64,000 nt of DNA from Thermodesulfobacteriota bacterium (GTDB lineage: Bacteria; Desulfobacterota; Desulfobacteria; Desulfobacterales; SURF-7), in assembly GCA_049320885.1 (NCBI GenBank), contig JBMORA010000032.1, positions 32,001-96,000 of the forward strand, given 5' to 3'. Position numbers and translations under genes: made by a program. The notes beneath the pieces were generated by a model. The model was given only the letters and a program-made list of their open reading frames with translations, had not been told where the DNA came from and ran no database searches. Below are positions 1 through 64,000 of this stretch, piece after piece. Each line of letters opens with the position of its first letter. Positions within the stretch are counted from its first letter, which is position 1.

Positions 1-251
1 TCTGCCGGGCCAGAAACCCCCTGGCCGTCAAGACCATCATGGCCGCCATCGGCATGCCTGCCGGCGGCTGCCGCCGTCCCCTTGGTAAAATGACCTTGGC
101 CGGCTTGACGAAGGTCTTCGACACCTGCCGGGATGTCTGGGCAAAAACCCCGGAGGTATTCCAACCGGCGGCCGAATTTTTTCAGATCGACATGGCGGCC
201 CGCCTGAACGACCGGAAATATTGGGAAGGGCTGTATTATAAGGAATATTAG
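1..251 (+). CDS. dapA: 4-hydroxy-tetrahydrodipicolinate synthase, C-terminal part (runs off window start)
   Basis: The frame is open from nt 3: CRARNPLAVKTIMAAIGMPAGGCRRPLGKM. This matches the DapA C-terminal NP..vK..M...G...G..R.PL pattern. Stop TAG at 249-251. Confidence 0.7.
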   Translation, partial: CRARNPLAVKTIMAAIGMPAGGCRRPLGKMTLAGLTKVFDTCRDVWAKTPEVFQPAAEFFQIDMAARLNDRKYWEGLYYKEY

Positions 252-262
252 GGAAACAATCT

Positions 263-293
263 GGAATTCGGAATGACGAATTACGAATGAAGG
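263..293. repeat. Heptamer (AATTACG-like) repeat copy
   Basis: ggaattcggaatgacgaattacgaatgaagg; 278-293 is the exact reverse complement of 24138-24153. Confidence 0.65.
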
Positions 294-294
294 T

Positions 295-345
295 TTCGAG
301 CGGCCGGGGTATGCGATGGTACGATACTTCTCCCGGCCGCTCGAA
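295..345. terminator. Inverted repeat between convergent genes, probable terminator
   Basis: Perfect 14-bp stem, ttcgagcggccggg (295-308) / cccggccgctcgaa (332-345), between the convergent dapA and YkgJ-family stops. Confidence 0.55.
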
Positions 346-377
346 CTGTTTCCGCGATATGGATATCCGGTGAGATT

Positions 378-1175
378 TCAGCTCTCCCCGTCCAGCTTGA
401 CGCCGCCCTCCTTCAGGCGGAAATCCCCGATCTTGAACAACACCCACAGCATCCATTTGCAGCCGAATTCCAGCAGGGCGGTTTCATCCGTCCGCATTCG
501 CTCCACCTGATCCGGATCGATGTCGTACCGGGAAAGAAAGGTGCTCTCAAATACAAAATGCTTGAACTGATCGATATCATAACAGGTGGTGAAAAACATC
601 TGCTTGGTTTTTTCCGTCAGTTTGATGTTGGGCGGGAAAGACCGTTTCCGCACCACCAGGTCGGTCCAGCCGGCGTTGATTTCATCGTGCCGGTCCACCC
701 CCTGATCCACCCGCCATTCGGCGACGTCCCATTCTTTCTCTTCCTCGAAACCCCTGCAATGGGGCTCGTTGACGAAAAAATAAAACTCGTCTCCATCCGC
801 GCCTTCCTTGTGGCTCAGGGAGGCGACCCCCAGGGGGTAATACCGGCAGGTCGTGGGTCGATCCTGATAGACCATACACCCGTCGTCCTTGACAAAGGGA
901 CAGGACGACAATTCATCATCCAGCAGCTTCAGGGTCACCACCGGCAGATCGGTTTTTTCAAAAAGCCGGGGCACTGTAAAGACGGCCAGGAATTCCGTTG
1001 AGGTCATACCGAGCCGGTTCTTGAGCCGGATGATATCATAGGGGGTCAAGACGATATTGATCCCGCGGCAGCACTTGGTGAAACAGGCGACTTCCTTGTG
1101 GCACCGAAAACGGAAACGGCTTTTTTTATCCAGCCGGACCGGCTCGATGGCGGCCTTTGGTTCGTTTACATCCAT
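378..1175 (-). CDS. YkgJ-family cysteine cluster protein (zinc/iron-chelating)
   Basis: Cys pattern F.C....CFTKCC, CPF....GC.VY..RP..CR.YP, plus HC.GF. Confidence 0.85.
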   Translation of the reverse strand: MDVNEPKAAIEPVRLDKKSRFRFRCHKEVACFTKCCRGINIVLTPYDIIRLKNRLGMTSTEFLAVFTVPRLFEKTDLPVVTLKLLDDELSSCPFVKDDGCMVYQDRPTTCRYYPLGVASLSHKEGADGDEFYFFVNEPHCRGFEEEKEWDVAEWRVDQGVDRHDEINAGWTDLVVRKRSFPPNIKLTEKTKQMFFTTCYDIDQFKHFVFESTFLSRYDIDPDQVERMRTDETALLEFGCKWMLWVLFKIGDFRLKEGGVKLDGES

Positions 1176-1381
1176 AAATCCAACTATCCTTCCATGATTG
1201 AAATGTTGCGGGCATTGTTACCCGAGCCCGCCGCCAAAGTCAAGCCGACCCGTCAACGGTGCCCATCCCGGCGGATGGGACCGCGCCATATGCATTTCAG
1301 AGCACCGAAACCGAGAACCTTATCGTATCGCGGGCTATCCTTGCCATCGAATTCCGCTTTTACGGTAACGAACCTGGCGGT

Positions 1382-2215
1382 TTACCAGATATACCCCACA
1401 CCGGTCAGCACGGTGAACTCGTCGGCATGTCCGACGATCGGACTGTTGGCGATGTCGGTGTCGAAGCGCTCCATGCAGAAGGCCAGGGCCCCGATCCATG
1501 ACTTGCCGAGGCGGCAGGTCGATACCAGGGAAACCATCGGCGAGAGGGTCGAACCGGTGTCATGGGCGGGGCGTGACGCCGTCGCCTCACCGGACGATAC
1601 CCCGCCGAAATAGTAGTTCGCCAGCCGGCTCGAACGCCAGATCGCGCCGCAGCCGGGCATCACCAGAAACCGGCCGGCAATCATGGGAAAGTCCGCCCAC
1701 AGCAGCGCCTCGTGGCCGTTGCTGACATTGGTCACATCGCTCGCCATCCGCGCCGTCAGCAAGGCATACGGCGTGACCAGGTTGGCGCCGATACCGGCTT
1801 CCAGCTCTCCCTTGCGCTGATACATTCCGGCCAGGGCCGGCGTGTCCTCCGGATCAAGGTTGCCGAAACGGAACCGGCCGTACAGAAAGCCCGCAAATCC
1901 GCTTTCCTTTTTATAGAAATAGTAACGGCCACGGTCGCCGAGGTAAAGCAAGTCCTTGCCGAAATACACCGCACCCGGAACCACCAAGAAAGAGTCGCTC
2001 TGCGCTTCGTAGCGCGGGTTGTAGGCGATGGCCACCGCTCCGATCACGAGCCCGCGCGGCACCGGCGATGACTCCGCATCGACCGCCAGCGACTGCAACG
2101 AACCGAGATCGAGTTCAGCCGAATGCCCCGTCCCGCAGGCCAGCACGCCCATGACGAAGATGATCCATGTCTTCCACCCGACGCTCCTGAAAGCCCTCTG
2201 TTTTACCTGCAGCAT
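1382..2215 (-). CDS. MipA/OmpV-family outer membrane beta-barrel protein
   Basis: P.Y.......P motif, YYFGGVS..EA, DT.IANSPIV and an aromatic C-terminus (GVGYIW). Start placed at ATG 2215 after AGGAG; the ORF is open to 2272. Confidence 0.8.
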   Translation of the reverse strand: MLQVKQRAFRSVGWKTWIIFVMGVLACGTGHSAELDLGSLQSLAVDAESSPVPRGLVIGAVAIAYNPRYEAQSDSFLVVPGAVYFGKDLLYLGDRGRYYFYKKESGFAGFLYGRFRFGNLDPEDTPALAGMYQRKGELEAGIGANLVTPYALLTARMASDVTNVSNGHEALLWADFPMIAGRFLVMPGCGAIWRSSRLANYYFGGVSSGEATASRPAHDTGSTLSPMVSLVSTCRLGKSWIGALAFCMERFDTDIANSPIVGHADEFTVLTGVGYIW

Positions 2216-2429
2216 GCCTGACTCCTGATCGATTGGCGGACGCCAGTCTCTTTTCATGATGGAGGTTTCCAACGTGATCCTTTCAATTTCTCAATACCAA
2301 AACCGCCTATTCAATCGCCGGGCAATCCTGCAAAAGGTGGCTATTCGCCATTGCCATGCGGTCTGGTTACGGCTTCCATGACATTGTCGTAATGCCACTT
2401 CCTTGACGGGGAGAAGGCGTTTATTGTAA

Positions 2430-4121
2430 ATGAGAATCATGCACCCTGTCATCACCCTGCTGTTGCCAAGAACGCTATCCGTTCGAACCGGGTTCCGCCA
2501 GACCGTCCGCAACGGCCGCTTCAACCCGCTCATCGTTCTCGGATTCATCGGCCTGCTGTTCTGGGGCGGAATTTTCGCGGTCTCCCTGCGGGTGCTGACG
2601 TATTTCAAATCCATCGAGACCCTGGGAGATATTCTGGCCTTCAAGCTGTTGTCCATGGTTCTGGTCACGCTGTTTTCCCTGCTGGTTTTCAGCAGCCTGC
2701 TGACGACCCTTTCCAAATTGTACCTGTCGCGGGATCTGGCCCTGGTGCATTCCCTGCCGGTGCCCGCTTACCGGATCTATTCGGCCCGGCTGGTGGAAAT
2801 CGTCCTGGACAGTTCCTGGATGGTGGCGATGTACACCCTGCCGGTTTTCATCTCTTATGGCATCGTCTTCCGCGCCGGATGGCCGTTTTATGCCGGCATC
2901 CTCCTGGTCCTGCCGCTGCTCGGACTGCTGGCGTCTTCCCTCAGCGCGATCCTGATCATGCTGGCGGCGTTGATATTGTCCGCCGGACGACTGCGGTCCC
3001 TTTTCATCTTTTTCGGTCTGTTGCTGTTCCTGGTCCTTTTCCTCGCCTTCCGGCTGCTGCGCCCGGAACGTCTGGTGGACCCGGAGATGTTCGGCACCGC
3101 CCTGCAGTACCTGGCCGCGCTGAAAACCCCGGATTCACCGTTTTATCCCACCACCTGGGCTTTCGACGGCCTTGCGGCCGCCCTTCAAGGCCGGACTGCC
3201 GGGGCGGCTTTTCATATCGGCCTGCTGATATCCGCCACGTCTTTTCTGACCATCCTGTCCATCGGAATCTCCCAACCCTTATATTTCAGGGGCATCTCCC
3301 GGGCCGATGGCGGTTACCGCCGGCAGGGCCGGAAAAAGACAGCGGGCGTCCGCCGGCTGCCGTTGTTTTCCCGGCCGGCCGCCGCCTTTGCGGTCAAGGA
3401 AATCAAATCCTTTCTCCGGGATCAGACCCAGTGGTCCCAGCTCTTGCTCATCGCCGGCCTGGTGGCGGTTTATACCTACAATTTCTCGGTGCTGCCCCTC
3501 AACCGAGCGCCCATCCGGACCGTTTACCTTCAGAACCTGCTGGCCTTTCTCAACATGGGCCTGGCGGCCTTCGTCCTCACCGCCATCACCGCGCGCTTCG
3601 CTTTTCCGGCGGTCAGCCAGGAGAAGGACGCCATCTGGCTGGTGCATGCGGCCCCCCTGACCAAAAAACAATTTCTCTGGATCAAATTCCTGATCTATTT
3701 CCCGCCCCTGCTGCTGCTCACGGAAACCCTGATCGTCGCCACCAACCTGCTCCTCGGGGTGACCCCCTTCCTGATGTGGCTGTCCGTGGGCACCATCGCC
3801 TGCCTAACCCCCGGCATTACCGCCCTGGGCATCGGCCTGGGCGCGGCTTTTCCGGATTTCAAGGCGGAAAATCCGGTCCAGACCGTCACCGGCTACGGCG
3901 GCTTTCTGTTCATGCTCCTGTCCGGGCTCTATGTCACGGCCGTCCTTCTGCTGGAAGCCGGACCGGTCTACCGTATTTTCATGGCCGGCTTGTCCGGCAG
4001 GAGTCTGTCCCTGCCGGATGGGATCTGGCTCATCGTCACCGCCGGAACCATTGCGTCCCTCGGCGTTGCCACGCTCCTGCTGCCCATGCGATACGGCATA
4101 ACGCGCATGAGCGCCTCCTGA
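2430..4121 (+). CDS. Putative ABC-2-type exporter permease
   Basis: About 12 TM segments; DL..vhSLPV, KEIKSFLRD..QWSQ and S.E..A.W.....P motifs. The start may be ATG 2439. Confidence 0.75.
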   Translation: MRIMHPVITLLLPRTLSVRTGFRQTVRNGRFNPLIVLGFIGLLFWGGIFAVSLRVLTYFKSIETLGDILAFKLLSMVLVTLFSLLVFSSLLTTLSKLYLSRDLALVHSLPVPAYRIYSARLVEIVLDSSWMVAMYTLPVFISYGIVFRAGWPFYAGILLVLPLLGLLASSLSAILIMLAALILSAGRLRSLFIFFGLLLFLVLFLAFRLLRPERLVDPEMFGTALQYLAALKTPDSPFYPTTWAFDGLAAALQGRTAGAAFHIGLLISATSFLTILSIGISQPLYFRGISRADGGYRRQGRKKTAGVRRLPLFSRPAAAFAVKEIKSFLRDQTQWSQLLLIAGLVAVYTYNFSVLPLNRAPIRTVYLQNLLAFLNMGLAAFVLTAITARFAFPAVSQEKDAIWLVHAAPLTKKQFLWIKFLIYFPPLLLLTETLIVATNLLLGVTPFLMWLSVGTIACLTPGITALGIGLGAAFPDFKAENPVQTVTGYGGFLFMLLSGLYVTAVLLLEAGPVYRIFMAGLSGRSLSLPDGIWLIVTAGTIASLGVATLLLPMRYGITRMSAS

Positions 4122-4127
4122 GGCGCG

Positions 4128-4170
4128 AAAAAAAGCCCCCTGGGAGAGTTCTTCACTCCCAGGGGGCTTT
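4128..4170 (-). terminator. Rho-independent terminator (probably bidirectional)
   Basis: Perfect 15-bp stem, aaagccccctgggag / ctcccagggggcttt. The A7 tract at 4128-4134 is a U-tract for the minus-strand porin transcript. Confidence 0.85.
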
Positions 4171-4207
4171 GCGGGTCTTTCAATAAAACGCCGTCAGCGG
4201 AAAACGG

Positions 4208-5608
4208 TTAGAAGGAAACCTCTATCTTGTGATAGATCTTGCAGCCGTCCTGCAAATCGTTTTTATCCAGGACATATGCTCCGCCGGTGGCGATCAGCTG
4301 ATCGGCGCCCGCCACATCCGCCATGGCGTCGCCCACAAACAGCCAGCCGAAATTAAAGGCATAATTCAAATTGGGGGTGATGTCCCAGGACAACCTGAAA
4401 TCGAGCTCCGTGCCGTAATCAGCTCCCTGCCAGGCCTGACCAGTCAGCGGGTTGTAGTCATATTCCGCTGCCCTGGCGGCGCCGCCCAGTACGGACAGTT
4501 TGAGGGTTTCCTTGGGCATGTAAGACGCGCCCAGCCACCAGATATGAGCGCCGCCGAGGGCCGGCATGGTCGCGCTCGTGGCCGCAAGAGGATTGACTGT
4601 TACCGCGCCTTGGTTGCTGCAATAATTGGTCAGGATGGCGGTTCCGGATGTGTCGGTCAGATAGACGAATTTATCCCAGTCCTGTCCCAGGCCGCCGTAG
4701 GCAAAGTTGGCGAAGGTCCATTTTCTGTCATTGCCGGCCAGTCTTCTGGCATCCTGGCCCTGGAGATGACCATAACCGGTTTCCCAGCCGAAGGCGCCGT
4801 GTTTTCCGTTCAGCTCCGTGCCGAAGGTGAACGCGCCGATTTCCATGTCGTTCCCGTTGATGGCGCCGTTGCGGTCATCATCAAACCGGCCGAATTCATA
4901 GACGGCTTCCAGCATGAAAGTGATATCGCCGAATGTGCCGTTGAAATAAGGTACGGCGGCATAGTAATTCTGTTTTCTGGCTTCATTGATCGGGTTTCGG
5001 ACATAGGCGGTCAAAATACCGGTGGAGAATTTCTCGGCCTTGTAATTGCCCACCAGGTAGTACACATCGGCATCGGCATCGGAATAGGGTACCATATTTG
5101 CATTTCGGGTCTGGAAATCCCCCTCGGTGCCTTTTTGGAGGATACCGATCACAGCCACTTTATCGCCGATGGGCACGGTGTATTTGATGCGGTCGAAATC
5201 ACCGGCATAATCGCCGAAGGGCAGGGCCCAGGCGCCGCCGAGCTGCCGTCCGATATCGAATTTGCCGATGGGGGAGACGTAGGTCATGAAAGCGCGGTTG
5301 AGAATAAAGGTATCATAATCGCCTTTTTCCGCATAGCCGCGATTGACTTCCGTGCCCCAGGTATTGTCAAAACCGGTCCAGCGGACGCTCAACTTCAAAT
5401 TGTCCGCGATGGTCAGCACATGGTCCATCCGCAGCCGGTGATCGTATTTGTCGTCCGAGTGCTTGTCCTCATCGTTGAATGTTGGATTCTTGTAACTGAA
5501 ACCGCGAAGTCTGTAGCCCCCTGTCGTCTCGATTTCCAGCGCCATTACCGGAACCGCCAGGGCGGCGATAAAACATAGCGCCAGCGCAATTGAAATGGTT
5601 CTCTTCAT
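4208..5608 (-). CDS. Outer membrane porin (deltaproteobacterial type)
   Basis: Signal peptide MKRTISIALALCFIAALAVPVMA, G.YRLRG and RLR strands, amphipathic beta strands, C-terminal Phe (IEVSF). Confidence 0.8.
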   Translation of the reverse strand: MKRTISIALALCFIAALAVPVMALEIETTGGYRLRGFSYKNPTFNDEDKHSDDKYDHRLRMDHVLTIADNLKLSVRWTGFDNTWGTEVNRGYAEKGDYDTFILNRAFMTYVSPIGKFDIGRQLGGAWALPFGDYAGDFDRIKYTVPIGDKVAVIGILQKGTEGDFQTRNANMVPYSDADADVYYLVGNYKAEKFSTGILTAYVRNPINEARKQNYYAAVPYFNGTFGDITFMLEAVYEFGRFDDDRNGAINGNDMEIGAFTFGTELNGKHGAFGWETGYGHLQGQDARRLAGNDRKWTFANFAYGGLGQDWDKFVYLTDTSGTAILTNYCSNQGAVTVNPLAATSATMPALGGAHIWWLGASYMPKETLKLSVLGGAARAAEYDYNPLTGQAWQGADYGTELDFRLSWDITPNLNYAFNFGWLFVGDAMADVAGADQLIATGGAYVLDKNDLQDGCKIYHKIEVSF

Positions 5609-5888
5609 TAGTTTCCCTCCAGAAGTTTATATGGTCAGTTGTCGATTGATTGTAAACATGTGCATGAACCGGACTTCGAGCCTCAATGTCTGACAGGCAT
5701 CCCCCCTTTCATGTACTTGAAGGCCGCCTGACTCTCTTACAAAGCAGAGTGCGCAGCGATTGTTGCGGTCATATTGTCGGTTTCAGTATATATGCAAAGC
5801 GGTTATAAGTGAATACTAGCGAATAAACACCGCCATATTCCTATATGCGGCCGCGATTGTCAAGGAATTTATGAGTTATTTCCCGTTT

Positions 5889-7424
5889 TTATTTTTTCAG
5901 GGACCCGAGCCGATAAGTAATGACGGCGCTTTTTCCGCCTTTGATCAGGGAGTTGCGCTCACTCACCACTGCGGCAAGTAGTTCCAGGGAACCGTCGCCG
6001 TCCAGATCTTCCACATAAAAGTCACTGATATAACCGGATATTTTATCAGCAGCCGCCTTCACGGAAAGCCCCAGACCGTCCCACCCCAAGACTTCGAAGG
6101 AACCGCTGCCATAACTTCTGTACCGTTCCAGAAAGCGGCCGGTCATGGATTCGTTTTTCACCACTAGCACTTCGCTCCCGGCCTTCTGATCCAAATCCAC
6201 GACAATCACCCGCTGGGAAAGATAGCGGCGTTCTTTTTCGTCATTCCTTTCCAGGCCGCTAGTCACATAATCGAGAAAACGCTCGCTGCCGCCATATTTT
6301 TCTTCACTCTTCCATTCCTGGGCGCCGGTGGGAAGAAACAATCTCAGACTGTCCTGTTGATCCAGCAAAACCATGACTTCCCGGCCGTCGTTGAGGATAT
6401 TTCCCACAGCCAGGCTCAGCAGGTCCGACTCCGCCGGCAGGTTGTATCTTTTTCCAGGGCGGTATCCGGTTCCATCCCAGGTCAATTCATGAATCCCCGG
6501 CAAAAAAGGCTCTTCAAACCCTTTTTTTTGTCCCACCAGCATCGGTTTGCCGCCGGGCCTGGGAACAACGCGATAAAACCAGGCCGGATCATGGGAAACC
6601 GGCTGGAGCGATCCACTCTTCCATTCCAGCACCAGGGAATTCATCCCATCGAAGTCGGGACGGATGGCGGTGACAAAGATTTCCGCCTTGCCGTTGCCGT
6701 TGATATCGGCGATATCCACGCCCAGCAGTTTCCTCCCGGCCCCGGCCTCCCAGCCTGTTATCTCCTTGAGCTCACCGTCTTCCTTTCGCCACACCTGAAG
6801 GCTTTTATCGGCGATGAGCACGATTTCCACCTTGCCGTCGGCATCCACGTCACCAGCGGATATGCCGGAAATCTCCGCTTCGAAATTCCGGCTTTTCCAG
6901 AAACCAGCGCCTTCGCCCGCGGTGACCGGTTCCGCCACTACTCCCGCTGTCCACGATGCGGCATGCGCCGCCGCCACTTCCCGGGCAACGGCCTGAACCG
7001 CCGGAATGACTTCGTCCACGGAAGCGGCCTGGCGGGAAAAAACCAGCGGACCGGCCCCGCTTTTCACCCCCAGGACCTTGGCATCCAGACTGATGCTGCT
7101 GCCGAAAACCGTCAGGCTGCCATAGAGGACGCGGTCTGCGCCCAAGCTTCCGCCGATTTTCCGCGCAGCCTCATCCTCGCTTACGCCCCCGCGGCTTTCG
7201 GCCTCATCCAGCGACGGCTTGACGGCCGCAAGGCCTTTTTCCGCTGAAAGTCTGGCCACAAACATATCGGCGACCCCTTCCCGAAGATAGGAAAGATCCC
7301 GGTCGGCATTGATCTTGAAAGGAAGCACGGCGATTGTCGTTTCCGCCTCCTGCCCGGCCAGGCATGGCATGCCTGCCAGCAGCGTCACCGCCACACTGAA
7401 AAAGAGCAGCCGCATTCTCATCAT
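5889..7424 (-). CDS. Secreted FG-GAP/VCBS repeat protein with N-terminal TolB_N/CsgG-like domain
   Basis: Signal peptide; IAVLPF N-domain; repeats GDVDADGKVE, DINGNGKAE, DLDGDGSLE. Confidence 0.75.
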   Translation of the reverse strand: MMRMRLLFFSVAVTLLAGMPCLAGQEAETTIAVLPFKINADRDLSYLREGVADMFVARLSAEKGLAAVKPSLDEAESRGGVSEDEAARKIGGSLGADRVLYGSLTVFGSSISLDAKVLGVKSGAGPLVFSRQAASVDEVIPAVQAVAREVAAAHAASWTAGVVAEPVTAGEGAGFWKSRNFEAEISGISAGDVDADGKVEIVLIADKSLQVWRKEDGELKEITGWEAGAGRKLLGVDIADINGNGKAEIFVTAIRPDFDGMNSLVLEWKSGSLQPVSHDPAWFYRVVPRPGGKPMLVGQKKGFEEPFLPGIHELTWDGTGYRPGKRYNLPAESDLLSLAVGNILNDGREVMVLLDQQDSLRLFLPTGAQEWKSEEKYGGSERFLDYVTSGLERNDEKERRYLSQRVIVVDLDQKAGSEVLVVKNESMTGRFLERYRSYGSGSFEVLGWDGLGLSVKAAADKISGYISDFYVEDLDGDGSLELLAAVVSERNSLIKGGKSAVITYRLGSLKK

Positions 7425-7474
7425 CGCTCCGGAATATCGATTGGTTTATGGTTGACGTTTATCGGTTGATAGCG

Positions 7475-8914
7475 CTATTCTCTCGGCTCTTCCAACTTCT
7501 TCCCCAGCAGCTGGTTGACAATGGCCGGATTGGCCTTGCCCCTGGTTTCCTTCATCACCTGGCCGACAAAGAACCCCAGCAGTTTTTTCTTGCCGCCGCG
7601 ATAGGCCTCCAATTCAGCGGGAGAAGCCGCCAGGACGGCATCGATGGCCTCTTCGATGGCGCTGCTGTCGGTGACCTGCACCAATCCCTTTGCTTCCACA
7701 ATGGCCGCCGCCGGCTTTCCGGTTGCGGCCATTTCCTCGAAAACGGTTTTGGCGATCTTGCCGCTGATCACGCCCTGGTCCATCAGCTTCAGCAGTCCGG
7801 CCAGGTTGGCGGCGGGAATCGGGGATTCCTCGATGGTCCGTCCCAGGGTGTTCAGCAGGGCCATGACTTCCCCCATGACCCAGTTGGCCGCGATCTTGGG
7901 CTTGTCGTATTCCTTAAGGCAGGCTTCGAAATAATCGGCAGTTTCGCGAGCGGCGGTGAGCACTTCCGCATCATACACCGGCAGCCCGTATTCCCGGATG
8001 AAACGCATTTTCCGGGCATCCGGCAATTCCGGCAGGTTGGCCTTGACCGCTTCGATCCAGGCAGCTTCGATCACCAGGGGCAGCAGATCCGGATCCGGAA
8101 AATACCGGTAATCATGGGCATCTTCCTTCCCGCGCATGGAAACGGTTTTGTTCTTGTCCGGATTCCACAAGCGGGTTTCCTGGGTCACTTCCCCGCCTTC
8201 TTCCAGAATGGCCTGCTGGCGCCGGATTTCGTAATGCAGCGCCTTTTCCACATGCTTGAAGGAATTGAGGTTCTTCAGCTCCGTGCGGGTGCCGAAGGGT
8301 TGGGCCCCCCGGGGTCGCAAGGACACGTTGGCGTCACAGCGGAAACTGCCTTCTTCCATGTTGCCGTCACAGACGCCGATATACCGCAGAATGGACCGCA
8401 GCTTCCGAAGATAGGCGCCGGCTTCCTCCGGCGAACGCATATCCGGTTCGCTGACGATTTCCATCAGCGGCACCCCGGTGCGGTTGAAATCCACCAGGCT
8501 GACCGGCCGGGCCGGGTCATGATTCAGCTTGCCGGCGTCTTCCTCCATATGAATGCGGGTGATGCCGATGGTTTTGTCCACCCCACCCACATGAATTTCA
8601 ATATGCCCGTGCTCGGCAATTGGTTGTTCATATTGGGAAATCTGGTACCCCTTGGGCAGATCCGGGTAAAAATAATTCTTGCGGGCGAACCGGCTCCGCC
8701 GGGCGATCCGGCAATCCGTGGCCGCCGCCATCATCAGGGTGAATTCCACCACCTGCCTGTTCAGCACCGGCAGCACCCCGGGCATCCCCAGGCAAACCGG
8801 GCAGACATGGGTATTCGGCGCCGCGCCGAAAGCGGTGGAGCAACCGCAGAAAATTTTGGTATTGGTCTTGAGTTGGGCGTGTACTTCCAGCCCGATGACA
8901 GGTTCGAAATCCAT
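7475..8914 (-). CDS. gatB: Asp-tRNA(Asn)/Glu-tRNA(Gln) amidotransferase subunit B
   Basis: [45 protein letters not shown] and the C-terminal FFVGQVMK motif. Confidence 0.98.
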
Positions 8915-9153
8915 TCCCATCCCCATTGCTGCTTGCAAAATAAATCCAATTTAAAACAAATTGTTATGCACACAAACCGCTTCCCCAGCCATGGGCACCG
9001 CTATCAAACAAGGCGTTATGGTGACCGATAAGCCGTCATTAGTCAAGCGATTTTCAGGGCTGCTCCACCGGTCCCGGAGACAGAAATAATCTTTTCATTT
9101 CAAAGTGCATATGGTACTTATCCCTATCCATGAGACTGTTGCCCGCCGGCTGG

Positions 9154-9187
9154 GGCGGAATGCCCGGCGGAATGCCCGGCGGAATGC
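9154..9187. repeat. 12-bp tandem repeat (ggcggaatgccc, about 2.8 copies)
   Basis: ggcggaatgccc ggcggaatgccc ggcggaatgc in the gatB-GSCFA divergent intergenic region. Confidence 0.8.
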
Positions 9188-9395
9188 GCAATAAACCCTC
9201 AAATTTCTCCCCGGTACAGGGCCGACCCGTGCGCATAATTGATATATCATATTGATTTATAATGATTTAATCAAAAATGCGCGCTATCCAGACAGCGGTC
9301 GCTCGACAATGGGACTGCCGAAGACCATCTTCCGGTAAGTCAGAGAGCGGAGCTATGTTCCGGCTCCCCCAAGCATCATTGACGCCATTCCTCCC

Positions 9396-9423
9396 ATTCG
9401 TAATTCCTAATTCGTAATTCCTG
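9396..9423. repeat. Heptamer repeat copy (ATTCGTA/ATTCCTA, about 4 units)
   Basis: attcgtaattcctaattcgtaattcctg immediately upstream of the GSCFA gene start. Confidence 0.75.
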
Positions 9424-9432
9424 ATTGCAGTC

Positions 9433-10386
9433 ATGGCCCGTTCCAAGGTTCATCCCACCCATCGATTCGAATCCTGGCAAGTCTGGCCGGGATCGTATCA
9501 CAATCCACCGGCCGACGGAAATTTTCCATTTCCCGGCGACCGTTCCTTCACCATCACCCCGGAAACCCCCATCGCCTCCATGGGTTCGTGTTTTGCGCGG
9601 GAAATCCGCAAGGCGCTCCTGTCGGCCGGGTATCACTACATCACCGAGGAAGCCCATCATCCCGCCGCCATCCATGCCAGCGCTGCCTGGGAGCGGGTAT
9701 ACAACCCCCATTCCATCCGGCAGATCTTCGAGTATACCTTCGAAGAATGGCGGCCGGAGCTGCGCTGGTGGCATTGCCCCCAATCCGGCCAGATCCAGGA
9801 CCCCTATAGGCGGATTATCCTGTATGACAGCCTGGAGACCGCGGAGGCGGATTTTAGCCGCCACATCCTGCATTCCCGCAAGGCCCTGACCACGGCGGAA
9901 GTGCTGATCCTGACCCTGGGACTGACGGAAATATGGCAGGATCAGACCGACGGCGCCGTCATCTGTCTGCCGTCGGGCCCCTATGTGGAGGAGCAGGGCG
10001 ACATGAGCCGGTATCGGTTTCGAATCAGCCGCTATCCGGAAGTCCTTGAAAATCTGGAAAAAATTCACGCCATCATGGGCCGGGTCAATCCCCGGTGCCA
10101 TCTGGTGATAACGGTCTCCCCGGTTCATCTCTGGGCCACTTTCCGCAAGGATAGCGACGTCATCAGCGCCGGCTGCAATTCCAAATCAACCTTGCGGGCT
10201 GCGGCCGACGAATTTGCCGGTCTTCATGACAATGTGACGTATTTTCCGGCATTTGAAATGGCCACTATTTACACCGGCCTCTTGGGGCGAAGCTATTTTG
10301 CCCAGGGAAAGGAAAATTTTCATGTCAACCGGGAAACCGTGGCCTTCATCATGGATCATTTTTTCAAATTCTACAGCCAGCCTTAG
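9433..10386 (+). CDS. GSCFA-domain protein (SGNH/GDSL-like hydrolase or acyltransferase)
   Basis: Literal GSCFA motif, ILTLGLTEIW, ITVSPV.L..TF, SKSTLRAA, YFPAFE and a late H (FHV). Confidence 0.9.
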   Translation: MARSKVHPTHRFESWQVWPGSYHNPPADGNFPFPGDRSFTITPETPIASMGSCFAREIRKALLSAGYHYITEEAHHPAAIHASAAWERVYNPHSIRQIFEYTFEEWRPELRWWHCPQSGQIQDPYRRIILYDSLETAEADFSRHILHSRKALTTAEVLILTLGLTEIWQDQTDGAVICLPSGPYVEEQGDMSRYRFRISRYPEVLENLEKIHAIMGRVNPRCHLVITVSPVHLWATFRKDSDVISAGCNSKSTLRAAADEFAGLHDNVTYFPAFEMATIYTGLLGRSYFAQGKENFHVNRETVAFIMDHFFKFYSQP

Positions 10387-10445
10387 GGTCGCTTGAGAAG
10401 TGGCGGCGGAACCCGAACGCAACCCCAACCGGAACGGATACCAAC

Positions 10446-11678
10446 ATGGCGGCGGGATCGACATATAACATTCTGATGTATTCCCATGACACCTACGGTC
10501 TGGGCCATATCCGCCGGACCATGGCCATCGCCGACCACCTGCGGGGACCCAATGTCAACATCCTGATCCTGACCGGCTCCCCCATTGCCGGCCGCTTCTC
10601 TTTTCCGGATCAGGTGGATTTTGTGCGCATTCCCGGAATGATCAAAAAGACCAACGACGAATACCTGCCGATGTCCATCAAAATCGACGCCAGGCAAGCC
10701 CTCGACATCCGAACCAATATCATCACGGCAACCGCCAAAACCTTCCGGCCGCATCTGTTCATCGTCGACAAGGAGCCGCTGGGTCTGAAACGCGAAATTC
10801 TGCCCACCCTGGAATGGATGCGGGAATATCTGCCGGGAAGCCGCACCATCCTCGGTCTGCGCGACATCATGGATGACGCGGAAACCATCCGGCATGACTG
10901 GGAAAAAAAGGACGTGTACCGCATCCTCGATTCCCTGTACCATGAAATCTGGGTCTACGGCCTCCGCGAGTATTATGACCCCATCGCCGAATACGCCATT
11001 CCGGCCGCCGTGAGCGCCAAAATCCATTTCACCGGATACATTCCCCGGCGCAAGGCCGATCCGGCCACCATACAGAAAATAAAGAAAGAATATCCGATCC
11101 GCCCCGGGGAAAAACTCATTGTCGTCACCACCGGCGGCGGCGGCGACGGCTACAAGGTCATGGACAATTATCTGTCCATGATCGAAACCGAAACCCTGCC
11201 GGACAACATCAAGAGCGTTCTGGTGACCGGCCCGTTCATGCCCAAACGGCAGCGAAAATGCATCGACCAACGCGCCCGGCGCTACGGCATCCATTCCCAC
11301 CGGTTTTACCGCAGCATGATCGACCTCATGGCCGCCGCGGACCTGGTGGTCAGCATGGGCGGATACAATACTTCCTGCGAAATCCTGTCCCAGGCCACGG
11401 TTTCCCTGCTGATCCCCCGGGAGGAACCCCGCAAGGAGCAACTGATCCGCGCCCGGGTTTTTCAGCAACATGACCTGGTGGACTATATTCCCTGGTCATC
11501 CCTGACACCGGTCGCCTTGAAACAAAAGGTCATGGCCCTGCTCGAAGATCCGGGCGCCATACGCCGCGCCGTCTCCCGATTCGACATGACCGGCTTCCAT
11601 GTGATGAGGAAACGACTGGCAGCATTCCGGAACGGGCGCTGCCCGGACCGATTGCCTGTCCATCAAGGCACGGGATGA
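10446..11678 (+). CDS. GT-B glycosyltransferase (COG4671-like)
   Basis: YSHDTYGLGHIRR, GLRDIMD, TGGGGDG, VSMGGYNT, EQ.IRA motifs. Confidence 0.88.
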   Translation: MAAGSTYNILMYSHDTYGLGHIRRTMAIADHLRGPNVNILILTGSPIAGRFSFPDQVDFVRIPGMIKKTNDEYLPMSIKIDARQALDIRTNIITATAKTFRPHLFIVDKEPLGLKREILPTLEWMREYLPGSRTILGLRDIMDDAETIRHDWEKKDVYRILDSLYHEIWVYGLREYYDPIAEYAIPAAVSAKIHFTGYIPRRKADPATIQKIKKEYPIRPGEKLIVVTTGGGGDGYKVMDNYLSMIETETLPDNIKSVLVTGPFMPKRQRKCIDQRARRYGIHSHRFYRSMIDLMAAADLVVSMGGYNTSCEILSQATVSLLIPREEPRKEQLIRARVFQQHDLVDYIPWSSLTPVALKQKVMALLEDPGAIRRAVSRFDMTGFHVMRKRLAAFRNGRCPDRLPVHQGTG

Positions 11679-12988
11679 AAGCAACAAACCGCAACAGGGA
11701 ATCGCGCCCGCAAAAAGCCCCCTCCTTTCCGGTGCTCGGATTGATTCTCAAAGGCTACCCCCGGATTTCCGAAACGTTTATCTCCAATGAAATTCTTGGC
11801 CTGGAACGTCTCGGCTTTCACATCCGCATCTTTTCCATGCGTCAGCCCCGGGAATCCTTTTGCCATGCCAGTGTCCGTAGGATCAGGGCCCGGGCGGACT
11901 ATCTCCCGGAAATGCTGGCGGCGGCCCCCCTGAACTTTTTCACCGCCAATGCGCTTCTGGCCTTTTGCCGGCCGAAGCGCTATGCGGCCGCGTTCATGAC
12001 GGCCCTGCGGCGTTACCGTCGAACCCGCAAAGCCGCGACCTGGAAACACCTGCTCCAGGCCGGGTATCTGGTAAAACGGCTGGCGCCGGACGCCGGCGTC
12101 ACGCATCTGCACGCCCATTTCGCCCATTCACCCGCTTCCGTGGCCATGTTCGCCTCCCTGCTGAGCGGGATACCCTATAGTTTCACCGCCCATGCCAAGG
12201 ATATTTATACGTCGGACCCGGAACAACTCCGGGAAAAAATAAGCCGGGCCAAGATGGTCGTCACCTGCACCGAATACAACCGGCGCCATTTGCTCGCCCT
12301 TTCGGCGGGTATTCATACCCCGATTCACCGCAGCTACCACGGGATCGACACGGGGATGTTTGCACCGGAAAAATCATCGAACCAGCCCCCCGGTCCCCCG
12401 TTCCGGATTCTCACCGTGGCCCGTCTGATTCCCAAAAAAGGCCTTCCGACCGTCTATCACGCAGTGAAACGTATTCAAGAACAAGGACTTGCCGTTGAAC
12501 ACGACCTGATCGGCGATGGCGATGATCGTGACAAAATTCTGGGATTGATCGCCAAGCTGGGCCTGTCGTCCATCGCCCGCTGGCGCGGAACCCTCCCCCA
12601 TCATCAGGTGTTGGAATACTACAAGCGCGCCGATCTGTTTGTCCTGGGTTGTGAAATCGCGCCCAACGGCGACCGGGACGGTATTCCCAATGTCTTGATC
12701 GAAAGCATGGCCATGGGGGTTCCGGTAGTGGCCACAACCGTATCGGCCATTCCCGAACTCGTGGTGCATGGGCGCACCGGACTGCTCGTATCTCCCGGCG
12801 AACCGGAAGAAATGGCCCGGGCCATGACCACCCTTTTGACCGACAACCGGCTGCGAAACACCATCATTTCGGAGGCCCGCCAGGCGGTGCGGAAAAAATT
12901 CGACAACCGGACCCTGATCCATGAAATGGCGGAACTGTATGGCCGCGTCATGGAAACGCGAATCCGAACCGCCAGGCGTTACGGATAG
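11675..12988 (+). CDS. Glycosyltransferase family 4 (WcaL-like)
   Basis: YPRISETFI.NE, HAHFAH, FTAHAKDIY, VARL..KKG, DGIPNVLIESMA. ATGA overlap with the previous gene. Confidence 0.92.
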   Translation: MKATNRNRESRPQKAPSFPVLGLILKGYPRISETFISNEILGLERLGFHIRIFSMRQPRESFCHASVRRIRARADYLPEMLAAAPLNFFTANALLAFCRPKRYAAAFMTALRRYRRTRKAATWKHLLQAGYLVKRLAPDAGVTHLHAHFAHSPASVAMFASLLSGIPYSFTAHAKDIYTSDPEQLREKISRAKMVVTCTEYNRRHLLALSAGIHTPIHRSYHGIDTGMFAPEKSSNQPPGPPFRILTVARLIPKKGLPTVYHAVKRIQEQGLAVEHDLIGDGDDRDKILGLIAKLGLSSIARWRGTLPHHQVLEYYKRADLFVLGCEIAPNGDRDGIPNVLIESMAMGVPVVATTVSAIPELVVHGRTGLLVSPGEPEEMARAMTTLLTDNRLRNTIISEARQAVRKKFDNRTLIHEMAELYGRVMETRIRTARRYG

Positions 12989-13000
12989 AAGGGGCGGGCC

Positions 13001-13645
13001 ATGGGAATGGACGGACCGCCGGGAACGACTTTCGGCCTGCTGCGACACGGTCAAACCATCTGGAACCGGGAGGGACGGATTCAGGGGCAAGACGATTCTC
13101 CCCTGTCCCCGGAGGGTGAACGCCAGTGCCTTGCCTGGGGAAAACGCCTGCGGGAATTCCCATGGGAAAGAATCCTTGTCAGCGATCTGGGGCGGGCCCG
13201 CCGGACCGCCGACCTGGTCAACGAATCCCTCGGTGTTCCTGTCACCGTGGATCAGCGCCTGCGGGAGCAGGACTGGGGCCGCTGGAGAGGGTTGACCCTC
13301 CGGCAGATCACCACGGACAGCGCGGACGAACTGGAACGCCAGGTCAACGCCGGCTGGCATTTCCGCCCTCCGGACGGGGAAAACCGGCTTCACCTGCTGG
13401 AACGCAGCCGACTGGCGCTGGCGGACGCGGCCAGGCAGTATGAAGGTCAGACCATCCTGGTGATCACCCACGAGGGGGTTATCAAGGCCTTGCTGAACCG
13501 GCTCAGCAACCGGATGTTTCTGCCGGGGGAAGGCCCGCTGATGGAGCCGCTGCATCTCCATTTCCTCCGGCACGACGGCCGGGAACTCCATCTGCTTCAA
13601 ATCAACGCCGTTCCGCTGAAAAATGCGGAAACCGACACCGGGTGA
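13001..13645 (+). CDS. Histidine phosphatase (phosphoglycerate mutase-like) family protein
   Basis: LLRHGQT, SDL.RA..TA, LRE..WG.W.G, P.GE, VITHEG. Confidence 0.92.
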   Translation: MGMDGPPGTTFGLLRHGQTIWNREGRIQGQDDSPLSPEGERQCLAWGKRLREFPWERILVSDLGRARRTADLVNESLGVPVTVDQRLREQDWGRWRGLTLRQITTDSADELERQVNAGWHFRPPDGENRLHLLERSRLALADAARQYEGQTILVITHEGVIKALLNRLSNRMFLPGEGPLMEPLHLHFLRHDGRELHLLQINAVPLKNAETDTG

Positions 13646-13690
13646 GCATCCCCGGCAACGCTGGACTCCGACCATATCCCCACCGCCAGG

Positions 13691-14857
13691 ATGAAAATTC
13701 TCCAATATTGTCAATATATTCTCGGAATCGGACACCTCTGCCGCAGCCTGGAAATCAGTCGCGGCTTTGCCGGGCATGACGTGGTTCTGGTCACCGGCGG
13801 CCGGGATTTCCCTGTCGCTCTTCCGGAACGGGTGCGCGAACACCGGCTGCCGGCCCTGGTGATGGACGCCGAATTCAGCGGACTCAAAACTCCCGACCAG
13901 AAAAGATCCCTGGAGGCCATCAAGCTCCTGCGGCGGGCGCGCCTGACGGAAATCTTTCAAGCGGAAAAACCGGACGCGCTGCTGGTGGAGCTGTATCCCT
14001 TCGGACGCAAGGCCTTTCGTTTCGAGCTCGACCCGCTGCTGGAAGGCATCCGCAACGGAAGCCTGCACCGCTGTCTCGTTTTTTGCAGTCTGCGGGACAT
14101 CCTGGTGGAAAAGGACAATTCCCGGAAGCACGAGCACCGGGCCGTGGACATCCTCAACCGGCTGTTCGACGGCCTGCTGGTGCATGCCGACCCGGACCTG
14201 ATACCCCTGGACCGGACCTTTTCCCTGGCGACCGACATCGCCATCCCCCTGGACTATACCGGCTTCGTCTGCCCCGGCCCCTCGGCTCCCGCCGGGCTCA
14301 GGGCCCGGCTGGGAATCAGTCCCCGGGAAAAATGGATTGTCGCCAGCGCCGGCGGCGGGCAGGTGGGCGGCCCCCTGCTGACGGCCGTCATGGAAGCCGC
14401 CCGAAAACTGGCGGCGGACATACCTGTCCGGCTGCAGGTCTTTACCGGTCCGTTTCTGAACCAGCTGGAATATCAACTCCTGTCGTCCGGCCGGAATCAT
14501 CATATCCGCGTCCAGCGGTTTACGGACCGCTTTCCGGCCTACCTCGCGGAAGCCGACCTGTCCATCAGCATGGCCGGCTACAACACCTGCATGAACATAC
14601 TGGCCGCCGGGATTCCAGCCCTGGTCTGGCCTTTTCCCCAAAACCGGGAGCAACGCCTGCGGGCCGAAGCCCTGGCGGACCGGGGACTGCTCGGTGTCCT
14701 TTCCGAAACGGATCTGTCGGCTGACGGCATGGCCAATCGGATCCGGCAGGCCCTGAACCAGGGCCGTCCACCCGCAACCACGCTCCGGATCAACGGAGCG
14801 GAGGAGACCCGCCGTGTCGTGGAGGAACGGATCCGGAAACGGGAGGCCATTGCATGA
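13691..14857 (+). CDS. GT-B glycosyltransferase (COG4671-like), second paralog
   Basis: LGIGHL.RS, ELYPFGR..FRFEL, SLRDIL, SAGGGQVG, SMAGYNT, EQ..RA. Confidence 0.88.
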   Translation: MKILQYCQYILGIGHLCRSLEISRGFAGHDVVLVTGGRDFPVALPERVREHRLPALVMDAEFSGLKTPDQKRSLEAIKLLRRARLTEIFQAEKPDALLVELYPFGRKAFRFELDPLLEGIRNGSLHRCLVFCSLRDILVEKDNSRKHEHRAVDILNRLFDGLLVHADPDLIPLDRTFSLATDIAIPLDYTGFVCPGPSAPAGLRARLGISPREKWIVASAGGGQVGGPLLTAVMEAARKLAADIPVRLQVFTGPFLNQLEYQLLSSGRNHHIRVQRFTDRFPAYLAEADLSISMAGYNTCMNILAAGIPALVWPFPQNREQRLRAEALADRGLLGVLSETDLSADGMANRIRQALNQGRPPATTLRINGAEETRRVVEERIRKREAIA

Positions 14858-15696
14858 CGCCCGGCGTTTCAGCCCTCTGGCGCAAGCCCCTCCCGAAGGA
14901 TCTCGCTTCCCGCCTGGATGAAAGGCTGAGCCGGGTGCTGGGACGGAAAGACCGCCGCCGTCCCATCCAGGTTTTTTTCAGGGCCGACGATATCGGAGTT
15001 CCCGGCGAGCAGGTTTACCGGTTGATCCGCCTGTTCCTGAAATACCGCAGCCCCCTGAACCTGGCCGTGGTGCCGGCATGGCTGACGGCGCCCCGGTGGC
15101 GGAAACTCCGGGAAGCGGGGGCAGCCCATCCGGAACTCTGGTGCTGGCACCAGCATGGATGGCGGCATGTCAACCATGAACCGTCCGGAAAAAAGCAGGA
15201 ATTCGGCCCGGCCAGATCCCGGCACCGTATCCGGAAGGATCTGGCCGCCGGGTTCCGCCGGCTGGAAGAACTGCTGGGAAGGGATTTCACCCCGGTTTTT
15301 ACCCCCCCGTGGAATCGCTGCAGCAGAGAAACCATCGCCGTACTGTCGGAACTCGGGTATGCGGCTTTTTCCGCAAGCCCCGCTGTCTCCGAAGGATCCC
15401 CGTTTGCGGAGCCGTTGCCGAATTTTTGTGTTCAGGTGGACCTGCACACCCGCAAGGAATCCCGGGCGGACCGGGACTGGATAGCGCTGCTGGCCGAGCT
15501 GGAATCCGCTCTTTCCCAGAACCGCTGCGGAATCGTCATCCATCACCGACGGATGAACGACCAGGCTTTCCGGTTTCTGGAAACACTGCTGGAGCGTTTT
15601 GCCTTTCTGCCGGAAATCCGCATCCACCGCTTTACCGACATGCGGCGCATGGCCGCGCCGCCGTTTCCGGAGATGAAGGGGACCCCATCATGGTGA
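14854..15696 (+). CDS. Polysaccharide deacetylase-family protein
   Basis: FRADD, HQHGWRH and FTPPWN correspond to NodB-type motifs 1-3. ATGA overlap. Confidence 0.8.
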   Translation: MTPGVSALWRKPLPKDLASRLDERLSRVLGRKDRRRPIQVFFRADDIGVPGEQVYRLIRLFLKYRSPLNLAVVPAWLTAPRWRKLREAGAAHPELWCWHQHGWRHVNHEPSGKKQEFGPARSRHRIRKDLAAGFRRLEELLGRDFTPVFTPPWNRCSRETIAVLSELGYAAFSASPAVSEGSPFAEPLPNFCVQVDLHTRKESRADRDWIALLAELESALSQNRCGIVIHHRRMNDQAFRFLETLLERFAFLPEIRIHRFTDMRRMAAPPFPEMKGTPSW

Positions 15697-16379
15697 ATGC
15701 TGCGGAAACCCCGCACCCTGCCGACCGCGCCGACCGTCTTCTGGCCCTGCCCTTCGGCAAATCCGTCGCCATCGCCTTTCAAAGCATCCGGGTCCGCTTT
15801 CTGCGCTCTGCCATCACCGTGCTGAGCCTGGTTCTGGCCATCGCCTTTTTCTGTTTTCTGCGAATCAACGCCGACATCGCCGGCGGCATGCTGAAAACCG
15901 GAAATCCCGCCTTGCGGCTGGCCCTGGCGCGGGCCGGCCATGATGTCTCGCCGGACGCCGTCCGCATCGACAACACCCCGAAGCAGAAATGGATCCTGTT
16001 TCTGTCCCTCCTGGTCTGCGTGGTGGGGATTGTCAACGCCCAACTGATGGCGGTCAGTGAACGCATCCGTGAAATCGGCACCATGAAGTGTCTGGGAGCC
16101 CTGGACCGTTTTATCCTGCGCCTTTTTCTTCTGGAAGCCGGCATGCAGGGGCTTGCCGGAGCCGGTCTTGGAGCCGTTGCCGGAACCCTCGCCGCGGTGG
16201 GGAGCAGCCTGATTCGTTTCGGATGGCCGGCCATCCAAGCCCTTCCCGTTCAACAGGCGCTGAAATCGTTCCTGATCTCCATTGGCATCGGTCTTGTTCT
16301 GAGCCTCCTGGGGGTCGTCTACCCGGCCGCCAAAGCCGCCCGGATGCAGCCGGTCGACGCCATGCGCCGGGAGCACTAG
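15690..16379 (+). CDS. FtsX/MacB-type ABC permease with a very small periplasmic domain
   Basis: R.RFLRSAIT TM1; IVNAQLMAVSERIREIGTMKCLGA; YPA.KAARM.PVDAMR. Start ATG 15690 after a GGGGA RBS. Confidence 0.88.
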   Translation: MVNAAETPHPADRADRLLALPFGKSVAIAFQSIRVRFLRSAITVLSLVLAIAFFCFLRINADIAGGMLKTGNPALRLALARAGHDVSPDAVRIDNTPKQKWILFLSLLVCVVGIVNAQLMAVSERIREIGTMKCLGALDRFILRLFLLEAGMQGLAGAGLGAVAGTLAAVGSSLIRFGWPAIQALPVQQALKSFLISIGIGLVLSLLGVVYPAAKAARMQPVDAMRREH

Positions 16380-16420
16380 ATGGGATAGGCAGCCCCAAGG
16401 TGAAAGGTGAACAAACCGCC

Positions 16421-17182
16421 ATGACGGCTTCTCCGACCGATCGGCAAATCATCGTCCGCTTGATCGCCGTAACCAAGCAGTTCAAGCTGGGCAATATCGA
16501 GCTTCCGGCCTTGAAAGGCGTCGACCTGGAGATCGCAAAGGGCCGCTACATCTCCATCATGGGGCCCTCCGGTTCCGGGAAGAGCACCCTTTTCAACATG
16601 ATCGGCGGTCTCGACAAGCCCACTGCCGGGAAAGTGTTCATCGACGAGGTGGACATCGCCCAGCTGGACGCCTACGAGCTTGCCTGGCTGCGCTGCCGCA
16701 AGATCGGTTATATCTTCCAGACCTTCAATCTGATCCAGGTAATGACCGCCCTGGAAAATGTGACCCTGCCCATGATTTTTGCCGGAATGCCGGGGGAGCA
16801 GGCAACGAACAAGGGCATGGAACTGATGAAAATGGTAGGCCTGGACGACCGTTTCCGCCACAAGCCCAACGAACTCTCCGGCGGCCAGCAGCAACGGGTG
16901 GCGGTGGCCCGGGCCCTGGCCAATGATCCCGCCATCATTCTGGCCGATGAACCCACCGGAAATCTCGATCTGGTTACCGGCGAGGAAATCATCAATCTCC
17001 TGAAACGCCTCAGCGAGGAACGCAGCGTCACCATCATATCCGCCACCCATGATTTCAAAATGCTGAATGTGTCCGACCAGGTGGTCTGGATCCGTGACGG
17101 CCGCATCGAGAAAATCGAAAACCGCGCCGAGCTGTCCATCTCCATCGGCCAAATCGATTCGCGTCCGCATGAAAAGGCCTAA
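16421..17182 (+). CDS. ABC transporter ATP-binding protein (LolD/MacB type)
   Basis: GPSGSGKST, IFQTFNL, LSGGQQQRVA, ILADEPTGNLD, ATHD. Confidence 0.96.
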   Translation: MTASPTDRQIIVRLIAVTKQFKLGNIELPALKGVDLEIAKGRYISIMGPSGSGKSTLFNMIGGLDKPTAGKVFIDEVDIAQLDAYELAWLRCRKIGYIFQTFNLIQVMTALENVTLPMIFAGMPGEQATNKGMELMKMVGLDDRFRHKPNELSGGQQQRVAVARALANDPAIILADEPTGNLDLVTGEEIINLLKRLSEERSVTIISATHDFKMLNVSDQVVWIRDGRIEKIENRAELSISIGQIDSRPHEKA

Positions 17183-20100
17183 ATCCATTCTGAGATCCAA
17201 GACCATTCGGGTTCTCGCCTGTCTGCCGGCGATCGCCTTCCTCGCCGCACCGGAATGCCGGGCCGACGCCCGGGAAGGGTTGATGCGCACCGTCGGGGAA
17301 CTTGCCGCCGTTCAAGACCGCAGCACCGGCTCCCCGGGGTGCATCCGGGCGGCGGCTTTCATCCAGGCGGAGTTCCAGGCCGCTGGTGCAGGACCGGTGG
17401 CGGTTCATCGTTTCACCGTTCCCGTGCGGCGCTGGGAAAAAAGCCGCCTGACGACCGAGGACGGACGAAGGCTCACGATCCATCCGCTGCTGTTAAACGC
17501 CGCGGCACCGGAAACATCGGCGGCCATGAATACCCTCGCTCAGCTGATCTATGTGGGACGGGGAGCCCTGGCGGATTTCAACCATCAACCCGTTAAAGAC
17601 GCCATTGTCCTGATGGACATGGATTCGGGCGGGAACTGGCGGAATGCGGCGGCGCTGGGGGCCAGGGCCTTGATCTTCCTGGATGGCGGGATCAGCCGGG
17701 ACGGGAACCCGGAGCCCACGCCCAACCTGTTCTACAAGGAAAAGATCGAACTCACGCCCCTTCATTTTCCCCGGTTCCGGGTTTCCCGTTCCGCCTTCAA
17801 CGCCTGGCTGGGGAGGGACGCCGGCGACGGCCTGAAATCCCCACTGCCCAAAGCCACTCTGTTTTCCCGGATCGCCTGGGAAAACGTGGTGGCCGAAAAT
17901 GTCTACACAAAAATCGAAGGCCGTGACCCGCGCCTGAAAAAAAACCTCCTGGTGGTCGAAGCTTTTTACGACAGCACGCCCCTGGTGGCCGGCCTGTCTC
18001 CCGGCGCGGATGAGGCTCTCGGCGTCGCCGGTCTCATTTCCCTGGCCGGATTTCTGAAAAAGCACCCGCCGGCCAGATCCGTTCTGCTGGTCGCCACGTC
18101 CGGACACGCCCAAACTCTTTCGGGATTCCGGGAACTGGTCTGGAGCCTGCGGAACGAGACGTCCTTCCAGGCCGAAAGGGAAAAACACCTGCGGCTGGAA
18201 CTGGCGACCGCCGACCGGTGTCTCTCGACCCTTGAAAAGCTGGCCCGGCCGAATCTGCCGGACGATCTGTCCCATACGGATATCCAGGCGGCCATAACGT
18301 CCCAGCTGAAAAACCGGATCGATTCCATTTCGCGGAAACTGATTCGTCTCCGCATGGATCCACAAAACCGGAACGATACGGAACGGACCCACCTCCTCGT
18401 TCAGGATCGACAGGCGCTCCAGCGGCTGGAGTGGAAAAACGACCTGTCCGTTCTCTCCCCGGAGGAAGTCATGAGAATCCGGGAACTGCTGCCGTCCGCC
18501 GTCCAGCAGCACCGCGACTACCGGGAAGCGGCCCGGCTGCAACTCGACCTGCTGGAAAGCTCCCGGATTTTCCAGGAATGTCTTGCAGGGCAAACCATCT
18601 CCGCCGTCATTTGCCTCCATCTCTCCAGTCACGGGGATGGATTCGGCGCTTTCAATAAGGGCTGGCTGTATCCGCTCAAACCGACGGTGGACAGGCTCCG
18701 CGCATACGGCGCGTTGGAGCGGTGCCTGCAAGCCTGCGCCCTGAAAACAGCGGCATCCACGGGTCATCCCTCCATGCTGGCCGATACCCTGCGTCCCGGC
18801 AGCCTGAAAGACTGGCAAAGCTATCTGGCCGACCGGCCGGAGCTGGGCGGGGAGGTGGCTTCCCTGGCGGGCTATCCCGGCATAAGCCTGGTCACGGTGC
18901 ATGACGGCCGGTTTTTCTGGGGAACCCCGGATGATCTTCCCGGAAATATGGATTGGGAATACGCCGCCAGACAAAATGCGGCTGTCTGCTCCATGATCCG
19001 GGACCTTGCCGCACACCCCGGCCTGGAATCCAATAAGCAGCCGGCCGACGGATTCAGCACCGTCAGCGGCCGGGTGCGCCGCATGCGCCATGGAGAACTC
19101 TTTGCGGACCGGCCCGTTGCCGGAGCATTGGTCATGGCCTTCCAGGGAACCAGTCGCTACTACGCCATGACCGACGCCCGGGGCGATTTCCAGCTGAAAG
19201 GCGTTTGCGACAAAAAACACGTTCTCGACAAGCTCATCATCGAAGCCTTTCATTTCCAGCCCGCAACCGGGAAAATCATTGCCGCCATCGACAAACGTCT
19301 CACGGGAAAAGACGCCTACCGCCTGAAAATCAAACGAAAGGACATGCGGACGGATCTAATCCTGTTCACCTGCCGTCAAACCACCCTGTTCGACCTGTTG
19401 GAACCCCGCAATTTCAACTATATGACCAAGATCGAACTGCTCGACGGTTTTCGCGACGCCCCGCCCCTGACCTACAGTTACAGCCGCATCGACACCCGCT
19501 CCTCCTCCATGGCGGCGGTCTTCATGGAACCCCGCAGCCGGTTGAAAATCATCCTTTCCGACAACCTGCTTTCCAAAAAGTTGCTCCTGACCGGCACGGA
19601 ACCTTCCCATCCCCAGGGAATCGGATATCGGGCGGAGGACTGGCCCTCCCTGACCTACGGCTCCTTCCGGGCCGCAACGGACATGTGGGCCCTGCTTTCC
19701 CCCCGCATTGCCAATCTCGAATCCCACGGCATCTTCGATGAGAGCATCCGGCGGATAGAAGACCGGGGCTTGAAAAGCCTAGCGGATGCCCGGCGGTATC
19801 TGGATGAAGGTTTGTACGACCGGTTCCACGGCGCCGCGTCAACAGCCCTGGCCCTTGCCAGCCGGGTTTACGACCAGGTGGATCGAACCCAGAAGGACGT
19901 TCTTTTCGGTGTTCTTTTTTACATCGCCTTCTTTGTACCCTTCGCCTTCTGCATGGAAAGGCTGCTGTTCGCATGCACGGATATTCACAAACGGATCCTG
20001 GCGTTCTGCGGGATTCTGGCGCTGCTTGTCGCCATCATCTATTGGGTCCACCCCGCATTTCAATTGGCCTACAACCCCCTGGTGGTCGTTCTGGCCTTTA

Positions 20101-21983
20101 TTATCATCAGTCTTTCCCTCCTGGTGACCCTGATCATCTTTTTCCGGTTCGAGGCGGAAATGGCCCGCTTGCAACGCCACGCCAGTCCTTTGCATTTAAG
20201 CGAAATCAGCCGCGGCAAGGCGTTTCTTGCGGCTTTCTTTCTCGGGGCGGACAACCTGAGAAGGCGGCCCCTGCGCACCGGCTTGACCTGTATCACCCTG
20301 ATCATCCTGACCTTCACCATCATGAGCTTCACCACCGTCAAAACCGCCCGCCACCATTCCCGGGTTCGCTTCCGGGACGACCCGGCTTATCAGGGCCTGC
20401 TGTTCAAAAAAGGCAACTGGCAGAGCCTGCCGCCGGAAACCGTGAGCGCCCTTGCCGGAGCCTTTTCCCACGGCGATATCATCGCCCCCCGGGTGTGGCT
20501 GGAGGCCGATGATCCCACCCGCCCGGCCCGGATTCCCATCGGACACGGGGACCGCGTCTTCGATGCCCGGGGAATGCTCGGGCTTGCGGAAAACGAAGTC
20601 CACGTCACCGGAATGGCTCGCCTGCTCACCGGCGGCAGATGGTTTACGGCGAACGAGCGTCAGGCGGTGATCCTGCCGGACCGAATGGCCGCCCATCTCG
20701 GGATCGATCCGGAATCGCCGGAAGGCGCCAGCGTGCGAATCTGGGGCCGGCCCTTCGATGTGGTGGGCGTCTTTTCCGGCAGCCGGTTCCGGCGTTACGC
20801 GGACCTGGACGGCGAGCCGCTCACGCCGGTGACGTTTCCCGATGAAATCGTCACCGAGCTGAGCGAAGTCGAAATGGAAGCCGTGGAAGCCGGGGAGGAC
20901 ATCACCGATTTTCAAAGCCGCTACGAACACGTGGATGCCGACCTGACCGTCATCCTGCCGTTCCGGACGGTGGCCGCGGCAGGGGGGGCGCTGAAAAGCA
21001 TCGCGGTGGGAATGCATCCGACGGCGGATATCGGCGCGATTGCCCGGAAAATGGTGGATCGTTTCGGCCTGTCCCTGTTCAGCGGCGAGGGGCGGAATGG
21101 GTACCTGCATCAGGGTGGAGATGCCATTCGCTACAGCGGTTCGCCGGATATCTTTATTCCCATATGCATTTCGATCCTCATCGTGCTGAACACCATGATC
21201 GGCAGCGTCCATGAACGCAAGCGCGAAATCGGCATCTACACCTCCATCGGGCTGGCGCCTTCCCATGTCGCGTTTTTGTTCATCGCCGAAGCCCTGGCGT
21301 TCGCCGTCATCAGCGTCGTCATCGGTTATATCGTCGCCCAGATCAGCGCCACCCTCTTTGGGGGTATCTCCTTCTGGTCCGGCATCACGGTGAACTACTC
21401 CTCTCTTTCGGGTGTGGCCGCCATGCTTCTGGTGGTCATGGTGGTGCTGGTCTCCGTGGTCTATCCGGCCAAAACAGCGGCAAGCATCGCCATCCCGGAT
21501 GTCAACCGTTCGTGGACCCTGCCCGAATCCAGGGACAGCGTCATGGAACTTTCCCTGCCGTTCATGATTCAATCCCGCGAGCTTTCAAGTGTCTGCAGCC
21601 ATTTGCAGGCCTATTTCAAAGCCCACCAGGATGTCTCCCACGGCCTGTTTTCCACGGGCGAGATGACGACCGTCCATCCGGAAGCGTCTCCCGAATTCCA
21701 CCCCCGGCCGGATGTCCCGGCCTGCGCCCAGCTGCGCCAGAAAGTCTGGCTGGCTCCTTTTGATTTCGGCATCATGCAGCTGGTGACCCTGTCGTTTCGT
21801 TCGTCCGGGAGCGGCTGCGGGATGCTGGAAATGACGGTCCGGCTGGAACGCAAATCCGGCGAGACCAATGCCTGGTGGCGGATCAACAAGGTCTTCCTCA
21901 ACCGCCTGCGCAAGCAGCTGCTCATCTGGCGCTCCCTGGAAAAGGACGCCCGCTCCGGTTCCGGCGGCATATGTTATGACTGA
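17169..21983 (+). CDS. Giant FtsX/MacB-type permease fused to an N-terminal M28-peptidase-like/PA ectodomain (1604 aa)
   Basis: Signal peptide; DRSTGSPG...AA.FI; PA-like LIYVGRG...AALGARALIF; EAFYDS..PGADEALGV; a TM bundle; RRRPLRTGLT; VLNTMIGSVHERKREIGIYTSIG. Confidence 0.8.
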   Translation: MKRPKSILRSKTIRVLACLPAIAFLAAPECRADAREGLMRTVGELAAVQDRSTGSPGCIRAAAFIQAEFQAAGAGPVAVHRFTVPVRRWEKSRLTTEDGRRLTIHPLLLNAAAPETSAAMNTLAQLIYVGRGALADFNHQPVKDAIVLMDMDSGGNWRNAAALGARALIFLDGGISRDGNPEPTPNLFYKEKIELTPLHFPRFRVSRSAFNAWLGRDAGDGLKSPLPKATLFSRIAWENVVAENVYTKIEGRDPRLKKNLLVVEAFYDSTPLVAGLSPGADEALGVAGLISLAGFLKKHPPARSVLLVATSGHAQTLSGFRELVWSLRNETSFQAEREKHLRLELATADRCLSTLEKLARPNLPDDLSHTDIQAAITSQLKNRIDSISRKLIRLRMDPQNRNDTERTHLLVQDRQALQRLEWKNDLSVLSPEEVMRIRELLPSAVQQHRDYREAARLQLDLLESSRIFQECLAGQTISAVICLHLSSHGDGFGAFNKGWLYPLKPTVDRLRAYGALERCLQACALKTAASTGHPSMLADTLRPGSLKDWQSYLADRPELGGEVASLAGYPGISLVTVHDGRFFWGTPDDLPGNMDWEYAARQNAAVCSMIRDLAAHPGLESNKQPADGFSTVSGRVRRMRHGELFADRPVAGALVMAFQGTSRYYAMTDARGDFQLKGVCDKKHVLDKLIIEAFHFQPATGKIIAAIDKRLTGKDAYRLKIKRKDMRTDLILFTCRQTTLFDLLEPRNFNYMTKIELLDGFRDAPPLTYSYSRIDTRSSSMAAVFMEPRSRLKIILSDNLLSKKLLLTGTEPSHPQGIGYRAEDWPSLTYGSFRAATDMWALLSPRIANLESHGIFDESIRRIEDRGLKSLADARRYLDEGLYDRFHGAASTALALASRVYDQVDRTQKDVLFGVLFYIAFFVPFAFCMERLLFACTDIHKRILAFCGILALLVAIIYWVHPAFQLAYNPLVVVLAFIIISLSLLVTLIIFFRFEAEMARLQRHASPLHLSEISRGKAFLAAFFLGADNLRRRPLRTGLTCITLIILTFTIMSFTTVKTARHHSRVRFRDDPAYQGLLFKKGNWQSLPPETVSALAGAFSHGDIIAPRVWLEADDPTRPARIPIGHGDRVFDARGMLGLAENEVHVTGMARLLTGGRWFTANERQAVILPDRMAAHLGIDPESPEGASVRIWGRPFDVVGVFSGSRFRRYADLDGEPLTPVTFPDEIVTELSEVEMEAVEAGEDITDFQSRYEHVDADLTVILPFRTVAAAGGALKSIAVGMHPTADIGAIARKMVDRFGLSLFSGEGRNGYLHQGGDAIRYSGSPDIFIPICISILIVLNTMIGSVHERKREIGIYTSIGLAPSHVAFLFIAEALAFAVISVVIGYIVAQISATLFGGISFWSGITVNYSSLSGVAAMLLVVMVVLVSVVYPAKTAASIAIPDVNRSWTLPESRDSVMELSLPFMIQSRELSSVCSHLQAYFKAHQDVSHGLFSTGEMTTVHPEASPEFHPRPDVPACAQLRQKVWLAPFDFGIMQLVTLSFRSSGSGCGMLEMTVRLERKSGETNAWWRINKVFLNRLRKQLLIWRSLEKDARSGSGGICYD

Positions 21984-23988
21984 AGCTCGAATCTCAACCG
22001 GAGAAACCGGCGACCGCCCACCGAAGATCCGCCTTCGCGCCATTGTGCTGGGAATTCTGGCGGCCGCGCTGATCTGCCTGATCACGCCCTTTCATAACAT
22101 TTATCGCCAGGGGACCCCGCTTGGCGGCGGTCATTTCCCGCTGGCACCCTTCCTGCTGATGTTCTGGATCACCATTCTGGCGGCCGGGGTGAAAAAACTG
22201 ACCCGCGGGCAGGATTGGCTCACCGGCAAGGAGTTGATGATCGTCTGGGTTCTCACGACGCTTGTCTCTGGAATTGCCTATACCGGGCTGACCCGCACTT
22301 TCTTCATCAATCTCACCGCCCCTTATTACTACGCCACCATCGAAAATCGCTGGGCGGAAATACTGCAGCCGCTGCTGCCCTCCGCCTTATATCCGCGGGA
22401 ATACGCCGTCAGGCCCTTCTACGAGGGACTTGCCGGCGGTCGCGACATGGGTTGGCTCTCGATCTGCGGCCAGATCCCTTGGGAGGCTTGGCTGGCGCCC
22501 CTCCTGTTATGGGGGGGATTCATTCTGACCTGTTACGGTGTCATGATCTGCATGATCAATCTGGTGAGCCGGCAGTGGCTCCATAATGAACGGATGAACC
22601 TTCCGCTCCTGCGGGTGCCCATGATCCTTGCGGAGGCCTTCGATAACAACCGGCTTGGAAGCCTTTTGGCCGACGGCTTTCTGATCGCCGGTCTTGCCAT
22701 CGCCGCCGGCCTCCACCTGATCAACGGCCTGCATGTCTACCATCCCTCCGTTCCCCAGATCCCGACGCTGATCCTCGCCGGCGCCTATTTCCCTCCCGCC
22801 GGACTGTTCGATGGATTCCAAAAATTGACGATATATATATACCCGGCCTTCATCGGCTTCGCCTTTCTGACTTCCCGCCAGATCTCCTTTTCCTTCTGGT
22901 TCTTTTTCCTTGCCGGCAGTCTGCTGACGGGCCTCCTGCTCGTCATGGGATACAACATTCCCGCTTCGGCCCTGGGTGTCACCTTCGGACCGACCCTCAC
23001 CCGGCCGGAGGAAACCCAGATGATCGGCGCCTATTTCATTTTCTTCCTGTTTCTGGTCTGGCTGGGACGCCATCATTTTACAGAAATCGTTTCCGATGCA
23101 TTGCATTTCAAGACGCCGGGGCCCTCCCGCACCGAATGGTTTCCCACCAGCCTGTCCTTCTGGGGGTTGCTCACAGGTCTCGGCGTCATCGTGCTCTGGT
23201 TCTGCTGGTTCGGCCTGAGCCTGTGGTTGTCGCTGATGGTGGTCGGTGTTTTTTTCATGGTCATGCTGGTGGCCACCCGGGTGGTCTGCCAGGGCGGTGT
23301 GGCCTATTATACGCTGACAACCTCGCCCCTCGACGGACTCACGGCCTTCGGGGGCCCCCGGATGTTCAGCCATGCCGGCATTCTGATGGCCGCCGTAACC
23401 CAGAAAGTGCTGTTCGTGGACCTGCGGGAATCCCTGATGCCTTCGTTACTGCATGCCGGGGAAGTCACCCACCGGGAAAAAAACCGCCATATCCTGCTGG
23501 CTGGCATCGCCCTCACCCTGATCGTCGGGGTCGCGGTATCCTTCCTTGCCATGCTGGCCCTGTGCTACAAATTCGGCGCCCGGGAGCTGGAACTCGAATG
23601 GGCCACCCGCACCACGCTCACCGTATATGAAACCATCAAAACCGCCGTGGAATCCCCGGACCGGACCGGCGACTGGGTGCCTTTTTTCACCAGCCTGGGC
23701 GCGGGTATCATGCTGCTCCTGGTGATCTGCTATCACCGGGCCTACTGGTGGCCCATTCATCCCATCGGATATCTGACGGCTTACAGTTCCGCCATGCGCA
23801 TTCTCTGGTTCAGTTTTTTCGTGGGCTGGTTGTGCAATTCGCTCTGCCTGCGCTATGGCGGCATCCGGTTGTTCAAACGCCTCAGCCTGTTTTTCGTCGG
23901 CCTCATCATCGGAGATTTTCTGATGGCCGGAATCTGGGCCGTGGTCGGCCTGGTGAGCGGCGGCAGCTACGCGGTCCTGCCCACCTGA
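21976..23988 (+). CDS. Polytopic membrane protein, DUF6785/DUF6784-like (OPT-related by inference)
   Basis: About 16 TM segments; W..W..PL..WG, RQW..NER...PL, WWPIHPIGY, F.GLIIGDF. Family name recalled from memory. Confidence 0.65.
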   Translation: MTEARISTGETGDRPPKIRLRAIVLGILAAALICLITPFHNIYRQGTPLGGGHFPLAPFLLMFWITILAAGVKKLTRGQDWLTGKELMIVWVLTTLVSGIAYTGLTRTFFINLTAPYYYATIENRWAEILQPLLPSALYPREYAVRPFYEGLAGGRDMGWLSICGQIPWEAWLAPLLLWGGFILTCYGVMICMINLVSRQWLHNERMNLPLLRVPMILAEAFDNNRLGSLLADGFLIAGLAIAAGLHLINGLHVYHPSVPQIPTLILAGAYFPPAGLFDGFQKLTIYIYPAFIGFAFLTSRQISFSFWFFFLAGSLLTGLLLVMGYNIPASALGVTFGPTLTRPEETQMIGAYFIFFLFLVWLGRHHFTEIVSDALHFKTPGPSRTEWFPTSLSFWGLLTGLGVIVLWFCWFGLSLWLSLMVVGVFFMVMLVATRVVCQGGVAYYTLTTSPLDGLTAFGGPRMFSHAGILMAAVTQKVLFVDLRESLMPSLLHAGEVTHREKNRHILLAGIALTLIVGVAVSFLAMLALCYKFGARELELEWATRTTLTVYETIKTAVESPDRTGDWVPFFTSLGAGIMLLLVICYHRAYWWPIHPIGYLTAYSSAMRILWFSFFVGWLCNSLCLRYGGIRLFKRLSLFFVGLIIGDFLMAGIWAVVGLVSGGSYAVLPT

Positions 23989-23992
23989 AAAA

Positions 23993-24225
23993 CAATTACG
24001 AATTAGGAATTACGAATTACGAATTGTGGTATTCTATCAATTTGGATACCATACGGATGTATATTCGGAGCCGACCTTCGTTCGTAATGGTTTTCATCGC
24101 CTTCAGCGGAAAAATCAAAATTGAAATTGACAGCATGCCTTCATTCGTAATTCCTAATTCCTAATTCGTAATTGAAATTGACAGCATACCTTCATTCCTA
24201 ATTCGTAATTCGTAATTCGTAATTG
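23993..24225. repeat. MITE-like element: inverted heptamer arrays flanking an AT-rich core, with a 51-bp tandem duplication
   Basis: The left arm is (aattacg/aattagg)x4 at 23994-24021 and the right arm is (cgtaatt/cctaatt)n ending at 24225. A 51-bp unit is repeated at 24119-24169 and 24170-24220. Confidence 0.75.
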
Positions 24226-24230
24226 CTTTT

Positions 24231-26186
24231 ATGGATCGTGAGTTAAAAGAATACCGCGACCTCCTGACGGTTCCGGACCGCTTCGAGGAGGGCTTTGACT
24301 GGAAAACCGTCATCGGCGCGGTCTTCATCGGTTTTCTGATGATGCCCGGAAGCATGTACCTGCAGCTGATGATCGGTACCGGCATCGGCCCGGCGGCCCG
24401 CTGGGTCACCATTATCCTGTTCGCCGAAATCGCCAAGCGCGCCTATACGGAAATCAAGCGCCAGGAAATATTCCTGCTGTATTACATGGCCGGTGCGGCC
24501 ATGGCCTCGCCCTTCCAGGGACTTTTGTGGAGCCAATACCTCGTGCAATCGGACGCGGCCCGCATGCTCGGCCTTGCGGAATTCATTCCGGCATGGGTGG
24601 CCCCCCCGCCGGAAACCGCCTCCCTCCTGGAGCGAACCTTTTTTCACCGCGACTGGCTGATTCCGATCCTGCTGCTGGTGGGTTCCCAGCTGATTCAACG
24701 CATTGATCATTTCGGGCTCGGCTATGCGCTGTACCGGCTCACTTCGGATGTGGAAAAACTGCCCTTTCCCATGGCTCCGGTGGGAGCCCTCGGCACCATG
24801 GCCCTGGCGGAATCCACTGAAGAAAAGGAAACCGGCTGGAAATGGCGGGTGTTTTCCATCGGCGGCGTGATCGGCCTGGCCTTCGGCGGAATCTATGTCC
24901 TGCTGCCGGCGGTTTCCGGACTGCTGTTGATCGAACCCATTCGTCTGATTCCCCTTCCCTGGGTGGAATTGACCCGCTACACCGAGGGCCTGCTGCCGGC
25001 GGTGGCCACCGGGATCCAACTCGACCTGGGGCTGGTGTTCATCGGAATGGTGCTCCCCTTTTGGGCGGTCATCGGAGGATTGGCAGGGCTTTTCATCACC
25101 ATCCTTCTGAATCCCATTCTCCACCATCACGGCATCTTGCGCAGATGGCACGAGGGCATGGGGACCGTGGACACAGTCTTCGCCAACAATTTCGACTTTT
25201 ACATGAGTTTCGGAATCGGCCTGGGCCTGGCCATCGCCTTCGTCGGCGTCTTTTATGTGGTGAAATCCTTTCGGCAGGATCCGGGCGCTCCAAGGGGTTC
25301 CCTGAAAGACCTGCTGAAAACGCATCCCGGACGCGGCGATATCAGCATCTGGATCTCCCTTGCCATCTATCTGCTATCCACTCTCGCCTATATCGCCCTT
25401 TGCCGTCTGCTGGTGCCGAATTTCCCCTGGATTTTTTTCCTGGCCTACGGTTTCATCTATACGCCTGTTCTGTCCTATATCACGGCCCGAATGGAAGGCA
25501 TCGCCGGACAATTCGTCAGCCTGCCCATGGTGCGGGAAATCAGCTTTATCGCCGGCGCCAAATATTTCGGTTACCAGGGCATTGAAATCTGGTATGCCCC
25601 CATTCCCATCCACAATTACGGCGAGGCGACGGTCCACTTCCGTCAGATCGAACTCACCGGAACCAGCATCCGCGGCATCATCAAGGCCGAACTGGTGGTT
25701 TTTCCGGTGGTGATTATCGCCGGCCTCCTGTTCTCCCAGTTTATCTGGCGGCTGGCGCCGATTCCTTCCGCGGCCTATCCCTATGCCCAGGAGTTGTGGC
25801 ATTTGCAGGCCCTGAACTCGCTGTTGATGCAGACCTCGACCCTGGAAGGCAATTCCTTGTTTCTGCAATCCCTGACCGGCAACTATGTCCTGGCCGGGCT
25901 GGGATTCGGCCTGCTGGCCTACCTCCTGTTGAACCTGATGGGCCTTCCCGTGCTGCTGATCTACGGGATTATCCGGGGCCTGGGGCAGACCACCCCCCAC
26001 GGCATGCTGCTCGAAGTCGTCGGCGCCTTTCTGGGGCGCTTCTTTTTCCTGAAACGGTACGGCGCCATGTGGCGGCAATACGCGCCGGTTCTGCTGGCGG
26101 GTTTCTCCTGCGGCATGGGACTCAGCGGCATGTTCGCCATGGGATTCGCCTTGATCGTCAAATCCCTGACCCGCATGGCCTATTGA
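24231..26186 (+). CDS. OPT-superfamily-like membrane transporter (peptide transporter)
   Basis: 651 aa and highly hydrophobic; YL.L..G, W.TIILF.E, QE, EKLPFPMA and G...G motifs typical of OPT/YSL-like proteins. Confidence 0.65.
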   Translation: MDRELKEYRDLLTVPDRFEEGFDWKTVIGAVFIGFLMMPGSMYLQLMIGTGIGPAARWVTIILFAEIAKRAYTEIKRQEIFLLYYMAGAAMASPFQGLLWSQYLVQSDAARMLGLAEFIPAWVAPPPETASLLERTFFHRDWLIPILLLVGSQLIQRIDHFGLGYALYRLTSDVEKLPFPMAPVGALGTMALAESTEEKETGWKWRVFSIGGVIGLAFGGIYVLLPAVSGLLLIEPIRLIPLPWVELTRYTEGLLPAVATGIQLDLGLVFIGMVLPFWAVIGGLAGLFITILLNPILHHHGILRRWHEGMGTVDTVFANNFDFYMSFGIGLGLAIAFVGVFYVVKSFRQDPGAPRGSLKDLLKTHPGRGDISIWISLAIYLLSTLAYIALCRLLVPNFPWIFFLAYGFIYTPVLSYITARMEGIAGQFVSLPMVREISFIAGAKYFGYQGIEIWYAPIPIHNYGEATVHFRQIELTGTSIRGIIKAELVVFPVVIIAGLLFSQFIWRLAPIPSAAYPYAQELWHLQALNSLLMQTSTLEGNSLFLQSLTGNYVLAGLGFGLLAYLLLNLMGLPVLLIYGIIRGLGQTTPHGMLLEVVGAFLGRFFFLKRYGAMWRQYAPVLLAGFSCGMGLSGMFAMGFALIVKSLTRMAY

Positions 26187-26223
26187 AAAACAGTCACAAC
26201 CGACCCATCGGAGACAACCGAAG

Positions 26224-26829
26224 ATGAAAACAACCCTGCCGGTCATCCCGCTTTTCCTCATCCTGATCGCCGTCACCGGTGATTGTCAGGATATCCCCCG
26301 CCAGGTTGGCGGCTTTATCCTGGGAACCGACATCCGCCAGTACCGGAACCGCCTCCGGGAAACCACCGCCATGCCCGTTCGTTATAAGGCCTATCTCGTG
26401 GAAATCGAAATCCGTCCGGATGCCTATTTTAAAAGCGGCCTGATCGCCTATGGAACCTGCGACCAATCCGAAAAAATCCTTCGCATCCGGCTGAAATACC
26501 GGGACGGCAGCCGGACGTTTTACGAGCAGCTGCTGGAACGCCTGAAAAAACGTTTCGGGGAGCCGGTTGAATGGCGGGGCGACCCGTTTCAAACCGTCCT
26601 GGCCTGGAAATGGTCCTTCATCGACCGGCAACAAAACGCCGTCAGCCTGACCTTGCAGCACAATACCAAGGACAAGGAACAAAAACTGGGCAATTCCATC
26701 AAATTGACCCTGACCAGTCAGATTCGGAAAGAACAGGCCTGCCATCAGGCGCGGGCAGCGACACCCGTGGACCCGCCCATCCCTTCCATCTCCGGTCCTG
26801 TTGATTGGCGGCTGCTCATTCCGGAATGA
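26224..26829 (+). CDS. Hypothetical exported protein
   Basis: N-terminal hydrophobic signal; IGGF.LG-like start and L.KRFGEP; lies within the operon. Confidence 0.7.
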   Translation: MKTTLPVIPLFLILIAVTGDCQDIPRQVGGFILGTDIRQYRNRLRETTAMPVRYKAYLVEIEIRPDAYFKSGLIAYGTCDQSEKILRIRLKYRDGSRTFYEQLLERLKKRFGEPVEWRGDPFQTVLAWKWSFIDRQQNAVSLTLQHNTKDKEQKLGNSIKLTLTSQIRKEQACHQARAATPVDPPIPSISGPVDWRLLIPE

Positions 26830-27725
26830 ACACAACACATTCCGACTGGCTTGAAACCGCCTGGAACGGCATCCGTTTCCGCAGGCCGCCCCACTGGGAA
26901 ATCACCCGCATCGGCAACCAGGACCTTCTGCTCGCGGATGAGGAAGGCCCGGTCCTGGAAATCAAATGGGGGCCGGCAAGCGGAACTTTTTCCCATGACG
27001 CCCTGTTGAAGCGGCTTGCCCTGAAACATCGGCTTCATGGGCCACCCGGTTTTTCGGCGATTCCGGTCCCCGAAGAATGGGTGCAGGGGCTCCGACGGTT
27101 TCGTCTGTCCGGCTTCGAATGGCGCGACGGGACCACCGGCGGCCGGGGGGTGATTTTTGATTGCCCCCGCTGCTCCAAGGCAGGCCTGATTCAGTTCATT
27201 CATCGGCCCAACCGGAACCATTTCCCGGATATTTCCTCCAATGGGATTTCCACGACCCTGCTGGCCTCTTTCCGCGATCATTCCGAAGACGGCCGGAACC
27301 TGTTTGCCTTGTACGACATCCGGCTTGTCGTGCCGGAAGCCTTCCGACTGCACAGCTACCGTTTTACCGCCGGGGCTTTCGAATTGCACTTCCGGCACCG
27401 GCGGATATCCCTGACCTTCTATCGCTGGGGACTGGCCGGTTTGCGGCTGGCGGGCAACGATCTGGCGCTTTTCGGCAGGAAGATTTTCGCCGTTACAAAC
27501 CCCGTGACCCAGGAAAACCGGTCCGCAACGGAAGAATCCGTTGAATGGCGACTCGCCGCCCCACCCTGGTGGTCACGCCTGATTTCCAAGGCTCCCTTTC
27601 AGCAATGCCGCTTGCGGTACATTGAATCCCGGGATCGCATCCTCGGCGTCCGTATCACCGGGAAACAACCCATAAACGACGGGATTTTCAGGCAACTCAC
27701 CCAGGATTTTACCCTTGTTCCGTAA
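26826..27725 (+). CDS. Hypothetical protein
   Basis: ATGA coupling to the upstream gene and overlap with the PqqD gene; WNGI.F..P..W, CPRC, ALYD.RL.VP..F.L. Confidence 0.7.
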   Translation: MNTTHSDWLETAWNGIRFRRPPHWEITRIGNQDLLLADEEGPVLEIKWGPASGTFSHDALLKRLALKHRLHGPPGFSAIPVPEEWVQGLRRFRLSGFEWRDGTTGGRGVIFDCPRCSKAGLIQFIHRPNRNHFPDISSNGISTTLLASFRDHSEDGRNLFALYDIRLVVPEAFRLHSYRFTAGAFELHFRHRRISLTFYRWGLAGLRLAGNDLALFGRKIFAVTNPVTQENRSATEESVEWRLAAPPWWSRLISKAPFQQCRLRYIESRDRILGVRITGKQPINDGIFRQLTQDFTLVP

Positions 27726-28104
27726 AACCCAACCACCCCCGATAACGCACCGCCAGGCCCTGGAGTGCCGACCGATCCGCAACGCGGAAGTCGTCACTTC
27801 GCACCTGGAATCGGGCGCGGCCCTGCTGACGTATCCCGTTCGCCCAAAGCCCTGGCTCGCGGCCCTGGTGCGGTTGGGGGCGCGCCTGTCGCGGGACAGG
27901 TCCGGAGGAGGGAACCGGTCCGGAAAACTGGAGCTGGATGGATTGGGGACAGCGGTATGGGACATGGTGGACGGACGCCGATCGGTCCGGGAAATCGTGG
28001 AGCAATTCACCCGGCAGCAACGCCTGCATCCCCGCGAGGCGGAAATCGCTGTCACCCGTTTTCTGCGGGAACTGGGCAGACGCGGCATTATCGGGCTCGG
28101 CTGA
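27715..28104 (+). CDS. PqqD-family / RiPP recognition element (RRE) protein
   Basis: LELDGLGTAVWDMVDGRRSVREIVEQF....L..REAE..V..FLRELGRRGII is the PqqD winged-helix signature. TTG start. Confidence 0.85.
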   Translation: MFRKTQPPPITHRQALECRPIRNAEVVTSHLESGAALLTYPVRPKPWLAALVRLGARLSRDRSGGGNRSGKLELDGLGTAVWDMVDGRRSVREIVEQFTRQQRLHPREAEIAVTRFLRELGRRGIIGLG

Positions 28105-28116
28105 CGGATCAGCCCC

Positions 28117-28467
28117 TCACGGCGACACCAGTTTCCCGAAAGCCAGGATGCCATCATCGACGGAACCGGTGATGGGCAGAAAGGTGTCAAAACCCGAAAT
28201 CTCGAACACTTCCTTCACATAATCCTGCATGGAGCAGAGAACCAGTCCCCCGTTCCTGCGCTTCAAATCCTTGGCGGCTTTTAAAATCACCCGCAGCCCC
28301 GCGCTGGAGATATAATCCAGCCCACCGAAATCGATGGCCACTTTTTTTTCGCCGGATTCGATGGCGCCGAAAACAGCCGCCTCGAAATCCGCGGATGAGT
28401 TGGAATCCAAGCGCCCGGCTATCTGAAAAATGACGATGTCCCCCCGCCTGGTCTGAGTGATCTCCAT
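28117..28467 (-). CDS. STAS-domain anti-sigma factor antagonist (RsbV/SpoIIAA-like)
   Basis: GRLD, LDYISSAGLRV with the phospho-acceptor Ser, V.EVFEISGF. Confidence 0.93.
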   Translation of the reverse strand: MEITQTRRGDIVIFQIAGRLDSNSSADFEAAVFGAIESGEKKVAIDFGGLDYISSAGLRVILKAAKDLKRRNGGLVLCSMQDYVKEVFEISGFDTFLPITGSVDDGILAFGKLVSP

Positions 28468-28487
28468 TTTCTCTCCTTACTTACCGG

Positions 28488-28976
28488 TCAATCCGTTTCC
28501 TCATTTGCTTTTCGTCCTGTTCGGGTCGCATTCTGTTTGGTCCCTTTTCCGGCGCATTCCGCCAGAAGGGATTTTTTCATTTCCAGGATATTGGTATCCC
28601 GGCAACGCCGATAATGCAGATGGTCCATCATGTGCTTCACCAGATGAAGCCCCATGCCGCCGATGGACCTTTCCGTCAAACCACAGCTCACATCCGGCGC
28701 TTCGCAACTCAGGGGGTTGAAGGGGATCCCATTGTCCTCGATTTTGATGGCCAGGTCGTCCCCTGAGCGGGACAGAGAGAAACGAACGGTTTTCTCCCCG
28801 CAATTTCCACAGCCATGGGAGATGATATTGGTAAAGAGTTCATCCAGGACCAGGTTGATCATCCATACCGCTTTGGGCGGCAACCCCGCCCGCCGGCCGA
28901 AACCGTGGAGCCTGCGTCTCAGACGCTCCAGTTCGTTCAATCGGCAATGTAAAGTGAATGTCCTGGAATAGTTCAT
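28488..28976 (-). CDS. Anti-sigma factor Ser kinase (RsbW/SpoIIAB-like HATPase)
   Basis: LDELFTNIISHG, IEDNG.PFNP, R.IGGMGLHLV..MMD. Start ATG 28976. Confidence 0.9.
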   Translation of the reverse strand: MNYSRTFTLHCRLNELERLRRRLHGFGRRAGLPPKAVWMINLVLDELFTNIISHGCGNCGEKTVRFSLSRSGDDLAIKIEDNGIPFNPLSCEAPDVSCGLTERSIGGMGLHLVKHMMDHLHYRRCRDTNILEMKKSLLAECAGKGTKQNATRTGRKANEETD

Positions 28977-28984
28977 ATTTTCCC

Positions 28985-29512
28985 TTACACGAGAATCGCC
29001 CCCATGCGGCCGATGCATTTCTCGCAGGCGTCGCCATGCTCCACCAGAAACCGCTCTTCCCAGGCCCGGATGCGATCGATCATCGCCTGGAGAACCTTCG
29101 GTTTCAATTCAGGAAACTGTTCCATCGCCAGGGTGAATTTTTCCCTGGTGATGATGAGGCACACCAGTTCCGACGTCGCTTTCAAGGTATACAGCTGCCT
29201 AAGTTTTCCCAATAACGCCAGTCCTCCCAGAAAAACCCCCGGACCGTATTCACGCACCTGTTTTTCCTTTCCGTCCACAGCCCGAAATATCCCCGCCTTT
29301 CCCGTAACGATATACATCCCCCGGTCGATATCCTCGTATTCATGAAACAGGACATCCCCTTCCCGGTATGCTTCCCGATTGCACAGATAGGCGAACACCT
29401 TGATCATCTCCATCGGCATTTGGGCGAAAAAGTTAATCTCCCGCAGAACACCCAGGTTCTCCTGGAATTCACAGGCTTCGCAAACATCATTTGTTACCGT
29501 GTACGAGTTCAT
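28985..29512 (-). CDS. Cyclic nucleotide-binding domain protein (no HTH)
   Basis: LREI.FF, Y.EGDVLF, YIV.G, G.FLGGLALL and LYTLKA motifs of the cNMP beta-roll. Confidence 0.8.
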   Translation of the reverse strand: MNSYTVTNDVCEACEFQENLGVLREINFFAQMPMEMIKVFAYLCNREAYREGDVLFHEYEDIDRGMYIVTGKAGIFRAVDGKEKQVREYGPGVFLGGLALLGKLRQLYTLKATSELVCLIITREKFTLAMEQFPELKPKVLQAMIDRIRAWEERFLVEHGDACEKCIGRMGAILV

Positions 29513-31994
29513 GGAGCACCCCGCGCTGATGAAGAAGTTGGTCGTACGTTCCCATTTCCACGATCTTCCCTGCCTTCATGACGGCTATTGTATCATAATT
29601 CCTCACAATGTCGAGCCGGTGGGCCACGGAAATCACCGTCGTGTTTCCCCGCAGGCGGGTTTCCAGCATGTTCTGAATCCGGGCCTGGGATTTGTTGTCC
29701 AGGGCCGCCGTGGCTTCGTCCATCAACAGGTATTTCGGTGATTTCAAAAGCACCCGGGCCACCGCCAGCTTTTGCCGCTGGCCGCCGGAAAGATTCTCGC
29801 CCTTGTTGCCCACCCGGTACTGCAGTCCGATGGCGATCATGGGTTCCAGCATGTCCTCTTCGATCAGCAGATGAACGATCTTTTGGCTGATTTTTTCCTG
29901 AACCCCGGGGGCATTGCTTTTGGGCTTGCCGAAAAGAATATTGCTGAGAATGGTCTGGGAGGGAAGATAGGTCGCTGGCTGAAAGGAAGAAAACGCCTCC
30001 GGATTCCGTTTCATCACGCTATCCCGGAACAAGGCGCGGCCTTCTAGAAGCTGCTTTGTTAAAGCGCCGGTCAGGGCCGCCATCTTGTGTTTCCCCGGGC
30101 AAAACCGCAAACCCAGCGCCAGCAGCATGCGCTTATCCGGTTCCGCCGCCTGGCGCGGCGGCGTATCCTTTACTCGCCCGATCAGCTCCTTGTAAGCCCC
30201 CAATTCGTCCGCCGCAATGGGACTCTGCTCAAAGAAGGCGGCTTCCGGAGGCAGATTTCCGAGGATATCCACCGTCCGCGCGGCAAGCCCGTAACCCAGG
30301 TTCAGCAGGGGCGAAAGCAGGCCCGCCTGTTCCAGAAATGCCACAAAATCATCTTGTTTTTCCAGCATCCAGGGATCAAAATCCGGCGAATGGGAGACGC
30401 CGAAAATAATGTTTTCCGCCACGCTTGAATAATACAGGTAATTTCCATCATGAAAAAACTCCACGTATTCGGCCAGACCCTGTCCAAAATCCTGTTGAAA
30501 ATGCTTCCGCATTCGGATCAGCAGTGACGCCATGTCACCGTGCCGCGCCCGGTCCAGCATGGCGTTCAAACCGAAATGCAGCACATCCACGAACAGACCG
30601 ACCTGCTGCAGAATCGCGATCATCCGATCCAGATTGGGCAGGGGGTTCTCCTCCCCCCCCCATCCGGCGGCCTTGCAGGCATACAACAGATTGTCCTCGA
30701 TGCTTCCGACGAAAATAAACGGGGCCTGGGAAATGATGCCGACGTTATCGACCACATCCTTTTTCGAAAGGTCGGCGACATCCCGGTCATCCAGCAGAAT
30801 CTGCCCCCCGGAATACCGGAACAGCTGGCCGATACACTGAACCAGCGTGCTTTTCCCGCTGCCGGAGAAACCGATCAGCGCCAGATGTTCCCCGGGCCGG
30901 AGATTCAGGGAAACGTCGTCCAGCAGCCGAACGCCGTCTTCCGTGGAAAAAGAAAGCCGGTTGATGTGTAAACGGCCTTCAAACCGGTATGGGGGCCGCT
31001 CCGGAGAGGTCAGCCGGAATTCCGGTTCACCCCGGAAATATTCCATGGTCCGGCGGTACCGCACGGAGGCGTCCTGGTACACCTGATAAAACTCGATCAA
31101 TTCCTTCCAGGGGTCGTACAATTTTTCCTGGGCGGATAAAAAGGCGACCAAAGCGCCCAATTCCAGGCGGCCGCGCATGGTCAGATAGCCGCCGAGCACA
31201 AAAACGACCAATGGTCCCAAACTGCTGAACAAATTATTCACGCTCTTGACGCCGAACAGGAACGCGTTCCAGACGATCCGGATTTTCTGCAGACGGACCA
31301 CCAGATCCCGGTATTTCCGGTTTTCCACGGTAAAAGCGCCGTTCCCCTGGATCTCCTGAATACCGCTGACGGATTCGGCGATCTTTCCGGAAAGATCCCG
31401 GGAGATATCCACCCGCCGCTTGTTTTGACGATTGGCTCCCTTTTGCAGCAGCGGCACCAGTACCAGCACGATGGGATAGATGGCCAGCGAAATGGCCCCG
31501 AGGAGCGGATTCAGCCACACCAGATAGCCGGCAAAGGCCATCAGGGTCAGGATATTGACGATGGGGGTGGCCAGGGCCATTCCGGCGAAATTACCCGCGG
31601 TGCTCAGCTCCGTCAGCAGAAAGGATACCACTGTCCCGGGCTGGGTTCTGCGGAAAAACGAAAGCGGAAGAACCAGGATGTGCTCGAACAGGGCCAGCCG
31701 CATTTCCCTCAGGGCCCGTTCGCCGATGACCGCTTGCAGCAGGTTGATCAGGTATTTGAGGCCGGTTGCGATGACGACGGCCGCCAGGTAAATCCCGCAG
31801 TAGATGGCCAGCAGCTCCATCTGGCGGAATTTGATGGCTTCGTTGACAATGCGTTTCTGCATTTCCAGCGGGATCACCCTGGCGAATACCGTGATCATGA
31901 TGATCAGCAGGAGCAACAGCTGCAGCCTCATATTCGAAGCAAAAGCCCATGATATCAATGATCTTTCCGTTACGGGAGGCTCTTTTTTTCCCAT
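29487..31994 (-). CDS. ABC exporter (TMD-NBD fusion) with a large insertion in the NBD
   Basis: 6-TM ABC_membrane domain; GFSGSGKST; Q-loop ISQAPF; LSGGQRQKL; LMDEATAALD; VAHRL. Confidence 0.9.
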   Translation of the reverse strand: MGKKEPPVTERSLISWAFASNMRLQLLLLLIIMITVFARVIPLEMQKRIVNEAIKFRQMELLAIYCGIYLAAVVIATGLKYLINLLQAVIGERALREMRLALFEHILVLPLSFFRRTQPGTVVSFLLTELSTAGNFAGMALATPIVNILTLMAFAGYLVWLNPLLGAISLAIYPIVLVLVPLLQKGANRQNKRRVDISRDLSGKIAESVSGIQEIQGNGAFTVENRKYRDLVVRLQKIRIVWNAFLFGVKSVNNLFSSLGPLVVFVLGGYLTMRGRLELGALVAFLSAQEKLYDPWKELIEFYQVYQDASVRYRRTMEYFRGEPEFRLTSPERPPYRFEGRLHINRLSFSTEDGVRLLDDVSLNLRPGEHLALIGFSGSGKSTLVQCIGQLFRYSGGQILLDDRDVADLSKKDVVDNVGIISQAPFIFVGSIEDNLLYACKAAGWGGEENPLPNLDRMIAILQQVGLFVDVLHFGLNAMLDRARHGDMASLLIRMRKHFQQDFGQGLAEYVEFFHDGNYLYYSSVAENIIFGVSHSPDFDPWMLEKQDDFVAFLEQAGLLSPLLNLGYGLAARTVDILGNLPPEAAFFEQSPIAADELGAYKELIGRVKDTPPRQAAEPDKRMLLALGLRFCPGKHKMAALTGALTKQLLEGRALFRDSVMKRNPEAFSSFQPATYLPSQTILSNILFGKPKSNAPGVQEKISQKIVHLLIEEDMLEPMIAIGLQYRVGNKGENLSGGQRQKLAVARVLLKSPKYLLMDEATAALDNKSQARIQNMLETRLRGNTTVISVAHRLDIVRNYDTIAVMKAGKIVEMGTYDQLLHQRGVLHELVHGNK

Positions 31995-32027
31995 GCGGGC
32001 AACCTCTCTGTTGGTGGAAATTTGTTT

Positions 32028-32054
32028 TTGACATTGTCCGCTGTTTGATACTAT
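32028..32054 (+). promoter_or_regulatory. Candidate sigma70 promoter for DUF2065-queA-tgt
   Basis: TTGACA (32028-33) and extended -10 TGaTACTAT (32046-54). The spacer is only 15 nt. Confidence 0.4.
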
Positions 32055-32087
32055 GGTTCAAATCTTTTGACAACCATGAGGCGTATG

Positions 32088-32276
32088 ATGGATTTTTTTC
32101 TTTGTGTCATCGGGATGGTCATGATCGTGGAGGGTCTCCCCTATTTTGCGTTCCCGGAAAAAATCAAGGCCTGGGTTCTTCGGATCGGTGAAATGCCGGA
32201 AAACGCCCTGCGCCGTTTCGGCTTCATATTGATGCTTGCGGGTCTGGGCCTGGTGTATCTCGGAAGGCATCCGTAA
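32088..32276 (+). CDS. DUF2065 small membrane protein
   Basis: G.V.IVEGLPYFAFP......LRRFG..L...GL pattern; GAGG RBS upstream. Confidence 0.8.
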   Translation: MDFFLCVIGMVMIVEGLPYFAFPEKIKAWVLRIGEMPENALRRFGFILMLAGLGLVYLGRHP

Positions 32277-32291
32277 CCATCGGAAGGCTGT

Positions 32292-33353
32292 ATGTTCGCT
32301 CTCTCGGATTATCATTATCATCTGCCGGAAGAATGCATCGCCCAGGCTCCCGCCGCCTCACGGGGAGCCTCCCGGCTGCTGTTTCTGGACCGCGCCGGCG
32401 GGAAAACGGCCCACCATCGCTTTGATGACATCACCCGGTTGCTCAAAACCGGAGATATCCTGGTGCTCAACGACACCCGGGTCGTTCCCGGGCGTCTCTT
32501 CGGCCGCAAGGATTCCGGCGGGATGGTGGAGGCGCTGCTGCTCGATTATGCCGGCGGAATGGAAAAATGGAAGGATCAAGGCGTATTTGAATGCCAGTGC
32601 CTGGTGCGGGCCTCCAAGGGTGTGAAGATCGGCGGCCGCATCCTCTTTGATGAAGGCCTGGAGGCCGTTGTCGCGGATCGCGCGGACAATCTGTACACCC
32701 TGCGCTTCTCGGCGCCGGCGCATTTCGGTGAGCTGCTGGATCGCATCGGTCATACCCCCCTGCCGCCGTATATCAAACGGAAACCGGGCGCGGAAGATCC
32801 CCGGGACCGGGATGCCTATCAAACGGTATATGCCTCCCGGAAAGGCGCCATTGCCGCCCCCACGGCCGGTCTGCATTTCAGCGACGCGCTGCTGGAAACC
32901 ATCCGGGCCATGGGGGTCAAGATCGCCGTCATCACCCTCCACGTGGGATACGGTACTTTCCTGCCGGTGCGGGAGGAGGATATCCGCCGGCATCGGATGC
33001 ATGCGGAACGATATGCGGTTTCCTCCCAGGCCGCCGAGGCCGTCAACGAAACCCGCAAACAGGGCGGGCGCGTCGTCGCCGTGGGTACCACGGCGGTGCG
33101 AACCCTGGAACACCTGGCCGATCCCGCCGGACATCTGTCGCCGGGAACCGGTCTCTGTGAGCTCTTCATCTATCCGGGATACCGCTTCCGGATCGTCGAC
33201 GCCATGGTCACCAATTTCCATCTGCCCCAATCGACGCTGCTGATGCTGGTTTCGGCCTTCGCCGGCCGGGACCTCGTTCTCCAGGTTTACACCGAAGCCG
33301 TTCGGCTGGGATATCGTTTTTTCAGCTATGGCGATGCCATGCTGATCGCCTGA
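32292..33353 (+). CDS. queA: S-adenosylmethionine:tRNA ribosyltransferase-isomerase
   Basis: LPEE.IAQ.P, NDTRV, PLPPYI, YQTVYA, AAPTAGLHF, LHVGYGTF, TNFHLP.STL, YRFFSYGDAM. Confidence 0.98.
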   Translation: MFALSDYHYHLPEECIAQAPAASRGASRLLFLDRAGGKTAHHRFDDITRLLKTGDILVLNDTRVVPGRLFGRKDSGGMVEALLLDYAGGMEKWKDQGVFECQCLVRASKGVKIGGRILFDEGLEAVVADRADNLYTLRFSAPAHFGELLDRIGHTPLPPYIKRKPGAEDPRDRDAYQTVYASRKGAIAAPTAGLHFSDALLETIRAMGVKIAVITLHVGYGTFLPVREEDIRRHRMHAERYAVSSQAAEAVNETRKQGGRVVAVGTTAVRTLEHLADPAGHLSPGTGLCELFIYPGYRFRIVDAMVTNFHLPQSTLLMLVSAFAGRDLVLQVYTEAVRLGYRFFSYGDAMLIA

Positions 33354-34526
<1,173 letters not shown>

Positions 34527-34658
34527 AAACGGTTCCCGCCGGAATCATTTTTTATGTTCCTAATGCGGAAAATATGGTAAACCGGTCTGGACAAAACGAC
34601 TTGAAACAAGATGAACCGATTTGAAAACCAATCGAACAAACGGCAAGGAGAATGGATC

Positions 34659-34880
34659 ATGAAAGAAAAAATTCAGGCGGCCCTCGACAAGATTCGTCCC
34701 ATGCTGCAGGCGGATGGCGGCGATGTGGAATTCATCGACGTGAAGGACGGAGTGGTGTCCGTCAAACTCCGGGGGGCCTGCGCCGGCTGTCCCATGTCCC
34801 AGATGACCCTGAAAAACGGCATTGAGCGGATGCTGAAGCAGGCGGTTCCGGAAATCAAAACCGTCGAAAATGTCGCCTGA
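34659..34880 (+). CDS. NifU C-terminal domain (NfuA-like) Fe-S carrier
   Basis: IRP.LQADGGDVE...L.GACAGCPMS..TLK.GIE. AGGAG RBS before ATG 34659. Confidence 0.93.
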   Translation: MKEKIQAALDKIRPMLQADGGDVEFIDVKDGVVSVKLRGACAGCPMSQMTLKNGIERMLKQAVPEIKTVENVA

Positions 34881-34922
34881 TCCGCGAATCGAAAAGAACA
34901 TAGCCGACCATAAGGAGAAGTC

Positions 34923-36128
34923 ATGACCATCTCAGCCAAGATGGAAACCTTTCTGACCAGCGCCTCCTGGATTCGCAAAATGTTCGAGGAAGGGGGCCGT
35001 TTGAAGGCCCTGCACGGCGCCGACAATGTGTTTGATTTCAGTCTGGGCAACCCCAATGTCCCGCCCCCGGATCAGTTCCGGGAGGTGTTGCGGGATACGG
35101 TGGACTCCTGCGGACTGGGCGATCACTGCTATATGCCCAACACCGGTTATCCCCAGGTCTGCAGCTCCGTGGCCGATTTCGTCTCCCGGGAGCAGAACAT
35201 TCCGATCTCGGCGGAAGACATCATCATGACCTGCGGCGCGGCGGGCGGCCTGAACGTCATTTTCAAGACGATTCTGGATCCGGGCGATGAGGTGGTCACG
35301 CCGGCCCCCTTCTTCGTCGAATACCGTTTTTACGCGGACAACCACGGCGGCCGGCTGGTCACCGTACCCACCGGACCGGATTTCAACCTGGACCTGGACG
35401 CCATGGCCGCGGCCGTCACGCCGAAAACCAAGGCCGTGCTGATCAATTCGCCCAACAATCCCACGGGAAAAGTCTACGACGCCGGGACATTAAGGCGCCT
35501 GAGCCGGCTATTGACCGAAAAGAGCCGTGAATTCGGGCGGACCATTTATCTCATCGCCGACGAACCCTACCGGAAAATCGTCTATGACAACGTCCGGGTT
35601 CCCAGTGTGTTCAGCGACTATCCCGACAGCATGGTGGTCACCTCCTACTCCAAGGATATTTCCATCCCCGGGGAACGCCTGGGGTATGTCGCCGTGCATC
35701 CCGAGGCGTCTCATAAGCAGCCCCTGCTGTCCGGCCTGACCCTGGCCAACCGGATACTGGGGTTTGTCAATGCACCGGCCCTCATGCAACGGGTGATCGC
35801 CGCGCTGCAAGGCGTCAGCGTCGATATTTCGGAATATGCCAGAAAACGCGACCTGCTCTGCGATGGTCTTGCCGCTTGCGGCTACGAATTCACCAGACCT
35901 TTGGGCGCATTCTATCTTTTCCCCAGGTCGCCGCTTGCGGACGATGTCCGTTTTGTCCGGTTGTTGCAGGAAGAATTGATCCTGACAGTGCCCGGCAGCG
36001 GATTCGGCGGCCCCGGACATTTCCGGATCGCTTTTTGCGTGGAAGACAAGACCATTGTCAATGCCCTGCCCGGATTCCGGCGCGCATTTGAAAAAGCCGC
36101 TGGAAATACAATCACGAGTGAAAAATGA
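34923..36128 (+). CDS. PLP-dependent aminotransferase class I/II (aspartate aminotransferase-like)
   Basis: [24 protein letters not shown]...PGERLGY. Confidence 0.93.
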
Positions 36129-36145
36129 CGAATTACGAATGGAGG
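36125..36145. repeat. Short heptamer repeat copy
   Basis: atgacgaattacgaatggagg spans the aminotransferase stop and the mce RBS; same core as 273-293. Confidence 0.5.
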
Positions 36146-36151
36146 CATTCC

Positions 36152-36556
36152 ATGAAGATATTGAAGATCGATCACCTGGGAATCGCCGTCAACAGCATCG
36201 ACGAAGGCAAAAAATTCTGGACCGACATTCTCGGTCTGCATTTCGAGGGAACGGAAACCGTCGCTGAACAAAAAGTGACCACCGCTTTTTTCCCGGTGGG
36301 GGAAAGCGAAGTGGAACTCCTGGAGTCCACGGCGCCCGATGGCCCCATTGCCAAATACCTGGAAAAAAAGGGGGAAGGAATTCAGCATATCGCCTTCCGC
36401 GTGGACAATATCGAAGCCGCCCTGGCGGAACTCAAGGAGAAAGGCATCCGCCTGATCGATGAAAAACCCCGTAGGGGAGCCGGCGGCGCAAAAATCGCCT
36501 TTCTGCATCCCAAATCCACCAGCGGCGTGCTCGTGGAATTGTGTGAGCGCGGCTGA
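36152..36556 (+). CDS. mce: Methylmalonyl-CoA epimerase
   Basis: [46 protein letters not shown]. Confidence 0.93.
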
Positions 36557-36558
36557 GG

Positions 36559-37197
36559 ATGTCCGGGATCAGACGAATCTGCGTCTTCTGCGGTTCCAGT
36601 CCGGGCTCCCGGCCGGAATACGGGGATGCGGCCGTTGAACTGGGCCGCACCCTGGCGGAGCAGGGCATCGGCCTTGTCTACGGGGGTGCCGATGTCGGCA
36701 CCATGGGGATTCTGGCCCATGCGGTGCTGGAAAACGGCGGCGAAGTGATCGGCGTCATCCCCAAGGCCCTGGTGGAAAAGGAGGTCGCCTTCACGGCGCT
36801 GGACGATCTGCGCATCGTGAATTCCATGCACGAACGCAAGGCGCTGATGGCCGAGCTGTCCGACGGCTTCATCGCCCTGCCGGGCGGTCTGGGCACCATC
36901 GAGGAGTTTGTGGAGTCCCTGACCTGGACCCAGCTGGGAATCCACCGGAAACCCTGCGGCCTGCTGGATGTCCGCGGATATTTTCAGCATCTGATCGCGT
37001 TTCTGGACCATATGACCGACCAGAAATTCCTGGTGCCGGCCCACCGCGAGATGGTGATCATCGATTCCGATCCGCAGACCCTGCTGGAAAAATTCGCCGG
37101 CTTCCAGCCGCCGGTGGTGGACAAGGCGGACTGGGCCATTCGGCTGAACAGCCGCGCCCCTCAGTCTCCGGACTTTTTGCCGAATAATTCGGGATAG
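36559..37197 (+). CDS. LOG-family nucleotide phosphoribohydrolase (TIGR00730-type)
   Basis: CVFCGSS, LVYGG, MHERKA.M, PGGLGTIEE. Confidence 0.93.
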   Translation: MSGIRRICVFCGSSPGSRPEYGDAAVELGRTLAEQGIGLVYGGADVGTMGILAHAVLENGGEVIGVIPKALVEKEVAFTALDDLRIVNSMHERKALMAELSDGFIALPGGLGTIEEFVESLTWTQLGIHRKPCGLLDVRGYFQHLIAFLDHMTDQKFLVPAHREMVIIDSDPQTLLEKFAGFQPPVVDKADWAIRLNSRAPQSPDFLPNNSG

Positions 37198-38288
37198 TGT
37201 TTTTTCTTGCATTCCGGACAGACCCCGTGGCTGAATTCGGCGTCCGTATATTTGGAAACATATTCCTCCACCTGGTTCCAGTAGCCCTTGTCATCCCGGA
37301 TCTGTTTGCAGAAGGAACAGATGGGAACGATTCCGCGCAGGGTTTCAATGCGCTTCTGGTAAGCGTTTATGGTCAGGCTGGTCAAGACCAGAATCACGAC
37401 GGTGATCACTGCGCACACGGCCAGGTTGATCAGCAGCGTGGTCAGAATGGTCCGCAACGCTTTTTCCTCGGCCTGCTCCACGAGCAGGTATAATCCGAAT
37501 TCTTCTATATACCGCGTATTCAGGTGAATCATCCTGCCCTGATTCTGGTACCGGAAGTAGGTCTCCTTGCCGGAGACAATTCGCTCCAGCAGCGGCGCCA
37601 GCCCCTCCACCTGGGAAATATGATGGGTGGTTGCGGGGAACTGCGAACCCGCCATCTTGATGGCCCCCGTTTGATCAATGAAATAGATATTGCGCTGGTA
37701 TTTCCGCTGATATTTCTCGATCAGACGCTTCACCGCGTTGACCGTCAGTCCCACCCCGGTGGCGCCGATATACTTACCGTCAAAATCGAACACGCGGTAA
37801 TTGATGAAAATGGTCATGGCGTCCTTGTTGGCCAGATCCGGGTCCATGTTGATCTCGTATTCGGTTTTCATGTCGCGGACCCGGAAATACCAGACATCCC
37901 GTTCCTCGGTTGCCGAAACGGTTTTCAGTATGCCTTCGGCATGGTAGTAGTTCCTGGTGCGTTCGGATACGAAAAAACTGGTGACGGTTCCGAAGCGGTC
38001 CTTGATTTCCCCCAGATAGCGGGTAATCTGCGCCACATCCTGTTCCCCCTGGATCACCCAATCCCGCAAAAACGTGTCCGATGCCATGAGGGAAGAGATG
38101 AAAATCGGACGCAATAAATCCCGCTGAATTTCCGAATAGAGGTTATCACTGGTCAACGGTAATGTGTTGCGGGTGATCTGGGAGCGCAGGGAGGCCCGGG
38201 ATGCGAAATAACTGGCCAGACTGGTCATGACAAAACCGGCGATCAGCAACATGCTGATGGCCGGGAGCAATTTTCGCTTTTTGTTCAT
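37161..38288 (-). CDS. Membrane sensor: 2 TM + Cache domain + C-terminal Cys/His motif domain
   Basis: TM1, periplasmic LPLTSDN..SEIQRDL...WYF...GATGVG, TM2, then PICSFCK.IRDD.GYW..VE.Y......FSHGVCPEC. Confidence 0.8.
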   Translation of the reverse strand: MNKKRKLLPAISMLLIAGFVMTSLASYFASRASLRSQITRNTLPLTSDNLYSEIQRDLLRPIFISSLMASDTFLRDWVIQGEQDVAQITRYLGEIKDRFGTVTSFFVSERTRNYYHAEGILKTVSATEERDVWYFRVRDMKTEYEINMDPDLANKDAMTIFINYRVFDFDGKYIGATGVGLTVNAVKRLIEKYQRKYQRNIYFIDQTGAIKMAGSQFPATTHHISQVEGLAPLLERIVSGKETYFRYQNQGRMIHLNTRYIEEFGLYLLVEQAEEKALRTILTTLLINLAVCAVITVVILVLTSLTINAYQKRIETLRGIVPICSFCKQIRDDKGYWNQVEEYVSKYTDAEFSHGVCPECKKKHYPELFGKKSGD

Positions 38289-38296
38289 GTTTTGTC

Positions 38297-39367
38297 CTAT
38301 TCCGGCCGGTAATCCGGCTCATTTCGGTTGACGATTTTCAGCTTGCGCCATTCAGACGCATTCTCGAAGGGAACAGTGCCGTCGTCGGTATCCCGCAGGA
38401 AATAATTTCCCCGACCATCCGTATAGGCATGGTTGTACATAGGCAGGTACTGGGTCTGGCCGGTTTCCGGATCACGGGTTTCGATCTGATCGGTGATCAC
38501 CTTGTAAAATTCCTCCTGGATATCGCTTCTGGTCTGGCTGCGATTCCGACTGATTTCCGCGTCGATCCGGTTCATTTCCTGAATGGTCTGGTGGTATTGC
38601 CGGGCCCGCTGGCTGGCCGCTTCGGCGGCGCGCCTGGCCCATTCCGGGTTCAGCCGGAAGGACCGGATGCAGAGCTCCATGATCCGCTCATCGCTTTTCC
38701 AGCGGGATTTGGGCGCCACCCAGCCGAAAGTGCCGACGGTGGACCAGATCAGGCCCTGGAGGTCGTAATTGATGGAATAGATGCGTCCGAAGCTGGGCCT
38801 TCCCTGGATGCCGCATTCGAAATTGACATACCCGTAATCGCAGCGGGTGGCGACTCTCGGCGCCCAGGACTGAAGTGTCGAATCCTTCACGACGCCGCCG
38901 GTGAGCCTGGGATTCTGAAACTCGGCGGCGGCGAATTGGCCGAAGACGATCTGCCGCACGTACTGGGCCACGTCCATGTACGGAAACAGCCAGCAACCGT
39001 TCATCACCTGGCCCGGCTGCATCTGCAGCATGCCGTAACTGGACTGGTAGAGGGTCCGGGGGTCCTGGAAATAGAAGCGCGGATACCAGCCGAAAAAGGA
39101 CTGGCCGTCCGGACTGGTCACCCGGAAGCGGATATTGTGCTCCACCAGATCCACGACATTCCACTCCACCCCGCTGGGCAGCATGCCCCCCTCGGCCCGC
39201 CAGCCTCTGGGGACGAGGATGAAAAACGCCTTCTGATATGGTTCCGTATAAACTGACAGATACACGCCCTGACGGGATGCCGCCGTTTCCGCCCGGCAGA
39301 AACCACCGGCGGCGATCAGCGGCAGCAGAAGCGACAGGCAGAACAGGTTTTTCCTGAATGCCGCCAT
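38297..39367 (-). CDS. Hypothetical exported protein
   Basis: AGGAGG RBS, signal peptide, F.ILVP.GW..EGG and a C-terminal Gln/Arg-rich helix. Confidence 0.75.
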   Translation of the reverse strand: MAAFRKNLFCLSLLLPLIAAGGFCRAETAASRQGVYLSVYTEPYQKAFFILVPRGWRAEGGMLPSGVEWNVVDLVEHNIRFRVTSPDGQSFFGWYPRFYFQDPRTLYQSSYGMLQMQPGQVMNGCWLFPYMDVAQYVRQIVFGQFAAAEFQNPRLTGGVVKDSTLQSWAPRVATRCDYGYVNFECGIQGRPSFGRIYSINYDLQGLIWSTVGTFGWVAPKSRWKSDERIMELCIRSFRLNPEWARRAAEAASQRARQYHQTIQEMNRIDAEISRNRSQTRSDIQEEFYKVITDQIETRDPETGQTQYLPMYNHAYTDGRGNYFLRDTDDGTVPFENASEWRKLKIVNRNEPDYRPE

Positions 39368-39532
39368 GGCGGCTCCTCCTTTTCTCTCCATTTTCAGCAT
39401 TCACCTGCGCGCAGAATTCTTTTCTATACAAAAACAAAAGAAAAATCCATCTTTATGACATGGAAAAAGCGATCCTGGATCAACTGGTGGATATCGAAGC
39501 TCATCAAGGCATTCAAGTGGAGAAGTGGATCG

Positions 39533-40630
39533 TTATTCGCCGGCAACCGACAGCTTTTTCATGAAATCATGGTACAGTTCCGCCGCCTTCACCACCTGAT
39601 GAAAGGGAACGGATTCGTCCTGGGTGTGGGCTTTTTCCAACTGACCGGGCCCCAGAAGAATCGGCTTGGCACCGGCGGCGAAAATCTGGTTGGCGTCGGA
39701 ATGGCTGCGGAAAGCCGAGGTTTTCCATGGCAGGGCATGGTCCTTGAAAACGCCCTTCAGGATATCCGCCAGGGCGCCTTTTTCCGGGAGGGCATAACCG
39801 GCGTCGATGGTTTCGGTCCGAAACCGGACCGTGATGTCCGCAGTCCCGTTGTCCCGGGCGCCCACCACCTCCTCGATCTCGGTGACGATCTCGCCGATGG
39901 ACCTCTCCGGCGGCAGATGGATGTCGATCCAGGCCTCGCCGTATTCGGGAACGGCGAAACCGGCGGGCGGCGTGAACAGATCCCGGATGTTGTAAATCAG
40001 CTCCGGCCGTTTGTGCTCCAGGTGGCTGGTGAACTTGAGCAGGCCGCCCAGCAGGATCTCCACCGCGTTCTGTTTCCGGTCCGCCAGGGAGGCGTGGCGC
40101 CTTTTCCCCACCGTGTTGATCTGGCCCTCGAGATAGCCATAGCTTTGAAAACAAGGGACCAGATCCGTGGGTTCGCCGATCAGGGCCCAGGGAAAACGGT
40201 AGTTCCTCATCAACTGGGCCGCTCCGTCCCCGGTCTCCTCCTCGCCCACCACCAGGCACAGGGCCACGGGCGGCTGGGGGACACCGGTTTGCCGCAAGGA
40301 CAGGAACGCCTCGATCATCGCCGCGCAGCCGGCTTTCATGTCGGCGCTGCCCAGGCCGAAAACCTCATCCCCTTTTTCCACGAACAGATAATTGTCCAGG
40401 TCATAGGCCGTCACCGTATCCAGGTGCCCGATGAGGGCCAGGCGAATATCGCCCCCTTCCGGCGCCGCGATCAGGTTGTAGCGATGCTCGTCCACCGGCT
40501 GGACCTGGACCTCCACCCCGTTGCGCTTGAGATACCCCTTGAGATAATGGAGAATCTCCTCTTCCTTGCCGGAAGGGCTGTAAATGTCGATGAGACGCTG
40601 CAACAGTTTTTTCAGACGCTGGCAATCCAT
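39533..40630 (-). CDS. M20-family metallohydrolase (ArgE/DapE-like deacylase)
   Basis: GHLDTV, GSADMKAG, GEE, GEPT, SDAN, AHTQDE. Confidence 0.9.
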   Translation of the reverse strand: MDCQRLKKLLQRLIDIYSPSGKEEEILHYLKGYLKRNGVEVQVQPVDEHRYNLIAAPEGGDIRLALIGHLDTVTAYDLDNYLFVEKGDEVFGLGSADMKAGCAAMIEAFLSLRQTGVPQPPVALCLVVGEEETGDGAAQLMRNYRFPWALIGEPTDLVPCFQSYGYLEGQINTVGKRRHASLADRKQNAVEILLGGLLKFTSHLEHKRPELIYNIRDLFTPPAGFAVPEYGEAWIDIHLPPERSIGEIVTEIEEVVGARDNGTADITVRFRTETIDAGYALPEKGALADILKGVFKDHALPWKTSAFRSHSDANQIFAAGAKPILLGPGQLEKAHTQDESVPFHQVVKAAELYHDFMKKLSVAGE

Positions 40631-40638
40631 CCCGCTCC

Positions 40639-41232
40639 CTATTCCCTGCGCATGAACAGCAACTCCACCGGCGAGAGGCCTTCTTGGATGCGGTGATGAC
40701 CGTTCCCGTTGGCCTGAATTTTCTGTTTCAGGCGCTGCTGGTCCGCCGCCAGGTTCATGGTCAGGTAAAAATGCTTTTTCGGCGGACCGAACCCCATTTT
40801 ACTGAAAAACCGCAGGCCGCGCTTGTTCTCCGCCGGCGTGTCCACCATCAACATCCGGACGCCTTTTTTAAGCATCATATCCTTGAAACGGTTGAATAAT
40901 TTTTCGGCAACCCCCTTGCGCTGGTATTTCGGCAGCACGCCGAACCAGATGAGATAGCCGTATTTCCAGGCAGAATGGTTTTTCACGATGATGGTACCCA
41001 GGGCGAATCCGACAATGTCATCCTCGTCTTCCGCCACCAGGCAGAATTCCGTGTCGCTGTTAAAAAGCGTTGTGATTTCAAATGGGTCCCAGGTCCGGTA
41101 CATGGTGGGGGTTTCGTCGGCCTTGAAAAGTTCCTCGCCCATGTGGAACACATGGGCAATGTCGTCGATCTCCATTTCCCGAATTTTGATGTTGGGACGC
41201 TTGTTCTGACTGTCCGGTTCTTCTGAATCCAT
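40639..41232 (-). CDS. GNAT-family N-acetyltransferase
   Basis: IREM..DD, acetyl-CoA motif V.PKYQRKGVA, N..GLRFF.KMGF. Confidence 0.9.
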   Translation of the reverse strand: MDSEEPDSQNKRPNIKIREMEIDDIAHVFHMGEELFKADETPTMYRTWDPFEITTLFNSDTEFCLVAEDEDDIVGFALGTIIVKNHSAWKYGYLIWFGVLPKYQRKGVAEKLFNRFKDMMLKKGVRMLMVDTPAENKRGLRFFSKMGFGPPKKHFYLTMNLAADQQRLKQKIQANGNGHHRIQEGLSPVELLFMRRE

Positions 41233-41493
41233 ACTTTCTTTCCTTGCTGCGGCTGGCTGTCCGGCCCCAAAACACGGGACCATTTCTATCCAATGCTCTA
41301 TTCAGACGATAATACCGGCCCAAGATGCGTCAAGCGGCCGGTTCTGTCAAATCCAGCCGTTTTTACAGCAAACGCCGGAGAGATTCAAACATTTTTCATG
41401 CAGGGATGTCGGAATCGGGAATGATGAACCTGGCCATTCCGTAGTCCATCGCGAGGAGCCGCTTCGCCATATTCATCTTTCCATCACCGGACG

Positions 41494-42129
41494 TCATTCG
41501 GTATTCTTGTGTTTGCACCTATCTTCGTCCAAACATGCCTGATGTTGCGAGGCTTCCTTCAAGATGCGGATGCCGCCGCGCAGCACGACAATCGCAATGA
41601 GCAGGCCGATGACCAGATCAGGGTACCGGCTGCCGAAGGCCCATACCAGAACGCCGGAGACGATAACGCCGATATTGGCGATGACGTCGTTGGTGGAAAA
41701 AATCACGGAGGCGCGCATATGTACCCCGCCGTCCCGGTGTTTGGATATGAGGAAGAGACAGACAGCATTGGCGATCAAGGCAATGGCGCCGACCCCCATC
41801 ATGAGGATGCTCACCGGTTCGCTGCCGAGGATAAACCTTCGAAGAACATCGAAGAGCACCAGCACGGCCAGCGCGATCTGGGCCATTCCGCTCCATTTGG
41901 CGGCCTTGCCCTTCAAGACCGGGCTTTTCCCGACAGCATACAGGCTGATGGAGTACACGGCGGCATCCGCGAACATGTCCAGCGAATCGGCGATAAGGCC
42001 CGTGGATTCCGCCACCAGGCCCAGCACAAATTCCAACACAAACATGAAAGCGTTGATGCCGAGAACGATCAGCAGGGTTTTCCGCTCCTGTTCGTTCCGG
42101 GCCTCTATTTCACATCCGCAACCCGTCAT
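41494..42129 (-). CDS. Cation diffusion facilitator (CzcD-like, no C-terminal domain)
   Basis: S.GLIADSLDM.ADA, HMRAS.IFS.NDV..N, PDL..G; N-terminal CGC. Confidence 0.88.
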   Translation of the reverse strand: MTGCGCEIEARNEQERKTLLIVLGINAFMFVLEFVLGLVAESTGLIADSLDMFADAAVYSISLYAVGKSPVLKGKAAKWSGMAQIALAVLVLFDVLRRFILGSEPVSILMMGVGAIALIANAVCLFLISKHRDGGVHMRASVIFSTNDVIANIGVIVSGVLVWAFGSRYPDLVIGLLIAIVVLRGGIRILKEASQHQACLDEDRCKHKNTE

Positions 42130-42274
42130 TCAAATCTCCTTTCCCCTTCATATTGCATGACATCCTGTTTTGACGCACTGGATGTTTGGTCTGGAATGTT
42201 TTTTACTATATTATCGTTACATACGGAAGAACCGTGTTGCATTAGGGGTGCAGGGTCCTTGCCACATGGTCCAT

Positions 42275-45200
42275 TCAGGAGGCGACGGCGGGATCCGGCC
42301 CCCTATCCCGGAAACCGCTTTCGGACATGGCCGGTATCCGGATCAGAAAAACGACCCCCTGCCCCGGGGTGCTGGCGCATTCCAGGGAGCCTCCCAGGGA
42401 TTTGGCAACCAGGTTGTAGAGAATATGCATGCCGAGGCCGGTGCCGCCACGGCCGCGCCTGGTGGTAAAAAACGGATCGCACATTTTTTGCAAGGTTGCC
42501 TCGTCCATACCTTTGCCGTTGTCCCTGTACGCCACGACGATCCAGTCCGCTTCCGGCCAGATATCAATGTCGATTTCACCGGCCGGCCTGTTTTCAAAAC
42601 CGTGGATGATGGAGTTCATGATCAGGTTGGTGAAAATTTTATATACATATCCGGGATCGGTATACAGTTTCAGGTCCGCCGGGCAGCGGACGCTGATCCG
42701 GTGGCCGCCGGCCTGGAGTTTCGGCCGCAGGCCGACGATCAGTTCGTCGATGTAGTCCCTCAGAACGATCCAGAGGTATTGTCCGCCGCTTTTTTCTCCG
42801 GTGATTTGCTTGAAGCTGCTCACCAGGTCGGCGGCGTTCTGCAGGTTGTTGTAGATCAGACGGGAGGATTCGGCGGCGATCCGCAGATAATTGTCCAAAT
42901 CCTTGCGGGAAACCCGTTCTTCGGTGAATGCCTGCCGTGCGGTGTGGGTTTTTTCTTCCAGCAGGGAGGAAGCCATCAGGCCGATCCCCAGCGGGGTATT
43001 GATTTCATGGGCCACGCCGGCCACAAGGGCGCCGAGGGCCGCCATTTTTTCCGTCTGAACCAGTTGCTCCTGGGTGTTTCGGAGGGTTTCCAGGGATTTC
43101 TGCAACTCGGCGGTGCGCTCCGCGACCCGTTGCTCCAGTTCGATATTCAAGGCGCGGATTTCCTCCTCGGCCTGCTTGCGGAGGCTGATGTCGCGGGTGA
43201 CGCCGAGGATGCTGACGGGTTTGCCCTGCTCGTTCCGCAGGAAGCGCATGCTGGTTTCCACCCATACCAGCGAGCCGTCTTTCCTGATCAGTTCGATTTC
43301 CATGGTCCTGGTCCTGGCCGGATCGGCCGTGCCGAGGTCTTCCAGGGCGAATTCTTCCTGAAGGGCTTTCCGGAGGTTCGAAAGGGAATCGCCGGTCATG
43401 ATATCCTCCAGGGACAAGCGCAGGGCTTCTTCCGGGGTAAATCCCCGCATCTGTCGCACCGAAGGGCTTTGATAGGTAAAACGCATCTGTGCGAGATCGA
43501 AAACCCAGATATTGTCGGAAACATTTTCCGCCAGCAGGCGGTATTTTCGCTCCGATTCCATCAAGGCCCGGGTCGTTGAGTTCAGGTTTTCATAGAGGGC
43601 CGCGTTTTCAAGGGAGATGGCGGCCTGGGAGGCAAGCATCTTGAGGATCTCAATGCGATCGAGGGTGAAAACGCCGGGAGCCACCGTGTTTTCCAGGTAG
43701 AGAATTCCGGTCAGTTTGGAATGGCGGATCACCGGCATGCACAGCACCGATCTGGCGGAATGCCTGCGGACATAAGGATCGGCGGTATAATCCCCCTCCC
43801 GGGAGGCATCGTTCAATACGATGTGTTCCCGGGTGCGCTTGACGTAATTGACCAGCGGCACCAGGAAATCCGACCGCTGTTCCAGCGGAACCTCCTGGAT
43901 GCTGGTCACCGTCTCATGAGGGCCGGTGGGATGCTCCACCCGTTCCGCTGCCACGAACAGCCGGTCGTCCTTTGCGGAAATGAACAAGACCTTGTCCGCG
44001 CCCGCATGTTCGGCGATGATCCTGGTAAGCCGCAGCAGCAGATCGCTCCAGATAATTTCCGTGGAGATGGCCTGGAGGGAATGAACCACCGTGGAATAAT
44101 CCAAATGCCCCGACAGATACAGACCGTCGCCGTCCCGGAGGGGCGGTTCCGCGGCTTTCCGGATCGGTTCTCCCAGGGCGGCGGCTTTGCCCCGGACGCC
44201 CAACAAACCGTATATCCGGCAGGCTTCCCGGCGAAGACGGTTTGCCCGGTCTTCCCGATGGATGGTGTCGCAGTGGCGGGCGGCCAATTCATTGGCCAGG
44301 GCCTCTTCCAGTAAAAAACCGTTTTCCCCGGCGGCGGCGGCGGCCCGTTGGAAGGCCTGTTCCGCCTCCTCATGGGCGCCCTTGACGCGCAGCATCTCGG
44401 CGGTCAAAAGGTCCAGGTGATGGCGGAAGTTCATCGGGGCGTGACGGGACCAACGGCCCAGTTTTCTCCGGTTGGCGCGGACCCGGCGCATGAGCCGTCG
44501 CCGTTCCGCCGCCGGCGCCTTGGCATACAAGGCCAGCCGGTTCAGCGCATCGAAAAAATAGAAAATCGCCTGGATATAGGAACTCACCACGGCTTCGATG
44601 CATGCTTCCGCCTGCCGGGAATAATCCAGGGCAAACTCGTGCTTTCCGAACAGATAGCAGAGCATGAGTTTATAGAAATACAAGGTGAAGAGCATCGTCC
44701 GATCACCGGCGGCCCGATGGCGCGGCAGCATTTCCTGTTCCCGGTAGCTGTCTCCGGCAAGCAGACACGGCTCTTCCAGCTCGTCCCTAAGGTTCAGGAG
44801 CACCTGGTGGTGCAGCCTGGTCATGTTCAGCTGGGTCTCCTGCTTCAGGGACCGGATGGCCGCGATATATTCCCGCATTTGCGGTTCCAGCCGATCGAGG
44901 GGCTGACCGGTGAAAAGCGAATGAAAGCAGTAAATCTGCAGCGCGAATGCCGCGAATTCGAAATCTCCGGTTTCAATGCCGCTCTGATAGGCGGTTATCA
45001 ACGGATCCAGCGTGTTACGGACCGGTTCCTTCCAGTGGCGGATAAAGGTATTATAAACGAACAGGGTCTTGGCCTTCTGATTCCGGACGTTCATTCGTTC
45101 CAGCAGCCGCAGGGCCGTGTTCCCGAAGCGATACCCGGTGTCGATGTCACCGATGCCGCAGAGGATCAGACCATACCCCGCATAATTATAGGGCGAAAGC

Positions 45201-47971
45201 GGCGTATTGCCGAAGGCGACGGAGAGGCGCACCATCTGAAACACCATGAGCGGCAACAGATTCGGCGCCGTCCAATAGACCGCCGTTGCCATCGTGGACA
45301 TGATGTGAACCCGGGCCATTATCAGGCGGGAATCCATGGGCGCGAGGGTTTCCAGGCTTTCCACTGTCTTCCCCAGAAGCAGCCATTTGGTCTTCAGCAA
45401 TCCGGCCACCAGATGGGGCAGGCGGGGTTTCTTCGGAAACCGGACCCCCAGCTGACCGAGGATATGAAGCCCGCCTTCCACCGCCTCCTGAAGCCTGTTC
45501 ATGGCCAGGAGGGTTTTGATCCTGACCGTATGGACGGGCACCGTGTCCAGGGGCGCGAGCGCGTGCCGGAGCACCTGTACGGCCAGATTTTCCATATCCT
45601 CGAAGGCGGTCGCGAGATAGGCGGCTTCCACGGCCTCGGTGTACAGGTCCAGGGTGAGGGCGTAATTGCGTTTCCAGCCGTCCGTGGTCATCAGGTCGAC
45701 CCCGGTTTTCAGATAGTCGAAGGCCGGTGAATAGGCGGTGGACGATTTCGCCGCTTTGCCCGCCGCGAGGTTGCGTGCGGCCAGGGCCTCTTTATCGTCA
45801 TGCCGGGACAGGAGATGCCTGGCGAGATTGAGCTGATTGACGGTGAAAAAAATATGGCGCGTGGGTTCCCGGTTGGCTGTATCGCTGAAATCGAATCGTC
45901 CGATGCGCAGATGGAGTTCCGCGCGTTCCGGCTCGGAGAGAAGGAGATAAACGGACTCCTGGATGCGGTCATGGGCGAATTTGTAATACCGGTTTGCAGG
46001 AATGATCAGGCCTTCCCGGATGGCCTCCCCCAGGTCGGCCAGGATTTCCTCGATGGACCTGCCGACAAATTCGGCAATGGATTCCAGGCTGAAACGGCTG
46101 CCGAAACAGGCGCAGGTTTTCAATAATTCCCGGGTGCTTTCCGGCAGGCGGGCGATCTTGGCGGTCATCAGGGTCGCGACATTGCGGGTTTCTCCGAGGC
46201 CTTCGATTTCCGCCTCGTCCCACCGCCATCCGGTCAGGGGATCCAGGCGGATCAGGCCGATTTCATGCGCGGTTTCCATGAATTGTTTGAGAAAAAACGG
46301 ATTACCGCCGGTTTTCCGGTGGACCAATTCCGCCAGAGGCAGAGATTTCTCGGCAGTGCAATACAGGCAATTCATCAGAAACCGGTTCACATGCGCCACG
46401 CTCAAGGGATGGAGGTGCAATTCCTGCATGGCGACGCCGCAGCCGGCCAGTTTTTCCCGGATTCCCGTCAGGGGAAGCCGTTCGGCGAACTCGTCGTCCC
46501 GAAAGGCGCCGATGAAGAGGAAATGCCCGAGCCGCGGATCGGCGAGAATGCCGTTCAACAGCCACAGGCTGGCGGAGTCGGCCCATTGCAGATCATCCAG
46601 AAAGATCACCAGTGGATGGTCCTGGGCGGCGAAGACGTTGATGAAATTCTTCATCACCAGCAGAAAGCGGTTTTGGGATTCTTCAGGCCCCAGGACGGAG
46701 GCCTCCGGCTGGGGGCCGATGATCAGGCCGATGTCCGGAAGGAATTCCGTGATCACTCCGGCATTGGATCCCAGGGCCGCGAGGAGGGCCTCCTTCCAGC
46801 GGGTGATTTTTTCCCCGCTCTGGGACAGGAGCTGCCGGATCAGGCGCTTCAGGGCCTGGGAAATGGCGTGATAGGGTGCATCCGGGTGCAACTGTTCAAA
46901 CTTTCCGGAAATGAAATGTCCCTGGCAGGCGGCCACCGGCCGGTGCAGTTCGCGCACCAGGGTGGATTTGCCGATGCCGGCCTGACCGGAAACTAGCACG
47001 GCAACCCGTTCTCCCAACCGGGCACGTTCCAACAGGGATTCGAGTCCGGCCAGTTCCGCGTCCCTGCCGAACAGGCTTTCCGGCGTTCTAAACGAAATCG
47101 GCAAGTCATTTCCGCCCACGGGGAAGAACGCGATTTTCCCGTTTTCTCTAAGCCGTTCCCGGCATGTCCGCAAATCCATCATCAAGCCGAAACCGTTCTG
47201 GTAACGCTCTTCCACGGCTTTGGCCAGCAGCTTCATGACAATCTCCGAAATCACGGGCGGAATGTCCGCATTGCTGTCCGAAGGGGGGAACGGTTTCCGG
47301 GCGATGTGGGCGTAGATGAGTTCCAGGGGGTCATGGAATTCAAACGGCGGGCTGCCGGTGAGCATCTCGTAGAAGACGGCGCCCACGGAGTAGAGGTCGG
47401 AGCGATGATCCACCCGGCGGCCGACCCGGCCGGATCGTTCGGGTGCCAGATACGGCAGGAGGTTGGTCAGCTCCCGGTTGCGCATCGGATTGTCACTGTC
47501 CGACCCCAGCAGACCCAGCTGATGGAAATTTGTCAGTTTGACCATCCGGTCCAAGGGTCTGACCAGGATATTTCCGGATCCGACGGCGTTATGGACAATG
47601 CCTTTCTGATGCAATCCGCCGAGGGTTTCCGCCAGGCTGATGCCGATGTCCAGAAACAGGCCGATATCCGGGCATCCACGGTCCCCGATGATCTGTTTCA
47701 GGCTTTCGCCGTTGAAATCCTCCTGGACGATCATCAGATGGCCCGGAACGAGCCGGATTTCATCCACGGCCACGATACCGGGCAATGCCAGGGCCAGCAG
47801 GGCCTCGTATTCCCGTCTGGTTCTGGCGATCTGCGAAGGGCTGGCCTGATCCGTGCGCACCAACGTCAGAATACGGTTTTCATCCGCGCCCTTTTTTCGG
47901 ACCCGGTAGGTTCGCCGATGAGGACTCGCCTCAAGGGGTTCGATGATGTGGTAATCCCCTATGGTCTGCAT
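42275..47971 (-). CDS. Multidomain sensor: Ser/Thr kinase-like + AAA ATPase + helical repeats + GAF + PAS + histidine kinase
   Basis: YLAPE..GR, D.YS.G; GQAGIGKST; FLDDLQWAD; GAF SVLCMP...LYLEN; PAS; AHEINTPLG; NLIMNS, DNG.G, PFFTT, GTGLG. Confidence 0.92.
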   Translation of the reverse strand: MQTIGDYHIIEPLEASPHRRTYRVRKKGADENRILTLVRTDQASPSQIARTRREYEALLALALPGIVAVDEIRLVPGHLMIVQEDFNGESLKQIIGDRGCPDIGLFLDIGISLAETLGGLHQKGIVHNAVGSGNILVRPLDRMVKLTNFHQLGLLGSDSDNPMRNRELTNLLPYLAPERSGRVGRRVDHRSDLYSVGAVFYEMLTGSPPFEFHDPLELIYAHIARKPFPPSDSNADIPPVISEIVMKLLAKAVEERYQNGFGLMMDLRTCRERLRENGKIAFFPVGGNDLPISFRTPESLFGRDAELAGLESLLERARLGERVAVLVSGQAGIGKSTLVRELHRPVAACQGHFISGKFEQLHPDAPYHAISQALKRLIRQLLSQSGEKITRWKEALLAALGSNAGVITEFLPDIGLIIGPQPEASVLGPEESQNRFLLVMKNFINVFAAQDHPLVIFLDDLQWADSASLWLLNGILADPRLGHFLFIGAFRDDEFAERLPLTGIREKLAGCGVAMQELHLHPLSVAHVNRFLMNCLYCTAEKSLPLAELVHRKTGGNPFFLKQFMETAHEIGLIRLDPLTGWRWDEAEIEGLGETRNVATLMTAKIARLPESTRELLKTCACFGSRFSLESIAEFVGRSIEEILADLGEAIREGLIIPANRYYKFAHDRIQESVYLLLSEPERAELHLRIGRFDFSDTANREPTRHIFFTVNQLNLARHLLSRHDDKEALAARNLAAGKAAKSSTAYSPAFDYLKTGVDLMTTDGWKRNYALTLDLYTEAVEAAYLATAFEDMENLAVQVLRHALAPLDTVPVHTVRIKTLLAMNRLQEAVEGGLHILGQLGVRFPKKPRLPHLVAGLLKTKWLLLGKTVESLETLAPMDSRLIMARVHIMSTMATAVYWTAPNLLPLMVFQMVRLSVAFGNTPLSPYNYAGYGLILCGIGDIDTGYRFGNTALRLLERMNVRNQKAKTLFVYNTFIRHWKEPVRNTLDPLITAYQSGIETGDFEFAAFALQIYCFHSLFTGQPLDRLEPQMREYIAAIRSLKQETQLNMTRLHHQVLLNLRDELEEPCLLAGDSYREQEMLPRHRAAGDRTMLFTLYFYKLMLCYLFGKHEFALDYSRQAEACIEAVVSSYIQAIFYFFDALNRLALYAKAPAAERRRLMRRVRANRRKLGRWSRHAPMNFRHHLDLLTAEMLRVKGAHEEAEQAFQRAAAAAGENGFLLEEALANELAARHCDTIHREDRANRLRREACRIYGLLGVRGKAAALGEPIRKAAEPPLRDGDGLYLSGHLDYSTVVHSLQAISTEIIWSDLLLRLTRIIAEHAGADKVLFISAKDDRLFVAAERVEHPTGPHETVTSIQEVPLEQRSDFLVPLVNYVKRTREHIVLNDASREGDYTADPYVRRHSARSVLCMPVIRHSKLTGILYLENTVAPGVFTLDRIEILKMLASQAAISLENAALYENLNSTTRALMESERKYRLLAENVSDNIWVFDLAQMRFTYQSPSVRQMRGFTPEEALRLSLEDIMTGDSLSNLRKALQEEFALEDLGTADPARTRTMEIELIRKDGSLVWVETSMRFLRNEQGKPVSILGVTRDISLRKQAEEEIRALNIELEQRVAERTAELQKSLETLRNTQEQLVQTEKMAALGALVAGVAHEINTPLGIGLMASSLLEEKTHTARQAFTEERVSRKDLDNYLRIAAESSRLIYNNLQNAADLVSSFKQITGEKSGGQYLWIVLRDYIDELIVGLRPKLQAGGHRISVRCPADLKLYTDPGYVYKIFTNLIMNSIIHGFENRPAGEIDIDIWPEADWIVVAYRDNGKGMDEATLQKMCDPFFTTRRGRGGTGLGMHILYNLVAKSLGGSLECASTPGQGVVFLIRIPAMSESGFRDRGPDPAVAS

Positions 47972-48090
47972 TGGGTATGCGCTGCCCGTTGAAGGGTTCG
48001 GGACGGCCGCCCGCCGGGCGCCCGCATGCCGCCGTCACGGAAAGCCGGTTGTGCATCGGAATTCATGGAATACGGCGAATGAATGGGGAA

Positions 48091-48119
48091 AATATACCCA
48101 ACGGAACCGCCGGTGTCAA
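48091..48119 (-). promoter_or_regulatory. Sigma70 promoter for the 47971 kinase gene
   Basis: Minus-strand TTGACA (48119-48114), 17 nt, TATATT (48096-48091). Confidence 0.65.
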
Positions 48120-48145
48120 GAATGCCGGCTCGAGGACGACCATCC

Positions 48146-51100
48146 TCAGCCGGCGGCCTTACGGGCGGCCGGCGGGGATTCGCCCCTGGGAAAGCGGATC
48201 ACGATGTCGACGCCCTGGTTCGGCTCGCTTTTCACCTGGATATCCCCCTTGAGGGATTGGGTGACCAGGTTGTAAAGAATATGCATGCCCAGGCCGGTTC
48301 CTCCCTGGTTCCTTTTGGTGGTGAAAAACGGATCGAATATTTTTCCCAAGGTTTCCCGGTTCATCCCGCGGCCGTTGTCCCTGTATTCCATCACCAGGGA
48401 CATTTCCTCCTCCCGGACGGCAAGGACGATTTCTCCTGCCGGCATCCCGTCGAACCCATGCAGGAGCGAATTCATCACCAGGTTGGTGATGATCTGGGAC
48501 AGCACTCCGGGATAGCTGTTGATTTTCAGGTTTTCCGGGCAGTCGACCTTCACGCGATGAGCGGTTTTTTTCAATTTCGGGCGCAGGCTGTTCAGGATAT
48601 CCTCGATACAGGTTATCAAGCGGAAGTCGCGCTTTTCCTCATGGGTTTGATCCACCGCCACATTCTTGAAGCTGTTGATCAGCTCTCCGGCCCGGTTCAA
48701 ATTGGTGTGAATGATGCTGGCAGCCTCCATGGCGGTATCGGCGTATTTCCGGAAATCCGCTGCGGACAGCTCGCCCCGGGTGAATTTCCGGACGTAATTC
48801 TCGGTCTTATCCCGGAGAAAGGTAGCGGCGGTGACACCGATTCCCAGCGGGGTGTTGATCTCGTGGGCGATTCCGGCCACGAGGCCTCCCAAAGCCGCCA
48901 TTTTTTCCGACTGAACCAGCTGATGCTGGGCGTTCTGAAGTGCTTCCAGGGACTCCCGCAACTCGGCGGTCCGCCGGATGACGCGCTGCTCCAGGTCTGC
49001 GTTCAGCTGCTGGACTTTTTCCTCCGCTTCCAACAGGTTTTGATACAGCAGGGCGTTCTCCAGGGATATGGCGGCCTGGGAGGAAAGGAGTTGCAGAATC
49101 CCCACCCGCTCCCCCTGGAAAACCCCCGCGGTTTCACTGTTTTCCAGGTACAGCAGGCCGATCAGTTTTCCCTGGCGGATCACCGGGAGACACAGGATCG
49201 ATCTGGGACGATGCTTCTGGATGTAGGGGTCGGCGGAATACAGGGGATGCCCGCCGGCGTCGTCGATCAACAGGAAAGTGCCCGTCCGTTTCACCTGCAG
49301 GATGGCCGGCATCAGCAAGGGGCCGGAAGGCTCCCCCATCTCCCGGCGGATCACCGTGCCGCCTCCATGGGGGGCTGTTTCGTCCATGATTCGGCGTTCG
49401 GCCTCGTACAGAAACCGGTCCTCCTTGACGATGAGAAAAACCGCCCTGTCGGCGCCGGCAATTTCGAGCATGATGGTGAGCAATTTCTCGATCAGCTGCT
49501 CCAGAATGATTTCGGTGGAAATGGCCTGGAGGGCTTTGACCACCGTCATGTAATCGAGACTCCCCGGCAGGACGGCGGAATGCGGGGGCAGCGGCCGCAT
49601 GAAAATGTCCGGGTAGGCGCTTTCCAGCTGACGGGCCTTGGCGGTGGCCCCCCATTGGGCGTATTTATCCCGGGCGGCGGCCATGTAAATGTCGGCCAGG
49701 GAATGGGTTCCCCGGGAGCGATGGAATTTGGCCGCCAGCTCCAACGCCAGCGCTTCCTCGTGCAGGAATTCATTGTGATGGGCGCCTTCGATGGCCTGGC
49801 GGTATTTTTCCTCGGCCCGTTGGTTGCGGCCCCGGACGCGAAGGAATTCTGCCGTAACCAGGTCGTATTTGTGCTGGAAATTCATGGGGGCGTGGCGGGC
49901 CCAATGCCGGAGACGTTTCCGGATCCGGCCCACCTGTTTCGGCACGCTGCGTCCTCCGGCCAGGGGGGCGGCGTCCACCAGGGCCAGCCTGGCAAGGGCT
50001 TCGTAAAAATGGAAATTGGCATACACCAGCAGCCCGTTGAGGGAGTGAAGATCCCGCGCCCCTTTTTCCGCACAGCAGACCGCCTGACCGTAAGCGCCAT
50101 GGAGATAATTCAGGAAAAGCTTCGCGAACTGGAGGCTGCAGACCGCCGTCCGGTCACCGGCCTCTTCATGCCGGGGCAGCATTCGGTCCTCGGAATACAC
50201 GTCGCCGTTCAGGCGGCCCGGTGTCTTTTCCGCCCGCAGCAGGTTTTGAACCGTCTGGCGGCACATCAGGGCCAGCTGGAGCTGGGACTCCTGTTTCATG
50301 GACCGCAGGGTTTCCACGTGGCCCTCGATTTCCAGATCGATTTCCTCCAGGTTCATGCGGACCTGAAAAGCCGACCAGCAATAGAGCATGAGGGCATGGG
50401 CGGCGAATTCCGAGTCCCCTGATCCGATCCCCGTCCGATAGACCGCGAGGAGCTGCGGCAGGCCGTTTTCCGCGTGAATTTTCCAGTGCAGGATGAACCC
50501 GTTGACCACCAGCCCGGTTTTGGCGGGATGGACGCTGGTTTTCAGCCGTCCCTGAAGTGCCATGGCCAACTGGCCGAAACGGAAGCCCGCCTCGATGTTT
50601 CCGGCGCTGCACAGGATCAAGCCATAGGCGGCATAGTGGTAGGGCGATCCCGGGGAAATTCCGTATCGAATGGACAGACGCGTCATTTTAGTAACGAGCA
50701 GCGGCAGCAGGGACGGCCGGCTGTAATAGACGGCGGTGGAAATGCTTTCCATGATCCGCAGCATGGCAAGCAGCCCGGCGTCCGTCATCCGCGGTTTGTC
50801 CGCCAGTTCCTCGATGGTTTTTCCGTAAAGCGCCAGCCGGGTATGCAGCAGCCCGGAAAAGACGCTCCGGACGGACGGTTTTTCCGGGAATCTCACGCCC
50901 ATGCGGCTGAGGAGTTGCAGCCCCGTTTCGACGGCTTCCTTCAAGCGATTGCGCGCCATGGAGCTGCGGATGCAGACCTCGCAGGCCCTGATGGTGTCCT
51001 CCAGGCAGCGGGCCCGGCGGATGGTTTCGGCGGTGAAGCGCTCCAGCTTTTCATAGGCGGTGGACAAATAAGCGGTTTCGGCCGCCTCATCAAACAGGGA

Positions 51101-53419
51101 AAGGCACAGGGCATATTGCCGCCGCCAGCCGTCGGGCCCCAGCAGGGAAATGCCGATGGAAAAATATCGCTGCGCCGCGTCGTAAGCCGCCGCTGTCTTG
51201 GCGTTTTTCCCTGCCCGGAGATTGAGTCCGGCCAGCTCATCCCGCTCCTGCTGATCGGTCATCAGGCTCATTCCCAGGTTCAGCTGGCCCACGGTCTGGA
51301 AAACCGCGTCCGCGGAGTCTTCAACCGGAAGTTTTTTCAGCAGCAACCGTCCGATACGGTAGTGCAGTCCGGGCTTGCGTTCTTCCGGGATCAAGCCGTA
51401 AGCCACTTCCAGGATGCGGTCATGGTGAAACACGCAAACGCCGTCCAGGTTGTCGATAAGACCCTCCCGGGCCGCCTCGTCCAGGAGTTGTGCGGTTTCA
51501 TCCCCGGGACGATCAAGGGCCGCGGCGACGGTTTCCACGTCAAACCGGTAACCGATGCAGGCGCAGATGGTCAGGGCCTCTTTGACTTCCTTGCGCAGGT
51601 TGGAGATATTCGTGACCATCAAGTCGATAACGTTATCCGTCACCCGTTTCCGGCGGATCAGTTCCAGATCCCATTGCCAGCCGTTCACCGGGTCGATGGT
51701 CATAAGCCCTTCCCGGTACAGTAGTTGGATAAACTGCTGAATGAAAAACGGGTTGCCATATGTCTTGCCGTAAATCAAACCGGCGAGCGGCATCACGGAT
51801 TCCGCCGGACAACCCAGCAGGCGGGCGATCAGAGCGTCCACCTCCCTGGCGGGAAGCGGCCCCAGCCGGATCGGGGTCATCCGCGCGCCGCTCTGGAGGA
51901 TGTCGGCAATCAGGGCCGCGAGCGCCTCGATCTCATGGGCATGGTTGTTCCGGTAAGCGCCGATGAGCAGAAAATACGGCACGGCGCTGTCCATCAGGAG
52001 TTGCCGGATGAGCAGGAGGCTGGCGGGATCGGCCCATTGCAGATCGTCCAGGAACAGCACCAGGGGATGCGATTCCACGGCGAAGAGCCGCGTGAATGCG
52101 TTCATCACCGGATGGAACCGGTTCCGGATATCGGCCGGGTGCATCCGCGGAACCTCGGGGAAGTCGCCGACGATCAGCCGGATTTCCGGAAGTATCTCCT
52201 GGAGCACCGGCATGTCCGGACCCACGGCGGCGATGATTCGTTCCCGCAGTTCCCGGTCATGGCCGCCGCCTTCGGATATCAGCCGCCGCAACAGGGCCTG
52301 GAAGGCCTGAACAATGGCGCCGCAGGGTATGTCGCGCCGGAAGGGTTCGAATTTGCCCCATAGGAACAAGCCGCCGCGCTGGATGACCTCCCGCTGCCAT
52401 TCCATCACCAGCTTCGACTTGCCGATTCCGGGAGGGCCGGATATGAAGACCGACTCACAGCGCCCTTGGAGAGCCCCTTCAAGGGCCTGCCGGATGGAGG
52501 CGGTTTCCTCCCCGCGGCCGACCATGTCCGGTGGTTCTCCGAAGCGGACGGCAATGTCTTCAGCACCCAGCCGGAAGGGCGCCGCGCTTCCGTTTTTTTG
52601 GAGGGCCGCGAGACATTTTCTCAAATCCGCCGCCAGCCCTTGGCTGCTCTGGTACCGGTCCTCGGGAGCCTTTGAAATCAGTTTCATGATCAGGTCCGAA
52701 ACAACGGGCGGGACCGAGTTTTGCAGTTTGACCGGCGGCGGCGGTTTCCGGGCCAGATGGGCGTGAATGATTTCCACCGGATCGCTGGAAAGAAAAGGCG
52801 GCGCGCCGGTCAGGATTTCATACAGCAGAATCCCCAGGGAATAAAAATCCGTCCGGTGATCCACCTTGCGGTTCATCCGTCCGGTCTGTTCCGGAGACAG
52901 GTAGGGCAGAATCCGTCGGATCACTTCCGGATGGTAGATATCCTCCATCTCATGGGTCAGGATATCCAGAAAGCCCAGGGGCAGCAGGCGGACCCCGTCC
53001 CGTCGGCTGTTGACATACACGTATTCCGGCCGGACAGCGCCATGGACGATATGGTTGCCGTGCAGCCGGCCGAGAACGGCGGAAAAGGACAGGGCCAGCC
53101 GCAGGGTGATGTCCGGGCCCGGCGGCCCCTGTTCCAGGAGGGCGGTAAGCGGAATTCCGCCGAAATCTTCCAGGATGAGCGCATAGCCGTTTTCGTGGTG
53201 CCGGACTTCCAGGATTCGAATCAGCTCCGGGGCGGCGGTTCCCTGCAACGCACCGGCGATCTGCTGGAAACGCATTCTCTCCGCAGCCGAGGGCCCCGGG
53301 GCTTTCAGGATGGCGGCGATCCGTTTTTCCGGCTCGCCCGGTTTTTCCACCCGCAACAATTTTTTGAAGCGGGAGTCTTCCACGACATCGAGAATGTCAT
53401 ATCCGGAAATCCGCTTCAT
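48146..53419 (-). CDS. Multidomain sensor paralog: Ser/Thr kinase-like + AAA ATPase + helical repeats + GAF + histidine kinase (no PAS)
   Basis: YLSPEQTGR, GPPGIGKS, FLDDLQWAD, LYLEN, AHEINTPLG, GTGLG. ATG 53419 overlaps the upstream stop (ATGA). Confidence 0.92.
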   Translation of the reverse strand: MKRISGYDILDVVEDSRFKKLLRVEKPGEPEKRIAAILKAPGPSAAERMRFQQIAGALQGTAAPELIRILEVRHHENGYALILEDFGGIPLTALLEQGPPGPDITLRLALSFSAVLGRLHGNHIVHGAVRPEYVYVNSRRDGVRLLPLGFLDILTHEMEDIYHPEVIRRILPYLSPEQTGRMNRKVDHRTDFYSLGILLYEILTGAPPFLSSDPVEIIHAHLARKPPPPVKLQNSVPPVVSDLIMKLISKAPEDRYQSSQGLAADLRKCLAALQKNGSAAPFRLGAEDIAVRFGEPPDMVGRGEETASIRQALEGALQGRCESVFISGPPGIGKSKLVMEWQREVIQRGGLFLWGKFEPFRRDIPCGAIVQAFQALLRRLISEGGGHDRELRERIIAAVGPDMPVLQEILPEIRLIVGDFPEVPRMHPADIRNRFHPVMNAFTRLFAVESHPLVLFLDDLQWADPASLLLIRQLLMDSAVPYFLLIGAYRNNHAHEIEALAALIADILQSGARMTPIRLGPLPAREVDALIARLLGCPAESVMPLAGLIYGKTYGNPFFIQQFIQLLYREGLMTIDPVNGWQWDLELIRRKRVTDNVIDLMVTNISNLRKEVKEALTICACIGYRFDVETVAAALDRPGDETAQLLDEAAREGLIDNLDGVCVFHHDRILEVAYGLIPEERKPGLHYRIGRLLLKKLPVEDSADAVFQTVGQLNLGMSLMTDQQERDELAGLNLRAGKNAKTAAAYDAAQRYFSIGISLLGPDGWRRQYALCLSLFDEAAETAYLSTAYEKLERFTAETIRRARCLEDTIRACEVCIRSSMARNRLKEAVETGLQLLSRMGVRFPEKPSVRSVFSGLLHTRLALYGKTIEELADKPRMTDAGLLAMLRIMESISTAVYYSRPSLLPLLVTKMTRLSIRYGISPGSPYHYAAYGLILCSAGNIEAGFRFGQLAMALQGRLKTSVHPAKTGLVVNGFILHWKIHAENGLPQLLAVYRTGIGSGDSEFAAHALMLYCWSAFQVRMNLEEIDLEIEGHVETLRSMKQESQLQLALMCRQTVQNLLRAEKTPGRLNGDVYSEDRMLPRHEEAGDRTAVCSLQFAKLFLNYLHGAYGQAVCCAEKGARDLHSLNGLLVYANFHFYEALARLALVDAAPLAGGRSVPKQVGRIRKRLRHWARHAPMNFQHKYDLVTAEFLRVRGRNQRAEEKYRQAIEGAHHNEFLHEEALALELAAKFHRSRGTHSLADIYMAAARDKYAQWGATAKARQLESAYPDIFMRPLPPHSAVLPGSLDYMTVVKALQAISTEIILEQLIEKLLTIMLEIAGADRAVFLIVKEDRFLYEAERRIMDETAPHGGGTVIRREMGEPSGPLLMPAILQVKRTGTFLLIDDAGGHPLYSADPYIQKHRPRSILCLPVIRQGKLIGLLYLENSETAGVFQGERVGILQLLSSQAAISLENALLYQNLLEAEEKVQQLNADLEQRVIRRTAELRESLEALQNAQHQLVQSEKMAALGGLVAGIAHEINTPLGIGVTAATFLRDKTENYVRKFTRGELSAADFRKYADTAMEAASIIHTNLNRAGELINSFKNVAVDQTHEEKRDFRLITCIEDILNSLRPKLKKTAHRVKVDCPENLKINSYPGVLSQIITNLVMNSLLHGFDGMPAGEIVLAVREEEMSLVMEYRDNGRGMNRETLGKIFDPFFTTKRNQGGTGLGMHILYNLVTQSLKGDIQVKSEPNQGVDIVIRFPRGESPPAARKAAG

Positions 53420-54219
53420 GTTGAACCGGCAACCGGCCGGAACTGGGCGATCTGCCGCGAAACCGCCGCCAGTTCGCCGCTTTGATCCCACACTTCGCCG
53501 TCTTCCTCCACCAGGCCGCAGTTGATGAAGCGGCTGCGGAAGATGCAGCGCAGCCATTTTTCCCGGGGAATGTTGCGGACGCTCACGGAAAACTCGATGG
53601 TCGGCACCCAGGCCACCGCGCCGTGGCTGGATAATACCGGGGGGGGAAAGGCGTCGGCGGCCAGCACCAAGCCGGTCAGGTCAAAGGGACGGTCCTGCTT
53701 GAACCGGATCCAGCCTTTGTGTTCGGATTTTTCCGCCAGGGGTTTCCCCTGAAGCCATCCGGCGCAGGCCGGATCCAGGCGCACGTCCATCTGGTCGAAG
53801 ACCGTGTATCCGGGCATGGGGGGAATCGGAAAACAGTCCATGGGCGCCGGAAGTTCCGGCGGGCCGCTTTCATAGCGTGTCGGGGGACAGGCGTCGCCGG
53901 CCGCGGCGAACGTGCCCAGGGCGCGGATTTTTTCCCGACCGTCCTGGAGCAGTCTCACCTGCAGGCGGTCGAACTGGCTCGACCGGACGATTTCCTCCAC
54001 CAGCAGGAGGGCCTCCCCCGGTTTGCAGCGCGAGATGTAATTGGCCGTCAGGATCGGGGTCGCCTTTTTCCCGGCCTGCTCCAGCATGGCCTGGGCGATC
54101 AGGGCCAGGAGATATCCACCGTTGGCGATCCCGTTGATGGACCAGTTGTCGCTCACCCTGACGCGGTACGCGCGGTCTTCCATCCTTGTCAACATCAGGT
54201 CTTGGTCAAATAGGTGCAT
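53416..54219 (-). CDS. Acyl-CoA thioesterase family (double hot-dog fold)
   Basis: WSING..NGGY, ADAFPP, WVPTIE, EEDGEVWD..G.L.A.SRQ. GAGGA RBS. Confidence 0.88.
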   Translation of the reverse strand: MHLFDQDLMLTRMEDRAYRVRVSDNWSINGIANGGYLLALIAQAMLEQAGKKATPILTANYISRCKPGEALLLVEEIVRSSQFDRLQVRLLQDGREKIRALGTFAAAGDACPPTRYESGPPELPAPMDCFPIPPMPGYTVFDQMDVRLDPACAGWLQGKPLAEKSEHKGWIRFKQDRPFDLTGLVLAADAFPPPVLSSHGAVAWVPTIEFSVSVRNIPREKWLRCIFRSRFINCGLVEEDGEVWDQSGELAAVSRQIAQFRPVAGST

Positions 54220-54408
54220 GGCTTTCCTCTCGGATTTTCCTCTCCGCGAATTCGGTTTCAGCGGTTTTTCTTTTATCGGTTTACCCGTCGGGCGGCAAGG
54301 AATATTTCCTCCCGTACCCATTCATAAAGGCGGTCGCCGGGGTCCTGCGCCATGTCGGTCGGCTCCCGGAAGGATCGTCACCGGAGCTGCCTGGAAATCT
54401 GCGCGAAC

Positions 54409-54437
54409 TTGACACCCTATCCGCGCCCTCTTATATT
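54409..54437 (+). promoter_or_regulatory. Sigma70 promoter for the mini-ORF/moxR operon
   Basis: TTGACA (54409-14), 17 nt, TATATT (54432-37). Confidence 0.7.
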
Positions 54438-54502
54438 ATGTCGGATAACGGAAGATCCAATGGCCCTGTCTCCTGACCCCAACCTCCGGGAGGAAAAATC
54501 CC

Positions 54503-54586
54503 ATGAAAAAAACCGTGCTGTTCGTATTCGATGGCGACCCCATGTGTTTCATTCGGGAGCAGGACTACGAGGTGATCACGCTTTGA
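54503..54586 (+). pseudogene. 27-aa ORF, probable internally deleted DsrE-family gene
   Basis: GGAGG RBS, then MKKTVLFVFDGDPMCFIREQDYEVITL*. The first 17 aa resemble the N-terminus and the last ~8 aa the C-terminus of small DsrE-like proteins of sulfate reducers (from memory). Confidence 0.6.
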
Positions 54587-54588
54587 AC

Positions 54589-55503
54589 ATGGAAACCCGA
54601 TTCACAACCGTTGTCCGGCAGATCGGCGAAATTGTTCTGGGCAAGGAAGACCAGATCCGCCTGGCCCTGACCTGCCTGTTCGCCAGGGGGCACCTGCTGA
54701 TCGAGGATCTGCCGGGCATCGGAAAAACGACGCTGGCCAAGGTGCTGGCCAGATGTCTGGGGCTTGATTTCCAGCGCATCCAATTTACCAGCGACCTGCT
54801 GCCGGGGGACATCCTCGGGACATCGGTGTTCGAGCAGAAAAGCGGCTCCTTTCATTTTTATCCCGGCCCGATCTTCTCCCAGGTGCTGCTGGCCGATGAA
54901 ATCAACCGCGCCACGCCCAAGACCCAGAGCGCCCTGCTGGAAGCCATGGAGGAGAGCCAGGTGACCATCGAGGGTCAAACCCGGCGCCTCAAAGCCCCCT
55001 TCTTTGTGATCGCCACCCAGAATCCCATGGAGCACTCGGGCACCTATCCCCTGCCCGAATCCCAGCTGGACCGCTTTCTGATGCGCATCGAAATCGGTTA
55101 TCCGGACCGCAACGCCGAGCGGGAGCTGCTCACGGGGGGGGACGGCAAGGAACGGATCAATGCAATGAGCGCCTGCCTGTGTCAGGAGGAAGTGCTGGAA
55201 ATCCAGCAGCGCGTCACCAATGTCCATGCCTCCGGGGCCTTTCTGGAATATCTCCAGGATCTGCTGGACTTCACGCGGGTCCGGGACCATTTTCACATGG
55301 GGCTGTCCCCCCGGGCCGGACTGGCCCTGCTCCAGGCGTCCAAATCCTGGGCCTGCCTGCATGGACGGAACCACACACTGCCGGAAGACCTGCAGAAAAT
55401 CCTGCCGGTTGTGGCCGGTCACCGCCTGCGGTCCCGGGAAACCCTGGGAGAGATCCCCCCGGAACGCCTGACGGCCCTGTTCGCGGAAGTCCCCGTTCCA
55501 TGA
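54589..55503 (+). CDS. MoxR-family AAA+ ATPase
   Basis: HLLIEDLPGIGKT, RIQFTSDLLPGD, ADEINRATPKTQSALLEAM, ATQNP, LPESQLDRF. Confidence 0.95.
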   Translation: METRFTTVVRQIGEIVLGKEDQIRLALTCLFARGHLLIEDLPGIGKTTLAKVLARCLGLDFQRIQFTSDLLPGDILGTSVFEQKSGSFHFYPGPIFSQVLLADEINRATPKTQSALLEAMEESQVTIEGQTRRLKAPFFVIATQNPMEHSGTYPLPESQLDRFLMRIEIGYPDRNAERELLTGGDGKERINAMSACLCQEEVLEIQQRVTNVHASGAFLEYLQDLLDFTRVRDHFHMGLSPRAGLALLQASKSWACLHGRNHTLPEDLQKILPVVAGHRLRSRETLGEIPPERLTALFAEVPVP

Positions 55504-56444
55504 CGGAAAAGAGCCGGCCGCGGTCCTCGCCGACACCGCTTCCCCACCGGCTCGACCGGCGCAGGCTCTATATTCTGCCGACGCGTTACGGTCTTCTTTT
55601 CACGGTACTGCTGGCCGCCATGCTGGTCGGCTCCGTCAACTACAACAACAATCTCGGTTTCCTGCTGACCTTCCTGCTCGGCACCATGGGCCTGACGGCC
55701 ATGGTGCACACCTACCGGAACCTCGCCGGCCTGCGCATCCTGTCCGTTTCCGCCGCCCCGGTTTTTGCCGGCGACACCGCCGAGTTTCATCTGCGGGTGC
55801 GCCCGGAAGGCCGGAGCCGGAGTGCTCTCCGCTTCACCTTCGTTGATGCGGCCGCCCCCGGTCTTCTCGATGCGCCGCCATGGGCGGACGCGTCCGTCCG
55901 GCTGGCCCTGGCCGCTCCGGTCCGGGGGCTGCTGAAACCCGGGCGGCTGCGGGTATCGACCGTTTTCCCCGTGGGCCTGTTCGTCGCCTGGTATGAATGC
56001 CGGCCGGAAGCCGTCTGTCCTGTGTATCCCCGGCCGATTCCGGTTAACAGCCACAGGCTCGGCGGCTTCGAGGGCTCCGGCCGGAAAAGCGGCTCGGCCG
56101 GTAAGGGCGCGGAGGATTTCGAGGGCCTGAAAACGTATCAGCCTGGCGATCCCATCCGGCAGATTTCCTGGAAGACTTTTTCCCGTGGCAAGGGATTGTA
56201 TCGCAAGGCTTTCACCGGCCAGACCGGCGCCATTGCCGTGATCGACTGGCACGCCTTCCCGGATCAGCCCCTGGAACGCCGGCTGTCGATTCTTAGCGGC
56301 CTGGTGATGAGCGCCCATGCCGGGAAAACGGCGTATGCGCTGAACCTGCCAGGAAACCGGATTCCGGCGGGCAGCGGGGAGAGCCATAAACACAAATGCC
56401 TGCTGGCCCTGGCGGTTTTCGGTGAACCGGGGGAGAAGGCATGA
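55500..56444 (+). CDS. DUF58 domain protein
   Basis: YILPT..G, NYNNN, DFEGLK.YQPGD.IRQI.WK. ATGA coupling. Confidence 0.9.
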   Translation: MTEKSRPRSSPTPLPHRLDRRRLYILPTRYGLLFTVLLAAMLVGSVNYNNNLGFLLTFLLGTMGLTAMVHTYRNLAGLRILSVSAAPVFAGDTAEFHLRVRPEGRSRSALRFTFVDAAAPGLLDAPPWADASVRLALAAPVRGLLKPGRLRVSTVFPVGLFVAWYECRPEAVCPVYPRPIPVNSHRLGGFEGSGRKSGSAGKGAEDFEGLKTYQPGDPIRQISWKTFSRGKGLYRKAFTGQTGAIAVIDWHAFPDQPLERRLSILSGLVMSAHAGKTAYALNLPGNRIPAGSGESHKHKCLLALAVFGEPGEKA

Positions 56445-58414
56445 AGACGCGACCCGTCCGCCCGCCGGACAAGGATATCCGGCAGGTGATCGCCGCCCTG
56501 GTGGTGGCCCTGCTGCCCCACGGTTTGGGGCTGCCGCCCTGGATCGCGGTCTGGTGTGGCGCCGGCTGGGGTTACCGCCTGCTGGCGGATCGCCACAACT
56601 GGCCGCTGCCCTCCAGGAAACTGCGGCTGCTGCTGACCGCCGCCGGATTTCTTGGCGTTTTGCTCTCGGCCGGAACCCGTTTCGGGGCCGACAGCTATAT
56701 CGGGCTGATGGCCGTCATGGCGGCGCTCAAACCCTTTGAAATCGAATCCTATCGCGACAAAATCATCACCGTGTTGCTGGCCTATTTCATCGTCATCACC
56801 GGTTTGTTCGAATCCGAATCCCTGATCATCGTCGTTCATCTGTTCGGTTCGGTCTGGATAACCACCGCCGTTCTGATCCATATCCATTCATCCGGCGGCG
56901 CCTTGCGCCTGTCCGGCCGGATCATGCTCCAGGCCCTGCCCGTCATGCTGGTTCTCTTTTTCCTGTTCCCCCGTCTGCCGGGAAGTCTGTGGCGGGTCTC
57001 GCCGATCAAAACGGGCGGGAGCGGTTTTTCGGAATCCCTTTCCATCGGCGATGTGGCCCGTCTGGTCCAGGACGAGCGCACGGCGTTCACGGCGCGGTTC
57101 GACGAGCCCCCGCCGCCCGGGACCGACCTGTATTGGCGCGGCATCGTTTTCGATCGCTTCGACGGCCGGTCGTGGACCGCCGGCCGGGAACCGGTGGATC
57201 CCCTGCCCGCTCCCGCCGGAAAACGGACGGCGGCCTATACCGTCACCCTGCCGCCCCAGGGCCGCAGACATCTGTTCGTCCTCGATCTGCCGGTTACGGA
57301 GCCGCCCCTGACGCATGTCGCCGCCGGGTATACGCTGCAGGCCCGTTTCCCCATCCGCCGGAAATTTTACTACCGGGTCCTTTCCGAATTGACGGAAACC
57401 GCCGGGGCCGCTTCCCCGCCGCTCCTCCGATTCGTGACCTTGCCGGAAACCGGCAACCCCCAGGCCCGCGCGCTGGCCGGCCGTTGGGCCGCCGGGGCCG
57501 CCACGGACGAAGAGACCGTGCGTGCGGCGCTGAAATATTTCACGGCCAACGGCTTTGCCTATACCCTGAAACCGCCGGCGCTCGCCGCCGACCCCATCGA
57601 TCAATTCCTGTTCGAGACCCGCCGGGGATATTGCGAGCATTACGCCTGCGCCTTCGCCTTTCTCATGCGGGCCGCCGGCATCCCCGCCCGGATCGTGGGC
57701 GGCTACCTGGGCGGCGAGCCCAACCCGTATGGCCGCCTGCTCACCATCCGGCAGTCCGACGCCCATGCCTGGACGGAGGTCTGGCTCAAGGGCCGGGGCT
57801 GGGTGCGGATTGATCCCACCGCCGTGGTCGTCCCGGAACGCCTGTCCGGAGGGGTTTCCGCGGCCCTGCCGCCGGAGGAACTGCCGGGTTTCCTGGCCGT
57901 CGGCCGGTTCCGCCGTGGCGGCGGAATCTGGAGCGGTCTTCTCTATGCCTGGGAAGCGGCCAACAACCGCTGGGATATCTGGTTTTCGGGATATTCCCAC
58001 CTGCAGCAGCAGGCCCTGCTGGAATGGATGGGATTCACCGCCGGCTCCCAGGCCCGACGGATCGGACTATTGCTTCTGTTCCTCGGTCTGGCCGGGGCCG
58101 GAATCGCCGGCGCCTATTTCCTGCGACCCCGGCGGATTGTCACCGTCCCGGATCAGGCCCTGTCCGCTTACAACCGGTTTTGCCGGAAGCTGGCGCGGAT
58201 GGGGATCGAGAGGGCCCCATGCCAGGGACCCCGGGATTTCAGTGCGCTTGCGGCGGGACGGCACCCGCCGTTGAGGGAAGAGATCGCCGCCGTCACGGAA
58301 CTGTATATCCGGCTGCGCTACGATGAAAGCGGGAGCCCGGAGGAGTTGCGGCGGCTGAAATCCCTGGTCCGGCGTTTCCCCACAAAACCGGAAGATTTAT
58401 CATTGGATTCTTGA
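56441..58414 (+). CDS. TgpA-like membrane transglutaminase (DUF3488 + transglutaminase + DUF4129)
   Basis: N-terminal TMs, FPR, LYWRG, catalytic triad GYCEHYA / AHAWTE / IDPT. Confidence 0.9.
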   Translation: MKTRPVRPPDKDIRQVIAALVVALLPHGLGLPPWIAVWCGAGWGYRLLADRHNWPLPSRKLRLLLTAAGFLGVLLSAGTRFGADSYIGLMAVMAALKPFEIESYRDKIITVLLAYFIVITGLFESESLIIVVHLFGSVWITTAVLIHIHSSGGALRLSGRIMLQALPVMLVLFFLFPRLPGSLWRVSPIKTGGSGFSESLSIGDVARLVQDERTAFTARFDEPPPPGTDLYWRGIVFDRFDGRSWTAGREPVDPLPAPAGKRTAAYTVTLPPQGRRHLFVLDLPVTEPPLTHVAAGYTLQARFPIRRKFYYRVLSELTETAGAASPPLLRFVTLPETGNPQARALAGRWAAGAATDEETVRAALKYFTANGFAYTLKPPALAADPIDQFLFETRRGYCEHYACAFAFLMRAAGIPARIVGGYLGGEPNPYGRLLTIRQSDAHAWTEVWLKGRGWVRIDPTAVVVPERLSGGVSAALPPEELPGFLAVGRFRRGGGIWSGLLYAWEAANNRWDIWFSGYSHLQQQALLEWMGFTAGSQARRIGLLLLFLGLAGAGIAGAYFLRPRRIVTVPDQALSAYNRFCRKLARMGIERAPCQGPRDFSALAAGRHPPLREEIAAVTELYIRLRYDESGSPEELRRLKSLVRRFPTKPEDLSLDS

Positions 58415-58537
58415 TCGCCGTATGATAGAAAACGGCATTTCCACCCAATCCGATTTCCATTCAAACCTCTTGCCTGGCGGGCGTTATCCACAAGCGGATG
58501 GTTGGCGGAAAGGAATACCCGAAAAAGGAGACAGCGG

Positions 58538-61500
58538 ATGAGCCTGACGGTTGTCGTGCTGATGGGGGTGTTGTGGATCTGGCTGAGAACCAAGATGTCC
58601 CGGTTGGCGGATCAGGCCGGCAGGGATCACGAACGCCTGGAAGAGCTGCTGACCCGGGTCCAGGCCCTGGAACTCGCCTTGCGGGGTGGCGCGCTTCCGG
58701 CCCGGGAGGCCGGGCCGGAAGCGGCGGACACTCCCGGGGAGGAGTGGCCGGGGACGGCCGCTCCGGAACCGGAAACGGGAGAAAAATCATACCAGGAGAT
58801 GCCGGAATACGACTGGGAGACACCGGAGGAGGCTGTTGCCGCAACTCCGGCCCGCGAAAGCCGGCCGGAGGCGGAGACGGAGCAGGCGGGAAGCGCGGCG
58901 CCGGGAAGCGGGCGAGAACGTCCGGCCGTCAACTGGGAACAGTTCATGGGCGTGAAGTTGTTCGCCTGGCTGGGCGGAATCGCCCTGTTCCTGGGGGTCG
59001 CCTTTTTCATCAAGTATTCCTTCGAACACAACCTGATCAGTCCTCCGGTGCGGGTGGCCGGCGGAGTCCTCGTCGGGCTCGGCCTTTTGGCCGGCGGACT
59101 GCTGATGGACCGACGCCGGTACGCCATCACAGTCCAGACCCTTTGCGCCGCGGGCGTCCTGATCCTTTACGCCGATATTTTCGCCGCCTGTTCCTTCTAC
59201 CATCTGTTGCCCAATGCCGCGGCCTTCGCTTTGATGATTCTGATCACCTTCACGGCTTTTCTCTTGTCCCTGCGCCTGGACGCCCAGGCCGTGGCCATCA
59301 TCGGCATGCTGGGCGGCTTTCTGACGCCGCCGCTCCTGTCCACCGGCGAGGACCGGCCCCTGGCGCTGTTCAGCTATATCGCCATGCTGGACGCGGGCCT
59401 CATCGCCCTGGCGCTGATCAAGCGTTGGGGCCACCTGTGCCTGCTGGCCGCCGTCGCCACAATGGCCATGCAATTCGGCTGGGCGGAAAAATTTTTCCAG
59501 GCGGATAAAATCCATACGGCCCAGGGGGTGTTTATATTTTACACGGCCTTTTTCATCGCCGCCTTCTGGCATGCCCAGCGGAAGGATAGAATGGATCGAT
59601 TCATTTCCGCCGCCGCCTGCCTGCCGCCCGCGGCGGCCCTGCTTTTCAGTTTTTATCTGCTGGTCTATCCGTATCCGGAAATCGCCCGCCGCCCCTTTCA
59701 GGTTTTTTGCATGGCGCTGGCGGGTGACGCGGCCCTGCTGGTGGTCTCCTGGCACCGCTCCCGGATGCGCTGGGTCAATATGGCGGCGGGAACGGCGGTC
59801 TTCCTGCTGCTGACCGTCTGGATCGCCTCGTTCCTGTCCATGGAGCTGTTGAATCCGGCCCTGGTCCTGTGTCTGCTGTTCGCCATCCTGCACGGCGCCT
59901 ATCCGGTGGTACTGGAGCGCCTGAAACCGGCCGGATCGCCGGCCTGGTGGGGCCATGTCTTCGCCCCGGCGGCGCTGCTCCTCACCATGATCCCCCTCTT
60001 GACCTTCGAGGAGCCGACCATCGCCGTCTGGCTGGCTGTTTTGGTCCTCAACGCCCTGGCGGTGATGTTGGCCCTGGCCACCGCCGCGATCAGCGGCATC
60101 CTTGCGGTCCTGCTGATCACCGCGGCCCTGATTTTCTTCTGGGTCGCGGCTATCCCGGTATGGGTTGCCGGCCTATGGGAGATGCTGGTGGTGGTGGGCG
60201 CCTTCGCCGCCTTTTTTCTTGGGGTCAGCGCGTGGATCCTCCGGCGGGCGGGGCGCCCGGCAACGGAGGTTCAAATGGAGGCTGGGGCCACCTTCCCATT
60301 TCGGCGCAGCCGGTTTTCCGTGGATTTGTCCCGGCAGATACCGGCGGTTTCGGCGCTGCTGCCCTTCCTGCTGCTGATCATGGTGACCCTCAAGCAGACG
60401 CTGGCTGATCCGTCGCCGGTGTTCGGCCTGGCCCTGCTTCTGGGAATTCTGCTCTACGGCATTGTCTTGACGTGGCAGGCGGATTCTCTGGCCGTCGTGG
60501 GGCTGCTCGGGGTGGTCTGCCTGGAGCAGGCCTGGTTTGCCAACGGCTTTACCCCGGAGCGGGCCGCCCTGCCGCTGGCCTGGCTGGTGGCGTTTTACGC
60601 ATTGTTTTCCGGCTTTCCCTTTGGGTTTCAGAAGCGGATGGCAGGCCGGGTGGTTCCATGGGCCGCGGCGGCCCTGGCGGGGCCGTTGCAGTTTTTCTTC
60701 GTATACCGGCTGGTAAGGACCGCCTACATGAACCCCTATATGGGACTGCTGCCGGCCTTGTTCGCCCTGCCCTCCCTGCTGGCCCTGGTCCGGCTGATCA
60801 GAACCGTGCCCTTCGATACCCCGGAGGGAAGGCGGCTGTCGGCCCTCTTCGGCGGCGTGGCCCTGTTTTTCATCACGGCCGTTTTTCCCATCCAGTTCGA
60901 AAAGCAATGGATCACCATCGGCTGGGCCCTGGAAGGGGCGGCCCTCCTGTGGCTTTTCCGGCGCATCCCCCACCCGGGCCTGAAAATTGTGGGCGCGGCC
61001 CTGCTGACCGCGGCCTTCATCCGGCTGGCGCTGAACATAGAGGTGATTCAGTATCACCGGCGCTCGAACATACCCGTCTTCAACTGGTATTTGTACGCCT
61101 ACGGCCTGGTCAGCCTCTGTCTCTTCGCCGGGGCCCGGCTGCTGAGGCCGCCGGATCACCGCATCAAAAACGTGGACGTCCGGGCGGTGCTGTACGGCCT
61201 GGGAACAGTGCTGACCTTTCTGCTCCTCAATATCGAGATCGCCGATTATTTCAGCACCGGGCCTTACATCCGCTTCGAATTTTCCGGCAGTTTCGGCCGG
61301 GACATGACCTATTCCCTGGCCTGGGCCGTCTTCGCCTTTGTGCTGCTGGTGGTGGGCATCCGGCAAGGCCTGGCGGCGGTGCGTTACGCCGGCATCGGCC
61401 TGCTGGTGGTCACGCTCCTCAAATTGTTCCTGCACGATCTCTGGAGCCTGGGCGGCCTGTACCGCATCGGCGCCCTCATGGGCCTGGCGCTGGTATTGAT

Positions 61501-61576
61501 ACCGGTTTCCTTTCTCTATCAGCGCTTCCTGTCGGAAAGGCCCGCCAAACCAACCGGAAAACAGGACGGGATATGA
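58538..61576 (+). CDS. DUF2339 polytopic membrane protein
   Basis: WE.FMG.KLFAWLGG..LF.G..FF..YS, GGFLTP.L.STG, KLFL.DL..L..LYRI. AGGAG RBS before ATG 58538. Confidence 0.85.
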   Translation: MSLTVVVLMGVLWIWLRTKMSRLADQAGRDHERLEELLTRVQALELALRGGALPAREAGPEAADTPGEEWPGTAAPEPETGEKSYQEMPEYDWETPEEAVAATPARESRPEAETEQAGSAAPGSGRERPAVNWEQFMGVKLFAWLGGIALFLGVAFFIKYSFEHNLISPPVRVAGGVLVGLGLLAGGLLMDRRRYAITVQTLCAAGVLILYADIFAACSFYHLLPNAAAFALMILITFTAFLLSLRLDAQAVAIIGMLGGFLTPPLLSTGEDRPLALFSYIAMLDAGLIALALIKRWGHLCLLAAVATMAMQFGWAEKFFQADKIHTAQGVFIFYTAFFIAAFWHAQRKDRMDRFISAAACLPPAAALLFSFYLLVYPYPEIARRPFQVFCMALAGDAALLVVSWHRSRMRWVNMAAGTAVFLLLTVWIASFLSMELLNPALVLCLLFAILHGAYPVVLERLKPAGSPAWWGHVFAPAALLLTMIPLLTFEEPTIAVWLAVLVLNALAVMLALATAAISGILAVLLITAALIFFWVAAIPVWVAGLWEMLVVVGAFAAFFLGVSAWILRRAGRPATEVQMEAGATFPFRRSRFSVDLSRQIPAVSALLPFLLLIMVTLKQTLADPSPVFGLALLLGILLYGIVLTWQADSLAVVGLLGVVCLEQAWFANGFTPERAALPLAWLVAFYALFSGFPFGFQKRMAGRVVPWAAAALAGPLQFFFVYRLVRTAYMNPYMGLLPALFALPSLLALVRLIRTVPFDTPEGRRLSALFGGVALFFITAVFPIQFEKQWITIGWALEGAALLWLFRRIPHPGLKIVGAALLTAAFIRLALNIEVIQYHRRSNIPVFNWYLYAYGLVSLCLFAGARLLRPPDHRIKNVDVRAVLYGLGTVLTFLLLNIEIADYFSTGPYIRFEFSGSFGRDMTYSLAWAVFAFVLLVVGIRQGLAAVRYAGIGLLVVTLLKLFLHDLWSLGGLYRIGALMGLALVLIPVSFLYQRFLSERPAKPTGKQDGI

Positions 61577-63543
61577 AAACTCGGATACTGCTCGTATTGT
61601 CGGCCGTTCTCGGCTTTACCTCCTTCGCGGCGGCCGGGGTGCCGGCGGAATGGAAAACCGTTCAGTCCATGGAGATCGGCCGGGCCGGCTGGGTCAAGAT
61701 CAGCCTGCCGGTGGAAACCCTGTCGGCCGCCAAACCGGATCTTGCCGACCTGCGCCTGCTGGATGGGTCCGGCCGGGAGACGGCCTATCGCATCGAAAGA
61801 CCGTTGCAATCGCCCCCGGAAGACAAACCGGCCGGGAACCTCCGCATCCGCCTGGAGGGAACCGGGACAACAGCGACTTTCACCACCGGCCTGAAAACCG
61901 CCCTGGGCGCCGTGTCCATCGAGACGCCGGCCGGGGATTTCATCAAGGCCGTGTCCGTGGAAGGCTCCAATGACGAGGGCCGGTCATGGACCATGCTGGT
62001 GCGCAACACCTTCCTTTTCCGGCGCGGGAATGCCCAGGGCCTGACGGCCACGGTGCCTGCCGGCGCTTGGGCCATGGCGCGGATATCGCTGGACGACAGC
62101 CGGGACGCGCCCATCCCCGTCACCGGCATTCGGGTGCATGCCGCGGAAACGGAGGCTGCGCCGGCCGAGCCCATGCCCGTGACGGTCATCAGCCGGGAGG
62201 AAGAAATGGACCGGACCCGGCTGACCCTGGAGCTGCCCGGCGCCAATCTGACCCTGGCTTCCCTGGGAATCGAGACTCCGGAGGCCCTGTTCACCCGCCG
62301 GGTGACGCTGCAATACCTTGGCCATGACGACAACGGGGTCCGGGAGGTGGAGCTGGCCGGAGACACCCTGTACCGGATCGCCGTCAACGATCAGGCCCCG
62401 CTTTCGCGGCTGGCCTTCGCCGCGGATGTGACGGCGCCCGACCGGCAAGTGATCCTGACCATCCACAACGGCGACAGCCCGCCCCTGCCGGTGACGGCGG
62501 TCCGGGGCTTCCGGCGGCCGGTGTACCTGGTTTTTTCAGCAGCCGGTCCGGCCGTCTACCAGCTCATCAGCGGCAATCCGGCCGGCAGCGCTCCCCACTA
62601 TGACCTGAAAGAGCTGAACGCGGACATGGTTCCGGCGGAACTGATCAGCGCCGCATTTTCACCGCCGGCGGTCAATCCGGACTGGACCCCCCCCGAAGTC
62701 CTGCCGGAGGTCGGCGAGTCCGGCAGCGCCATCGAGCTCTCCACATGGAAATATCACAAGCGCATCGATATCAGAACGGCGGGGGTCCAGCGGCTGGAAC
62801 TGGATCCGGAAGTACTGGATCTGGCCCAGCCGTCGCTGACGGATCTGCGCATCGTGAAGAACGGCCGCCAGGTGCCCTATCTGATCGAACCTTCGGTGTC
62901 CCTGGGGGAACTCATGCCGGAAGTCCAGGCGGCGGATGATCCCCCCCTGTCCACGGTCAGCCGCCTGCGGCTGGCCCTGCCGGTCAGACGGCTGCCCCTT
63001 GCGGCCCTGAAAGTCGAGGTCGGCACCGCCTTTTTCCAGCGCCGGGTCACCCTGTACGAGGAAGCGCCGGACCGGCGGGGCAATCAACAGACCCTGCTGC
63101 GCGCGTCGGCGGTCTGGTCCCGCACCATCGGCGAAAAAAGCCCCCCCATGGTTCTGCCCCTGGCCTTCCGGACCATCACCGGCAACCTGATTCTGGACAT
63201 CGACAACGGCGACAACCCGGCCCTGGATATCGGCGCCGTCCGGATCAGCTACCGGGCGAACCGGCTCCTGTTCAAGGCCTCCCCGGGAGAAGACGCGCGG
63301 CTGTATTTCGGCAACCCCACGGCGCCGCCGCCGCGTTACGACATCGATCTGATCGCCGGGCATTTCCTTTCCGCCGCCAAGAACAAGGCGTCCCTGGCGC
63401 CCCTGGAACGTCAGGGGCCGCCGTCCTGGCAGGAAAAATACCGGTTCGGCGAAAAAGCCGTCTGGCTGTTCTGGATCGTTTTGGCCGGCCTCGTGGCCGG
63501 CCTGCTCGTGATCATTTCCCGGCTGCTGCCGAAGGCCAAATGA
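61573..63543 (+). CDS. DUF3999-like exported protein with C-terminal TM anchor
   Basis: Signal peptide, DLADLRL, I.NGD.PPL, GNP....P.YD, C-terminal LFW TM; ATGA-coupled to the DUF2339 gene. Confidence 0.75.
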   Translation: MKTRILLVLSAVLGFTSFAAAGVPAEWKTVQSMEIGRAGWVKISLPVETLSAAKPDLADLRLLDGSGRETAYRIERPLQSPPEDKPAGNLRIRLEGTGTTATFTTGLKTALGAVSIETPAGDFIKAVSVEGSNDEGRSWTMLVRNTFLFRRGNAQGLTATVPAGAWAMARISLDDSRDAPIPVTGIRVHAAETEAAPAEPMPVTVISREEEMDRTRLTLELPGANLTLASLGIETPEALFTRRVTLQYLGHDDNGVREVELAGDTLYRIAVNDQAPLSRLAFAADVTAPDRQVILTIHNGDSPPLPVTAVRGFRRPVYLVFSAAGPAVYQLISGNPAGSAPHYDLKELNADMVPAELISAAFSPPAVNPDWTPPEVLPEVGESGSAIELSTWKYHKRIDIRTAGVQRLELDPEVLDLAQPSLTDLRIVKNGRQVPYLIEPSVSLGELMPEVQAADDPPLSTVSRLRLALPVRRLPLAALKVEVGTAFFQRRVTLYEEAPDRRGNQQTLLRASAVWSRTIGEKSPPMVLPLAFRTITGNLILDIDNGDNPALDIGAVRISYRANRLLFKASPGEDARLYFGNPTAPPPRYDIDLIAGHFLSAAKNKASLAPLERQGPPSWQEKYRFGEKAVWLFWIVLAGLVAGLLVIISRLLPKAK

Positions 63544-63607
63544 TTCTTGGGGTGAAAAATCGCTACGGCATCTATGGAAAAAGCCGCCAATCTCCCTCCG
63601 CAAACCA

Positions 63608-64000
63608 TTAGACCACTTCCAGTTCGCCCGGGTTGACACCTGCGCCGCCGAGGATAGCCCATTGCAGATCCACGTGGGATTGAAGGGTCTGCAACATCGC
63701 CTCATTGCCCGGCTTAAAAAGATGGGCGAACCGGCCCTGGGGTTTCAAAAACGCGGAAACAGGTTGCTTTTGCTTGGGCGTGTAGGTCAAGCGGGTCCGG
63801 CCGTTTTCAATTTCGAACAACGGCCAGAAGCAGGTGCTGACCGCCAGCCTCGACAGCGTGATGGCGTCGTCGGTTTGGGAGCGCCACCCGCGGTTGCAAG
63901 GGGAAAGCAGGTTTAAAAATTTAGGCCCCTTTATCGACAAGGCTTTTTGAACCTTTCGCATGAGATCGACGTGATGGCTCAGAGCTGCCTGGGCCACATA
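63608..64000 (-). CDS. porB: 2-oxoacid (pyruvate):ferredoxin oxidoreductase beta subunit, C-terminal part (runs off window end)
   Basis: YVAQ.....DL..KV.KAL...GP.F...LSPC.RGW, LAV.TCFWPLFE, FL..QGRF.HL. Confidence 0.85.
   Translation of the reverse strand, partial: YVAQAALSHHVDLMRKVQKALSIKGPKFLNLLSPCNRGWRSQTDDAITLSRLAVSTCFWPLFEIENGRTRLTYTPKQKQPVSAFLKPQGRFAHLFKPGNEAMLQTLQSHVDLQWAILGGAGVNPGELEVV

What the first reader, a model, noticed from the sequence alone, without database searches (positions are those of the whole stretch)
9433..28104. Candidate undescribed glyco/peptide envelope system: sugar-tailoring enzymes + M28-MacB ABC machine + two OPT-like transporters + orphan PqqD/RRE
Seen: 14 co-oriented genes, seven junctions of which overlap (11675/11678, 14854/14857, 15690/15696, 17169/17182, 21976/21983, 26826/26829, 27715/27725), so they look like one operon. 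Established: PqqD/RRE domains bind peptides; OPT proteins move peptides or metal chelates; FtsX/MacB ABC systems act mechanically on periplasmic substrates; GT-B enzymes, histidine phosphatases and NodB-type deacetylases build and tailor glycosides. Inference: a cytoplasmic module makes a glycoconjugate and a large membrane complex exports, attaches or re-imports it. I know of no characterised pathway with this combination.
Basis: partly seen in the sequence, partly recalled or inferred. Interest (0 to 1): 0.85.

Follow-up and report, generated by a model that had tools for sequence, protein, structure and literature searches.

The report
ATP-driven sugar importer beside envelope-glycan genes
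These genes join a known but chemically unidentified envelope-sugar pathway to an undescribed membrane machine that likely uses one ATP motor to drive interchangeable carrier proteins, and here likely takes fragments of the cell's own envelope sugar back in.

Summary
The 14 genes and seven overlaps are real. They form two modules. (1) The sugar enzymes, plus an exporter just outside the finding, correspond to the Sinorhizobium 'PPP' envelope-glycan genes (five of nine in this window, a sixth elsewhere in the genome). (2) The rest is an undescribed machine: a type VII ABC motor whose peptidase-fold outer domain has lost its zinc ligands, two OPT/YS1-fold proteins, and small partners. In 201 sampled Desulfobacteria the two modules co-occur (55 both, 4 discordant). 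The machine occurs without these sugar genes in 46 of 46 genomes of other phyla. There DUF6785 is multi-copy (median 14 matches). In 171 Planctomycetota it never appears without the motor (29 of 29). Its paralogs sit beside carbohydrate-degrading genes (29 of 152 neighbours against 2 of 96 controls). Desulfobacterota keep one copy and lack the rhizobial sugar-type importer. Best reading: an ATP-driven oligosaccharide importer (one motor, swappable carriers) that here recycles PPP-type glycan. Coupling, direction and cargo are inferred. The scan noted this machine and the PPP link before on other DNA; the glycosidase-neighbour evidence was not among the notes I saw.

The parts
9433..10386 (+). 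GSCFA-family protein; accessory part of the glycan block
   Evidence: PF08885, E 1e-46. Present in 33 of 201 class genomes, 29 of them among the 57 with the machine.
10446..11678 (+). GT-B glycosyltransferase (COG4671-type), counterpart of S. meliloti RedA / SMb21264
   Evidence: 41% identity over 343 aa; gene identity from Data Set S1 coordinates.
11675..12988 (+). GT4 glycosyltransferase, counterpart of RedB / SMb21265
   Evidence: 38% identity over 410 aa.
13001..13645 (+). Histidine phosphatase (RHG motif intact)
   Evidence: PF00300; motif. Same position in the Sulfitobacter cluster, 34% identity.
13691..14857 (+). GT-B glycosyltransferase (COG4671-type), counterpart of SMb21266
   Evidence: 36% identity over 392 aa.
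14854..15696 (+). NodB/CE4-type deacetylase, counterpart of SMb21253
   Evidence: 31% identity over 252 aa. SMb21253 assigned by position and product name. DD and HxxxH motifs present.
15690..16379 (+). Small FtsX-type permease without a large periplasmic domain; likely partner subunit of the motor
   Evidence: PF02687; conserved in the core across phyla.
16421..17182 (+). LolD/MacB-type ABC ATPase, all motifs intact
   Evidence: about 75-88% identity across Desulfobacterales loci.
17169..21983 (+). 1604-aa motor subunit: PA + M28-fold outer domain without zinc ligands, beta-sandwiches, three extra TM helices, MacB/FtsX permease, conserved C-terminal domain
   Evidence: AF2 model of residues 34-1070, pLDDT 88.8. 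M28/PA fold, VIA Z 26. Ligand loss. FtsX part matches YtrF/MacB/LolC.
21976..23988 (+). DUF6785/DUF6784 protein, homolog of the OPT-fold protein; proposed exchangeable cargo carrier
   Evidence: PF20581/PF20580; HHalign to the 24231 family 97.7%, E 1.7e-12, 540 columns; copy numbers.
23994..24224 (.). Heptamer tandem repeat arrays in opposite orientations; lineage-specific insertion, not part of the machine
   Evidence: found in this gap in 1 of 80 loci examined, L009 from the same genus.
24231..26186 (+). OPT/YS1-fold membrane protein; constant, highly conserved core subunit
   Evidence: AF2 pLDDT 87.4. Barley YS1: Foldseek E 4e-11, TM 0.65; VIA Z 21.4, rmsd 4.2, 547 aligned. 77-91% identity across the class sample.
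26224..26829 (+). Exported hypothetical protein; found here only in Desulfobacterota loci
   Evidence: N-terminal hydrophobic segment; no Pfam or PDB match; distribution.
26826..27725 (+). Soluble hypothetical protein conserved in the core; PsbP/DUF3805-like fold is a lead only
   Evidence: No PDB match. Atlas nearest named clusters score below 0.9.
27715..28104 (+). Stand-alone PqqD/RRE-fold protein; conserved core partner, no peptide-modifying enzyme nearby
   Evidence: PF05402 E 2e-9; matches lasso RRE and PqqD structures; in 16 of 42 fully flanked loci of other phyla.
28117..29018 (-). STAS anti-anti-sigma factor and RsbW-type kinase; recurrent neighbours
28985..29512 (-). cNMP-binding protein, positional counterpart of SMb21270
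   Evidence: PF00027; 26% identity. Not the best genome-wide hit, so orthology rests on its position beside the exporter.
29487..31994 (-). Type IV ABC exporter, counterpart of the PPP exporter SMb21269; ATPase motifs intact
   Evidence: 27% identity over 755 aa. In 59 of 201 class genomes, including all 57 with the machine. Motifs.

Best explanation
The locus joins the enzymes of a PPP-type envelope glycan to a membrane machine that likely works as an ATP-driven oligosaccharide importer, and that here likely recovers fragments of that glycan. Shown: homology of five window genes to genetically defined PPP genes; the folds; loss of the peptidase ligands; co-occurrence; copy numbers; neighbourhoods. 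Inferred step 1: the cytoplasmic GTs, phosphatase and deacetylase build a modified oligosaccharide or glycan, and the type IV exporter at 29487 moves it out. Inferred step 2: two ATPases, the small FtsX protein and the 1604-aa protein form a type VII motor, whose dead M28/PA domain acts as a binding or capture surface, as in the transferrin receptor. Inferred step 3: the 24231 OPT-fold protein is the fixed membrane partner of the motor, DUF6785 is the cargo-specific elevator-type carrier that docks onto it, and the PqqD-fold and 299-aa proteins are cytoplasmic adaptors. In other phyla one motor would serve many DUF6785 carriers in polysaccharide-utilisation loci, like the S components of ECF transporters. 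In sulfate reducers only one carrier is kept.
For: PPP homology; same enzyme order in Sulfitobacter. Co-inheritance in the class sample of 201: OPT-like 57, RedA-like 57, both 55; exporter in all 57. Phylum sample of 251: all 16 OPT-bearing genomes have RedA-like genes. The slot is an importer's: three alphaproteobacterial clusters carry an SBP_bac_5 ABC importer beside RedA. Its binding protein is closest to solved sugar-binding proteins (SPH1118 is pectin-binding, abstract listing). It matched only 1 of 201 Desulfobacteria, weakly. DUF6785 has 1 match in each of 20 Desulfobacterota genomes with the machine, and 3 or more in 27 of 29 other genomes. Four of 5 genomes tested have one motor and one OPT core with 10-18 DUF6785 matches. 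In 171 Planctomycetota all 29 DUF6785 genomes have the motor, 1 has the motor only, and 141 have neither. Carbohydrate-degrading neighbours of DUF6785 paralogs: 29 of 152 genes against 2 of 96 control genes; 23 of 39 loci against 2 of 20.
Against: No transport, binding or transcript data. YS1, the only solved relative, is a proton symporter and needs no ATPase (PMC9691689). The type VII examples in the classification table I read are exporters (PMC8386196), and I recall no importer of this type. 16 of 39 paralog loci have no carbohydrate gene among the neighbours scanned. The genomes are related, the loci were top-scoring hits and not a random draw, and these phyla are rich in CAZymes, so the enrichment is overstated. 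RedA and the OPT gene lie within 26 kb in only 24 of 55 genomes; many assemblies are fragmented, but some splits are real (G152, large contigs). G122 has the glycan block and exporter with no motor or DUF6785 match. One Latescibacterota genome has 7 motor matches, so 'one motor' is not universal. The PPP lyase SMb21259 and methyltransferase SMb21271 were not found in this genome, so no enzyme that would release fragments is identified.
Confidence: 0.5

Rival explanations
1. The machine exports, flips or attaches the glycoconjugate made by the GT block.
For: Translational coupling of the deacetylase to the FtsX gene; co-inheritance; type VII systems usually act outward; the M28-fold domain also matches the GPI transamidase subunit (7w72_A, Z 19.3).
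Against: The machine occurs without the GTs in 46 of 46 genomes of other phyla. A separate exporter with intact motifs accompanies all 57 class genomes. Rhizobial loci with PPP genes showed no match to this machine's membrane proteins. DUF6785 paralogs sit beside degradative enzymes.
Confidence: 0.17
2. The OPT-fold proteins are proton-driven sugar carriers, and the ABC module does not power the transport stroke. It assembles, gates or resets them, or captures and hands over periplasmic substrate.
For: YS1 is proton-coupled. The outer domain is related to the non-catalytic M28 proteins nicalin (E 1e-6) and the transferrin receptor. Strict co-occurrence fits dependence of any kind.
Against: Intact ATPase motifs and about 80% conservation of both the ATPase and the OPT core suggest a continuing shared cycle. 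The motor gene lies in the OPT locus in 45 of 55 loci with enough upstream sequence.
Confidence: 0.2
3. A peptide or RiPP handling system: the RRE binds a leader peptide, the M28 domain trims it, and OPT proteins move peptides.
For: PqqD/RRE fold; OPT fold; database names 'peptide transporter'.
Against: The first zinc His is F or Y in 100 of 110 aligned sequences; the Glu-Glu pair and the last His are lost. No radical-SAM, YcaO or lanthipeptide enzyme among the window's genes. Paralog neighbours are mostly glycan enzymes where they can be named.
Confidence: 0.08
4. Two unrelated modules that became neighbours in a Desulfobacterota ancestor.
For: Each module occurs without the other in other phyla; the order is split in several families.
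Against: They are kept or lost together even when on different contigs (55 both, 142 neither, 4 discordant of 201), with patchy presence inside families such as f7.
Confidence: 0.05

Closest known systems
Sinorhizobium meliloti PPP (phazolicin-protecting polysaccharide) cluster, smb21252-smb21271 (PMC10128002)
   Same: Counterparts of SMb21264, 21265, 21266, 21253 and 21269 in the window (27-41% identity) and of SMb21252 on contig C63 (34%); a cNMP protein beside the exporter.
   Different: No match to the lyase SMb21259, the methyltransferase SMb21271 or the binding protein SMb21261 in this genome. The exporter keeps its ATPase motifs, which are degenerate in three alphaproteobacterial homologs. 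The FtsX/OPT machine stands where an SBP-dependent importer stands in rhizobia. The PPP product is itself chemically uncharacterised.
Type VII ABC systems (MacB, LolCDE, FtsEX, YtrEF, YbbAP)
   Same: LolD/MacB-type ATPase, FtsX transmembrane domain, MacB periplasmic core; two different permease subunits.
   Different: A 900-residue pseudo-peptidase outer domain, three extra TM helices, a C-terminal domain, and constant OPT-fold partners. An import role is not described for the family in what I read.
OPT family / barley YS1 (7wsr, 7wst)
   Same: Whole-chain fold match for 24231; DUF6785 is homologous to it by profile.
   Different: 13-14% identity. YS1 is a stand-alone homodimeric proton symporter of iron chelates; here the genes never appeared without an ABC motor in the samples searched.
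ECF (type III ABC) importers
   Same: Works-like analogy only: one energising module and many scattered carrier genes.
   Different: No EcfT or S-component folds; the motor is type VII and the carriers are 650-aa OPT-fold proteins.
Non-catalytic M28-fold proteins (transferrin receptor, nicalin, nicastrin, GPAA1)
   Same: M28 fold without zinc ligands; PA domain as in the transferrin receptor.
   Different: Fused to an ABC permease in prokaryotes; ligand unknown.

Membership tests
PPP pathway (S. meliloti) | Core GTs SMb21252, 21264, 21265, 21266 and deacetylase SMb21253 | tested here: met
   SMb21252 counterpart on contig C63.
PPP pathway (S. meliloti) | Exporter SMb21269 | tested here: met
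   27% identity over 755 aa; best genome hit.
PPP pathway (S. meliloti) | Lyase SMb21259, methyltransferase SMb21271, linked nucleotide-sugar dehydrogenase SMb21256 | tested here: not met
   The first two have no tblastn hit at E 1e-5 in G000; the third has only unlinked hits (best 35%, contig C25).
PPP pathway (S. meliloti) | Same product; protection from peptide antibiotics | not testable with these tools
   Product uncharacterised even in S. meliloti.
Type VII ABC | FtsX/MacB transmembrane domain with periplasmic core and a cognate LolD/MacB-type ATPase | tested here: met
Type VII ABC | Mechanotransmission to a periplasmic partner, no transmembrane transport of its own | not testable with these tools
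   Feature recalled from the MacB literature; needs structures or assays.
M28 peptidase | M28 fold | tested here: met
M28 peptidase | Zinc ligands and catalytic glutamate | tested here: not met
   First His is F/Y in 100 of 110 rows and H in 8; the Glu-Glu positions are G/A and H; the last His position is G/D (positions placed by the alignment).
OPT/YS1 | YS core + scaffold fold | tested here: met
   24231 by predicted structure; 21976 by profile homology only.
OPT/YS1 | Proton-coupled uptake of peptides or metal chelates | not testable with these tools
   Context points to sugars; coupling unknown.
RiPP RRE system | RRE fold | tested here: met
RiPP RRE system | Linked precursor peptide and modifying enzyme | tested here: inconclusive
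   No modifying enzyme among the genes scanned; short precursor ORFs were not searched for.
ECF transporter | EcfT and S-component folds | tested here: not met
   The membrane subunits are FtsX- and OPT-fold.

The most novel reading that the evidence does not exclude
A new class of primary-active importer: a type VII ABC motor drives OPT/YS1-fold elevator carriers. One motor serves up to dozens of interchangeable DUF6785 carriers, making DUF6785 a main, so far unrecognised oligosaccharide uptake route of Armatimonadota, Latescibacterota, Gemmatimonadota and some Planctomycetota. The single-carrier version in sulfate reducers recycles the PPP envelope glycan, which makes this locus the place where the cargo can be identified.
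Probability: 0.4. Interest if true: 0.93.

Novelty: categorically new. Interest (0 to 1): 0.8.

Why it matters
If right, it adds an importer architecture outside the known ABC importer types and gives a function to DUF6785, a family present in a median of 14 matches per genome in the polysaccharide-degrading, mostly uncultured lineages sampled. It also extends the PPP pathway, known only genetically from rhizobia, to about 28% of sampled Desulfobacteria. It predicts that PPP is turned over and re-imported. The one-carrier version in sulfate reducers and the many-carrier version in Abditibacteriota give two direct tests.

Tried and rejected
Complex prediction of the motor's extra TM region (model residues 820-1031) with the OPT protein gave no verdict: score 0.20, mark 0.32, controls not folded. 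It counts neither way, and the other possible pairs were not tried. RNA runs: none was listed. Cluster-member names for distant homologs could not be looked up. Promoter and terminator scan at chance level: 6 against 6.3, and 26 against 22.8. Pairwise BLAST of 21976 against 24231 showed nothing; the profile comparison did. No solved-structure match for the 24231 profile, the 299-aa, 201-aa or GSCFA proteins. Literature: DUF6785 in 0 papers; no paper with 4 of PqqD / FtsX / oligopeptide transporter / M28 / glycosyltransferase; COG4671 in 0 papers; redA/redB search gave only unrelated papers; two searches listed nothing on this system. Subscription journals are mostly outside this library. Archaeal neighbourhoods were not examined; a distant OPT tier exists (one member named Thermoprotei; Atlas DUF6785 clusters archaeal). 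The DUF1559 prepilin-like neighbour (5 of 152 against 1 of 96) is too rare to use.


Full report
Observation. The 14 co-oriented genes and the seven overlaps are as described. Close homologs of the 24231 protein are named Desulfobacterales or Desulfobacteraceae, so the host is probably a sulfate-reducer-type bacterium. Pfam and NCBIfam give GSCFA, two GT28-C GT-B enzymes, a GT4, a histidine phosphatase, a weak NodB deacetylase, a small FtsX permease, a LolD-type ATPase, a 1604-aa FtsX/M28/MacB protein, DUF6785/6784 and PqqD. Three proteins have no family. Directly downstream, on the minus strand, lie STAS, RsbW-type, cNMP-binding and type IV ABC exporter genes, which recur beside the cluster in relatives.

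The sugar half is a known pathway. An earlier scan note (e1-9870109) pointed to PPP, and I tested that. Travin et al. (PMC10128002; passages; rows of Data Set S1) list nine S. meliloti genes needed for an uncharacterised 'phazolicin-protecting polysaccharide'. Against pSymB, 10446 matches SMb21264/RedA (41%), 11675 SMb21265/RedB (38%), 13691 SMb21266 (36%), 14854 SMb21253 (31%; assigned by position and product) and 29487 SMb21269 (27%). The SMb21252 counterpart (34%) is on contig C63, beside a third GT distantly related to RedA. SMb21259 and SMb21271 had no hit, and SMb21256 only unlinked ones. A Sulfitobacter plasmid has the same order RedA, RedB, GT4, phosphatase, GT, deacetylase. All three alphaproteobacterial clusters read carry an SBP_bac_5 ABC importer. 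In S. meliloti its four genes show no fitness effect with phazolicin (log2FC -0.41 to +0.53). Its binding protein is closest to solved sugar-binding proteins: SPH1118 and an alpha-galactoside-binding protein. SPH1118 is pectin-binding (PMC9314435, listing and abstract start only). PMC10315480 (passages) adds only that PPP genes are induced by predation.

The machine. The 24231 model (pLDDT 87.4) matches barley YS1 over the whole chain: Foldseek E 4e-11, TM 0.65; VIA Z 21.4, next hit 6.0. DUF6785 is its homolog (HHalign 97.7%, 540 columns). YS1 is a dimeric, proton-coupled elevator transporter (PMC9691689, passages). The outer part of the 1604-aa protein (pLDDT 88.8) has the PA + M28 architecture but is not a peptidase. 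In 110 aligned sequences (near-duplicates not removed) the first zinc His is F or Y in 100, and the Glu-Glu pair and the last His are replaced. Its C-terminal part matches YtrF, MacB and LolC. The ATPase motifs are intact.

Are the halves linked? In an even sample of 201 Desulfobacteria genomes, 57 have the OPT protein and 57 the RedA-like GT. Fifty-five have both, G138 and G151 only the first, G019 (a fragment) and G122 only the second. All 57 have the exporter, which occurs in 59. GSCFA is in 29 of the 57. In 251 genomes of the phylum, all 16 with the OPT protein have RedA-like genes, and 3 have only a distant RedA (34-37%); those three and G122 and G019 have no motor match. Physical linkage is looser: within 26 kb in 24 of 55, the rest on different contigs, partly through fragmentation. 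Kin are not independent, so these counts are descriptive. Outside Desulfobacterota the link disappears. Of 80 loci from the genome collection I set aside 10 Desulfobacterota-type loci. None of the 42 remaining loci with 9 kb on both sides holds a RedA-like GT, deacetylase, phosphatase or exporter match, while the motor gene is in 45 of 55 loci with 7 kb upstream. Whole-genome search of 50 of these genomes found RedA in 0 of 46 from other phyla and 4 of 4 Desulfobacterota-type ones (completeness not reported, some assemblies small).

What does the machine carry? Four of five genomes tested have a single motor and a single OPT core with 10-18 DUF6785 matches; the fifth has 7 motor matches. In 171 Planctomycetota-phylum genomes, DUF6785 was found in 29 and the motor in 30, and all 29 are among the 30. 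I fetched 40 paralog loci from 15 genomes, taken from the top-scoring hits, and called genes with my own codon model. One locus (L274) was dropped because the DUF6785 gene was not called. Up to two neighbours on each side were scanned. By my hand classification (glycoside hydrolase, BNR sialidase-type, sulfatase, carbohydrate esterase, CBM) 29 of 152 neighbours are carbohydrate-degrading: GH13, GH66, GH32, GH43, GH2, GH27, GH31, GH39, GH42 and others, several with LacI regulators. The control gave 2 of 96 genes from 20 evenly placed regions of 7 of the same genomes (one control region itself held DUF6785 genes). By locus it is 23 of 39 against 2 of 20, or 20 of 36 after merging four orthologous loci (Fisher p 0.001, overstated by relatedness). 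Loci such as L238 (amylase, dextranase, DUF6785, LacI) and L239 (two GH32, DUF6785, LacI) look like polysaccharide-utilisation loci with DUF6785 in the transporter's place. Finally, the rhizobial binding protein SMb21261 matched only 1 of the 201 Desulfobacteria, weakly and partially.

Mechanism. Together this favours a modular importer: a type VII motor with a dead-peptidase capture domain, a fixed OPT-fold partner, and exchangeable DUF6785 carriers. Sulfate reducers are not known for living on sugars (recalled), keep one carrier, and keep it with the PPP genes and exporter. Recovery of their own envelope glycan is therefore the simplest cargo; uptake of a precursor cannot be excluded. Physical coupling, direction and cargo are inferred, not shown. 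Rivals are an export or attachment role (0.17), proton-driven carriers with an ABC module for assembly or delivery (0.20), a peptide system (0.08) and chance adjacency (0.05).

Known and new. The glycan block is a variant of PPP: membership is met for the core enzymes and exporter and not met for the lyase and methyltransferase. The motor is a type VII ABC by domain content. The classification paper lists importers as types I-III, some importers in types IV and V, and export for type VII (PMC8386196, passages). No paper in the library mentions DUF6785 or the gene combination. The scan has met this machine several times on other DNA and the PPP cluster too. A look-up for the glycosidase-neighbour result returned no note. 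That holds for three alphaproteobacterial homologs, but the Desulfobacterota version keeps the signature and Walker B in 37 of 37 ORF copies and Walker A in 35 of 37 (overlapping loci included).

Verdict. Real, conserved and largely undescribed. Interest 0.8.

Noticed in passing
window 9396-9426, 23994-24025, 24143-24224: Heptamer tandem repeats (units ATTCGTA/ATTCCTA) in intergenic DNA; 31 arrays of three or more units in the genome; the pair in the 242-nt gap is inverted and could fold back.
   Followed up: partly
window 29487-31994 against L186:32148-34436, L235, L236: The PPP exporter has intact ATPase motifs in Desulfobacterota but degenerate ones in three alphaproteobacterial homologs.
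   Followed up: partly
L227:9026-11307 (G000 contig C63): SMb21252-like GT4 and a third, distantly RedA-related GT with no Pfam hit form a detached pair of the same pathway.
   Followed up: partly
L191 (G122:C19): Glycan block with exporter, an FkbM and another methyltransferase, and a porin-like ORF, but no motor or DUF6785 found in that genome; the contig ends shortly after.
   Followed up: partly
proteins P0122, P0123, P0129, P0130, P0142, P0145, P0146: Distant OPT-core homologs carry inserted beta-propeller, PDZ or FGE-like domains, mostly near query residue 540.
   Followed up: no
L238, L239, L259, L265: DUF1559 prepilin-like genes sit next to DUF6785 in sugar-utilisation loci (5 of 152 neighbours).
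   Followed up: no
L254, L269, L275: Large membrane-fused spermidine-synthase-like proteins recur beside DUF6785 paralogs.
   Followed up: no
window 42275-47971 and 48146-53557: Two tandem giant Ser/Thr kinase-AAA-GAF-histidine kinase proteins.
   Followed up: no
window 4208-7424 (minus strand): Outer-membrane barrel-like protein (weak alginate-export hit) and FG-GAP repeat protein upstream of gatB; link to the cluster not tested.
   Followed up: no
window 7475-8938 and 32292-34526: gatB and queA/tgt flank the cluster; gatB and queA recur beside it in several families, suggesting an old insertion site.
   Followed up: partly
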